Below the pieces are notes generated by a model. That model saw only the letters and a program-made list of their open reading frames with translations. It searched no databases and was not told the DNA's origin. DNA of 64,000 nucleotides from the NCBI GenBank assembly GCA_038087875.1, contig CM075981.1, positions 1,488,001 through 1,552,000 on the forward strand. The letters run 5' to 3'. Within the stretch, counting starts at the first letter, position 1. Every line of letters starts with the position of its first letter. The position numbers were made by a program, and so were the translations under genes. Below are positions 1-64,000 of this stretch, one piece after another. Source of the stretch: Malacoraja senta (taxonomy: Eukaryota).

Positions 1-294
1 ATCTGTCAGCAGCAAATGCCTCACGTCTTGGAGGCTCAGTGTCAGTGTCCTGTGAGTCTCTCCGTGGATCCCTTCCCATCCATTACACGTGGTTTGAGAA
101 GAAGGAGCATCGGGTGTCAACGATCTTGAAAGGCAATCAACTGGATCTGAGTTGTGACATCCTCAGAGGTGAACACCTTCGATATTACTGCACAGCCGCA
201 AATAATCGTGGGACAAAACCCAGTGAAATAGTCAAGGTGAAAGTCTTCAAAGGAGCAGGAACGTGCAGTTATGTGACAGAAATGAACAATGCAG
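1..294 (+). CDS. Gene 1 C2-type Ig exon (C2A), 5' end outside window
   Basis: Encodes VSVSCES..IHYTWF..DLSC..YYCTAANNRG. Donor GCAG|GTGAGT at 294/295, phase 1. Confidence 0.9.
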
Positions 295-3200
295 GTGAGT
301 GTTCCTCTCGTGTCCCTGAACCTGCTGCTATTCACCTTGTGGTGATGTTCATGGATTTCTTGTTATTTGCAGACGGCATCATTGCAGCCACCGTGAGCTC
401 ATGCTGTAAAATGCGAGAGTTTGTTTGGGGGACTGGCAAATAATTGCCCGTAGCTTCCACCATGGAGGTGTTGCGCAATTTCAGCAAAGGAGAGAAAGAC
501 ATGCACTTGTCACAAAGGGTTGAGTGCACTCCATCAAATTTCTGCCTTCTGCCTTAAAAAATGCCGCTTGGCTGCCGCTTAAGGTCTCACAGTCACTTTG
601 AGACATTGAAAGCAACCAAATGCATCCTGTTTGGATCCGCCATCATTTACAATCAAGGATGTGAGACCAAGCGGAGGCTTGGCGATCGTTTCGCCGAACA
701 CCTCCGGTCGGTCCGCAATAACCAACCTGAACTCCCGGTGGCTCAGCACTTCAACTCCCCCTCCCATTCCGTATCTGACCTCTCTGCCCTGGGTCTCCTC
801 CATGGCCACAGCGAGCAACGCCGTAAATTGGAGGAAATGCACCTCATATTCCGCTTGGGCAGTCTACATCCTGGTGGCCTGAACGTTGAATTCTCCCAAT
901 TCTGCTAGCCCTGGCTGTCCCCTCCCCTTCATCAGCCATCTGGTTGTCTCCTCCCCTCCCCCAGCCCTCGGGCTCCTCCTCCGCCTTTTCCTTTTTTCCT
1001 TTCTTCTCCCCACCCCCTTTCAGTCTGAAGAAGGGTTTCGGCCCGAAACGTTACCTATTTCCTTCGCTCCATAGATGCTGCTGCACCCGCTGAGTTTCTC
1101 CAGCATTTTTGTGTACCTATGTACAATTTCATGATCATGTTCATGATTTTAACTGTTAATTTGTGTTAAACTCCAGTAATATCACTAAATTAAATTGTAA
1201 TCTACTTGGCCGTCACTCCATCAAGTATAACCCTTACTTTTGTCAAAGAGAATTTTGAAATGAACTCCCAGTAGTCGTGGAGACGTTCAGATTGGAAGTC
1301 CAGATTAGAGTGTGAATGGTTTACATCAGAGAGACCAAGCTTATACAATGCCAGCGTTTCTTAAACTATTTCAGTGCCATTCACCCTTGAGTCTTTATTA
1401 CAAGATTTAATTCACCCTCCACTAAATATTCTTATGTTTTTTGGGTTATTATCATCTTATTTTCACGTGTGCATAATTTTATATATAATTTATTTTGTCA
1501 CATGAGCAAAAAACATGAATTAACTCATTCACCCCAAAATAATTTCATTCGCCCTTGGGTAAACCATTCATCAGTTTAAGAAGCACTGGCCGAGGCTACA
1601 ATTTCGCCGAACACTTGTGTTTGGTCTGTCATGACCCAGAGTCGTACTTGATAGACACCCCGTTGATGCAGAGCAGCAGCAGTTTGCACCATCTGCACGA
1701 TGCACTGCAGCAACTCACCAAGACTCCCAAGACATTACCTTCCAATTGCAACAGGCTCCGTGTTCAATGCATCATTAGTCACCATTCACACCCACATTGG
1801 CTGGGAAGCGCTTTGGAACGATGTGCAGATGGTGAGGGACGGTGTACAGTATCTGTCTCTCATCGCAATCTAGGTGGAATTCAACAGAGTTAAGAAAATC
1901 ATTGGGCGGACTCCCCTGTATATATTGATGTATACTATAATGTATATGTTTGTGAAAGACTAATTTTGCTCTTCAATCTATGAAAGAATTTCCTTCAGTT
2001 TCAGGTGCACTGTGGGCAGAGAGCGAAGTACGAGGGGTTGTGGGAAGAGCGATCTCAATCGATTGTCACTATGCAGCAGTGTACCGCTCACACACAAAAT
2101 GCTGGTGCCCTGGGACAAGTCGCCAATGTACACATATAGTGGAAACAAATGGGAAACATGGACAGAGCGGAAGAGTGTCAATCACAGATAACCCGGCACG
2201 AGGAATATTTACTGTGACTGTGGAGGATCTTCACTCTGGAGTTACAGGATGGTACAGATGTGGAATTATTACACCTGGCGAACCAACATTTAAAGTACAT
2301 CTCCAAGTATCTGAAGGTAGGTTTCTCAGTGAGTGACTTCATGTCTCGACTTTGGCATCTGCATAAAACATTTGTTGGGTCACATATGGGAGCCTGGTGC
2401 ACAGTTCTGGTCGCCGCTTTATAAAACAAAAGATGTGAAAGGTTTGGAGAGGTTACAGAAAAATGTCACCGGGATATTTAGTTGTAGTTTACAAATGCAA
2501 CATGGAAACGGATCCTTCGGCCCACCGAGTCCACACCGACTAGCGATCACCGGTCACACTAGTTCTATGTTATTCCACTTTCCCATTCGCTCCCTACACA
2601 CAATTCTACAATACCGCCATTCACACACCTCATTAGTGCAACATTATCACTATCAACAATTGTATACAAGGAAATTTAAAAGTTGTTGATAATGATACTG
2701 TTGCACTAATGAAGTGTTTGAATGTTGGTATTGTAGAATTGTGGCAGAGTTTCAGATTAAAAGAAGATTAACTGCAGATGCTGGAAATATAAAACAAAGA
2801 CAGATGGTGCTGCTGTGTATTGGTGCAGTGGCAGACATGGTAGTTCTGCCAGCTGGGTGGATGGAGAGACACAGAGATGTTCAAATCTGTTAAATTGTGA
2901 GGAGAAGGTACAGGGAAGACTTACAAGGATGTTGCGAGGGATTGAGCAGATTAGGACTTTATTTCTTGGAGCACAAGAGGATGAGGGATGATCTTATGGC
3001 AGGTAAAAAATAATGCGAGGAATAGATCGAGTTAATACACAGCCTTTTGCTCAGAGTAGGGGAATCGAGAACCGGAGGACATGGTTTTAATATGAGGGGG
3101 GAATGATTTAACAGGAACCTGGGGAGTAACGTTTTTACACAATGGTTGGTAGGCACATGAAACGAACTGCCGACAGAAGTAGTTATGGCAGGTACTATCG

Positions 3201-6200
3201 TAACATTTAATAAAATATTGGACATGTACATGAATATGATATGTTTAGTGGGTTAAGGGCCAAGAAAGGGCAGGTGGAACTAGTGTAGATTGGGCGTGTT
3301 GGTCAGCGAGGGCAAGTTAGACCGAAGGGCCGGTTTCTATGCTGTATGACTCTATGATTCTATGTAGATGGATGGGTCAGATTCCAAAATGGCGGCTCTG
3401 GCTAAGATACATGGTGGATATTGGCGAGTGTTTGATTTTCAGATGTTCACTCAGTTGTCTGACTGTTTGCTCCTTTCCCACAGACCCCGTGTCTGTTCCT
3501 GTGCTTGGCTTTCTGTCACCAGCCAATGTCTCCTGTCTCGGGGGCTCAGTGACAGTGTCCTGTGAGTCGGTCAGTGGATCCCTTCCCATTAGCTACACAT
3601 GGTATGAAAAGATCCCATCTGTGGATTCAAAGATCTCAGACCAAAATGCCCTGGATCTGCATTGTCAATCATTCAAACACCAGCACCATCAATATTATTG
3701 CACAGCCTCCAATAATAATGGAACAAAATCCAGTGAAATGGTCAATGTGTCCATCTCCAGCAGTGACGTGCCCTGCAGTTTTCTAGTGAAAATCAACGGC
3801 ACTGGTAAGTAGTGGGGGGAATGAGGAGAAGAAGGGGAAGTGCGGGTGGGGGTTTCATCAGATTACAAGTGATAGAAGCAGAAATAGACCATTCAATCAT
3901 GGCTGATCTATCTTCCCCATTCTCCTGCTTTCTCCTCATAACGTCCGTCACCCTGAAATCCCTGCACGTTATTTAATTAATTTATCAAGATTAATATATG
4001 GAATTATGGCTCATTTGTCAGTACTTGGTTGTTGGGCTCCAGAAATAGAATTCCTAGTGCTGGTGTAGGCTAACATCCTGTATAGAATTGTCTCTTCCAT
4101 TTACACAGCTTTAAACTAGGTTTGCAGTGACATCAGTCCATGCACATTCACTTTCCCACCACATGATCCACACACAGATATGGTAAGGGATCAGACATTA
4201 TCAGTAAATGTGGCCACAGTTAAATCCTTGACGACGGTATCCCATTTACCAGCACCTCGTCCATTGCAGCAATTCAGGTACCTCCACCTTCTGGGTTTAA
4301 AAATATGTCTTGATACCCTTGAAACATCCTGCTCCTTAACTTAACCATGTGTTCTCCACATTTACACATATCTGTCGTGCAACATTTCCCAAAAATCCAC
4401 TGTCTATGCAGCTCAGAGTTTTTGCACACCTGTAATTGGTTTCCCCTTCCTCACCTGGGGGAGGCGGACAGGAGCACTTGGAGAAAACCCACACGGTCAC
4501 AGGGAGGTGGTAAAAATTCCGTACATCCGTAGTCAGGATCGAACCCGGGTCTCTGGCGTTGTAAGGCAGCAACTCTACCGCTGCGCTACTGTGCCGTCGA
4601 CACCTGGCGCCAGAGTTGTTACCAGCCCGCCTGCTTGTCGTAACATCTCCCATTTACTCAACTCACACTGAAGAAACATTATCCTGTCTGTTAAGCCTAT
4701 CAACTACTTACATCGGAAAACCATACTCCTTTGTTCAACTGCAAGTGAAAAGCAGTGAAACTGACTTTTATTTCCTTGTTCCAACAGGTCATGAATATTC
4801 TTGTGAAAATTCGATAACATCCAATTACTCTGCAAGGTAAACCACTTTATTTCCAATGGAAGTTACAATATAGTAATTGCTGGTGTTTTGGTTGGGAATG
4901 CTTTATTTGGGAGAAATTTGTGCCTGCCTTTCACTGGCATTAAATGCCCTGAGAGTATTGATCTGAATGCACAGTGGCACAGCCGATAGAATCACAGCCT
5001 CACAACACCACGACCCTGGTTCATTAGGTGCTGTCTGTGCGTGGTCTGCATGTTTTGCCTTTTATTGTGTTGGTTTCATTTAAGTGCTCCAGTTTCCTCC
5101 CAGCTCCCAAAGATGTGCCAGTTGTAAATTGCCCCGTGTGTACAGGACAGCGGTTGAATCTGTGGATAGGGGATGGGGCGGGGAGGGAGGGAGGGTGTTG
5201 GACGGTAGTGCTAGTTGATGAGGAAGTGGGGAAAATAAAAATGGGATTGACAGAGGATCCGTGTGAATGTAGTTGACTGTCGGCACAGACCAGAAGGGCC
5301 AAATGGCCTGTTTCAATACTGTGTTTCTCCATGGGTCTTTGATCCAATGAAACCAAATATCGAAGCATAATCAAATTTTGTACGTCCAGCCATGATCACA
5401 TTGAATGGCGGTGCTGGCTCAAAGGGCCGAATGGCCTACCCCTGCACCTCTTGTCTATTGTCTATTGTCTATTGTTTCAAGCCTGACACCAAATATAAAT
5501 GTATCTCTTAAATATTCGTTAATAATATGTATATAACTTGCAAACCAATTATTAGTTAACTCTTCAGAAGGGGAATTACACTGGGTTTACATCTCATTGT
5601 GTTGTGTACATGCTTGGATGATAAGAACAAGTTCTTCCATTTGCTGCTTTTCAGAGAGCGCTTCCTGCAGTATTCACCATGACTTCTCCTTCACTAACCT
5701 CATCCCATGCTGTGAGATGAATATAGTTGCCAAACCCAAGTCTTGCAGTTTAGCTTGGTTGACACTTGCTCTGGTGTGGTGCTGATAGGTAAATGCATTA
5801 TGAATTATGGGCTAAGACACCCCCCCTTGATATCACTTATGGCAACACCTTGCCATTGATGGGGTCACGCACCAACAATTCGCTGGCGCAGAATGTGAGA
5901 AAAGTCTTGAATCAGACCGAATACAGCGAACTGAGTTAACTCAATCAATCAATCAATCAATCAACCGTTATTGTCATTTTAAACATTTCACACATAAATA
6001 AAAACAATAAAAACACTCCAAAATAATAATAATCAATAAATAAATATATAAATAAAACAATCCAGTCCCTGATAAAAACAATACGAATAGCTAAAAAGTG
6101 CAGGTAAAAAAACAGCAACATTAAAATACAAGTAAAAACATTCATAAATAACTGACGCTCCCTTACACATTGAACCTTGAAAACATTGTTTTTTTAAATT

Positions 6201-7906
6201 ATCCCTGAATATTCCATCATAATACAGTCATGAAAGTGGGAACACTTTGTTATTTATCTTGTTACAATTGAAATAGGTCTGGCTTTCTATCACACTCTTG
6301 CGATAGGAAATAAGAATATTAATAAAACGCACGCCGCTATTAGCGAACCTTTAACCGATTTTTCGAACACACACCATCCACACACCTACCGCGTTAATCC
6401 AAGTAATATCGAGGGGGCGAGATTAAGCATTAACATTTTTAATTTATTTTATTACTTGGCCTCATCCGTTTCCATATTTATTGTCCCACCTCCCTTCCAC
6501 CATTAGAATTGATCCCTTTTAATTAATCTATCCATATGGATTTTATTATAATCTTCCTTGCAGCTGCATTTTCTTTCTTCCAGGGTATTACACTGTTCTT
6601 TGTATCTTTCACACATCCACAGTGTTCCCTTTCCCGTGACTCCCAGTCTGAAGAAGGGTCTCGACCCGAAACGTCACACATGGGGTCATGCAGCAAAGAT
6701 TCGGTGGCGCAGAAAGTGAGAAACCAGCCTTGAATTCAACCGAATACACCGAACTGTCTTAACTGACGCTCCCTTACACATTGAACCTTGAAACCTCTCC
6801 CGCTGTGTTTCGCCAGCATTGCGTGTCTATCTACTCTGTAGTCACTGAATTCACTGCTCCATCTGCTGACTTATTTCTCTGTCTTCTCCGAATCCATTTA
6901 ACCGTCTAATCTCTGATACCCAGTATTGTAGATATGCTCCAGCAAAGAGGTCAGTAATTGGTGATCATAGGTTGTCCCCCCCCCCCCCCAGTCCAACACC
7001 CGTTCTTTCTCCAAGATGATCTCCATTGGCTCTGCTGCTTCGCCCCGCTCCACTTCACTAAGATTATGAAGCAAATAACAGGTAAATGTTTCAAAGATAA
7101 ATCGTCACGTTTCCTCCCATTGATTCTGTATCTCTTGCCCTTTGCCCAGTTACATCTCATGGAATGTGGGGCGCTGGTTGTTCTTTCTCCTGCTTGTGCT
7201 CTGGAGTATCTCAACCGCGGTGTTCACAAGAGGCTGTAAGGTAGGTTTTATTATCATCATGTTCATAAATTATAGGAGCAGAATTGGTCCATTCAGCCCA
7301 TTATATATAATCCGCCCCCAATCACGACTATTCTAGCCTTCGCTCCCGATCCATCCTCCTGCCTTCACCCTATAACCCTTGACATCCTTATTTATGAGGA
7401 ATATGAAAATCTCCGGCTTAAAAATATCAATTGATTTGGATAGGTACAAAACTACTGGAGTAACTCAGCGGGACAGGCAGTATCTCCGGAGTGGATTGAT
7501 ATGGCCTCCACAGCCTCCTATGGTAATGAAATCCATTGATTCACCACCCTCTGCCCAAAACAATCCATTCTCTTCGCCGAATGTATCCAAACGGTTTCCA
7601 TTAATGCTTTCAAATATCCTGTCCATTGATATAAACAAAAGTCGTGCACGTTTTCATAACCTGAAGTTAAACCAAATCACTATGTAGATGATATCATGTG
7701 GTTTTGTCAGGTTGTACGTGTGCTGGGTGGATTTCTGTGCGTGGTGTGGATTCGTTGGGGTCCATCTTCCAGACAGCCATGTGTTGGGGGTGGTCGGGTC
7801 AAATAAAGCGTGGTTCCCACTGTCAGTGAGTCTGATGACTTCACATTGTCTTTTGCAGAGACGCGATGAATCAGAACCTCGCCACTCGACACACGAATTA
7901 GAATGA
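1..7906 (+). CDS. Gene 1 (5'-partial): MDIR/CD300-pIgR-like receptor, activating-type; join(<1..294,1999..2316,3484..3804,4788..4836,7150..7240,7859..7906)
   Basis: Exons are bounded by AG/GT with compatible phases (1,1,1,2,0). They encode C2, V, C2, stalk, an Arg-containing TM and a short tail, and are near-identical to the 3' half of gene 2. Confidence 0.85.
663..1118 (+). mobile_element. 5'-truncated Penelope-like element (GIY-YIG C-terminus plus 3' end) with ATGT target duplication
   Basis: Encodes ETKRRLGDRFAEHLRSV..FNSPSHS..LIFRLGSLHPGGLNVEFS. ATGT at 659-662 and 1119-1122. Empty site in gene 3 near 46508. Confidence 0.85.
1021..1056 (+). ncRNA. Minimal hammerhead-ribozyme-like motif at the 3' end of a Penelope-like element
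   Basis: CTGAAGA-AGGG(tttcgg)CCC-GAAAC-GTT: conserved core, 3-bp stem II, loopless palindromic stem III. Copy at 23594-23629. Confidence 0.5.
1999..2316 (+). CDS. Gene 1 V-type CD300/pIgR-like Ig exon (V4); alternative in-frame acceptor at 2005
   Basis: Encodes ISIDCHY..TKCWCPGTSRQC..GRVSITDNPARGIFTVTVEDL..GWYRCG. Acceptor ttcag|tttcag|gt, donor GAAG|GTAGGT, phase 1-1. Confidence 0.92.
3484..3804 (+). CDS. Gene 1 C2-type Ig exon (C2B)
   Basis: Acceptor cccacag|AC, donor ACTG|GTAAGT. Encodes PVL..GGSVTVSCES..ISYTWY..YYCTASN. 321 nt, phase 1-1. Confidence 0.92.
4390..4596 (-). mobile_element. tRNA-derived SINE (reverse strand)
   Basis: Reverse complement shows A-box ..AGCGGTAGAG and B-box GGTTCGATCC. 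Copies at 26963-27169 and ~50060-50322. Boundaries approximate. Confidence 0.7.
4788..4836 (+). CDS. Gene 1 stalk exon (GHEYSCENSITSNYSA)
   Basis: Polypyrimidine tract then ccaacag|GT, donor AAG|GTAAAC. 49 nt, phase 1-2, matching the phase-2 TM exon. A homologous exon is present in all three genes. Confidence 0.8.
6184..6590 (-). mobile_element. Degenerate L1-clade LINE 3' fragment
   Basis: Minus strand reads AARKIIIKSIWID.., resembling the C-terminus of fish L1 ORF2. Assignment is tentative. Confidence 0.35.
6644..6678 (+). ncRNA. Minimal hammerhead-ribozyme-like motif
   Basis: cagtCTGAAGAAGGGTCTCGACCCGAAACGTCac. Copy at 29217-29251. Degenerate versions near 9403, 11718, 19365, 21515, 41860 and 44795 (+) and near 50880 and 61878 (-). 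Confidence 0.5.
7150..7240 (+). CDS. Gene 1 transmembrane exon with Arg (SYISWNVGRWLFFLLLVLWSISTAVFTRGCK)
   Basis: Acceptor tttgcccag|T (phase 2), donor AAG|GTAGGT (phase 0). Hydrophobic run preceded by Arg. Confidence 0.82.
7859..7906 (+). CDS. Gene 1 terminal cytoplasmic exon (RRDESEPRHSTHELE*)
   Basis: Acceptor attgtcttttgcag|AGA, phase 0, TGA at 7904-7906. No tyrosine motif. Confidence 0.7.
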   Translation, partial: RRDESEPRHSTHELE

Positions 7907-8289
7907 AGACTCCTAGCTTGCACCAACAGTGAGGGAATTCTGCACCGCGATGAAATATTTATGCATCATCCTGCTTTGTCAACTGATACCAATTGGACGA
8001 ATATATGTATCTTGCAATTCAACGAACGGTTTCATGAAAGTGACTTCAAAGCAATGTTCCAAACTTTCCAAACCATATCTGTTTCCAAAACTCATTTACC
8101 GCACTGGTCTTAATGTTTGTCACCTCTTCCAAGGTTTCTTTCATCACCTTCGAACTATTGTTTTAACCTCTGCGTGGTTTCTGCTGCTCAAAAGTCTTAT
8201 ACCCTGTTAAAATATATTATATGCATTCAACTTCCTGGAAAAAAATGTTTTCGCTGTCAAATGAATAATTATGCATCAGGATGCTTCTT

Positions 8290-8312
8290 AATAAATTTTT
8301 GTTGTCAATAAA
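8290..8312 (+). terminator. Two AATAAA polyadenylation signals of gene 1
   Basis: AATAAA at 8290-8295 and 8307-8312, about 400 nt after the stop, followed by a GT/T-rich stretch. Confidence 0.55.
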
Positions 8313-8459
8313 TGGTTTGTCTAATTTGTTTTGTTTAGACTGTAAATTTAGTGTTGAAGAACAGACTGAAATCAGATTGCTGGAGATTTCTCCTGTTGCC
8401 AAACGTTAAAGGCGTTAAGGAATGGCAATGATTAATCTTTCAGACCATGCTATCCCATC

Positions 8460-9490
8460 AGAACAAAACTCCAGATGCTGGTTTAAACTGAAGATAGACA
8501 TAAATTGCTGGGGTAACTCAGAGTGACAGGCGGCATCTGTGGATATATGAGGTAAGTTTAGGCGGACTCAGCGGCGGTATTCAACGAATTGATCGCCGAT
8601 CCTGCGCTTGTTCTCGCTTCTCGGCGATCGCTTCGCTGAACAGCTCCGCTCAGTCGGCCTAAACCTACCTGACATCCCGGTCAATAGACAATAGACAATA
8701 GACAATAGGTGCAGGAGTAGGCCATTTGGCCCTTCGAGCCAGCACCTCCATTCAATGTGATCATGGCTGATCATCCCCAATCAGTACCCCGTTCCAGCCT
8801 TCTCCCTATATCCCCTGACTCCGCAATTTTTAAAAGCCCTATCTATCTCTCTCTTGAAAGCATCCAGAGAACCTGCCTCCACCGCCCTCTGAGGCATAGA
8901 ATTCCACAGACTCACCACTCTCTGTGAGAAAAAGTGTTTCCTCGTCTCCGTTCTAAATGGCTTACTCCTTATTCTTAAACTATCGCTCCTGGTTCTGAAC
9001 TCCCCGAATATCGGGAACACGTTTCGCTAAACAGTTTAACTCCCCCTCCCATTCCCACACTGACATTTCTATCCTGGGCATCCTCCATTGTCAGAGTGAG
9101 TCCCAGCGCAAATAGGTGGAACAGCACCTGATATTTCGCTAGGGCAGCTTACACCCCAGCGGTGTGAACATTGACTTCTCTAACTTCAAGTAACCCTTGC
9201 TTTCCCTCTCAATCCAGCCCCCCAATTACCAGCTCTCCGATCAGTCTGACAGTCTCCGACTACATTTTACCTCTCATTGCTTTGTTGTTATCTTCTCCCA
9301 GCTAACAATGATCTATTCTACATTTTCCTTGAGCTTCACCCCCTTTGTCCCGTTTTCACACCTTACAATTCCTAATCTAATTATCTCCACCTCCCTTGAC
9401 TTCAGTCTGAATAAGGGTCTCGATCCGAAACGTCACCCATTCCTTTCATCCATAGATGCTACCTGTCCCAATGAGATACTCCAGCATGTT
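8460..9490 (+). mobile_element. Penelope-like fragment with inverted 5' segment, interrupted by a CR1 3' end (8681-9030, minus strand)
   Basis: GDRFAEQLRSV..LPDIPV [CR1 tail (caataga)n to gggaacacgttt] AKQFNSPSHSHTD..GSLHPSGVNIDFSNFK. Copy at 31016-32046. Confidence 0.75.
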
Positions 9491-9673
9491 GTACAACAAT
9501 ATTTTTTTGATTAAATGATTGAAAGAAACAGCATGGATACTGACCATTTGGCCCACTGAGTCCACGTCAACCAGCAATCAACCCTTTCACAGTAATGTTG
9601 ATAAACATTTTATTGCTGCAACGAGTTATTCATTTTGTCCACCGTACAAAAGAGTTAATGGACTATAAATAAT

Positions 9674-9997
9674 GGCCAAGGTGGCGCAACGGTAGAGTTG
9701 CTGCCTTACAACGCTTGCAGTGCGGGAGACCCAGGTTCGATCCCGACTACGGGAGCTGTGTGTACGGAGTTTTTACGTTCCACCGTGACCGCGTGATATT
9801 TCTCACAGATCTTCGATTTCCTCCCACACTACAAAGACGTACAGGTATGTAGGTTAATTGGCTTGCTATAAATGTAAATTGTCCACAGTGTGTGTGGGAT
9901 AGCGTTATTGTGCGGGGATCGCTGGTCAGTGTGGACTCGGTGGGCCGAAGGGCCTGTTTCCGCGATGTATCTCCAAACTAAACTAAACTAAACTAAA
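9674..9997 (+). mobile_element. Full-length tRNA-derived SINE with (CTAAA)n tail
   Basis: A-box GGTGGCGCAACGG, B-box GGTTCGATCCC, LINE-like 3' end gggccgaagggcctgtttcc..(aaact)n. Copy at 32230-32553. Confidence 0.8.
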
Positions 9998-12270
9998 TTA
10001 GTGGAAAGTCTATTCTTGTGCCGAACAAAATGGTTGAGTTGCAGCTTGCAAAGCCCGGGGTGTGAAACTGCAAATACATTGTGTTGCTTTCTTCAGTCTG
10101 ACTTGTGACTGTAACCCCGCCCATGAAAGAACTGTGAAGGATGTTGTTTGAATATAAGAAATGGTGACCTGCAAAAACGGAGTAACCACCATAAAGTTCC
10201 GAAAGAGTCAAGGATTGCTTTGGGTAAAATGTCCCACTTACAAAGATAAATATTATCCACACAGTAAGCAGGGAGACGAGGAAATGAGACCAGAGGCTGC
10301 TTTGAACTCATAAACCCCCATGTTAGGGATATCCGAGGAGTGCTGAATAGCCAGAGATACTTGCAGATTCTGTGGTCACATTGATGCTGCCTGGCCCCTT
10401 TCAACTCGAGCTTGTTGATGGTCTAATGGGAGGAATGAACTTGAATTGGATCTTACCCCACTGCTAGACATCCCAAAGTGCCTCATAGATAGTGAGAGGT
10501 AAACAGTCTGAGATGCGACAGATAGACACAAAATACTGGAACAACTCAGCGGGATAGGCAGCATCACAGCAGGGAAAGAACGGGTGACATTTCGGGTCGA
10601 TGCCACTATTGTGTTTAGTGATGGGTACTGGCTTGCAATGTACTTTAATCTAATATGTTCAAACAGTCATTTATTTCTTTACACTGATTTGTTCTGCAGT
10701 GCTGACACTTTGCTCGCGCTGCTGAAAAAAAGGGTGTGTAGATTCGTAACTCTGAACAGCATCTTGCGAGCAGCTCGCTGTAAAACTGTTTGCTGAGAAG
10801 TGTTTGCAGTAGTCATGGGTCAAAGGCGAATGTAGACAGAATTCAATTGTTCTGCTGCATCGTCCGTTCCTCTCTGCAGTGTTTTTAGGGGGGCAAGTAT
10901 GCAGGAAATAGCTCCTAACAAAAGATCCTTTACTGAGGGTCGCCAACGCTCAGCTAACACCAGTGGCGGACTCATCAGTGTGTTACACCCATAGTACGTG
11001 ATACACAACATTGCCACAGATGTACACAACCAGAATAAACGACACTGTTCCACTAAAAGTGACACACCAGAACGATAGACGGCAGCAGATATTAGGTTAT
11101 ATTATAATGCAACTAGTTGCCTACAGAATGAATTCGTTGCAAGCAGATGTACAAAGTCAGCCAATGGAATGTACACGAACACAACCCTGATAATGTATTC
11201 GCTCTGCATTGTAAAGAAGACAAGTTAATAATTCAATTCGCCGTGCATATTCTACCTTGCTTTAACTTCACTAAGTGTATCACTTCGCCCTTGTTGAGTT
11301 ACATTACACATGTCAGTTACATTCCACATCCCGCTTTTCCAGCTGATCTCCATCCTGTGGTAATTCTAGACAAACTTCTTCACAGTCCTCCAGACCGTTA
11401 ATTTTCTATTTTCAAAATGTGAATACCATGACAATAGTGTTTCAAATTTGAATTAAAGAGTTGAATCAGAGAGGAGAGGGTCAAACTCCAATTAACCTCA
11501 GCTGATTTCAGATGAAAATCCCCTACTTCCTAACGCCAGCTTCCTGTTTTGCCCCTTGTCAACAGTAATAAGCAAAAACAAAAGTTCCAATTATTATATT
11601 TTTGATCTGCCGGTCCACTTACAAAATCATCAAGAGGGAATGATCGGGAAGTGTACACATCTTAGGCGTTTCTACAATTCTAAATCGTCATATTTTATCC
11701 AATGTATCATTGTTTACATGAAGGGGCCCGACCCGAAACGTCACCTAACCATTTTCTCCAGAGGTGCTGCCTGGCCCGCAGAGTTCCTTATGAATTTTTT
11801 TGTCTATCATTATTTCCATCACTGTTCAGTGTTAACAGACTCTGAGTACAGAGATAATCGCCGCTGCATCCTAACGGATACATCACACTTGACGAAGTGG
11901 TTGAAGCAGCTGCAATAACAACATGTAACGAGCACTTGGACAGTTCCACGTATGGGGAAGGTTTGGGGAGTTTCGGGTTGAACGTGGGAAAATCTGACTA
12001 ACTTAGATGAGCACATTGGTCTAACGCGTTGGGGAGAAGGGCCTGTTTCCGTGACGTATGACTGTGATCATCCGACCCAACCATTTGTTAAATATAACCC
12101 TGATCCTTTCACACTGTAACGTGTCGAGCTGCTGCTGGCTCGCTGTGGTTCACGATCTGAAGTCCTGTTCCCTTCTTCGTCGTTGCTATTCGAGAGATGA
12201 GGTTGTATCTGAGAGCTACGAGCTGAGCGACAGACTGACAAGTGCTGACCTCGTCACTGTGGATAAAACA

Positions 12271-12307
12271 ATGTGGATTCCCATTCTTCTCATCTCCTCG
12301 CTGCCGG
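12271..12307 (+). CDS. Gene 2 leader exon (MWIPILLISSLP)
   Basis: aaaacaATG context, hydrophobic signal peptide, donor CCGG|GTGAGT, phase 1. Continues as VSGAVW in the V1 exon. Confidence 0.88.
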
Positions 12308-15300
12308 GTGAGTGAAAGCCAGATCCTGATATTCCAATGATCAATGTTATTTGGCGTCCCATGCACCCTTTTCACAGCAGAGATAGTTAAGTATGTGTAG
12401 ACATGTAACGGGGGAGGTGCAACTCAGTGCATTGTGGTGATGGATCTGAAATCACATTTGAATATCTAGACTATGTTCGTAGTTTAATCACTGTTGACAC
12501 TTGGTCTAATAGCATCCTGATGATAGTTTATAGGCATAAAATAGCAAATGAATTTGGAGCAGATACTCCAAGATACCTGGACCGGACATAGGTTGCAGCA
12601 TCACCAGGAAGTTAATTCTACACTTTTGAAATGTGTTTACAACTTAGGGGGGAGTCGGGATTGTGGACTCATTGTGTCAGTTCAAATATTCCCTGCATTT
12701 GTCCAACTCAACTCTGTCGCAAACCCAACAATCCCCCGGAGTCTGAGACTGAACCACTGTCCTCGCCCTATCCACCTACCCCCAACTCTCTCTCCATCCT
12801 CTTTCCAATCCGCAACCAAGTCGCGCTGAAATGCAAGTTCAGTTTATTGTCACGTGTACCGAGGTACAGTGAAAAGCTTTTTCTTGCGTGCTAACCAGCC
12901 AGATACATGATTATAATCGATCCTCTTACAGTGCATAGATACATGAAAGGGAAATAAAGTTTAGTGTAAGGTAAAGCCAGCGAAGTCCGATCAAGGGTAG
13001 TCCGAGGGTCTCCAAAGAGGTAGATAGTTCAGCACTGCTCTCTGGTTGTGGTAGGATGATTCCGATGTCTGAGTACAACTGCGAAGGAACTGTCCCCGAA
13101 TCTGGCGGTGTGCGTTTTCACGCTAATAACGCTCTCCGATAATGTACCCGCTTTATTGTAGTTCGTCCGTCCTCTGTGTCCTCAGTCAGGGCTTTGTAAA
13201 GGCAGTGAATGTCTAAACACGGGTCCGCCTTTCCGCGGCCGGGTGGGACTACAGGGGTACCAGGCGCTGTTCGCGGGCACCTGGGGGATTTCCGGGACAT
13301 CTGGGCACCGCCTGGGGTTGAATACATCCTTGACAAGTATTGTAACATAGTTGTATAGTTGTTTATTTCGTTTATTTGTTTCTCTTGTATTATGGTGGTG
13401 GGTTCTTTTTTGTTTTATTGTATCGTAAGTATTATTTTCAATAATTAAATTAATTATTTGATAATATTTTTAAAAAAACACGGGTCCGGCCCAGTGTCGG
13501 TTGAGAGATGAATGTTGGCAGCGCAGCCGGCGGCACCGCCAATTAAATAGCAAAGTGGGTGCTATTTAATTAAATAGCCTGTGATTGTTGGAAGGCAGCT
13601 CCTGCAACACTGCCGCGCTCCCTCAGAACCGCACTGCGATCCCAGCCCAGTTTCTGCTCAGGGATCTGGAGTGGGAAGTGAACCCAAATTGTACTGACCC
13701 GCGGACAGAACATTGACACAACTGGTACAATAACAGCACTGTCTGCACTTCAGACCGGAGACATTGGTCGTGAAGCAATATGACACATTATGGAACGTTT
13801 TACGTTTTCTTTCATGTAATCTTCAAAATGTATCAATTCTGGGTAAATATTTTTAGTATAATATCTAAAGTGACCAGCACACAAGTGGACCCGGATCCAA
13901 AATTTATAATACTCGGAACATCAGAATTAAATCAAACATTTACAACAACACAAAGAAACTTTATTGATTATAGTATAATAACAGGAAAAAATTTAATTCT
14001 AAAATTTTGGAAAGGCCCTACGGCCCCCACAATCAAAATGTGGATTATAGAAATGACGGTGACCTTAAACGTGGAAAGAATCAGATTTTCCCTGTTGGAC
14101 AAACAGGAATTATTCGTTGGAACATGGTCTCCCTTTATTGATTATTTAAAGGGTCAGAATGGTTCAGCACGGGAACCTGACTAATGCTCGGGCTAAAGAA
14201 TGGATGAAATGTTATACTCTGAAATGTACGAATATATCTCGAATTAAGTTTTTTATTTTAATAATTTTTTCCATTCTTCTTTAACTATCTTTCTCTTTTT
14301 TTTTTGTTTTTTGTTTTGTTTTTTGTTTTTTTTGTTTGTTTTTTTCTCTTTTTCTTCTCTCTCTTTTCTTTCTTTACTTCATCTATCTTTTTAGTTCTAT
14401 CTAGTTAAAAAAAAAAAAAAAAAAGACAAAAGGTATTGGAGACAATGTAATAATAATGGATAATATTATCAATTCAAAAATGTAAGCCTGTAATGATGTT
14501 AATAGGTTATGTACTTATCTCCAATAAAAAATATTTTCCAAAAAAAACAAAATGTATCAATTACCATTAAACAGTTAATTTGCTCTCCATCTGAAAGTTT
14601 CTCCGCTCAGTTTCAGGTGCAGTGTGGGCAAAGTGGGAAGTAAAAGGAGTTGTGGGAAGAGAGATCACAATCGATTGTCACTATGCAGCAGAGTACCGCT
14701 CACACACAAAATACTGGTGCCGTGGGAGGAGTCGATCGTGTAGAGTTTTAGTGGAAACAAATGGGCAACACGGACGGAGTGGAAGAGTGTCAATCACAGA
14801 TAACCCGGCTCGAGGAATATTTACTGTGACTGTGGAGGATCTTCACTCTGAAGATACAGGATGGTACAGCTGTGGAATTTCAACATCAGCCGACCATCCA
14901 ATATTTAACGTTTTACTCGAAGTATCTGACGGTATGTTTCGCAGCGAATGACTTGACGTCTCCAGCAGAAAGACAATACAGGATTACAATCGATCCTCTT
15001 ACAGTGCATAGATACATGAAAAGGAAATTACGTTTAGTGTAAGGCGAATCCAGCAAAGTCCGATCAAGGGTAGTCCGAGGGTCATCAAAGAGATAGATAG
15101 TTCCGCACTACTCTCTGGATGTGGTAGGATGATTCAGATGCCTGACAACAGCTGTGAAGAAATTGTCCCCGAATCTGGCGGTGTGCGTGTTCACGCTAGT
15201 AACGCTCTCCGGTAAGGGACCTGGAGGTGGGTGGTGAGTGGGCGAGTGGTGAGTGGGTGAGTGGTTGGGTGAGTGGGCAGATGCATGGCAGATGAAGTTT

Positions 15301-18300
15301 AATGTGGATAAATGTGAGTTTATCCACTTTAGTAGCAAAATCAGGAAGGCAGATTATTATCTGAATGTTGTCAGGTTGGGAGAAGGGGAAGTACAAAGAG
15401 ATCTGGGGGTCCTTGTTCATCACTCACTGAAAGTAAGCATGCAGGTACAGCAGGCAGTGAAGAAAGCTAGTGGCATGTTGACCTTAATAACAAGAGGAGT
15501 TGAGTACAGGAGCAAAGAAGTCCTTCTGCAGTTGTACATGGCCCCAGTGAGACCACACCTGGATTATTGTTTGCAGTTTTGATCTCCAAATTTGAGGAAG
15601 GACCTTCTTGCTATCGAGGGAGTGCAGTGTATGTTGAGGGAGTGCAACAAGGTTAATTCCCGGGATGGCGGGACTGTCATCTGTTGATTGAATGGTGCGG
15701 CTGCGCTTGTATACTCAGGAATTTAGAAGGATGAGATGGGATGTTATTGAAAAATATAAGATTATTAAGGGATTGGACACGCGAGAGGCAGGAAACATTT
15801 TCCCGATATTAAGAATAATGGATAGGCCATTTAGAACGGAGATGAGGAAAAACGTTTTCACCCAGAGAGTTGTGAATCTGTGGAATTATCTGCCTCAGAA
15901 GGCAGTGGAGGCCGATTCACTGGATGCATTGAAAAGAGAGTTAGATAGAGCGCTTTGGGCTTGCGGAATCAAGGGGTATGCGGAAAGGCAGGAACGGGGT
16001 ACTGATTGTGGATGATCAGCCATGAACACATTGAATAGCGGTGCTGGCTCGAAGGGCTGAATGGCCTACACCTGCACCTATTGCCTATGTATCTATGTAT
16101 CTCTTTATCTATGTCTGTATCTACAGTTCCTTGTGTCTCCACCTCTGATATTGAAAAGCAAGACCAATCAAATATTCAGCAAGAGAACACTATACCCGTT
16201 GGAGTAACTGGGCGCAGTGGTTTCCTGATGATTGTTATCGGGTGTTACATTTGTATTTGAAGTGAACCCTACTGATGTTAACGACTCACGAATAGATTTA
16301 GGTTCTGTTGATATAAGGAAATAAAGGACAATTAAAGATAGACAAAAAAATGCTGGATTAACTCAGCGAGACAGGCAGCATCGCTGGAGAGAATGAATGG
16401 GTAACGTTTCGGGTCTGAGCATGGGTCTCGACCCGAAACGTCAGAGCGAGAGAGTTAGATGGAGCTCTAAAAGATAGCGGCGCCATGGGATATGGTGAGA
16501 AGGTATGAACGGGGTACTGATTGTGGATAATCAGCCATGGTCATAGTGAATGTCGGTGCTGGCTCGAAGGGCCGAATGGCCTACTCCTACCACAGTTGTC
16601 TCTTATCTCTTGACCAGCTTTATTGTAACCCGTCTGTCCTCCGTTCTCAGTCAGGGCTATGTAAAAGCAGTGGCGGCGGTGAATGCCTAAACACGGGTCC
16701 GGCCCAGTGTCGGTTGAGAGATGAATGTTGGCAGCGTAGCCGGCGGCACCGCCAATGAAATAGCAAAGTGAGGTCTTTCTGCAGGGTGAGAGGCCGGGCA
16801 CCGCCTGAGATTGTTGAAAGGCAGCTCCTGCAACACTGCCGCGCTCCCTCAGTACCGCACTGCGATCCCAGCCCAGTTTCTGCTCAGGGATCTGGAGTAG
16901 GAAGTGAACCCTAATTGTACTGACCAGGGGACAGAACACTGACACAACAGGTACAATAACAGCACTGCCTGCACTTCATACCGGAGACATTGGCCGTGAA
17001 GCAATATGACACATCATGGAACGATTTAAGTTTTCTTGCATGTTTTCTTCAAAATGTATCTATTTCCATTAAACAGTTCATTTGTTCTCCATCTGAAAGT
17101 TTCTCCCCTCCAATTCAGCTGCAGTGTGGGGAGAGACGTATGTAACAGGAGTTGTGGGAAGAGCGATCACAATCTATTGTCACTATGAAGCAGAGTACCG
17201 CTCACACACAAAATACTGGTGCCGTGTGCAGAATCGGCAATGTACAGATATGATGGAAACAAATGGGCAACACGGACGGAGTGGAAGAGTGTCAATCACA
17301 AATAACCCGGCACGAGGAATATTTACTTTGACTGTGGAGGATCTTCACTCTGGAGATACAGGATGGTACAGGTGTGGAATTACAACATCTAACGGCCGTT
17401 CAATGTTAAACGTAGAACTCCAAGTATCTGACGGTACGTTTCTCAGCGATTGACTTGTCGTCTGCACTGAAAGGCCTGATCTATGTTTTCTCCGGGAAGG
17501 GTCAGGGCAGCACCGATATCCCGAGGCTCCGCAGCAGTGCAGAGACCTGCGGGGAGCGGGCGGGGGTCGGGAAACCGCACTCATTTTGCTCTCACCCTGA
17601 GCGGGCTCTGCCCCACTGAGCGGCCACCCACTTAGAAACATAGAAACATAGAAAATAGGTGCAGGAGGAGGCCATTCGGCCTTTCGAGCCAGCACCGCCA
17701 TTTGTTGCTATCATGGCTGATCGTCCCCAATCAATGACCTGTGCCAGCCTTCTCCCCATATCCCTTGATTCCACTAGACCCTGGAGCTCTATCTGACTCT
17801 CTCTTAAATCCATCCAGTGATTTGGCCTCCACTGTCCTCTGTGGCAGGGAATGCCACAAATTCACAACTCTCTGGGTGAAAACGTTTTTTCTCACCTCAG
17901 TCTTAAATGGCCTCCCCTTTATTCTAAGTGTGGCCCCTGGTTCTGGACTCGCCCAACATTGGGAACATTTTTCCTGCATCTAGCTTGTTCAGTCCTTTTA
18001 TAATGTTATGTGTTTCTATAAGACCCCCCTCAAACTTCTAAACTCCAGTGAATACAAGCCTAGTCTTTTCAATCTTTCCTCATAAGACAGTCCCGCCATC
18101 CCAGGGATCAATCTCGTGAACCTATGCTGCACTGCCTCAATCACAAGGATGTCCTTCCACAAATTAGGAGACCAAAACTGTACGCAATACTCCAGATGTG
18201 GTCTTTCCAGAGCCCTATACAACTGCAGAAGAACCTCTGTACTCCTATACTGAAATTCTCTTGTTATGAAGGCCAACATTCCATTAGCTTTCTTCACTGC

Positions 18301-21300
18301 CTGCTGTACCTGCAAGCCAACTTTCAGTGACCGGTGTACAAGGACACCTAGGTCTCGCTGCGCCTCCCCCTTACCTAACCTAACCCCGTTTTGATAATAA
18401 TCTGCCCCCTTGTTTTTGCCACCAAAGTGGATAACCTCACATTTATCTATATTATACTGCCACGCATCTGCCCACTCACTCAACCTGGTCACCCTGCAAC
18501 CTGCTAACATCCTCTTCATAGTTCACACTGCCATCCAGCTTTGTGTCATCCGCAAACTTGCTAGTGTTGCTCCTAATTCCCTCTTCCAAATCATTAATAT
18601 AAATGGTAAACAGTTGCGGCCCCAACACCGAGCCTAGCGGCACTCCATTCGCCACTGCCTGCCATTCTGAAAAGGACCCGTTCACTCCTACTCTTTACTT
18701 CCTGTCTGCCAACCAATCTTCTATCCACGTCAACACCCTACCCCCAATACCATGCGCTCTAATTGTAGTCACCAGTCTCCCGGGCGGGTACTTATCAAAG
18801 GCTTTCTGAAAGTCTAGATACACTACATCCACTGGCTCCCCTTCATCCATTTTACTTGTCACATCCTCAAAAAAATCCAGAAGATTACATAGATACATAG
18901 AAAATAGGTGCAGGAGTAGGCCATTCGGCCCTCCGAGCCTGCACCGCCATTCAATATGATCATCCGCTGTTGCAGGTGTGAACTACTATATATCGGCTAG
19001 ACCAAGCGCAGACTCGTCGATCGTTTCGCTGACTAACTCCGCTCAGTCTGCTCCTGGACCTCCTCCACTATCCAACGTAAATAGGAGGAAAAGCACCTGG
19101 GCAACTTACAACCCATCGTTTGAATATTGACTTCTCTAACTTCAAGGAACCCTTGCTTTACTCCTGTCCCCATCCCGCCACCATCCTAGCTCTCCAGTTA
19201 GTTGCACAGTCAAACTGATTTTCTTTTACTTATTGTATGCCTCGTTGTCACCTTCCCTTCAGCTCACAATGATCCATTGTCCATTTTATTTTCACCTTTG
19301 ATCAGTTGTTTTCACACCTTACCTGTCCATTTATCTTCTGTCTCCCTGTCCCATGATTCTCAGGCTGAAGGTGGGTCTCGACCCGAAACGTCACCCATTC
19401 CTTCTTTCGAGAGATGCTGCCTGCTCCGTTGCGTTACTCCAGCATTTTGTGTCTATCCTCGCTCTATCCACCCACCCCCAACTCTCTCTCCATCCTCTCT
19501 CGGATCCGTGGCCCAGTCGTGCTGAATTGTCCAGGGCGAGCCGGGGTCATCGGGAATAAAACCTGTCCCAGATGAGCAGCGGGACATTGGGCTCACAATT
19601 CAGTTTAGTTTATTGTCACGAGTACCGAGGTACAGTGAATCTGGCGGTGTGTGTTTTCACGCTAGTAGCGCTCTCCAGCAAGGGACCCGCTTTATTTTAA
19701 CCGGTCCGTACTCTGTCCTCAGTCAGGGCGTTGTAAAGACAGTGGCTGCGGTGAATTTCTAAACACGGGTCCGGCCCAGTGTCGGTTGAGAGATGAATGC
19801 TGGCAGCGCCGACACTGAAATAGCAAAGTGGGGTATTTCTGTGGGTTGAGAGGCCGGGCACCGCCTGGGATTGTTGAAAGGCAGCTCCTGCAACACTGCC
19901 GCGCTCCCTCAGTACCGCACTGCGATCCCAGCCCAGTTTCTGCGCAGGGATCTGGAGTGGGAAGTGAACCCTAATGGTACTGACCCGGGGACAGAACACT
20001 GACACAACTGGTACAATAACAGCACTGCCTGCACTTCAGACCGGAGACATTGGCCGTGAAGCAAAATGACACATCATGGAACGATTATGTTTTTCATGTA
20101 ATCTTCAAAATGTATATATTTCCATTAAACAGTTCATTTGCTCTCCATCTGAAAGTTTTTCCCCTCCCTTTCAGCTGCAGTGTGGGGAGAGAGGAATTTA
20201 ACAGGAGTTGTGGGAAGAGCCATCACAATCGATTGTCACTATGCAGCAGAGTTCCGATCACAGGCTAAATACTGGTGCCGTGGGCAGAGTCGCCAATGTA
20301 CAGATATGGTGGAAACAAATGGGCAACACGGACGGAGTGGAAGAGTGTCAATCACCGATATACCGGCACTAAGAATATTTACTATGACTGTGGAAGATCT
20401 TCACTCTGGAGATACAGGATGGTACAGCTGTGGAATCACAGCACCTGCCGACCATTCAATGTTTAACGTATATCTCCAAGTATCTGACGGTACGTTTCGC
20501 AGCGATTGACTTAATGTCTCCACTGAAAAGCCTGATCCATGTTTTCTCCAGGAAGGGTCAGGGCAGCACCGATATCTCGAGGCTCCGCAGCAGTGCAGAG
20601 GCCTGCGGGGAGCGGGCGAGGGTCGGGAAACCCCACTCATGTTTGCTCTCACCCAGTGCGGGCTCTGTCCCATTGAGCGGCCACCCACTTCAAGACACTC
20701 AACACATTACCCTGCCTCTGAATTGTATGAAATATCACCCTGTCAGAGGTTTGCATTCCGACAAACTAATAACCCGACAGATCAGTGAGAAACAAGTGTT
20801 GCTCGCCGTCTGAATACCCGGAGAATCATAAACAGGGAATCAGTCCCCAGAGCTCCACAGACTGCGTTCAGTCCCCAGGTACCTTCCCCTACAACTGCAG
20901 GAGATGCAACACCAGTCACTATATATCCCCCCCTTTACTCCATCCATGGGCCTCAACAGTCTTTTCGGGTGAGGCAGACGTTCACTTGCATCTCCTCTAA
21001 CCTCATCTACTCTATCCGCTGTTCCAGGTGTGAACAAGCGGATATAGTAGATGGGAGACCAAGCGCAGACTCGGCGATCGTTTCGCTGAACAACTCCGCT
21101 CAGTCTGCCTCGGCCTACGCTACATCCCGATTGCTAAACACTTTTATTCCCCCTCCCATTCCCAAACTGAACTTTCCGTCCTGGACCTCCTCCAGTGCCA
21201 GAGTGAGGCCAAAGGCAAATTGGAAAATCAGCGCCTCATATTTCGCTTGGGCAGCTTACAACCCAGCGGTTTGAATATTGACATCTCTAACTTCAAGTAA

Positions 21301-24300
21301 CCCTTGCTTTACTCCTTTCCATCCCGCCCCCATCCGAAACCTCCAATTAGATTCACCTGATAATATTTTACTGATTGTATGCCTCGTTGTCACCTTCCCT
21401 TCAGCTGACAATGATTCATTCTACATTTCCCTTTAACATTGTCACCTTTGATCACTTGTTTTAACATCTTACCCTTCCATTTCTCTTCTGTCACCCAGAA
21501 CATGACTGTCAGGCTGGAGAAGGGTCTCGATCCGAAACTTCACCCACTCCTTCTCTCGAGAGATGCTGCCTGCTCCGCTGAGTTCCCCCAGTATTTTGTG
21601 TCTCTCTTAAAGCGATCGTAATTAGTTTTCGCGATTAAATTACAAGGCATTGAATTGTGTTTTTGGCACGCTGGTCTTCATCAGTGAGAACATTCAGAAT
21701 ATAATTTGAGATAATATGCTTCAGACGTGCAGATGTTCAGTCCACACTTTGGGAATTGTGTTCAGCTTCAGTCACTCAGCTCCAAGAAAAGTTGAGATGG
21801 ACAGCGTGCAGAAAGGTTTAAGGGCGACGTTGCCTGGACAGGATGGGATTGACGCAGGGAGCGATTGGACAAACTCAGACTTCATTCCTTAGTGTGGAAA
21901 TGATTGAGAGAGGAACTTATAGAAATGTATCAATCACGAGAAGCATGTTCATTTTCCCACGATGTGTGGAATCAAAAAGTGGAGGACAGAGGTAATGGGA
22001 ACTATTTAAAGAGGGAGGAATAGTAAGGTGCAATTGACCATAATGTCATGTTTTGTACAGATGAGTGGCCGAAGCTGAACACAATTCGCACAAGTTCGAC
22101 CTCAACAACATATGTACAACTGAAACATAACATCCCAACATATGTTCTGAGGAACAACATTTTCCACACATTGGGTAATATGTACATGGAACCTGCTGCC
22201 AGGGGAAGTTGTTGAGGCAGTTAGAATAGCAGCATTTAAAATAAATTTTGGATATTTGCGTAGATTGGGATCATTGCGAGTGATAAATGAGAAACGCGGA
22301 CATATGGAAATGTCATAGAAAGACATGTTGGTCGGCATTAATGAGCTGTTGTGATGGGCATCTTTCGGTTCTCTATAACTCTAACCTTCTTCGGTTTCTG
22401 CGCTTCGCACACTCCCAGAGATGTAGATGAGCCGGTGAGGTATCAACCGGACGGTTCGGGCTGAGATAAAGTGCTGCTGAGATTTAGCAAGTGTTTGGTT
22501 TTTAACAATTCATACAGGTGACTGAATATTTGCTCCATTCCCACAGAACCCATTTCTGCTCCTGTGCTCAGTTATCTGTCAGCAGCAAATGCCTCACGTC
22601 TTGGAGGCTCAGTGTCAGTGTCCTGTGAGTCTCTCCGTGGATCCCTTCCCATCCATTACACGTGGTTTGAGAAGAAGGAGCATCGGGTGTCAACGATCTT
22701 GAAAGGCAATCAACTGGATCTGAGTTGTGACATCCTCAGAGGTGAACACCTTCGATATTACTGCACAGCCGCAAATAATCGTGGGACAAAACCCAGTGAA
22801 ATAGTCAAGGTGAAAGTCTTCAAAGGAGCAGGAACGTGCAGTTATGTGACAGAAATGAACAATGCAGGTGAGTGTTCCTCTCGTGTCCCTGAACCTGCTG
22901 CTATTCACCTTGTGGTGATGTTCATGGATTTCTTGTTATTTGCAGACGGCATCATTGCAGCCACCGTGAGCTCATGCTGTAAAATGCGAGAGTTTGTTTG
23001 GGGGACTGGCAAATAATTGCCCGTAGCTTCCACCATGGAGGTGTTGCGCAATTTCAGCAAAGGAGAGAAAGACATGCACTTGTCACAAAGGGTTGAGTGC
23101 ACTCCATCAAATTTCTGCCTTCTGCCTTAAAAAATGCCGCTTGGCTGCCGCTTAAGGTCTCACAGTCACTTTGAGACATTGAAAGCAACCAAATGCATCC
23201 TGTTTGGATCCGCCATCATTTACAATCAAGGATGTGAGACCAAGCGGAGGCTTGGCGATCGTTTCGCCGAACACCTCCGGTCGGTCCGCAATAACCAACC
23301 TGAACTCCCGGTGGCTCAGCACTTCAACTCCCCCTCCCATTCCGTATCTGACCTCTCTGCCCTGGGTCTCCTCCATGGCCACAGCGAGCAACGCCGTAAA
23401 TTGGAGGAAATGCACCTCATATTCCGCTTGGGCAGTCTACATCCTGGTGGCCTGAACGTTGAATTCTCCCAATTCTGCTAGCCCTGGCTGTCCCCTCCCC
23501 TTCATCAGCCATCTGGTTGTCTCCTCCCCTCCCCCAGCCCTCGGGCTCCTCCTCCGCCTTTTCCTTTTTTCCTTTCTTCTCCCCACCCCCTATCAGTCTG
23601 AAGAAGGGTTTCGGCCCGAAACGTTACCTATTTCCTTCGCTCCATAGATGCTGCTGCACCCGCTGAGTTTCTCCAGCATTTTTGTGTACCTATGTACAAT
23701 TTCATGATCATGTTCATGATTTTAACTGTTAATTTGTGTTAAACTCCAGTAATATCACTAAATTAAATTGTAATCTACTTGGCCGTCACTCCATCAAGTA
23801 TAACCCTTACTTTTGTCAAAGAGAATTTTGAAATGAACTCCCAGTAGTCGTGGAGACGTTCAGATTGGAAGTCCAGAATAGAGTGTGAATGGTTTACATC
23901 AGACAGACCAAGCTTATACAATGCCAGCGTTTCTTAAACTATTTCAGTGCCATTCACCCTTGAGTCTTTATTACAAGATTTAATTCACCCTCCACTAAAT
24001 ATTCTTATGTTTTTTTGGTTATTATCATCTTATTTTCACGTGTGCATAATTTTATATATAATTTATTTTGTCACATGAGCAAAAAACATGAATTAACTCA
24101 TTCACCCCAAAATAATTTCATTCGCCCTTGGGTAAACCATTCATCAGTTTAAGAAGCACTGGCCGAGGCTACAATTTCGCCGAACACTTGTGTTTGGTCT
24201 GTCATGACCCAGAGTCGTACTTGATAGACACCCCGTTGATGCAGAGCAGCAGCAGTTTGCACCATCTGCACGATGCACTGCAGCAACTCACCAAGACTCC

Positions 24301-27300
24301 CAAGACATTACCTTCCAATTGCAACAGGCTCCGTGTTCAATGCATCATTAGTCACCATTCACACCCACATTGGCTGGGAAGCGCTTTGGAACGATGTGCA
24401 GATGGTGAGGGACGGTGTACAGTATCTGTCTCTCATCGCAATCTAGGTGGAATTCAACAGAGTTAAGAAAATCATTGGGCGGACTCCCCTGTATATATTG
24501 ATGTATACTATAATGTATATGTTTGTGAAAGACTAATTTTGCTCTTCAATCTATGAAAGAATTTCCTTCAGTTTCAGGTGCACTGTGGGCAGAGAGCGAA
24601 GTACGAGGGGTTGTGGGAAGAGCGATCTCAATCGATTGTCACTATGCAGCAGTGTACCGCTCACACACAAAATGCTGGTGCCCTGGGACAAGTCGCCAAT
24701 GTACACATATAGTGGAAACAAATGGGAAACATGGACAGAGCGGAAGAGTGTCAATCACAGATAACCCGGCACGAGGAATATTTACTGTGACTGTGGAGGA
24801 TCTTCACTCTGGAGTTACAGGATGGTACAGATGTGGAATTATTACACCTGGCGAACCAACATTTAAAGTACATCTCCAAGTATCTGAAGGTAGGTTTCTC
24901 AGTGAGTGACTTCATGTCTCGACTTTGGCATCTGCATAAAACATTTGTTGGGTCACATATGGGAGCCTGGTGCACAGTTCTGGTCGCCGCTTTATAAAAC
25001 AAAAGATGTGAAAGGTTTGGAGAGGTTACAGAAAAATGTCACCGGGATATTTAGTTGTAGTTTACAAATGCAACATGGAAACGGATCCTTCGGCCCACCG
25101 AGTCCACACCGACTAGCGATCACCGGTCACACTAGTTCTATGTTATTCCACTTTCCCATTCGCTCCCTACACACAATTCTACAATACCGCCATTCACACA
25201 CCTCATTAGTGCAACATTATCACTATCAACAATTGTATACAAGGAAATTTAAAAGTTGTTGATAATGATACTGTTGCACTAATGAAGTGTTTGAATGTTG
25301 GTATTGTAGAATTGTGGCAGAGTTTCAGATTAAAAGAAGATTAACTGCAGATGCTGGAAATATAAAACAAAGACAGATGGTGCTGCTGTGTATTGGTGCA
25401 GTGGCAGACATGGTAGTTCTGCCAGCTGGGTGGATGGAGAGACACAGAGATGTTCAAATCTGTTAAATTGTGAGGAGAAGGTACAGGGAAGACTTACAAG
25501 GATGTTGCGAGGGATTGAGCAGATTAGGACTTTATTTCTTGGAGCACAAGAGGATGAGGGATGATCTTATGGCAGGTAAAAAATAATGCGAGGAATAGAT
25601 CGAGTTAATACACAGCCTTTTGCTCAGAGTAGGGGAATCGAGAACCGGAGGACATGGTTTTAATATGAGGGGGGAATGATTTAACAGGAACCTGGGGAGT
25701 AACGGTTTTACACAATGGTTGGTAGGCACATGAAACGAACTGCCGACAGAAGTAGTTATGGCAGGTACTATCGTAACATTTAATAAAATATTGGACATGT
25801 ACATGAATATGATATGTTTAGTGGGTTAAGGGCCAAGAAAGGGCAGGTGGAACTAGTGTAGATTGGGCGTGTTGGTCAGCGAGGGCAAGTTAGACCGAAG
25901 GGCCGGTTTCTATGCTGTATGACTCTATGATTCTATGTAGATGGATGGGTCAGATTCCAAAATGGCGGCTCTGGCTAAGATACATGGTGGATATTGGCGA
26001 GTGTTTGATTTTCAGATGTTCACTCAGTTGTCTGACTGTTTGCTCCTTTCCCACAGACCCCGTGTCTGTTCCTGTGCTTGGCTTTCTGTCACCAGCCAAT
26101 GTCTCCTGTCTCGGGGGCTCAGTGACAGTGTCCTGTGAGTCGGTCAGTGGATCCCTTCCCATTAGCTACACATGGTATGAAAAGACCCCATCTGTGGATT
26201 CAAAGATCTCAGACCAAAATGCCCTGGATCTGCATTGTCAATCATTCAAACACCAGCACCATCAATATTATTGCACAGCCTCCAATAATAATGGAACAAA
26301 ATCCAGTGAAATGGTCAATGTGTCCATCTCCAGCAGTGACGTGCCCTGCAGTTTTCTAGTGAAAATCAACGGCACTGGTAAGTAGTGGGGGGAATGAGGA
26401 GAAGAAGGGGAAGTGCGGGTGGGGGTTTCATCAGATTACAAGTGATAGAAGCAGAAATAGACCATTCAATCATGGCTGATCTATCTTCCCCATTCTCCTG
26501 CTTTCTCCTCATAACGTCCGTCACCCTGAAATCCCTGCACGTTATTTAATTAATTTATCAAGATTAATATATGGAATTATGGCTCATTTGTCAGTACTTG
26601 GTTGTTGGGCTCCAGAAATAGAATTCCTAGTGCTGGTGTAGGCTAACATCCTGTATAGAATTGTCTCTTCCATTTACACAGCTTTAAACTAGGTTTGCAG
26701 TGACATCAGTCCATGCACATTCACTTTCCCACCACATGATCCACACACAGATATGGTAAGGGATCAGACATTATCAGTAAATGTGGCCACAGTTAAATCC
26801 TTGACGACGGTATCCCATTTACCAGCACCTCGTCCATTGCAGCAATTCAGGTACCTCCACCTTCTGGGTTTAAAAATATGTCTTGATACCCTTGAAACAT
26901 CCTGCTCCTTAACTTAACCATGTGTTCTCCACATTTACACATATCTGTCGTGCAACATTTCCCAAAAATCCACTGTCTATGCAGCTCAGAGTTTTTGCAC
27001 ACCTGTAATTGGTTTCCCCTTCCTCACCTGGGGGAGGCGGACAGGAGCACTTGGAGAAAACCCACACGGTCACAGGGAGGTGGTAAAAATTCCGTACATC
27101 CGTAGTCAGGATCGAACCCGGGTCTCTGGCGTTGTAAGGCAGCAACTCTACCGCTGCGCTACTGTGCCGTCGACACCTGGCGCCAGAGTTGTTACCAGCC
27201 CGCCTGCTTGTCGTAACATCTCCCATTTACTCAACTCACACTGAAGAAACATTATCCTGTCTGTTAAGCCTATCAACTACTTACATCGGAAAACCATACT

Positions 27301-30300
27301 CCTTTGTTCAACTGCAAGTGAAAAGCAGTGAAACTGACTTTTATTTCCTTGTTCCAACAGGTCATGAATATTCTTGTGAAAATTCGATAACATCCAATTA
27401 CTCTGCAAGGTAAACCACTTTATTTCCAATGGAAGTTACAATATAGTAATTGCTGGTGTTTTGGTTGGGAATGCTTTATTTGGGAGAAATTTGTGCCTGC
27501 CTTTCACTGGCATTAAATGCCCTGAGAGTATTGATCTGAATGCACAGTGGCACAGCCGATAGAATCACAGCCTCACAACACCACGACCCTGGTTCATTAG
27601 GTGCTGTCTGTGCGTGGTCTGCATGTTTTGCCTTTTATTGTGTTGGTTTCATTTAAGTGCTCCAGTTTCCTCCCAGCTCCCAAAGATGTGCCAGTTGTAA
27701 ATTGCCCCGTGTGTACAGGACAGCGGTTGAATCTGTGGATAGGGGATGGGGCGGGGAGGGAGGGAGGGTGTTGGACGGTAGTGCTAGTTGATGAGGAAGT
27801 GGGGAAAATAAAAATGGGATTGACAGAGGATCCGTGTGAATGTAGTTGACTGTCGGCACAGACCAGAAGGGCCAAATGGCCTGTTTCAATACTGTGTTTC
27901 TCCATGGGTCTTTGATCCAATGAAACCAAATATCGAAGCATAATCAAATTTTGTACGTCCAGCCATGATCACATTGAATGGCGGTGCTGGCTCAAAGGGC
28001 CGAATGGCCTACCCCTGCACCTCTTGTCTATTGTCTATTGTCTATTGTTTCAAGCCTGACACCAAATATAAATGTATCTCTTAAATATTCGTTAATAATA
28101 TGTATATAACTTGCAAACCAATTATTAGTTAACTCTTCAGAAGGGGAATTACACTGGGTTTACATCTCATTGTGTTGTGTACATGCTTGGATGATAAGAA
28201 CAAGTTCTTCCATTTGCTGCTTTTCAGAGAGCGCTTCCTGCAGTATTCACCATGACTTCTCCTTCACTAACCTCATCCCATGCTGTGAGATGAATATAGT
28301 TGCCAAACCCAAGTCTTGCAGTTTAGCTTGGTTGACACTTGCTCTGGTGTGGTGCTGATAGGTAAATGCATTATGAATTATGGGCTAAGACACCCCCCCT
28401 TGATATCACTTATGGCAACACCTTGCCATTGATGGGGTCACGCACCAACAATTCGCTGGCGCAGAATGTGAGAAAAGTCTTGAATCAGACCGAAAACAGC
28501 GAACTGAGTTAACTCAATCAATCAATCAATCAATCAACCGTTATTGTCATTTTAAACATTTCACACATAAATAAAAACAATAAAAACACTCCAAAATAAT
28601 AATAATCAATAAATAAATATATAAATAAAACAATCCAGTCCCTGATAAAAACAATACGAATAGCTAAAAAGTGCAGGTAAAAAAACAGCAACATTAAAAT
28701 ACAAGTAAACACATTCATAAATAACTGACGCTCCCTTACACATTGAACCTTGAAAACATTGTTTTTTTAAATTATCCCTGAATATTCCATCATAATACAG
28801 TCATGAAAGTGGGAACACTTTGTTATTTATCTTGTTACAATTGAAATAGGTCTGGCTTTCTATCACACTCTTGCGATAGGAAATAAGAATATTAATAAAA
28901 CGCACGCCGCTATTAGCGAACCTTTAACCGATTTTTCGAACACACACCATCCACACACCTACCGCGTTAATCCAAGTAATATCGAGGGGGCGAGATTAAG
29001 CATTAACATTTTTAATTTATTTTATTACTTGGCCTCATCCGTTTCCATATTTATTGTCCCACCTCCCTTCCACCATTAGAATTGATCCCTTTTAATTAAT
29101 CTATCCATATGGATTTTATTATAATCTTCCTTGCAGCTGCATTTTCTTTCTTCCAGGGTATTACACTGTTCTTTGTATCTTTCACACATCCACAGTGTTC
29201 CCTTTCCCGTGACTCCCAGTCTGAAGAAGGGTCTCGACCCGAAACGTCACACATGGGGTCATGCAGCAAAGATTCGGTGGCGCAGAAAGTGAGAAACCAG
29301 CCTTGAATTCAACCGAATACACCGAACTGTCTTAACTGACGCTCCCTTACACATTGAACCTTGAAACCTCTCCCGCTGTGTTTCGCCAGCATTGTGTGTC
29401 ACTGAATTCACTGCTCCATCTGCTGACTTATTTCTCTGTCTTCTCCGAATCCATTTAACCGTCTAATCTCTGATACCCAGTATTGTAGATATGCTCCAGC
29501 AAAGAGGTCAGTAATTGGTGATCATAGGTTGTCCCCCCCCCCCCCAGTCCAACACCCGTTCTTTCTCCAAGATGATCTCCATTGGCTCTGCTGCTTCGCC
29601 CCGCTCCACTTCACTAAGATTATGAAGCAAATAACAGGTAAATGTTTCAAAGATAAATCGTCACGTTTCCTCCCATTGATTCTGTATCTCTTGCCCTTTG
29701 CCCAGTTACATCTCATGGAATGTGGGGCGCTGGTTGTTCTTTCTCCTGCTTGTGCTCTGGAGTATCTCAACCGCGGTGTTCACAAGAGGCTGTAAGGTAG
29801 GTTTTATTATCATCATGTTCATAAATTATAGGAGCAGAATTGGTCCATTCAGCCCATTATATATAATCCGCCCCCAATCACGACTATTCTAGCCTTCGCT
29901 CCCGATCCATCCTCCTGCCTTCACCCTATAACCCTTGACATCCTTATTTATGAGGAATATGAAAATCTCCGGCTTAAAAATATCAATTGATTTGGATAGG
30001 TACAAAAATACTGGAGTAACTCAGCGGGACAGGCAGTATCTCCGGAGTGGATTGATATGGCCTCCACAGCCTCCTATGGTAATGAAATCCATTGATTCAC
30101 CACCCTCTGCCCAAAACAATCCATTCTCTTCGCCGAATGTATCCAAACGGTTTCCATTAATGCTTTCAAATATCCTGTCCATTGATATAAACAAAAGTCG
30201 TGCACGTTTTCATAACCTGAAGTTAAACCAAATCACTATGTAGATGATATCATGTGGTTTTGTCAGGTTGTACGTGTGCTGGGTGGATTTCTGTGCGCGG

Positions 30301-30462
30301 TGTGGATTCGTTGGGGTCCATCTTCCAGACAGCCATGTGTTGGGGGTGGTCGGGTCAAATAAAGCGTGGTTCCCACTGTCAGTGAGTCTGATGACTTCAC
30401 ATTGTCTTTTGCAGAGACGCGATGAATCAGAACCTCGCCACTCGACACACGAATTAGAATGA
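12271..30462 (+). CDS. Gene 2 (complete): MDIR/CD300-pIgR-like receptor L-V-V-V-C2-V-C2-stalk-TM(Arg)-short tail, about 711 aa, activating-type
   Basis: join(12271..12307,14611..14931,17119..17433,20175..20489,22547..22867,24572..24889,26057..26377,27361..27409,29706..29796,30415..30462) = 2136 nt, open and divisible by 3. Family assignment rests on the 4-Cys V-domain signature and the known skate MDIR architecture of up to six Ig domains. Confidence 0.85.
13228..13475 (+). mobile_element. Tx1/L1-like LINE 3' fragment with 13-bp target duplication
   Basis: AAACACGGGTCCG at 13215-13227 and 13476-13488. Reads ..GDFRDIWAPPGVEYILDK.. then an A-rich tail. Empty site upstream of V2 (16690) and V3 (19762). 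Copy at 35793-36039. Confidence 0.7.
13839..14547 (+). mobile_element. L1-clade LINE 3' fragment with AATAAA, poly-A and ~15-bp target duplication
   Basis: ORF 13780-14184 (LILKFWKGPTAPTIKMWIIEM..TWSPFIDYL). CAAAATGTATCAATT at 13824-13838 and 14548-14562. Confidence 0.8.
14611..14931 (+). CDS. Gene 2 V1 exon (alternative acceptor 14617)
   Basis: Encodes ITIDCHY..KYWCRGRSRSC..DTGWYSCG. Acceptor ctcag|tttcag|gt, donor GACG|GTATGT. Confidence 0.92.
15255..16110 (+). mobile_element. CR1 LINE 3' fragment (RT C-terminus)
   Basis: Encodes WADAWQMKFNVDKCE..VRPHLDYCLQF..FTQRVVNLWN, with a (tatc/tatg)n tail. Ortholog at 37810-38610. Confidence 0.85.
16705..16950 (-). mobile_element. Ancient Deu-domain (SacSINE1-like) SINE remnant upstream of V exons
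   Basis: Reverse complement reads gggttcacttcctactcca..gcagtgcggtactgagggagcgc..gctatttc..gccaacattcatctctcaaccgac, resembling the Deu-SINE consensus as recalled. Paralogs at ~13495-13720, 19775-20005, 36060-36285 and 42690-42930. Confidence 0.55.
17119..17433 (+). CDS. Gene 2 V2 exon
   Basis: Acceptor aattcag|CT, donor GACG|GTACGT. Encodes KYWCRVQNRQC..DTGWYRC. Phase 1-1. Confidence 0.92.
17636..18887 (-). mobile_element. CR1 LINE 3' fragment, reverse strand
   Basis: Encodes KFADDTKL, LERPHLEYCVQFWSP. (catagaaa)n tail at ~17636-17655. Confidence 0.88.
20175..20489 (+). CDS. Gene 2 V3 exon
   Basis: Acceptor ccctttcag|CT, donor GACG|GTACGT. Encodes KYWCRGQSRQC..DTGWYSC. Confidence 0.92.
22547..22867 (+). 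CDS. Gene 2 C2A exon
   Basis: Acceptor cccacag|AA, donor GCAG|GTGAGT. 321 nt, phase 1-1. Confidence 0.92.
23236..23691 (+). mobile_element. Copy of the Penelope-like insertion in gene 2
   Basis: Offset-22573 copy of 663-1118. Confidence 0.85.
24572..24889 (+). CDS. Gene 2 V4 exon (alternative acceptor 24578)
   Basis: Translation identical to gene 1 V4, at offset 22573. Confidence 0.92.
26057..26377 (+). CDS. Gene 2 C2B exon
   Basis: Same as gene 1 C2B except I>T (EKIP vs EKTP). Splice sites intact. Confidence 0.92.
27361..27409 (+). CDS. Gene 2 stalk exon
   Basis: ccaacag|GT...AAG|GTAAAC, phase 1-2. Confidence 0.8.
29706..29796 (+). CDS. Gene 2 TM exon with Arg
   Basis: Copy of 7150-7240 at offset 22556. 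Confidence 0.82.
30415..30462 (+). CDS. Gene 2 terminal cytoplasmic exon
   Basis: Copy of 7859-7906. Confidence 0.7.
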   Translation, partial: RRDESEPRHSTHELE

Positions 30463-30845
30463 AGACTCCTAGCTTGCACCAACAGTGAGGGAATTCTGCA
30501 CCGCGATGAAATATTTATGCATCATCCTGCTTTGTCAACTGATACCAATTGGACGAATATATGTATCTTGCAATTCAACGAACGGTTTCATGAAAGTGAC
30601 TTCAAAGCAATGTTCCAAACTTTCCAAACCATATCTGTTTCCAAAACTCATTTACCGCACTGGTCTTAATGTTTGTCACCTCTTCCAAGGTTTCTTTCAT
30701 CACCTTCGAACTATTGTTTTAACCTCTGCGTGGTTTCTGCTGCTCAAAAGTCTTATACCCTGTTAAAATATATTATATGCATTCAACTTCCTGGAAAAAA
30801 ATGTTTTCGCTGACAAATGAATAATTATGCATCAGGATGCTTCTT

Positions 30846-30868
30846 AATAAATTTTTGTTGTCAATAAA
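30846..30868 (+). terminator. AATAAA polyadenylation signals of gene 2
   Basis: AATAAA at 30846-30851 and 30863-30868. Confidence 0.55.
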
Positions 30869-33800
30869 TGGTTTGTTTAATTTGTTTTGTTTAGACTGTA
30901 AATTTAGTGTTGAAGAACAGACTGAAATCAGATTGCTGGAGATTTCTCCTGTTGCCAAACGTTAAAGGCGTTAAGGAATGGCAATGATTAATCTTTCAGA
31001 CCATGCTATCCCATCAGAACAAAACTCCAGATGCTGGTTTAAACTGAAGATAGACATAAATTGCTGGGGTAACTCAGAGTGACAGGCGGCATCTGTGGAT
31101 ATATGAGGTAAGTTTAGGCGGACTCAGCGGCGGTATTCAACGAATTGATCGCCGATCCTGCGCTTGTTCTCGCTTCTCGGCGATCGCTTCGCTGAACAGC
31201 TCCGCTCAGTCGGCCTAAACCTACCTGACATCCCGGTCAATAGACAATAGACAATAGACAATAGGTGCAGGAGTAGGCCATTTGGCCCTTCGAGCCAGCA
31301 CCTCCATTCAATGTGATCATGGCTGATCATCCCCAATCAGTACCCCGTTCCAGCCTTCTCCCTATATCCCCTGACTCCGCAATTTTTAAAAGCCCTATCT
31401 ATCTCTCTCTTGAAAGCATCCAGAGAACCTGCCTCCACCGCCCTCTGAGGCATAGAATTCCACAGACTCACCACTCTCTGTGAGAAAAAGTGTTTCCTCG
31501 TCTCCGTTCTAAATGGCTTACTCCTTATTCTTAAACTATCGCTCCTGGTTCTGAACTCCCCGAATATCGGGAACACGTTTCGCTAAACAGTTTAACTCCC
31601 CCTCCCATTCCCACACTGACATTTCTATCCTGGGCATCCTCCATTGTCAGAGTGAGTCCCAGCGCAAATGGGAGGAACAGCACCTGATATTTCGCTAGGG
31701 CAGCTTACACCCCAGCGGTGTGAACATTGACTTCTCTAACTTCAAGTAACCCTTGCTTTCCCTCTCAATCCAGCCCCCCAATTACCAGCTCTCCGATCAG
31801 TCTGACAGTCTCCGACTACATTTTACCTCTCATTGCTTTGTTGTTATCTTCTCCCAGCTAACAATGATCTATTCTACATTTTCCTTGAGCTTCACCCCCT
31901 TTGTCCCGTTTTCACACCTTACAATTCCTAATCTAATTATCTCCACCTCCCTTGACTTCAGTCTGAATAAGGGTCTCGATCCGAAACGTCACCCATTCCT
32001 TTCATCCATAGATGCTACCTGTCCCAATGAGATACTCCAGCATGTTGTACAACAATATTTTTTTGATTAAATGATTGAAAGAAACAGCATGGATACTGAC
32101 CATTTGGCCCACTGAGTCCACGTCAACCAGCAATCAACCCTTTCACAGTAATGTTGATAAACATTTTATTGCTGCAACGAGTTATTCATTTTGTCCACCG
32201 TACAAAAGAGTTAATGGACTATAAATAATGGCCAAGGTGGCGCAACGGTAGAGTTGCTGCCTTACAACGCTTGCAGTGCGGGAGACCCAGGTTCGATCCC
32301 GACTACGGGAGCTGTGTGTACGGAGTTTTTACGTTCCACCGTGACCGCGTGATATTTCTCACAGATCTTCGATTTCCTCCCACACTACAAAGACGTACAG
32401 GTATGTAGGTTAATTGGCTTGCTATAAATGTAAATTGTCCACAGTGTGTGTGGGATAGCGTTATTGTGCGGGGATCGCTGGTCAGTGTGGACTCGGTGGG
32501 CCGAAGGGCCTGTTTCCGCGCTGTATCTCCAAACTAAACTAAACTAAACTAAATTAGTGGAAAGTCTATTCTTGTGCCGAACAAAATGGTTGAGTTGCAG
32601 CTTGCAAAGCCCGGGGTGTGAAACTGCAAATACATTGTGTTGCTTTCTTCAGTCTGACTTGTGACTGTAACCCCGCCCATGAAAGAACTGTGAAGGATGT
32701 TGTTTGAATATAAGAAATGGTGACCTGCAAAAACGGAGTAACCACCATAAAGTTCCGAAAGAGTCAAGGATTGCTTTGGGTAAAATGTCCCACTTACAAA
32801 GATAAATATTATCCACACAGTAAGCAGGGAGACGAGGAAATGAGACCAGAGGCTGCTTTGAACTCATAAACCCCCATGTTAGGGATATCCGAGGAGTGCT
32901 GAATAGCCAGAGATACTTGCAGATTCTGTGGTCACATTGATGCTGCCTGGCCCCTTTCAACTCGAGCTTGTTGATGGTCTAATGGGAGGAATGAACTTGA
33001 ATTGGATCTTACCCCACTGCTAGACATCCCAAAGTGCCTCATAGATAGTGAGAGGTAAACAGTCTGAGATGCGACAGATAGACACAAAATACTGGAACAA
33101 CTCAGCGGGATAGGCAGCATCACAGCAGGGAAAGAACGGGTGACATTTCGGGTCGATGCCACTATTGTGTTTAGTGATGGGTACTGGCTTGCAATGTACT
33201 TTAATCTAATATGTTCAAACAGTCATTTATTTCTTTACACTGATTTGTTCTGCAGTGCTGACACTTTGCTCGCGCTGCTGAAAAAAAGGGTGTGTAGATT
33301 CGTAACTCTGAACAGCATCTTGCGAGCAGCTCGCTGTAAAACTGTTTGTTGAGAAGTGTTTGCAGTAGTCATGGGTCAAAGGCGAATGTAGACAGAATTC
33401 AATTGTTCTGCTGCATCGTCCGTTCCTCTCTGCAGTGTTTTTAGGGGGGCAAGTATGCAGGAAATAGCTCCTAACAAAAGATCCTTTACTGAGGGTCGCC
33501 AACGCTCAGCTAACACCAGTGGCGGACTCATCAGTGTGTTACACCCATACTACGTGATACACAACATTGCCACAGATGTACACAACCAGAATAAACGACA
33601 CTGTTCCACTAAAAGTGACACACCAGAACGATAGACGGCAGCAGATATTAGGTTATATTATAATGCAACTAGTTGCCTACAGAATGAATTCGTTGCAAGC
33701 AGATGTACAAAATCAGCCAATGGAATGTACACGAACACAACCCTGATAATGTATTCGCTCTGCATTGTAAAGAAGACAAGTTAATAATTCAATTCGCCGT

Positions 33801-34826
33801 GCATATTCTACCTTGCTTTAACTTCACTTAGTGTATCACTTCGCCCTTGTTGAGTTACATTACACATGTCAGTTACATTCCACATCCCGCTTTCCCAGCT
33901 GATCTCCATCCTGTGGTAATTCTAGACAAACTTCTTCACAGTCCTCCAGACCGTTAATTTTCTATTTTCAAAATGTGAATACCATGACAATAGTGTTTCA
34001 AATTTGAATTGAAGAGTTGAAGCAGAGAGGAGAGGGTCAAACTCCAATTAACCTCAGCTGATTTCAGATGAAAATCCCCTACTTCCTAACGCCAGCTTCC
34101 TGTTTTGCCCCTTGTCAACAGTAATAAGCAAAAACAAAAGTTCCAATTATTATATTTTTGATCTGCCGGTCCACTTACAAAATCATCAAGAGGGAATGAT
34201 CGGGAAGTGTACACATCTTAGGCGTTTCTACAATTCTAAATCGTCATATTTTATCCAATGTATCATTGTTTACATGAAGGGGCCCGACCCGAAACGTCAC
34301 CTAACCATTTTCTCCAGAGGTGCTGCCTGGCCCGCAGAGTTCCTTATGAATTTTTTTGTCTATCATTATTTCCACCACTTTTCAGTGTTAACAGACTCTG
34401 AGTACAGAGATAATCGCCGCTGCATCCTAACGGATACATCACACTTGACGAAGTGGTTGAAGCAGCTGCAATAACAACATGTAACGAGCACTTGGACAGT
34501 TCCACGTATGGGGAAGGTTTGGGGAGTTTCGGGTTGAACGTGGGAAAATCTGACTAACTTAGATGAGCACATTGGTCTAACGCGTTGGGGAGAAGGGCCT
34601 GTTTCCGTGACGTATGACTGTGATCATCCGACCCAACCATTTGTTAAATATAACCCTGATCCTTTCACACTGTAACGTGTCGAGCTGCTGCTGGCTCGCT
34701 GTGGTTCACGATCTGAAGTCCTGTTCCCTTCTTCGTCGTTGCTATTCGAGAGATGCGGTTGTATCTGAGAGCTACGAGCTGAGCGACAGACTGACAAGTA
34801 CTGACCTCGTCACTGTGGATAAAACA

Positions 34827-34863
34827 ATGTGGATTCCCATTCTTCTCATCTCCTCGCTGCCGG
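34827..34863 (+). CDS. Gene 3 leader exon (MWIPILLISSLP)
   Basis: Identical to the gene 2 leader. Donor G|GTGAGT. Confidence 0.88.
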
Positions 34864-37800
34864 GTGAGTGAAAGCCAGATCCTGATATTCCAATGATCAA
34901 TGTTATTTGGCGTCCCATGCACCCTTTTCACAGCAGAGATAGTTAAGTATGTGTAGACATGTAATGGGGGAGGTGCAACTCAGTGCATTGTGGTGATGGA
35001 TCTGAAATCACATTTGAATATCTAGACTGTGTTCGTACTTTAACCACTGTTGACACTTGGTCTAATTGCATCCTGATGATAGTTTATAGGCATAAAATAG
35101 CAAATGAATTTAGAGCAGATACTCCAAGATACCTGGACCGGACATAGGTTGCAGCATCACCAGGAAGTTAATTCTACACTTTTAAAATGTGTTTACAACT
35201 GAGGGGGGAGTCGGGATTGTGGACTCATTGTGTCAGTTCAAATAGTCCCTGCATTTGTCCAACTCAACTCTGTCGCAAACCCAACAATCCCCCGGAGTCT
35301 GAGACTGAACCACTGTCCTCGCTCTATCCACCTACCCCCAACTCTCTCTCCATCCTCTTTCCAATCCGCAACCCAGTCGCGCTGAAATGCAAGTTCAGTT
35401 TATTGTCACGTGTACCGAGGTACAGTGAAAAGCTTTTTCTTGCGTGCTAACCAGCCAGATACATGATTATAATCGATCCTCTTACAGTGCATAGATGCAT
35501 GAAAGGGAAATAAAGTTTAGTGTAAGGTAAAGCCAGCGAAGTCCGATCAAGGGTAGTCCGAGGGTCTCCAAAGAGGTAGATAGTTCAGCACTGCTCTCTG
35601 GTTGTGGTAGGATGATTCCGATGTCTGAGTACAACTGCGAAGGAACTGTCCCCGAATCTGGCGGTGTGCGTTTTCACGTTAGTAACGCTCTCCGGTAATG
35701 TACCCGCTTTATTGTAGTTCGTCCGTCCTCTGTGTCCTCAGTCAGGGCTTTGTAAAGGCAGTGGCGGCGGTGAATGTCTAAACACGGGTCCGCCTTTCCG
35801 CGGCCGGGTGGGACTACAGGGGTACCAGGCGCTGTCCGCGGGCACCTGGGGGATTTCCAGGACATCTGGGCACCGCCTGGGGTTGAATACATCCTTGACA
35901 AGTATTGTAACATAGTTGTATAGTTGTTTATTTCGTTTATTTGTTTCTCTTGTATTATGGTGGTGGGTTCTGTTTTGTTTTATTGTATCGTAAATATTAT
36001 TTTCAATAATTAAATAAATTATTTGATAATATTTAAAAAAAACACGGGTCCGGCCCAGTGTCGGTTGAGAGATGAATGTTGGCAGCGCAGCCGGCGGCAC
36101 CGCCAATTAAATAGCAAAGTGGGTGCTATTTAATTAAATAGCCTGTGATTGTTGGAAGGCAGCTCCTGCAACACTGCCGCGCTCCCTCCGAACCGCACTG
36201 CGATCCCAGCCCAGTTTCTGCTCAGGGATCTGGAGTGGGAAGTGAACCCAAATTGTACTGACCCGCGGACAGAACATTGACACAACTGGTACAATAACAG
36301 CACTGTCTGCACTTCAGACCGGAGACATTGGTCGTGAAGCAATATGACACATTATGGAACGTTTTACGTTTTCTTTCATGTAATCTTCAAAATGTATCAA
36401 TTCTGGGTAAATATTTTTAGTATAATATCTAAAGTGACCAGCACACAAGTGGACCCCGATCCAAAATTTATAATACTCGGAACATCAGAATTAAATCAAA
36501 CATTTACAACAACACAAAGAAACGTTATTGATTATAGTATAATAACAGGGAAAAAATTAATTCTAAAATTTTGGAAAGGCCCTACGGCCCCCACAATCAA
36601 AATGTGGATTATAGAAATGACGGAGACCTTAAACGAGGAAAGAATCAGATTTTCCCTGTTGGACAAACAGGAATTATTCGTTGGAACATGGTCTCCCTTT
36701 ATTGATTATTTAAAAGGTCAGAATGGTTCAGCACGGGAACATGACTAATGCTCGGGCTAAAGAATGGATGAAATGTTATACTCTGAAATGTACGAATATA
36801 TCTCGAATGAAGTTTTTTATTTTAATAATTTTTTCCATTCTTCTTTAACTATCTTTCTCTTTTTTTTTTTGTTTTGTTTTTTTGTTGTTGTTTTTTTTGT
36901 TTGTTTTTTTTCTCTTTTTCTTCTCTCTCTTTTCTTTCTTTAGTTCATCTATCTTTTTAGTTCTATCTAGTTTTTTTTTTAATTTAAAAGACAAAAGGTA
37001 TTGGAGACAATGTAATAATAATGGATAATATTATCAATTTAAAAATGTAAGACTGTAATGATGTTAATAGGTTATGTACTTATGTCCAATAAAAAATATT
37101 TTCAAAAAAAAACAAAATGTATCAATTACCATTAAACAGTTAATTTGCTCTCCATCTGAAAGTTTCTCCGCTCAGTTTCAGGTGCAGTGTGGGCAAAGTG
37201 GGAAGTAAAAGGAGTTGTGGGAAGAGAGATCACAATCGATTGTCACTATGCAGCAGAGTACCGCTCACACACAAAATACTGGTGCCGTGGGAGCAGTCGA
37301 CCGTGTAGAGTTTTAGTGGAAACAAATGGGCAACACGGACGGAGTGGAAGAGTGTCAATCACAGATAACCCGGCACGAGGAATATTTACTGTGACTGTGG
37401 AGGATCTTCACTCTGAAGATACAGGATGGTACAGCTGTGGAATTACAACATCAGCCGACCATCCAATATTTAACGTTTTACTCGAAGTATCTGACGGTAT
37501 GTTTCGCAGTGAATGACTTGACGTCTCCAGCAGAAAGACAATACAGGATTCCAATCGACCCTCTTACAGTGCATAGATACATGAAAAGGAAATTACGTTT
37601 AGTGTAAGGCGAATCCAGCAAAGTCCGATCAAGGGTAGTCCGAGGGTCATCAAAGAGATAGATAGTTCCGCACTACTCTCTGGATGTGGTAGGATGATTC
37701 AGATGCCTGACAAGAGCTGTGAAGAAATTGTCCCCGAATCTGGCGGTGTGCGTGTTTACGCTAGTAACGCTCTCTGGTAAGGGACCTGGAGGTGGGTGGT

Positions 37801-40800
37801 GAGTGGGCGAGTGGTGAGTGGGTGAGTGGTTGGGTGAGTTGGGCAGATGCATGGCAGATGAAGTTTAATGTGGATAAATGTGAGTTTATCCACTTTAGTA
37901 GCAAAATCAGGAAGGCAGATTATTATCTGAATGTTGTCAGGTTGGGAAAAGGGGAAGTACAAAGAGATCTGGGGGTCATTGTTCATCACTCACTGAAAGT
38001 AAGCATGCAGGTACAGCAGGCAGTGAAGAAAGCTAGTGGCATGTTGACCGTAATAACAAGAGGAGTTGAGTACAGGAGCAAAGAGGTCCTTCTGCAGTTG
38101 TACATGGCCCCAGTGAGACCACACCTGGATTATTGTTTGCAGTTTTGATCTCCAAATTTGAGGAAGGACCTTCTTGCTATCGAGGGAGTGCAGTGTATGT
38201 TGAGGGAGTGCAACAAGGTTAATTCCCGGGATGGCGGGACTGTCATGTGTTGATTGAATGGTGCGGCTGCGCTTGTATACTCTGGAATTTAGAAGGATGA
38301 GATGGGATCTTATTGAAAAATATAAGATTATTAAGGGATTGGACACGCGAGAGGCAGGAAACATTGTCCCGATATTAAGAATAATGGATAGGCCATTTAG
38401 AACGGAGATGAGGAAAAACTTTTTCACGCAGAGAGTTGTGAATCTGTGGAATTATCTGCCTCAGAAGGCAGTGGAGGCCGATTCACTGGATGCATTCAAA
38501 AGAGAGTTAGATAGAGCGCTTTGGGCTAGCGGAATCAAGGGGTATGGGGAAAGGCAGGTACGGGTTACTGATTCTGGATGATCAGCCATGAACACATTGA
38601 ATGGCGGTGCAATATGACACATCATGGAACGATTTAAGTTTTCTTGCATGTTTTCTTCAAAATGTATCTATTTCCATTAAAAAGTTCATTTGTTCTCCAT
38701 CTGAAAGTTTCTCCCCTCCATTTCAGCTGCAGTGTGGGGAGAGACGTATGTAAGAGGAGTTGTGGGAAGAGCGATCACAATCTATTGTCAATATGAAGCA
38801 GAGTATCGCTCACACACAAAATACTGGTGCCGTGTGCAGAATCGCCAATGTACAGATATGGTGGAAACAAATGGGCAACACGGACGGAGTGGAAGAATGT
38901 CATTCACAGATAACTCGGCACGAGGAATATTTACTTTGACTGTGGAGGATCTTCACTCTGGAGATACAGGATGGTACAGGTGTGGAATTACAACATCTAA
39001 CGGCCGTTCAATGTTAAACGTAGAACTCCAAGTATCTGACGGTACGTTTCTCAGCGATTGACTTGTCGTCTCCACTGAAAAGCCTGATCTATGTTTTCTC
39101 CGGGAAGGGTCAGGGCAGCACCGATATCCCGAGGCTCCGCAGCAGTGCAGAGCCATGCGGGGAGCGGGCGCGGGTCGGGAAACCGCACTCATTTTGCTCT
39201 CACCCTGAGCGGGCTCTGCCCCACTGAGCCGCCACCCACTTAGAAACATAGAAACATAGAAAATAGGTGCAGGAGGAGGCCATTCGGCCCTTCGAGCCAG
39301 CACCACCATTCATTGCGATCATGGCTGATCGTCCCCAATCAATAACCTGTGCCTGCCTTCTCCCCATATCCCTTGATTCCACTAGACCCTGGAGCTCTAT
39401 CTGACTCTCTCTTAAATCCATCCAGTGATTTGGCCTCCACTGCCCTCTGTGGCAGGGAATGCACAAATTCACAACACTCTGGGTGAAAACGTTTTTTCTC
39501 ACCTCAGTCTTAAATGGCCTCCCCTTTATTCTAAGACTGTGGCCCCTGGATCTGGACTCGCCCAACATTGGGAACATTTTTCCTGCATCTAGCTTGTCCA
39601 GTCCTTTTATAATGTTATGTGTTTCTATAAGATCCCCCCTCATCCTTCTAAACTCCAGCGAATACAAGCCTAGTCTTTTCAATCTTTCCTCATAAGACAG
39701 TCCCGCCATCCCAGGGATCAATCTCGTGAACCTATGCTGCACTGCCTCAATCACAAGGATGTCCTTCCACAAATTAGGAGACCAAAACTGTACGCAATAC
39801 TCCAGATGTGGTCTTTCCAGAGCCCTATACAACTGCAGAAGAACCTCTGTACTCCTATACTGAAATTCTCTTGTTATGAAGGCCAACATTCCATTAGCTT
39901 TCTTCACTGCCTGCTGTACCTGCAAGCCAACTTTCAGTGACCGGTGTACAAGGACACCCAGGTCTCGCTGCGCCTCCCCCTTACCTAACCTAACCCCGTT
40001 GTGATAATAATCTGCCCCCTTGTTTTTGCCACCAAAGTGGATAACCTCACATTTATCTATATTATACTGCCACGCATCTGCCCACTCACTCAACCTGTCC
40101 TGGTCATCCTGCAACCTGCTAACATCCTCTTCATAGTTCACACTGCCATCCAGCTTTGTGTCATCCGCAAACTTGCTAGTGTTGCTCCTAATTCCCTCTT
40201 CCAAATCATTAATATATATGGTAAACAGTTGCGGCCCCAACACCGAGCCATGCGGCACTCCATTCGCCACTGCCTGCCATTCTGAAAAGAACCCGTTCAC
40301 TCCTACTCTTTACTTCCTGTCTGCCAACCAATCTTCTATCCACGTCAACACCCTACCCCCAATACCATGCGCTCTAATTGTAGTCACCAGTCTCCCGGGC
40401 GGGTCTTTATCAAAGGCTTTCTGAAAGTCTAGATACACTACATGCACTGGCTCCCCTTCATCCATTTTACTTGTCACATCCTCAAAATAATCCAGAAGAT
40501 TAGTCAAGCATGATTTTCCTTTCATAAATCCATGCTGACTTGGACTAATACTTTTACTGCTATCCAAATGCCCCATTATTACCTCTTTAATAATTGACAC
40601 CAGCATCTTTCCCACCACCGAAGTCAGGCTAACTGGTCTGTAATTCCCCGTTTTCTCTCTCGCTCCTTTTTTGAAAAGTGGAATTTAACTTCTCTTTCAC
40701 TTCACATTTCCCTTCCTCTGAACTGTATGAAATGTCACCCTGTCAGAAGTTTGCATTCCGACTCAAAATAATAATCCGACAGATCAGTGAGAAACAAGTG

Positions 40801-43800
40801 TTGCTCGCGGTCTGAATACCCCGAGAGTTTTTAAAAAATCAGTCCCCAGAGCTCAATAGACTGCGATCAGTCCTCCCGGGGTAGGCCATCCCGCTTCCCG
40901 CCCCCACCTCAGGGACCAGTCATTCCCTCCCAAACCCCGCGCTCTCTCTCTCTCCCTCTGCCCGTCAATGCGCCCCCATCCCCAGCAGCCACTGTCCACC
41001 CACCGCCCGGCAGTCAGCCAACCTCTCCACCCGGACATTTCCCCGGTGTTAAGCAGAATAAACTCATCTTTCACCCCATCAGCCGTCGCACACAACACAT
41101 AATCCTCCAACATTTTCGCCACCTGCAACGGGATCCCACTACTAGACACATCTTTCCATCTCCACCGCTTTCTGCTTTCCGAAGAGACCGTTCCTTCCGT
41201 AACTCCCTGGTCAACGTCCATCCTTCCCCCCCAAAAAAACCCCATCCCCTCTCCAAGTACCTTCCCCGACAACTGCAGGAGATAGATCACCTGTCTCGAT
41301 ACCTCCTTCCTCTACTCCGTCCAAGGTCTCCAACAATCTTTTCGGGTGAGGATTGACTAGCATCTCCTTCAAGCTCACCTACTACATCCGCTGTTCCAGG
41401 TGTGATCTACTATATATCGGCTAGACCAAGCGCAGACTCGTCGATCGTTTCGCTGAATAACTCCGCTCAGTCTGCTTCGGCCGACGCTACTTCCCGATTG
41501 CTAAACACTTTAATTCCCCCTCCCATTCGCAAACCCAACTTTCTGTCCTGGACCTCCTCCACTATCCAACGTAAATAGGAGGAAAAGCACCCGGGCGACT
41601 TACAACCCATCGGTTTGAATATTGACTTCTCTAACTTCAAGGAACCCTTGCTTTACTCCTGTCCCCATCCCGCCACCATCCTAGCTCTCCAGTTAGTTGC
41701 ACAGTCACACTGATTTTATTTTACTTATTGTATGCCTCGTTGCCACCTTCCCTTCAGCTCACAATGATCCATTGTCCATTTTCTTTTCACCTTTGATCAC
41801 TTGTTTTCACACCTTACCTTTCCATTTATCTTCTGTCTCCCTGTCCCATGATTCTCAGGCTGAAGATGGGTCTCGACAGGAAACGTCACCCATTCCGTCT
41901 TTCGAGAGATGCTGCCTGCTCCGTTGCGTTACTCCAGAATTTTGTGTCTATCTTAAAGGGATCGTAAATTCGTTTTCCACAGCAGAGATGTTTAAGTGTG
42001 TGTAGACATGTAATGGGGGAAATGGAACTCGATGCATTGTGGTGATGGATCTGAAATCCCACTTGAATATCTAGACAATGTTCGTAGTTTAACCACTGTT
42101 GACACATGGTCGAATTGCATCCTGATGATAAATGAAAGGCTTAAAATAGCGAATGAATTTGAAGCAGATACTGCAAGACACCTGGACCGAAGGCGAGAGG
42201 TTCCAACGTCATCAGGAAGTTAATTCTACACTTTTAAAATGTGTTTACCAAGGAGGTGGAAGTCAGGATCGTGGACTCGTTGTGTCAGTTCAAACATTCC
42301 CAGCATTTGTCCGGCTCAACTCTGTCGCAAACCCAACAATTCCCCGGTGTCTGAGACTGAACCACTGTCCTCGCTCTATCCACCCACCCCAACTCTTTCT
42401 CCATCATCTCTCCAATCCGCGGCCCAGTCGTGCTGAATTGTCCAGGGCGAGCCGGGGTCATCGGGAATAAAACCTGTCCCAGATGAGCAGCGGGACATTG
42501 GGCTCACAATTCAGTTTAGTTTATTGTCACGAGTACCGAGGTACAGTGAATCTGGCGGTGTGTGTTTTCACGCTAGTAGCGTTCTCCAGCAAGGGACCCG
42601 CTTTATTGTAACCCGTCCGTACTCTGTCCTCAGTCAGGGCGTTGTAAACACAGTGGCTGCGGTGAATTTCTAAACACGGGTCCAGCCCAGTGTCGGTTGA
42701 GAGATGAATGCTGGCAGCGCCGACACTGAAATAGCAAAGTGGGGTATTTCTGTAGGGTGAGAGGCCTGGGATTGTTGAAAGGCACCGCCTGGGATTGTTG
42801 AAAGGCAGCTCCTGCAACACTGCCGCGCTCCCTCAGTACCGCACTGCGATCCCAGCCCAGTTTCTGCGCAGGGATCTGGAGTGGGAAGTGAACCCTAATT
42901 GTACTGACCCGGGGACAGAACACTGACACAACTTGTACAATAACAGCACTGCCTGCACTTCAGACCCGAGACATTGGCCGTGAAGCAAAATGACACATCA
43001 TGGAACGATTATGTTTTTCATGTAATCTTCAAAATGTATATATTTCCATTAAACAGTTCATTTGCTCTCCATCTGAAAGTTTTTCCCCTCCCTTTCAGCT
43101 GCAGTGTGGGGAGAGAGGAATTTAACAGGTGTTGTGGGAAGAGCCATCACAATCGATTGTCACTATGCAGCAGAGTACCGCTCACAGGCTAAATACTGGT
43201 GCCGTGGGCAGAGTCGCCAATGTACAGATATGGTGGAAACAAATGGGCAACACGGACGGAGTGGAAGGGTGTCAATCACCGATATACCGGCACTAAGAAT
43301 ATTTACTATGACTGTGGAAGATCTTCACTCTGGAGATACCGGATGGTACAGCTGTGGAATCACAGCACCTGCCGACCATTCAATGTTTAACGTATATCTC
43401 CAAGTATCTGACGGTACGATTCGTAGCGATTGACTTAATGTCTCCACTGAAAAGCCTGATCCATGTTTTCTCCGGGAAGGGTCAGGGCAGCACCGATATC
43501 TCGAGGCTCCGCAGCAGTGCAGAGGCCTGCGGGGAGCGGGCGAGGGTCGGGAAACCCCACTCATGTTTGCTCTCACCCAGTGCGGGTTCTGTCCCATTGA
43601 GCGGCCACCCACTTCAAGACACTCAACACATTTCCCTGCCTCTGAATTGTATGAAATATCACCCTGTCAGAGGTTTGCATTCCGACTCAAACTAATGATC
43701 CGACAGATCAGTGAGAAACAAGTGTTGCTCGCCGTCTGAATACCCGGAGAATCATAAACAGGGAATCAGTCCCCAGAGCTCCACAGACTGCGTTCAGTCC

Positions 43801-46800
43801 TCCCGGGGCAGGCCAGTCCGCTTCCCGCCCCCACCTTAGGAATCAGTCACCCCCTCCCCACCCCGTGCACTCTCTCTCTCTCCCTCTGCCCAGTAAATGC
43901 GCCCCCACTGCCAGCAGCCATTGTCCACCCACCGCCCGGCAGCTAGCCAGCCTCTGCTCCCGGACATTTCCCCGTTCGTAAGCAGAATAAACTCATCTTT
44001 CGCCCCATCAGCCGTCGCACACAGCATATATTCCTCCGACATTTGCGCCACCTACAACGGGATGCCACAACTAGTCACATCTTTCCATCTCCATCGCTTT
44101 TTGCGTTCCCTCCGCAACTCCCTGGTCAACTCGTCCCCCCCCCTCCCCCCGTCCCCAGGTACCTACCCCAACAACTGCAGGAGATGCAACACCAGTCACT
44201 ATATATCCCCCCCTTTACTCCGTCCATGGACCTCAACAGTCTTTTCGGGTGAGGCAGAGGTTCACTTGCATCTCCTCTAACCTCATCTACTCTATCCGCT
44301 GTTCCAGATGTGAACAAGCGGATATAGTAGATGGGAGACCAAGCGCAGACTCGGCGATCGTTTCGCTGAACAACTCCGCTCAGTCTGCCTCGGCCTACGC
44401 TACATCCCGATTGCTAAACACTTTTATTCCCCCTCCCATTCCCAAACTGATCTTTCCGTCCTGGACCTCCTCCAGTGTCAGAGTGAGGCCAAAGGCAAAT
44501 TGGAAAAACAGCGCCTCATATTTCGCTTGAGCAGCTTACAACCCAGCGGTTTGAATATTGACATCTCTAACTTCAAGTAACCCTTGCTTTACTCCTTTCC
44601 ATCCCGCCCCCATCCGAAACCTCCAATTAGATTCACCTTATAATATTTTACTGATTGTATGCCTCGTTGTCACCTTCCCTTCCGCTGACAATGATTCATT
44701 CTACATTTCCCTTTAACATTGTCACCTTTGATCACTTGTTTTAACATCTTACCCTTCCATTTCTCTTCTGTCACCCAGAACATGACTGTCAGGCTGGAGA
44801 AGGGTCTCGATCCGAAACTTCACCCACTCCTTCTCTCGAGAGATGCTGCCTGCTCCGCTGAGTTCCCCCAGCATTTTGTGTCTCTCTTAAAGCGATCGTA
44901 ATTAGTTTTCGCGATTAAATTACAAGGCATTGAATTGTGTTTTTGGCACGCTTGTCTTCATCAGTGAGAACATTCAGAATATAATTTGAGATAATATGCT
45001 TCAGACGTGCAGATGTTCAGTCCACACTTTGGGAATTGTGTTCCGCTTCAGTCACTCAGCTCCAAGAAAAGTTGAGATGGACAGCGTGCAGAAAGGTTAT
45101 AGGGCGACGTTGCCTAGACAGGATGGGATTGACGCAGGGAGCGATTGGACAAACTCAGACTTCATTCCTTAGTGTGGAAATGATTGAGAGAGGAACTTAT
45201 AGAAATGTAACAATCACGAGAAGCATGTTCATTTTCCCACGATGTGTGGAATCAAAAAGTGGAGGACAGAGGTAATGGGAACTATTTAAAGAGGAAGGAA
45301 TAGTAAGGTGCAATTGACCGTAATGGCATGTTTTGTACAGCTGAGTGGCGGAAGCTGAACACAATTCGCACAAGTTCGACCTCAACAACATATGTACAAC
45401 TGAAACATAACATCCAACATATGTTCTGAGGGACAACATTTCCACACATTGGGTAATATGTACATGGAACCTGCTGCCAGGGGAAGTTGTTGAGGCAGTT
45501 AGAATAGCAGCGTTTAAAATAAAGTTTGGATATTTGCGTAGATTGGGATCATTGCGAGTGATAAATGAGAAACGCGGACATATGGAAATGTCATAGAAAG
45601 ACATGTTGGTCGGCATTAATGAGCAGTTGTGATGGGCATCTTTCGGTTCTCTATAACTCTAACCTTCTTCGGTTTCTGCGCTTCGCACACTCCCAGAGAT
45701 GTAGATGAGCCGGTGAAGTATCACCGGACGGTTCGGGCTGAGATAAAGTGCTGCTGAGATTTAGCAAGTGTTTGGTTTTTAACAATTCATACAGGTGACT
45801 GAATATTTGCTCCATTCCCACAGAACCCATGTCTGCTCCTGTGCTCAGTTATCTGTCAGCAGCAAATTCCTCACGTCTTGGAGGCTCAGTGTCATTGTCC
45901 TGTGAGTCTCTCCGTGGATCCCTTCCCATCCATTACACATGGTTTGAGAAGGACGAGCATTGGGTTTCTACGATCTTGAAAGGCAATCAACTGGATCTGA
46001 GTTGTGAAATCCTCAGTGGTGAACACCTTCGATATTACTGCACAGCCGCAAATAATCGTGGGACAAAATCCAGTGAAATAGTCACGGTGAAAGTCTATAA
46101 AGGAGCAGGAACGTGCAGTTATGTGACAGAAATGAACAATGCAGGTGAGTGTTCCTCTCATGTCCCTGAACCTGCTGCTATTCACCTTGTGGTGATGTTC
46201 ATGGATTTCTTGTTATTTGCAGACGGCATCATTGCAGCCACCGTGATCTCATGGTGTAAAATGCGAGAGTTTGTTTGGGGGACTGGCAAATAATTGCCCG
46301 TAGCTTCCACCATGGAGGTGTTGCGCAATTTCAGCAAAGGAGAGAAAGACATGCACTTGTCACAAAGGGTTGAGTGCACTCCATCAAATGTCTGCCTTCT
46401 GCCTTAAAAATGCCGCTTGGCTGCCGCTTAAGGTCTCACAGTCACTTTGAGACATTGTAAGCAACCAAATGCATTCTGTTTGGATCCGCCATCATTTACA
46501 ATCAAGGATGTACAATTTCATGATCATGTTCATGATTTTAACTGTTAATTTGTGTTAAACTCCAGTAATATCACTAAATTAAATTGTAATCTACTTGGCC
46601 GTCACTCCATCAAGTATAACCCTTACTTTTGTCAAAGAGAATTTTGAAATGAACTCCCATTAGGTGTGGAGACGTTCAGATTGGAAGTCCAGAATAGAGT
46701 GTGAATGGTTTACATCAGAGAGACCAAGCTTATACAATGCCAGCGTTTCTTAAACTATTTCAGTGCCATTCACCCTTGAGTCTTTATTACAATATTTAAT

Positions 46801-49800
46801 TCACCCTCCACCAAATATTCTTATGTTTTTTTTGGTTATTATCATCTTATTTTCACTTCTGCATAATTTTATATATAATTTATTTTGTCACATGAGCAAA
46901 ACACATGAATTAACTCATTCACCCCAAAATAATTTCATTCACCCTTGGGTAAACCATTCATCAGTTTAAGAAGCACTGGCCGAGGCTACAATTTCGCCGA
47001 ACACTTGTGTTTGTTCTGTCATGACCCAGAGTCGTACTTGATAGACACCCGGTTGATGCAGAGCAGCAGCAGTTTGCACCATCTGCACGATGCACTGCAG
47101 CAACTCACCAAGATTCCCAAGACATTACCTTCCAATTGCAACAGGCTTCGTGTTCAATGCATCATTATTCACCATTCACACCCACATTGGCTGGGAAGCG
47201 CTTTGGAACGACCTGTGCAGATGGTGAGGGACGGTGTACAGTATCTGTCTCTCATCGCAATCTAGGTGGAATTCAACAGTGTTAAGAAAATCATTGGGCG
47301 GACGCCCCTGTATACATTGATGTATACTATAATGTATATGTTTGTGAAAGGCTAATTTTGCTCTTCAATCTATGAAAGAATTTTCCTTCAGTTTCAGGTG
47401 CACTGTGGGCAGAGAGCGAAGTACGAGCGGTTGTGGGAAGAGCGATCTCAATCGATTGTCACTATGCAGCAGTGTACCGCTCACACACAAAATACTGGTG
47501 CCCTGGGACAAGTCGCCAGTGTACACATATAGTGGAAACAAATGGGAAACAAGGACAGAGCGGAAGAGTGTCAATCACAGATAACCCGGCACGAGGAATA
47601 TTTACTGTGACTGTGGAGGATCTTCACTCTGGAGATACAGGATGGTACAGATGTGGAATTATTACACCTGGCGAACCAACATTTAAAGTACATCTCCAAG
47701 TATCTGAAGGTAGGTTTCTCAGTGAGTGACTTCATGTCTCGACTTTGGCATCTGCATAAAACATTTGTTGGGTCACATATGGGAGTCTGGTGCACAGTTC
47801 TGGTCCCCGCTTTATAAAACAAAAGATGTGAAAGGTTTGGAGAGGTTACAGAAAAATGTCACCGGGATATTTAGTTGGAGGTTACAAATGCAACATGGAA
47901 ACGGATCCTTCGGCCCACCGAGTCCACACCGACTAGCGATCACCGGTCGCACTAGTTCTATGTTATTCCACTTTCCCATTCGCTCCCTACACATAATTCT
48001 ACAATACCGCCATTCTCACACCTCATTAGTGCAACATTATCACTATCAACAAGTTTATACAAGGAAATTTAAGAGTTGTTGATATTGACACTGTTGCACT
48101 AATGAAGTGTTTGAATGTTGGTATTGTAGAATTGTGGCAGAGTTTCAGATTAAAAGAAGATTAACTGCAGATGCTGGAAATATAAAACAAAGACAGATGG
48201 TGCTGCTGTGTATTGGTACAGTGGCAGACATGGTAGTTCTGCCAGCTGGGTGGATGGAGAGACACAGAGATGTTCAAATCTGATAAATTGTGAGGAGAAG
48301 GAGCAGAGAAGACTTACAAGGATGTTGTGATGACTTGAGGGCCTGACATACAGGGAGGGATTGAGCAGATTAGGACTTTATTTCTTGGAGCGCAGGAGGA
48401 TGAGGGATGATCTCATGGCAGGTAAAAAATCATGCGAGGAATAGATCGAGTTAATACACAGAGTCTTTTGCTCAGAGTAGGGGAATCGAGAACCGGAGGA
48501 CATGGTTTTAATATGAGGGGGGAATGATTTAACAGGAACCTGGGGAGTAACGTATTTTACACAAAGGTTGGTAGGCACATGAAACGAACTGCAGACAGAA
48601 GAAGTTATGGCAGGTACTATCGTAACATTTAATAAAATATTGGACAGGTACACGAATATGATATGTTTAGTGGGTTAAGGGCCAAGAAAGGGCAGGTGGA
48701 ACTCGTGTAGATTGGGCGTGTTGGTCAGCGCAGGCAAGTGAGACCGAAGGGCCTGTTTCTATGCTGTATGGCTATGATTCTATGTAGATGGATGGGTCAG
48801 ATTCCAACCTGGCGGCTCTGGCTAAGATACAGAGATGGTGGATATTGGCGAGTGGTTGATTTTCAGATGTTCACCCAGTGTCTGACAGTTTGCTCCTTAC
48901 CCACAGAACTCGTGTCTGTTCCTGTGCTTGGATTCCTGTCACCAGTCAACGACTCCTGTCTCGGGGGCTCAGTGACAGTGTCCTGTGAGGCGGTCAGTGG
49001 ATCACCGCCCATTAGCTACAGCTGGTATGAAAAGACCCTACCTGTGGATTCAAAGATCTCAGACCAAAATGCCTTGGATCTACATTGTCAATCCTTCAAA
49101 CACCAGCACCATCAATATTACTGCACAGCCTCCAATATTAATGGAACAAAATCCAGTGAAATGGTCAACGTGTCCATCTCCAGCAGTGACGTGCCCTGTA
49201 GTTTTCTAGTGAAAATCAACGGCACTGGTAAGTAGTGGAGGGAATGAGGAGAAGAAGGGGAAGTGGGGTGGGGCGGTTTATATGATCACAAGTGATAGAA
49301 GCAGAAATAGACCATTCAATCATGGCTGATCTATCTTCACCTCTTCATCCCATTCTCCTGTCTTCTCCACATAATCCCCGACACCCTGAAATCCATGCAC
49401 GTTATTTAATGAACATCAATATTAAAATGATAGAATTATGGCCCATTTGTCAATACTTGGTTGCTGGGCTCCAGGAATAGATTCCCCAGTGCTGGTGTAG
49501 GGCAGATTCCTGGCTAGAACCTCCTCTTATGTTTACACAGTTTTAAACTAGGTTTGCAGTTACATCATTCCAAGCACTTTCACTTTCCTGCCATAATCTC
49601 CGCATGACCGACACTCAAAAATGGGAAGGGAACAGAAATTATCCGTAAATATGGCCGCAGTTAACTCCTAGACTATATCAGCTTTGGTCCACTGTGTTAA
49701 TGTTGACCATTCAGCACCATCGATACTAATCCCATTTACCATCCCCTCACCCACAGTCTTCTCAGACTTGACAATTCATGTGTCTTCACCATCTAGGTTT

Positions 49801-52800
49801 AAAAATATTCCTTGCTCAGATACCCTCCAAATATTCTACTCCTTAACCCAACCCTATGTTCTCCACTTCTACACACATCTGCTGTGCTGATTTCCCACAA
49901 AGTACCCTATCTATGTTCCTCATAGCTTTACACACCTGTAATAGGTTCCCCCTTCTTTTCCTGTGTGGATTAATATATCCGACTATCCAGCCTCTCCTTC
50001 GAACTGTAATGTTTCATCCCAGGCACTACCCCTCGCATGAAATCACCTCCTTTATTTTAATTTAGAAATCCAGCGTGGAAGCAGCTGTCTTTAACCTGTG
50101 CACTAATTCTATCCTACTCACTAGGGACAATTTACAGAAGGCAATTAACCTAAAAACCTGCACGTCTTTAGAATATGGGAGAAAACCGCAGCACTTGAAT
50201 AAAACCCACGCGGTCACATGGAGAACATAAACACTCCGTGCAGACAGTACCCGTAGTCAGGATTGAACTCGGGTCTCCTGCGCTGTAAGGCAGCAACTCA
50301 ACTGGTGGGCCACTGTGCCGCCCTAATGTAGGCAACCTGAGTTGGAACCAGCACTACAGCTTATCACGATAACATCTCCCATTTGCTGCAAATTACACTG
50401 AAGAAACATTGCCCTGTCAATTAAACCTATAAACTCCTTATATCGGACAAACATGCTCGCTTGTTCAACTGCAAGTGAAAAGCAGTGAAACTGATTTTTA
50501 TTTCCTTGTTCCAACAGGACTTGAATATTCTTGTGAAACTTCGAAAAGAACCAATTATTCTTCAAGGTAAACTACTCTGTTTCCATGTACTAATTGCTGG
50601 TGTTTTGATTGGGATTGCTTCAATTTGCAGAACGTTGTGTCTTCCGTTTACTGGCATTAAAGGCCCTTGGGAGTATTGATCTGAATGCACAGTGACACTG
50701 CCAGTGGAACCACAGCCTCACAATGCCAAGAACCTGAACTTAGGCGCCGTCTATGTGTGTTCTGCAAATTTCGCCTTTCATTGTGTTGGAAGGAACTGCA
50801 GATGCTGGATTAAACTGAATATAGGCACAAAAAACTGAGTATATCGGCGGGTCTGACAGCACCTTTGGAGAAAAGGCATAGGTGACGTTTCGGGTTGAGT
50901 CCCTTCTTCAGAGTGAGAGGCAGGGGAAAGGGAAACGAGAGCGATATCGACGGTGATATAGAAAGGTATAAAACATTGAATGAAAGATATGCGACAAAAG
51001 TAACTATGATGAATGAAACGATCCATTGTTAGCTGTGCGCTCGGTGAAAACGAGTTGTACGGACAATGAGACACTACAAGACAGTCAAATTCGTACAATG
51101 ACTAGGGTGGGGGAGGGACGGGGAGAGAGGGGATGCAAGGGTTATTTGAAGTTATAGAAATCAATATTAATATCGCTTGGCTGTAAGATGCCCAAGCGAA
51201 ATATATGGCACTGTTCCTCCAATTTCCATTTGGCCTCACTCTGGCAATGGAGAAAGCACAGAATAGAACGGTCAGTGTGGGAATGGGAGGGGGAGTTAAA
51301 GTGTTTAGCAACTGGAAGATCATATAGTCCCAGGCGGATTGAGCGTATGTGTTCAATGAAACGATTGTCCAGTCAACGTTTGGTCTTGCTGATGTATAAG
51401 AGTCCACGCCTGATACAATAGATGAGGTTCGAGGCGGTTCAAATGAACTCTGCCGAACCTCAAATGACTGTTGAGTTCCTTGGACAGAGTCGAGGGGGGA
51501 GTTATAGGGACAGATGTTGCATTTCCTGCAGTTGAACGGGAAGGAATCTGGGGAGAGGTTTGTTTGGATGGGAAAGGATGAGATAACCAGGGAGGTATAG
51601 GTCATAAGGTCATAAGGGATAGGAGTAGAATTGGGCATTCAACAGGATTGCACAGGGAACGGATTCCTGCACTCCACCTGGCACTCAAATGCACTTGGAC
51701 CATCTCCAAAACCTCCCTCCGCTTTCTCGATCACACAATCTCCATCACAGGAGATAGACTATCGATGGATGTCTATTATAAACTGACTGACTCCCACAAC
51801 TATCTAGATCGCACTTCTTCTCACATGATTTGTGTAAATGTGGTTGATGGTCAGCGCAGACCTGAAGGGCCAAATGGCCTATTTCCATACTGCGTCTCTC
51901 TATGGATCCTATGAGCCCAAATATCAGGAAACATAAGCAATGCTTTTGCATGTGTTTCAAGACTGACACTGAAAGATAAATTTATCTCTTAAACATTCTT
52001 CTAAACAAGAATTTAGAAGAATGAGGGGGGACCTCATTGAGACATACATAACAGTGAAAGGCTTGGATAGAGTGAATGTGGAGAGGGTGTTTCCACCAGT
52101 GGGAGAGTCTAGGATTAGAGGAAGTAGCCTCAGAATTAGATGCTCTTTTTAGGAAGGAGATGAGAAATGTCTTCAGTTAAAGGGTGGTGAATCTGTGGAA
52201 TAATTTGCCACAGAATGATGTGGAGGCCAAGTCAGTGGATACATTTAAGGCAGAGATAGATAGATTCTTCTTTAGTACGGGTGTTGGAGGTTATGAGGAA
52301 AAGGCAGGAAATGGGGTTAGGTGGGAGAGAAAAATCAGTCATGATTGTATGGCGGAGTAGACTTGATGGGCCGATTGGCCTAATTCTGCTCCTATTCCTT
52401 ATGACCTTATGACCGAATTCTATAATAATATACGTATATAATTTGCAAACCAGATATTAGCTAATTAATCAGAAGGGAAATTGCTTACATCTCATTGTGT
52501 TGTGTATATGCTTGGGTTATAAGAACAGGATCCTCCATTTGTTGCCATTCATATGCACTACGGGCTGAAAAGATGAAGTACGAGGGGAAGCTGGCCAGGA
52601 ATATAAATAAGGATAGTAAAAGCTTCTTTAGAAAATGTTAAGGGAAAAAGAGTAGCAAAATTTGATGTGGGTCCCTTGAAACCAGACATGGGTGAAATTA
52701 TTATGGGGAACAAGGAAATGACAGAGGAGTTGAACAGGTACTATGGATCTGGCGTCACTAAGGAAGACACAAACAATCTCCCAGAAGTACTGGAGGACAG

Positions 52801-55800
52801 AGGATCAAAGGGGGTAGAGGAACTGAAAGAAATTATCATTAGGCGAGAAATAGTATTGGGTGGGCTAATGGGACTGAAGGATGATAAATCCCCTGGGCCT
52901 GATGGTCTGCATACCAGGGTCCTCAGGGAGGTGGCTCTAGAAATAGTGGACGCATTGGTGATCATTTTCGAATGTTCAATAGATTCAGGATCAGTTCCTG
53001 TGGATTGGATGATAGCTAATGTTATCCCACTTTTCAAGAAAGGAGCGAGCGGGAAAACGGGGAATTACCGACCAGTTAGCCTGACTTTGGTGGTGGGAAA
53101 GATGTTGGAGTCAATCATTAAAGAGGTAATAATGGGGCATTTGGATAGCAGTAAAATGATTAGTCCAAGTCAGCATGGATTTATGAAAGGAAAATCACGC
53201 TTGACTAATCTTCTGGAATGGTTTGAGGATGTGACAAGTAAAATGGATGAAGGGCAGCCAGTGGATGTAGTGTCACTCGACTTTCAGAAAGCCTTTGATA
53301 GGTCTCGCATGGGAGACTGGTGACTAAAATTAGAGCACATGGTACTGGTAGGGTGTTGACGTGGATAGAAAATTGATTGGCAGACACGAATCAAAGCGTA
53401 GGAGTGAACGGGTCCTTTTCAGAATGGCATGCAGTGGCGAATGGAGTGCCGCAAGGCTCGGTGTTGGGGCCGCAACTGTTTACCATATATATTAATGATT
53501 TGGAAGAGGGAATTAGGAGCAACGCTAGCAAGTTTGCGGATGACACAAAGCTGGGTGGCAGTGTGAACTGTGAAGAGGATGTTAGGAGGTTGCAGGGTGA
53601 CCTGGACAGGTTGAGTGTGTGGGCAGATGCGTGGCAGATGCAGTATAATATAGATAAATGTGAGGTTATCCACTTTGGTGGCAAAAAAAAGGGGGCAGAT
53701 TATTATCTCAATGGGGTTAGGTTAGGTAAGGGGGAGGAACAGCGAGACCTGTGTGTCCTTGTACACCGGTTACTGAAAGTTGGCGTCCAGGTACAGCAGG
53801 CAGTGAAGAAAGCTAACAAGAGGATTTCAGTACAGGAGTAAAGTGGTTCTTCTGCAGTTGTATAGGGCTCTGTTAAGACCACATCTGGAGTATTGTGTAC
53901 AGTTTTGGTCTCCTAATTTGCGAAAGGACATCCTTGTGATTGAGGCAGTCCAGCGTAGGTTCACGAGATTGATCCCTGGGATGGCGGGACTGTCTTATGA
54001 GGAAAGATTGAAAAGACTAGGCTTGTATTCACTGGAGTTTAGAAGGATGAGGGGGTATCTTATAGAAACATATAAAATGCTTTTTATTTTTTAAAGACTG
54101 GACAAGCTAGATGCAGGTAAAATGTTCCCAATGTTGGGCGAGTCCAGAACCAGGGGCCACAGTCTTAGAATAAAGCGGAGGCCATTTAAGACTGAGGTGA
54201 GAAAAAACGTTTTCACCCAGTGAGTTGTGAATTTGTGGAATTTCCTGCACAGAGGACAGTGGAGGCCAAATCACTGGATGGATTTAAGAGAGAGTTAGAT
54301 AGAGCTCTAGGGGCTAGTGGAACCAAGGGATATGGGGAGAAGGCAGGCATGGGTTATTGAGTGGGGGCGTTCAGCCATGATCACAATGAATGGCGGTGCA
54401 ATGATAGGGCCGAATGGCCTCCTCCTGCACCTATTTTCTATGTTTCTATGTTTCCATGTTTCTATCTTTCTATAGGGCGTTCCCTGCGGTATTCACCATG
54501 ACTTCTCCATCACTAACCTCACCCCATGGTGTGAGATGAGTATAGTTGCCAAACACAACTACTGCTGCTTTGCCTTGCAGTGACCTGTTCTAGTGTGGTA
54601 CTGATAGGAAAATGCATAGTGAATTATGGGCTAAATCACCAACTTGCGGAGTTGGTCAAAGTCTCAATGTCAGGCATTCCAACAGCAGGAAGTGTCTCCA
54701 CCTAGAACGTGACCCTGTGTGGTAGGCACGTTAAGTCACACTGCTGACCTTGAGATGGTCATTGTGAGCTGCCTTCTGAAGATGTTCCATATTGCAGACA
54801 GCTCTAAACGAACAGTCAATGTCCAAACCAATGTTGGTGGATGTGGAGATGGAGTTGTGAATGGCATTGGGGTGAGATTTGTGGAATGAAGTGCATTGTT
54901 TTCTCTTTGGCATGGTGTTCTCTCCACCGAGGTTGGAACAGGGTTGTAGAACCGCGCTCACAACGTGGTGGTTTCAAGGATAGCTGCAAATATTTGGGTA
55001 AATCCCTCAGATACCACACCACTGCAGTACTGAGGGAGGGCAGCGTGCTAGCTGTAAGATATGAAAACTCCAATAACAGTGGCATGGTGGGACAGCGATA
55101 TAGTTGCTGCCTTATTGCCCCAGAGACTTATGTTCGATCCTGACTCCTGTTGCTGTCTGTTCGGAGTTTGTTCCTTCTCTCAGAGACCACGTGGGTGTTC
55201 TCCAGGTGTTCCAGTTTTCTCCCACATTCCAAAGACGTGCAGGTTTGTAGGTTAATTGGCTTCTGTAAATTGTCTCTAGTGTGTAGGGTAGATCTAATAT
55301 ATGGTGATTACTGGTCGACGCAGATTTGGTGGGCCGAAAGTCCTGTTTACATGCTGTATCTCTAAAATAAATTAAATTAACAACAATACAATTTATTTGT
55401 CTTTTTTGTCTTTTGGACAAATTTTTCATTTGGACCCCGTTGAGGTCCAAACGAAATGTCGTTTCTGCAGCCATACATTACAAAACGAAGAAGACCCGAG
55501 ACACAACACAATTTACACAGCGCTGTGATGGAAGGCAAAAAAACGTATCTCTCCACTGCACTCCCCCCCCCCCCCCCCCGCCCCCGCCCACCATGTCAGA
55601 GTCAAAGTCAAAGCCCCCGGCGGGCGATTATCCCGCGGCCATTAAAGCCACGCCGGTTAATGCAAGGTCGCGCACCGGGTCTTGGTGTTAGAGCCCCGGC
55701 GCGCGCTCGCAAAGTCCGGCGGCCATTCCAAGCCGTGCGGGGCGACGATGTAAAGCCCCGCTCCAGGTGCTCTTCAACCCTGCAACTCGGGCGGAAGAAG

Positions 55801-58800
55801 TCGCCGCTGCGGAAGCCCCGAAAAGCGGTCTCCCACCAGGGGACCCGCGGGCTTCCGGTGTTGCCGTCCGCCAGACCCGCGGTTGTAGCCTCCGAATCTC
55901 CGGGGGTCGGGTAGCAGCAGCGATTGTCTCCACCACAGCTCCACCCGCTCCGGACTCGGCCAGCCCCGCGACGGTGAGTAGTCCGCAGCTCCGCAACTGG
56001 AGCCCCAGGTCGTTCCTGCTGGAGGCCGCTCCACGTTGCCCAGCCCCAACGACAACGGAGACCCGACAAAGAAAAGGTCGGGTCTCCCGTGCAGGGGAAA
56101 GATTTTAAAGTCCCCCCCACCCCCACCCCCACCCTCCCACACACATACCCCGACAAAAAAAAAAAAAAAAAAACTACATAAAAACGAGACAAAAATAATA
56201 AAGAGACAGACGGACTGCAGAGGCCGCTGCAAACGAGTCGCGCCGCCCACCGTTGGATGATAAACTAAACTAAACTAAACCAAACTCAGCTGAACTAAAC
56301 TAAAGTAATCATTGCTATTAATGTGTAACAGTTCCCATGCATTGTTTGTGAAGGAGGAGGGAGGGTTCCTTAATGTTTGGGCGCAATTGCTCTTGAACCA
56401 GTTTCATGATCGTTGGTCAATGTCACCTTACTGTGAGCAGATTAGCTGCTGCGTTACTCACCGAAACAGACTCTACACCTCATCTCCTTTGCTGCATACT
56501 TCAAAAAAATCATGAAAGGTGCCATATAAATTGTTGACTTTTGTTCTTTACTGAAGGCCAAGAATCAATGATGAGCCATATCTCACCCTTCCCTATTCTC
56601 TGTCCGACAGGATCACTTACATAGTTGCGTCTGGTGTCGCTGTGCTTCTCCTGATTCTCATCATTGCCTTCTTTTGGTACCAAAAGCGTAAAACCAAGGG
56701 TGAGTTTCTGATTTCCCTTAAATAATTTCACAATACTTGTCTCAGTTCCCTCCAGAATGTCAAGAGATTTAATTCTGATCTAATCAACAAATGCCCTGCA
56801 TTAAAGTAATACAGTGTTGGAGGAAGCATGGATGATCAATAATGCTATCACGTTTGATGCTATAATGGTGACTCGGTGACAAAAACTATTCTTTTAACAT
56901 CATTGTACTTAAACTGTCTGAGTGTGAAATGGCAGAGATGCGTGAGAACTAAGAGGCTAGGTAGAAGTAAGATTTACATCGATACTCTCATCCTCTCAGC
57001 TGTTAGAATATGCTTCGTGTGATTAGCTGTTGTATTTCAAATCAGATTAAGTCTATTGTCACATGCACAAGCATGATGAAGTAGTTACAATGAAGATCAC
57101 ACCTGCAGCCTCACAGGGACATAAACAACGTACAACATACCTGCATCACACAGAGGGCGGTGGGTATATGACAGGAGCTGCCAGAGGAGGTAGTTGAGGC
57201 AGGGCAGGTCTAGCCTGGACAGGTAATCCAAGATGTGAACACCCATGAACTTGAAGCTGCCAACTATCTCCACCGCCGATGAAAATGTGAAAGTTCACTG
57301 AGCTGTTCCTCAGTCAGAGAGCATTAGTGGAAAGTAAAACAGTAAACATTTCACATCCAAGACCCATTACAACAGGGAAAGAGGGAAAAGAGGGGGGAAC
57401 CTCATTGAAAGATCAAATAGTGAAAGGCCTAGATACAGTAGATGTAGAATGGATGTAGAAGGGACTCAAATAGAGAATGCTATTAGACAGTGTGTGAGGC
57501 AGAAGGCAGAGAAGGAAAGCACTCAGACCCAACATGTAGGGGGGAAAGAAGAAAACAATAATAAAAAGAGAACAAGAGGTGGTGGGGTTCTTAAATGGGT
57601 GAGCAGAGAAACAGAGGGGTGTCAAATGCGGGCGGAAGCAATAGGTAGCAAGGTGAAAAGTAAAAGTGGCAGGCAGACAAATCCAGGGCAAAAATCAAAA
57701 AGAGCCACTTTTCAACATAATTGTATAAGGGGTAAGAGCGTTGTAAAAACAAGCCTGAAGACTTTGTGTCTCAATGCAAGGAGCATTCGTAATAAGGTGG
57801 ATGAGTTGAACATGCAGATAGCAATTAATGATTATGATATAGTTGGGATCACGGAGACATGACTCCAGGGTGACCAAGGCTGGGAGCTGAACATCCAGGG
57901 ATATTCCATATTCAGGAGGGATAGAGAGAAAGGAAAAGGAGGTGGGGTAGTGTTGCTGGTTAGAGAGGAGATTAACGCAGTGGAAAGGAAGGACATTAGC
58001 TTGGAGGATGTGGAATCGGTATGGGTAGAGCTGCGAAACACTAAGGGGCAGAAAACGCTGGTGGGTGTTGTGTACAGGCCACCTAGCAGTAGTAGTGAAG
58101 TTGGGGATGGCATCAAACAGGAAATTAGAAATGCGTGCAACAAAGGCAAAACAGTTATAATGGGGGACTTCAATCTACATATAGATTGGGTGAATCAAAT
58201 TGGCAGGGGTGCTGAGGAAGAGGATTTCTTGGAATGTATGAGGGATAGTTATCTAAACCAACATGTAGAGGAACCAACGAGAGAGCAGGCTATTCTAGAC
58301 TGGGTATTGAGTAATGAGGAAGGGTTAGTTAGCAGACTTGTTGTGCGTGCCCCCTTGGGCAAGAGTGACCATAATATGGTTGAGTTCTTCATTAGGATGG
58401 AGGGTGACATTGTTAATTCAGAAACAACGGTTCTGAACTTAAAGAAAGGTAACTTTGAGGGTATGAGACGTGAATTGGCCAAGATTGACTGGCAATTAGT
58501 TCTAAAAGGGTTGACGGTGGATATGCAATGGAAGGCATTTAAAGACCGCATGGATGAACTACAAAAATTGTTCATCCCAGTTTGGCAAAAGAATAAATCA
58601 GGGAAGGTAGTGCATCCGTGGATAACAAGGGAAATCAGGGATAGTATCAAAGCAAAAGATGATGCGTACAAATTAGCCAGAAAAAGCAGCATACCAGAGG
58701 ACTGGGAGAAATTCAGAGACCAGCAGAGGAGGACAAAGGGCTTAATTAGGAAAGGGAAAATAGATTATGAAAGGAAACTGGCAGGGAACATAAAAACTGA

Positions 58801-61800
58801 CTGCAAAAGTTTTTATAGATATGTGAAGAGAAAGAGATTAGTTAAAACAAATGTAGGTCCCTTGCAGTCAGAAACAGGTGAATTGATGATGGGGAACAAG
58901 GATATGGCGGACCAATTGAATAACTACTTTGGTTCCGTCTTCACTAAGGAAGACATAAATAATCTGCCGGAAATAGCAGGGGGCCGCGGGTCAAAGGAGA
59001 TGGAGGAACTGAGTGAAATCCAGGTTAGTCGGGAAGTGGTGTTGGGTAAATTGAATGGACTAAAGGCCGATAAATCACCAGGGCCAGATAGGCTGCATCC
59101 CAGAATACTTAAGGAAGTAGCTCCAGAAATAGTGGATGCATTAGTGCTAATTTTTCAAAACTCTTTAGATTCTGGAGTAGTTCCTGAGGATTGGAGGGTA
59201 GCAAACGTAACCCCACTTTTTAAGAAGGGAGGGAGAGAGAAAACGGGGAATTACAGACCAGTTAGTCTAACATCGGTAGTGGGGAAACTGCTAGAGTCAG
59301 TAATTAAAGATGGGATAGCAGCACATTTGGAAAGTGGTGAAATCATTGGACAAAGTCAGCATGGATTTACGAAAGGTAAATCGTGTCTGACGAATCTTAT
59401 AGAATTTTTCGAGGATGTAACTAGTAGAGTGGATAGGGGAGAACCAGTGGATGTGTTGTATCTGGACTTTCAGAAGGCTTTCGACAAGGTACCACATAAG
59501 AGATTAGGATACAAACTTAAATCACACGGTATTGGGGGTTCAGTATTGATGTGGATAGAGAACTGGCTGGAAAACAGGAAGCAAAGAGTAGGAGTAAACG
59601 GGTCCTTTTCACAATGGCAAGCAGTGACTAGTGGGGTACCGCAAGACTCAGTGCTGGGACCCCAGCTATTTACAATTTATATTAATGATCTGGACGAGGG
59701 AATTGAAAGCAACATCTCCAGGTTTGCGGATGACACTAAGCTGGGGGGCAGTGTTAGCTGTGAGGAGGATGCCAGGAGACTGCAAGGTGACTTGGATAGG
59801 CTGGGTGAGTGGGCAAATGTTTGGCAGATGCAGTATAATGTGGATAAATGTGAGGTTATCCACTTTGGTGGCAAAAACGGGAAGGCAGACTATTATCTAA
59901 ATGGTGGCCGATTAGGAAATGGGGAGATGCAGCGAGACCTGGGTGTCATGGTACACCAGTCATTGAAAGTAGTCATGCAGGTGCAGCAGGCAGTGAAGAA
60001 AGCGAATGGTATGTTGGCCTTCATAGCAAGAGGATTTGAGTATAGGAGCAGGGAGGTTCTACTGCAGTTGTACAGGGTCTTGGTGAGACCACACCTGGAG
60101 TATTGCGTACAGTTTTGGTCTCCAAATCTGAGGAAGGACATTATAGCCATAGAGGGAGTGCAGAGAATGTTCACCAGACTGATTCCTGGGATGTCAGGAC
60201 TTTCATATGAAGAAAGACTGGATAGACTTGGCTTATACTCGCTAGAATTTAGGAGATTGAGAGGGGATCTTATAGAAACGTACAAAATTCATATGGGGTT
60301 GGCCAGGCTAGATGCAGGAAGATTGTTCCCGATGTTGGGGAAGCCCAGGACAAGGGGTCACAGCTCAAGGATAAGGGGGAAATCCTTTAAGACCGAGATG
60401 AGGAAAAACGTTTTCACACAGAGAGTGGTGAATCTCTGGAACTCTCTGCCACAGAGGGTAGTTGAGGCCAGTTCATTGGCTATATTTAAGAGGGAGTTAG
60501 ATGTGGCCCTTGTGGCTAAGGGGATCAGGGGGTATGGAGAGAAGGCAGGTACGGGATACTGAGTTGGATGATCAGCCATGATCATATTGAATGGCGGTGC
60601 AGGCTCGAAGGGCCGAATGGCCTACTCCTGCACCTATTTTCTATGTTTCTATGTTTCTATTAGTGGGATAGTCTAGGACCAGAGATCATAACTTCAGAAT
60701 TAAAGGACATTCCTTTATGATGGACATGAGGAATAATTTAGTTCGTCAGAGGGTGATGAATCTGTGGAATTCTTTGCCACAGAAGGCTGTGGAGCCCGTC
60801 AATAGATATTTTAAGGCATAGATAGATTCTTGATTCGTACAGGTGCCCTGGATTATGGAGGGAAGGCAGGAGAAAGAGGTTAGGAGGGAGAGATAGATCA
60901 GCCATGGTTAAATGGCGGAGTAGATGGATGGGCTGCATAGCTTAATTCTACTCTTATCACTCATGAATTTATGAAAACCTTTTTAAGCAGATTAGGTTAG
61001 GGTGATGGACACAAAATGCTGGAGTAACTGAGCGAAACAAGCAGCATCTCTGGAGAGAAGTAATGTGTGATGTTTTAGGTCGAATCTCTTTTTCAGACTG
61101 ATGTCAGGCGAGTGGCAGTACTGAGATAAAGTATAGTCGGACACAGTAAGACTGGTCAGAGAACTTCGAGGGGGGGTGGATGGAGGGAGGGAAAGCAAGG
61201 GCTACTTGAAGTTAGAGAAGTCAATGTTCATACCGCTGGGGTGTAACCAGCCCAAGGAAATATGAGGTGCTGTTTCTCCAATTTGTGCTGGGCCTCACTC
61301 TGAGAATGGATGAGGCCCAGGACAGAATGGTTAGTGTGGGAATGGGAGTAGGAGTTAAAGTGTTGATCAACCGGGAGATCAGGTAGGTTTAGGCAGCTTC
61401 AGTGTGAGATGGGGTAGAGTACAGGGAATATGATCCATTCTGAACATTACGTACAGTAACCAAAACAACAGGGCAGATTCTTACTCCATACGTGCAAATA
61501 TACTGCAGTGCCTTTGGGGTTCTCCTAAATATAAGGTCGTGGCAACAACACGTAGATGTTTGTGTGTTGGAAGGAACTGCAGATGGTGGTTTACACTGAA
61601 GGTAAACATAAAATGCTCTAGAAATTAGCGGGTCAGGGGCGACATTTTGCCAGCAGCGCAACAGAAAATCATCAAATATAGTAGTTCTCAGCTTAGCTGG
61701 ATAAAAGAAACAGATTGAGTATGTGTGTATGTGTATATATACACACTGAACTTATTTTTCTCTCCCGTTATGTACTATGTCTACATATTCTGTTGTGCTG

Positions 61801-62777
61801 CAGCAAGTAAGATTGTCATTGTTCTATCTGGGACATATGACAATAAAACATTCTATACTCTTGAAAAGGAACAGTTGACGTTTCAAGGCGAGACCCTTCT
61901 TCAGACTGAGAGTCAGGTGAAAGGGAAACAAGAGATATAGAAGGTACATGGAACAAATGAATGAAATATATGAATGAATGATGTTTAAACCTGTTCATAA
62001 TATGGCTCTATCGACAACATATTTTCCAGAATCCAAGTGCAATACATCACACGGTGAAGACAACAATGAAATCCAGGTAAAAATGTGAAATATAAATTCT
62101 CTGAGTGATGAAAAATATATAATATTGAATTATCTGTGTTTACACAGGCCATTTAGCAACACCAGTCCACTCCAGTTAAGAGAACCAGCACAGAAACAGG
62201 CCCTTTGGCCCACCGAGTCCACGCCGACCGGTGACCCACGCACACAAAAACTATCCTACGCACACTAGGGACAATTTGCAATTATGCCAAACCAATTAAC
62301 CTACAAACATGTTGTAGGCACTGTCAGGCAACAACTCTACCGCTGCTCCACCATGCTGCGCTATCTTTGTGTTGTAAACAGCAGCAATGGCCTGTTCTGT
62401 ACACTGAACAGTTTGAGACCTACTTTGTAATAGACATCTGTTGAGGACCTTTCAAATCTATTAGGTTGTAAAATTGGATTTTGTTATATTTTAGGAAATG
62501 GCAGTGTTGGAAAGGAACCACGTTGATGCAAATCTGCAGCAAATTGGAAACAATAAACAACAGGGCAGCTGACCATTTGGATAACAATGAAGGTGGAATC
62601 ACGTATGCAGTGGTGAAATGTCAAAGGAAGTCGAGATCAAGGCACCCTGAGACTCACAACACTGTTCTCTACGCAGATGTTAATTTTCATCGCAACTGCC
62701 CAAAGGGCAATCGGAAACCCACTCCTACTAGGGCTCCAGAGAACTCTGAAACAATTTATGCCTCTGTTGTTTCTTAG
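34827..62777 (+). CDS. Gene 3: MDIR/CD300-pIgR-like receptor L-V-V-V-C2-V-C2-stalk-TM-ITIM tail, inhibitory-type, with an apparent 1-nt frameshift in the last exon
   Basis: join(34827..34863,37176..37496,38727..39041,43099..43413,45824..46144,47392..47709,48907..49227,50518..50566,56611..56699,62030..62076,62495..62777). As written it stops at 62570-62572 (about 736 aa). Removing one base restores about 804 aa ending in TIYASVVS*. Confidence 0.8.
36403..37112 (+). mobile_element. Orthologous L1 3' fragment in gene 3 intron 1
   Basis: Target duplication at 36388-36402 and 37113-37127. ORF 36344-36748. Confidence 0.8.
37176..37496 (+). CDS. Gene 3 V1 exon (alternative acceptor 37182)
   Basis: Encodes KYWCRGSSRPC..DTGWYSC. 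Splice sites as in gene 2. Confidence 0.92.
38727..39041 (+). CDS. Gene 3 V2 exon
   Basis: tttcag|CT...GACG|GTACGT. Confidence 0.92.
39240..40675 (-). mobile_element. CR1 LINE 3' fragment, longer ortholog in gene 3
   Basis: ORFs 39200-40300 and 40310-40618 (SQHGFMKGKSCLTNLL, YLDFQKAFDK, FADDTKL). Confidence 0.9.
40850..41952 (+). mobile_element. Penelope-like fragment downstream of V2 (gene 3); shortened ortholog at 18960-19457 in gene 2
   Basis: Zn-knuckle/GIY-YIG-like remnants followed by a hammerhead-like 3' end. Boundaries approximate. Confidence 0.7.
43099..43413 (+). CDS. Gene 3 V3 exon
   Basis: ctttcag|CT...GACG|GTACGA. Confidence 0.92.
43790..44885 (+). mobile_element. Penelope-like fragment downstream of V3 (gene 3); ortholog at 20865-21605 in gene 2
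   Basis: Encodes NCRRCNTSHYISP, RQRFTCISSNLIYSIRCSRC. Paralogous to 40850-41952. Confidence 0.75.
45824..46144 (+). CDS. Gene 3 C2A exon
   Basis: cccacag|AA...GCAG|GTGAGT. Confidence 0.92.
47392..47709 (+). CDS. Gene 3 V4 exon (alternative acceptor 47398)
   Basis: Canonical TKYWC and DTGWYRC. Donor GAAG|GTAGGT. Confidence 0.92.
48907..49227 (+). CDS. Gene 3 C2B exon
   Basis: cccacag|AA...ACTG|GTAAGT. Confidence 0.92.
50518..50566 (+). CDS. Gene 3 stalk exon (GLEYSCETSKRTNYSS)
   Basis: ccaacag|GA...AAG|GTAAAC. 49 nt, phase 1-2. Confidence 0.82.
50785..51830. mobile_element. Penelope-like fragments: minus-strand GIY-YIG region (50785-51640) and plus-strand RT-thumb piece (51645-51830)
   Basis: Minus strand: NCRKCNICPYNSPLDSVQG. 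Plus strand: WTISKTSLRFLDHTISITGDRLSMDVYYKLTDSHNYL. Confidence 0.7.
52560..54470 (+). mobile_element. CR1 LINE ORF2 3' fragment (frameshifted)
   Basis: ORFs 52667-53323, 53377-53841 and 53843-54094 (KSPGPDG, NYRPVSLT, PQGSVLGP, FADDTKL). (tttctatg)n tail at ~54435-54470. Flanks rejoin as the gene 1 intron at ~5650. Confidence 0.92.
55080..55370 (+). mobile_element. tRNA-derived SINE
   Basis: Degenerate A and B boxes (gttcgatcc). Body like 9674-9997. Confidence 0.65.
55385..56240. repeat. Unclassified CpG-rich interspersed repeat with homopolymer runs
   Basis: GC/CpG-rich block flanked by poly-C (55561-55580) and A runs (~56155-56173). Overlapping ORFs have no recognisable protein. Confidence 0.4.
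56611..56699 (+). CDS. Gene 3 transmembrane exon (RITYIVASGVAVLLLILIIAFFWYQKRKTK)
   Basis: Pyrimidine tract then gacag|G (phase 2). Uncharged 21-aa helix followed by a basic stop-transfer segment. Donor AAGG|GTGAGT, phase 1. Confidence 0.9.
57457..60660 (+). mobile_element. Near-full-length CR1 LINE ORF2 (APE plus RT), one premature stop, nested in an older CR1 fragment
   Basis: KTLCLNARSIRNK..IVGITET*LQGD then the same frame to 60562 (870-aa ORF: GDFN, SDHN, FADDTKL). (tttctatg)n tail at 60635-60660. Older CR1 flanks at ~57395-57456 and 60661-60970. Confidence 0.95.
61010..61390 (-). mobile_element. Penelope-like 3' fragment, reverse strand
   Basis: Reverse complement of ..aacattgacttctctaacttcaag.. 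and a degenerate hammerhead end. Confidence 0.65.
62030..62076 (+). CDS. Gene 3 cytoplasmic exon 1 (ESKCNTSHGEDNNEIQ)
   Basis: attttccag|AA...CAG|GTAAAA, phase 1-0. Confidence 0.7.
62495..62777 (+). CDS. Gene 3 terminal exon: ITIMs ITYAVV (62598-62615) and VLYADV (62664-62681), ITSM TIYASV (62751-62768)
   Basis: Acceptor ttgttatattttag|GAA. The phase-0 frame reads EMAVLERNHVDANLQQIGNNKQQGS*. The tyrosine motifs are in the adjacent frame, ending at TAG 62775-62777. Confidence 0.8.
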
Positions 62778-64000
62778 GAGAGATCTTTAATTCGGTGTGA
62801 GTTTTTAGCAATACTTGCTTTACCACTCTATTTAGATTACACTGCTTTAATCTGTCCTATACGTTGTGAAAGATGGACACAAAATGCTGGAGTAACTCAA
62901 CAGGTCAGACAGCATCTCTGGAGAAAATAGACAGTTGATGTTTGACGTTGGGACCCATATTCAGATGGTCTGTAGAAAGGTCCTGACCCAAAATGTTACC
63001 CATTAATTTTCACCAGAGATATTTCATGACCATCTGAGTTACTCCAGCATTTTGGGTTCGTCTTTGGATAAACCGGCATCTTTTTATAGCTATACTTTGT
63101 CAAGCTCCTTCTGAGCTGGTTCTTCAATTCATCAGGTGTAAGGGTGATGGGAGAAGGCAGGAGAGTGATGTTAGGAGGGAGAGGTAGATCAGCGATGATT
63201 CAATGGTGGAGTAGCTTTCATGGGCAAAATTGTCTGCCCCTATCACTGATGACCTTACGAATTACACTCACTTCTACGATCTCTTTCATCCGCCAGTATA
63301 ATGAATGACTCTAGATCACGCATACAAATGATAAAACGCCACTGGTTCCCATTCTTGTCATACCCACCCTCATTCCCTCCACCCACAAATTCCCCAACCC
63401 TCCCATCATAATTCCTTGCAAGGGTCAGCCTAAGCACACCTCAACCCATTGTCTCTGGGCCCAAATATTGTGCGTTCAAGTCAATAAAGGGGCAATGGGC
63501 CAAGCAAGAAAATGGTTCAAGTGGATAGTGGGCTAAGGCAGAGAAGCCCAAGATGCAGCAGAAGTAAGTTCAATTGGAAATGCTGATCTTAGCAGCATTT
63601 CTACAGGACCTCTTCTAAACTCTAGAGGTACTCTGTTCGAAATATACAAAGTTCTTACAGAGCAGGAGAGTGCAGGTGAAGGGATTAGGTTTTCCATGGC
63701 TCGTAGTGAGGAGGGGTTAGTTGGGCCAAAGGGTCTGTTTCTTCGTTGTATGAATCTATGACTCGAATAAACTCTAGCCTGGGAACAATTTTTTCTTCAA
63801 TATTGAAGGATTCACGGAAATAGAACTAGTACTGGATATGAGGTGTTAAAGGATAAGGTATGATTTTAATGCATGGTGTAGTTATGAAGGACCTAGTGCG
63901 GACTGACATATTTGTTCATTAATTTGTTCGCCCTACAATACACTTTTTTTTTAACACATTTCCAGTCAATGTACAAACACATCAAAGGCCATCGTGCGAT

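Follow-up and report, generated by a model that had tools for sequence, protein, structure and literature searches.

Skate MDIRs (modular domain immune-type receptors) were reportedly described as a family by Cannon et al. in Immunogenetics in 2006, and cDNAs of both the activating and the inhibitory form have been available since that year. Our search of the databases brought up "Modular domain immune-type receptor 3" (P0157, inhibitory) and "Modular domain immune-type receptor 5" (P0174, activating) of the clearnose skate Rostroraja eglanteria, and the skate MDIR family named in an earlier note on this DNA is thus the one recovered. The two retrieved cDNAs encode five (MDIR3, V-V-C2-V-C2) and four (MDIR5, V-C2-V-C2) Ig domains, and the domain order V-C2-V-C2-V-C2 is also found among the relatives. 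The genomic counterpart is a locus in the public annotated assembly of the thorny skate (Amblyraja radiata, GCA_010909765.2, CM021389.1, locus L001), where inhibitory and activating genes alternate in a same-strand tandem and the set of stalk, TM and tail exons is the same as in the window, i.e. the whole 64-kb stretch of skate DNA analysed here. There the number of domains varies from gene to gene and paralogues a and b have in-frame tails; protein identity to the window genes is 75–90 %. The idea that the genomic layout may be undescribed is therefore weak, as the thorny skate assembly displays both the exon set and the tandem alternation.

Three receptor genes lie in the window, all on the forward strand, within a tandem repeat whose period is roughly 22.57 kb. 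Self-comparison of the window gave 99.2 % identity between 1–16044 and 22574–38610, approximately 97 % between 17001–23235 and 38609–46511, and 93.4 % for 1119–4232 and 23692–26805 against 46508–49673. As the window begins inside gene 1, only the exons of this gene from C4 to the tail are included; the 3′ half of gene 1 shares 99.85 % identity with that of gene 2. The best overall explanation is that the window is part of a tandem MDIR cluster in which genes 1 and 2 are of the MDIR5 type and gene 3 of the MDIR3 type (rough probability 0.8). Positions 1–11000 differ from 22574–33556 by just 18 substitutions and 17 gap columns (0.16 %), which could also be expected if genes 1 and 2 (units A and B) were one locus written twice, with two haplotypes placed in tandem by the assembler and a single activating gene in reality. 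We find this improbable, as the window contains no N runs or gaps, the rest of the repeat unit shows 1.6–2.5 % divergence, indels of about 1 kb and unequal LINE content, a third, older unit comes next in register, and tandem arrays exist in the thorny skate too. In a tandem cluster, the near-identity of the genes would result from the 22.6-kb unit having duplicated in tandem, or crossed over unequally, very recently. The boundary of the repeat unit is in the V3–C4 intron, so the 5′ and 3′ halves of the genes would be re-paired at each event. Identity drops stepwise toward the membrane, from 99 % through 97 %, 93 % and 84 % to none. Within gene 2, the segments of V2 and V3 resemble each other at 89.8 % over 1 kb, an intragenic duplication.

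The window genes share 73–78 % identity over 500–630 aa with MDIR3 and MDIR5, and the C-terminal modules are collinear. Since the clearnose skate cDNAs of MDIR5 (activating type) and MDIR3 (inhibitory type) match these modules, the family is not a new one; the genes are ordinary further members of it and leave the known family picture unchanged. Their V domains are of the pIgR/CD300/TREM type, V and C2 domains are mixed variably, relatedness to the cDNAs is evident, and the locus includes both Arg-TM members (genes 1 and 2) and MDIR3-type TM/tail exons (gene 3, with the frame broken).

The exons of gene 2 are flanked by AG/GT sites in compatible phases and splice to an open product of 711 aa with the order V-V-V-C2-V-C2, stalk, TM with Arg (NVGR) and short tail (Table 1). 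The Arg-TM and 15-aa tail that had been read in genes 1 and 2 are present in both. MDIR5 and gene 2 share 77.9 % identity across 497 aa, and the MDIR5 stalk, Arg-TM and 15-aa end are collinear with and nearly identical to those of genes 1 and 2, whereas genes 1 and 2 carry two more N-terminal V domains and have NVGR instead of KVGR in the TM. The N of the NxxR motif varies among relatives (K in MDIR5, T in Rhinoraja) and only the Arg is conserved. This Arg is located near the outer face of the TM, and the short tail is free of motifs. FcR-gamma associates with NxxR motifs of the TM in both Xenopus and mammals (PMC2413239), and by analogy with other NxxR receptors genes 1 and 2 are predicted to signal via an FcR-gamma-like ITAM adaptor.

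Table 1. Exons of the three receptor genes and the insertion in gene 3 (window positions).
Feature	Position	Strand	Evidence and remarks
Gene 1 C2 exon 4, cut by window start	1..294	+	Identical to gene 2 22574-22867; donor CAG/GTGAGT
Gene 1 V exon 5	1999..2316	+	0 differences from gene 2 exon
Gene 1 C2 exon 6	3484..3804	+	1 difference from gene 2 exon
Gene 1 stalk exon, 49 nt	4788..4836	+	Identical to 27361-27409
Gene 1 TM exon, Arg in NVGR motif	7150..7240	+	100% identity to 29706-29796
Gene 1 last coding exon, 15 aa + stop	7859..7906	+	Identical to 30415-30462; AATAAA at 8290 and 8307
Gene 2 leader exon (MWIPILLISSLP)	12271..12307	+	Pattern match with GT donor; resembles MDIR3 and MDIR5 N-termini
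Gene 2 V1 exon	14611..14931	+	Pfam V-set E=2e-14; top PDB matches pIgR, CD300; AG/GT splice sites
Gene 2 V2 exon	17119..17433	+	Pfam V-set; AG/GT splice sites
Gene 2 V3 exon	20175..20489	+	Pfam V-set
Gene 2 C2 exon 4	22547..22867	+	Pfam Ig_C17orf99/Ig_3/Ig_2; top PDB match FCRL5, E=4.5e-38
Gene 2 V5 exon	24572..24889	+	Pfam V-set; tandem acceptors TTCAG/TTTCAG/, second 6 nt downstream at 24578
Gene 2 C2 exon 6	26057..26377	+	Pfam; match of RNA-like contig (related organism) ends at 26376, DNA-like contigs continue
Gene 2 stalk exon (HEYSCENSITSNYSA)	27361..27409	+	Contiguous with C6 and TM in MDIR5 cDNA
Gene 2 TM exon, Arg in NVGR	29706..29796	+	Joined to 30413/30415 in contigs of runs X3 and X4
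Gene 2 last coding exon (RRDESEPRHSTHELE, stop)	30415..30462	+	Sequence, contigs, MDIR5 collinearity; AATAAA at 30846 and 30863
Gene 3 leader exon	34827..34863	+	Identical to leader of gene 2
Gene 3 V1 exon	37176..37496	+	98.8% nt identity to gene 2 V1
Gene 3 V2 exon	38727..39041	+	97.1% nt identity to gene 2 V2
Gene 3 V3 exon	43099..43413	+	98.4% nt identity to gene 2 V3
Gene 3 C2 exon 4	45824..46144	+	95.3% nt identity to gene 2 C4
Gene 3 V5 exon	47392..47709	+	98.4% nt identity to gene 2 V5
Gene 3 C2 exon 6	48907..49227	+	93.1% nt identity to gene 2 C6
Gene 3 stalk exon (LEYSCETSKRTNYSS)	50518..50566	+	83.7% nt identity to gene 2 stalk; matches MDIR3 stalk
Gene 3 uncharged TM exon, ends ...WYQKRKTK	56611..56699	+	Hydropathy scan and sequence; matches MDIR3 TM
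Gene 3 cytoplasmic exon (ESKCNTSHGEDNNEIQ)	62030..62076	+	Matches MDIR3 and thorny skate
Gene 3 last exon	62495..62777	+	Entry frame stops at 62570-62572; motifs in next frame, stop 62775-62777
7 extra bases AAACAAT in gene 3 last exon	62548..62554	+	Tail frame shifted

Regarding splicing, RNA-type contigs of a related organism (runs X3 and X4) show the Arg-TM exon spliced to the 15-aa exon at precisely the predicted sites, and depart from the genome at the TM acceptor. The C6–stalk and stalk–TM junctions were not recovered in X3 and X4, the 49-nt exon being probably too short to place; for these two junctions and all those of gene 3, the support is homology with cDNAs and gene models from other skates. 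The stalk exon assigned to gene 2 is the sole candidate which is both in the right phase and conserved in gene 3.

Each Ig exon is open, has phase 1 and lies between AG and GT splice sites. Pfam recognised V-set domains in exons 1, 2, 3 and 5 and Ig_C17orf99/Ig_3/Ig_2 domains in exons 4 and 6, and for gene 2 these calls agree with the V-V-V-C2-V-C2 ectodomain suggested previously. The V domains matched pIgR (E=1e-60), CD300, NKp44 and TREM2 in PDB and the C2 domains matched FCRL5. The assignment of the V domains to the pIgR/CD300/TREM type thus holds, but the C-x7-C spacing given by the earlier note does not, as the extra cysteine pair in the pattern CHY...KYWC-x6-C...DTGWYxC is spaced by six residues. 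Exon comparison also bore out the common leader and Ig exons of genes 2 and 3 (93–99 % nt identity per Ig exon) followed by unrelated TM exons. The leaders are 100 % identical at the nucleotide level, and 609 of the 643 ectodomain residues (94.7 %) are the same, with 34 differing. The sharing of ligands, which the earlier note proposed, is an inference. Exons C4–C6 are more diverged than their introns (4.39 % vs 2.74 %, Fisher p=0.02), but this excess is confounded by the identity gradient, and the nonsynonymous-to-synonymous counts are near the neutral expectation; diversifying selection is not claimed.

Gene 3 is of the MDIR3 type: a leader and ectodomain like those of gene 2 are followed by a stalk that has diverged, a TM without charge and a cytoplasmic part encoded in three pieces. 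MDIR3 is 75.2 % identical to it over 626 aa, and the two have in common the stalk, the uncharged TM, the small exon of the cytoplasmic part and the sequence of the ITIM/ITIM/ITSM tail; the differences are the five Ig domains and in-frame tail of MDIR3 as against six Ig domains and a 7-base frameshift in gene 3. The homology between genes 2 and 3 ceases approximately 240 bp past the gene 3 stalk exon. The intron from stalk to TM (50566->56611) measures about 6–6.2 kb, and the TM exon, unrelated to that of gene 2, is followed by two cytoplasmic exons. All genes are on one strand, and the thorny skate NCBI models fuse an activating ectodomain with the inhibitory tail of the next gene (P0163, 75 kb), as might be expected from one transcription unit with alternative 3′ ends, in which one and the same ectodomain could be joined to the Arg-TM exons or else, by read-through, to the inhibitory exons downstream. 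However, every unit comes with a separate leader, the sequence upstream of which is identical, and with poly(A) signals of its own, a search for remnants of opposite-type TM/tail exons behind each stalk found none, the clearnose skate cDNAs are simple collinear products, and the fused NCBI models look like prediction artefacts. We consider such a unit highly improbable and treat genes 2 and 3 as separate genes of the cluster.

The gene 3 exons have canonical splice sites and encode 736 aa up to a premature stop. Sequences for ITYAVV, VLYADV and TIYASV (ITIM/ITIM/ITSM) are present at 62562–62777, one frame off the upstream exons. Due to the seven extra bases, the normally spliced frame stops ahead of these motifs, and the translated product ends with ...GNNKQQGS*. 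Of the features that the earlier note attributed to gene 3, the uncharged TM stands, but the ITIM/ITIM/ITSM tail exists in the DNA only out of frame. Likewise, the paired architecture it proposed is there, with neighbouring genes that have highly similar ectodomains, but the module cannot be called complete, as the tail of gene 3 is frameshifted as assembled (an in-frame version is found in X1 and X2) and the window does not contain the whole of gene 1. By our own reading, the ITIM frame is not rescued by an internal acceptor at 62540 or other downstream AGs, which lead to stopped frames throughout, nor by skipping the 47-nt exon, after which the frame is still stopped. The predicted product would be membrane-anchored with a tyrosine-free tail of 49 aa, i.e. 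a putative signalling-null form, and nonsense-mediated decay is not expected because the premature stop is situated in the last exon. In relatives, the cytoplasmic pieces end in ITIM/ITIM/ITSM and probably recruit SHP-type phosphatases.

The seven bases are left out in DNA contigs from two runs (depth at 62548 of 15.6/15.6 in X1 and 247.5/275.3 in X2, with about 10 % of the X2 depth lacking the deletion) and are missing from the thorny skate paralogues in the alignment and from the MDIR3 cDNA protein. X1 and X2, though labelled as RNA, are unspliced DNA contigs. They contain just 0.48–0.76 of the sampled words and may come from another population or a sister species, so polymorphism is not proven by them. 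We lean slightly towards the insertion being real, as an allele or haplotype that the reference animal carries. That it is a consensus or assembly error, and gene 3 a normal functional inhibitory receptor of the MDIR3 type, seems unlikely to us: the absence of the bases from two DNA read sets, the otherwise intact gene with canonical splice sites and a strictly conserved tail, in frame in all 10 ITIM-tailed relatives examined (four skate species), would be in line with an error, but the site has no homopolymer, the insertion makes an imperfect 7-nt repeat (AAACAAT beside AAACAAC) atypical for consensus errors, and the contigs lacking it also carry A>G at 62513, as expected of another haplotype. 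We see little probability that the intact contigs stem from a paralogue or a sister taxon.

In the tree of V5+C6, activating and inhibitory forms pair by species, with supports of 100/97 (window pair), 93/90 (clearnose skate pair) and 99/98 (Rhinoraja). Ectodomains cluster according to species and tails according to type, a pattern indicative of concerted evolution. As the 22.6-kb unit is offset from the gene borders, halves of the ectodomain would change places between the activating and the inhibitory genes at each unequal exchange. These findings favour the view that paired-receptor dynamics are older than the split of cartilaginous and bony vertebrates. Tentatively, if the insertion is a real haplotype, it could be a segregating allele through which a strictly conserved inhibitory MDIR became a signalling-null receptor with no tail, in a haplotype whose matching activating gene is newly duplicated, and together with the species-wise pairing of activating and inhibitory ectodomains in three skate lineages this would resemble the arms race of mammals. 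If true, arms-race dynamics of the KIR/LILR/SIRP type, i.e. homogenisation by unequal crossing-over, gain of activator copies and loss-of-function alleles of inhibitors, would operate in cartilaginous fish too.

The analysis provides an exon-exact model of both MDIR signalling types adjoining in one skate genome. It also calls for caution in annotation: the inhibitory copy is frameshifted in the assembly, the models of related skates fuse neighbours, and names such as "pIgR-like" and "FCRL5" mislead, the "pIgR-like" names given by NCBI to skate models being automatic. With pIgR and CD300, which are the best PDB matches of the V domains, the window genes share V domains of one type with an extra cysteine pair. 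In contrast, the domains of pIgR are all V-type and its sorting tail is long, while the window genes have C2 domains at positions 4 and 6 and a short or ITIM-type tail; CD300 has a single V domain on a stalk, compared with six Ig domains including two FCRL5-like C2 domains here. Interleaved FCRL-like C2 domains are found in neither of them. A similar architecture is seen in the paired receptors of mammals (KIR, LILR, SIRP, CD300) and in the Xenopus FcR-like NxxR/ITIM pairs, where near-identical ectodomains are placed on forms with either a charged TM and short tail or an uncharged TM and ITIM tail. In these families the ectodomains are homogenised within species as well, and null alleles are frequent. 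MDIRs differ from these families in mixing pIgR/CD300-type V domains with FCRL-type C2 domains.

Pfam assigns V-set domains to Ig exons 1, 2, 3 and 5, and Ig_C17orf99, Ig_3 or Ig_2 domains to exons 4 and 6. Compared with solved structures, the V domain matched pIgR, CD300 (CMRF35-like), NKp44 and TREM2, and the C2 domain matched FCRL5. Multi-Ig relatives were recovered by an exhaustive HMMER search using the C4 exon as query. Starting from the closest inhibitory relative, a word-indexed search returned NCBI models of Rhinoraja longicauda, Leucoraja erinacea and Amblyraja radiata as well as the Modular domain immune-type receptors (MDIR) 3 and 5 of Rostroraja eglanteria. At its C-terminus, MDIR5 aligns collinearly with the activating-type genes 1 and 2 over the stalk, arginine-containing transmembrane segment (TM) and 15-aa end, and MDIR3 does so with the inhibitory-type gene 3 over its stalk, TM, small exon and tail. 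Together with the Pfam and structure matches, this collinearity bears out the assignment to skate MDIRs made in the earlier note. Exons from four skate species were 80-92% identical to those of the window, none completely so, which makes the window's source a further skate.

All Ig exons are open, of phase 1 and bordered by AG/GT. We searched for the stalk as a short exon with a phase 1 acceptor and a phase 2 donor kept in both genes 2 and 3, which left a single candidate of 49 nt in each. The spliced gene 2 comprises 2136 nt and encodes 711 aa without a premature stop. Of gene 1, which the window start interrupts, the exons from C4 to the tail can be seen; together they differ from their gene 2 counterparts by 1 base. 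At V1 and V5, a pair of acceptors stands in tandem with a spacing of 6 nt (TTCAG/TTTCAG/, slashes marking the cuts); splicing at the second would remove two residues (Val-Ser) from the domain start.

Positions of the features within the window
Feature	Position	Strand	Basis
Leader exon, gene 2 (MWIPILLISSLP)	12271	+	
Leader exon, gene 3 (MWIPILLISSLP)	34827	+	
Stalk exon, gene 2	27361-27409	+	stalk search
Stalk exon, gene 3	50518-50566	+	stalk search
TM exon, gene 2	29706-29796	+	
Final coding exon, gene 2	30415-30462	+	
Uncharged TM exon, gene 3	56611-56699	+	hydropathy scan
Cytoplasmic exon (47 nt), gene 3	62030-62076	+	comparison with relatives
Last exon, gene 3	starts 62495	+	comparison with relatives
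Tandem acceptors, V1 and V5 exons	14605-14616, 24566-24577, 47386-47397		
Non-LTR retrotransposon	57400-60670	+	
Retrotransposon ORF	57950-60562	+	
Fragments of the same LINE family	15253-16015, 17627-18887, 37792-38581, 39200-41290, 52586-54454	both	
GC-rich stretch	55400-56250		

The earlier note had singled out stalk-to-TM splicing as the point on which its models could fail; the best available support for these predicted junctions is the collinear, cDNA-derived MDIR3 and MDIR5 proteins. The sole junction observed in RNA is the activating-type TM-to-tail splice, and it was seen in a relative: two RNA-type contig sets from a related organism each contain one contig joining 29794/29796 to 30413/30415, the position being ambiguous by two letters, AG. 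These contigs diverge from the genome at the TM acceptor and continue for 119 more letters upstream. The match of another contig ends at 26376, 1 base short of the predicted C6 donor, and the contigs of a DNA-type set (X5) continue straight across these splice sites.

In gene 3 the inhibitory tail falls outside the reading frame. From phase 1 at the end of the TM exon, the cytoplasmic exon leads to phase 0, and the last exon as spliced reads EMAVLERNHVDANLQQIGNNKQQGS followed by a stop, with the motifs ITYAVV, VLYADV and TIYASV one frame over. Over the corresponding stretch, MDIR3 runs uninterrupted (...QQLGNNRAADHLDNNEGGITYAVV...). The shift is caused by 7 extra bases, AAACAAT, at 62548-62554, immediately 5′ of AAACAAC. 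These bases are absent from two A. radiata paralogues in the alignment, and the tail was in frame in 10 of the 10 ITIM-tailed relatives examined. We found neither an alternative acceptor nor an exon skip that rescues the frame, so gene 3 as assembled would yield a membrane protein whose 49-aa tail lacks tyrosine. The complete paired module proposed in the earlier note is therefore incomplete in this sequence. In two further DNA-type sets, X1 and X2, which contain just 0.48-0.76 of the sampled words and may not stem from the reference animal or population, the gene 3 tail is covered by unspliced genomic contigs. One contig in each omits exactly 7 letters at 62548 (depth 15.6/15.6 in X1 and 247.5/275.3 in X2) and also carries A>G at 62513. 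The extra bases may represent an allele, an assembly error or a difference between taxa.

Small clusters of substitutions and indels between the window and the X1/X2 contigs were also seen at 57053-57145 and 61120-61168. At each of 61120 and 61125, both sets show two variants at a ratio of about 1:2. Such differences may reflect heterozygosity or collapsed paralogues in these samples.

Self-comparison revealed that the window, which is free of N runs, repeats head to tail about every 22.57 kb. Positions 22574-38610 are 99.2% identical to 1-16044, 38609-46511 are about 97% identical to 17001-23235, and a partial third unit (46508-49673) is 93.4% identical to the first two, A and B. In 1-kb steps, A and B differ by just 18 substitutions (0.16%) over the first 11 kb, by 1.6% over the following 5 kb and by 2.5% plus about 1.7 kb of indels over the remainder. 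The unit boundary lies within the V3-C4 intron, so the 5′ half of a gene (leader, V1, V2, V3) and its 3′ half (C4, V5, C6, stalk, TM, tail) come from successive units. Flanks included, V2 and V3 are 89.8% alike, so the third V domain is the product of an intragenic duplication. About 957 bp upstream of V2 in unit A (16045-17000) are missing from unit B; 16612-17633 shows 89.8% likeness to 19684-20690, upstream of V3, and this left flank of the intragenic duplication has been lost in gene 3.

Identity between genes 2 and 3 declines towards the membrane, from 100% (leader), 98.8% (V1), 97.1% (V2) and 98.4% (V3) to 95.3% (C4), 98.4% (V5), 93.1% (C6) and 83.7% (stalk). Their introns are about 98% identical, falling to 77-83% near the stalk, and homology stops about 240 bp past the stalk exon, with no remnants of the other gene's TM or tail exons in either gene. 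In the maximum-likelihood tree of V5+C6, the activating form pairs with the inhibitory form within each species (window pair 100/97, clearnose skate MDIR3+MDIR5 93/90, Rhinoraja 99/98), and the activating/inhibitory label requires the maximal number of changes. Unlike the ectodomains, the TM and tail modules show recognisable orthology between species. Such a picture is classic for paired receptors whose ectodomains evolve in concert, through gene conversion or unequal crossing-over, and the window shows it at a very recent stage. Across C4-C6 (22574-26377 vs 45851-49227) the exons of genes 2 and 3 diverge by 4.39% and the intervening introns by 2.74% (Fisher p=0.02), a possible hint that the C2 domains are under diversifying selection, or simply a consequence of the identity gradient.

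Gene 3 harbours, in the intron that separates its TM exon from the cytoplasmic one, a sense non-LTR retrotransposon with an uninterrupted ORF of 870 aa encoding endonuclease and reverse transcriptase (Pfam Exo_endo_phos_2, RVT_1). Its contig depth is enormous in every DNA run, so the family is very abundant and possibly active. Further fragments of this family occupy V1-V2, V2-V3 and stalk-TM introns and explain most of the length difference between repeat units. About 360 bp ahead of the gene 3 TM exon, within the stalk-TM intron, lies the GC-rich stretch (~50% GC). Both of its strands contain long ORFs that overlap, with low-complexity translations rich in proline and arginine, and it gave no Pfam match.

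NxxR TMs associate with FcR-gamma in Xenopus and mammals (PMC2413239), and by analogy the arginine of NVGR would recruit an FcR-gamma-like adaptor. The N is not conserved across MDIR relatives, so the Arg alone is the family feature. An in-frame tail would recruit SHP-type phosphatases. The activating and inhibitory ectodomains may see one common ligand.

The earlier observation was largely correct: the family stands, and the completeness of the module in this sequence and the novelty of the locus type do not. Modest interest remains in the offset 22.6-kb duplication homogenising the ectodomains and in the inhibitory tail, whose loss may be polymorphic. This type of locus is already known, and the layout, suspected to be undescribed, is present in public data, though poorly annotated, in the thorny skate (A. 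radiata) locus L001 of an annotated assembly. Automatic annotation of related skates has produced chimeric models: P0163 (L001 10001-84969), 75 kb long, fuses an activating ectodomain to the inhibitory tail of the neighbouring downstream gene, and in P0006 a TRIM E3 ligase is merged with an activating-type MDIR gene. On one strand, L001 carries, in this order, an inhibitory tail, an inhibitory-ended gene finishing with inhibitory stalk, TM, middle exon and tail, an activating-ended gene finishing with activating stalk, TM and tail, and a further inhibitory-type gene.
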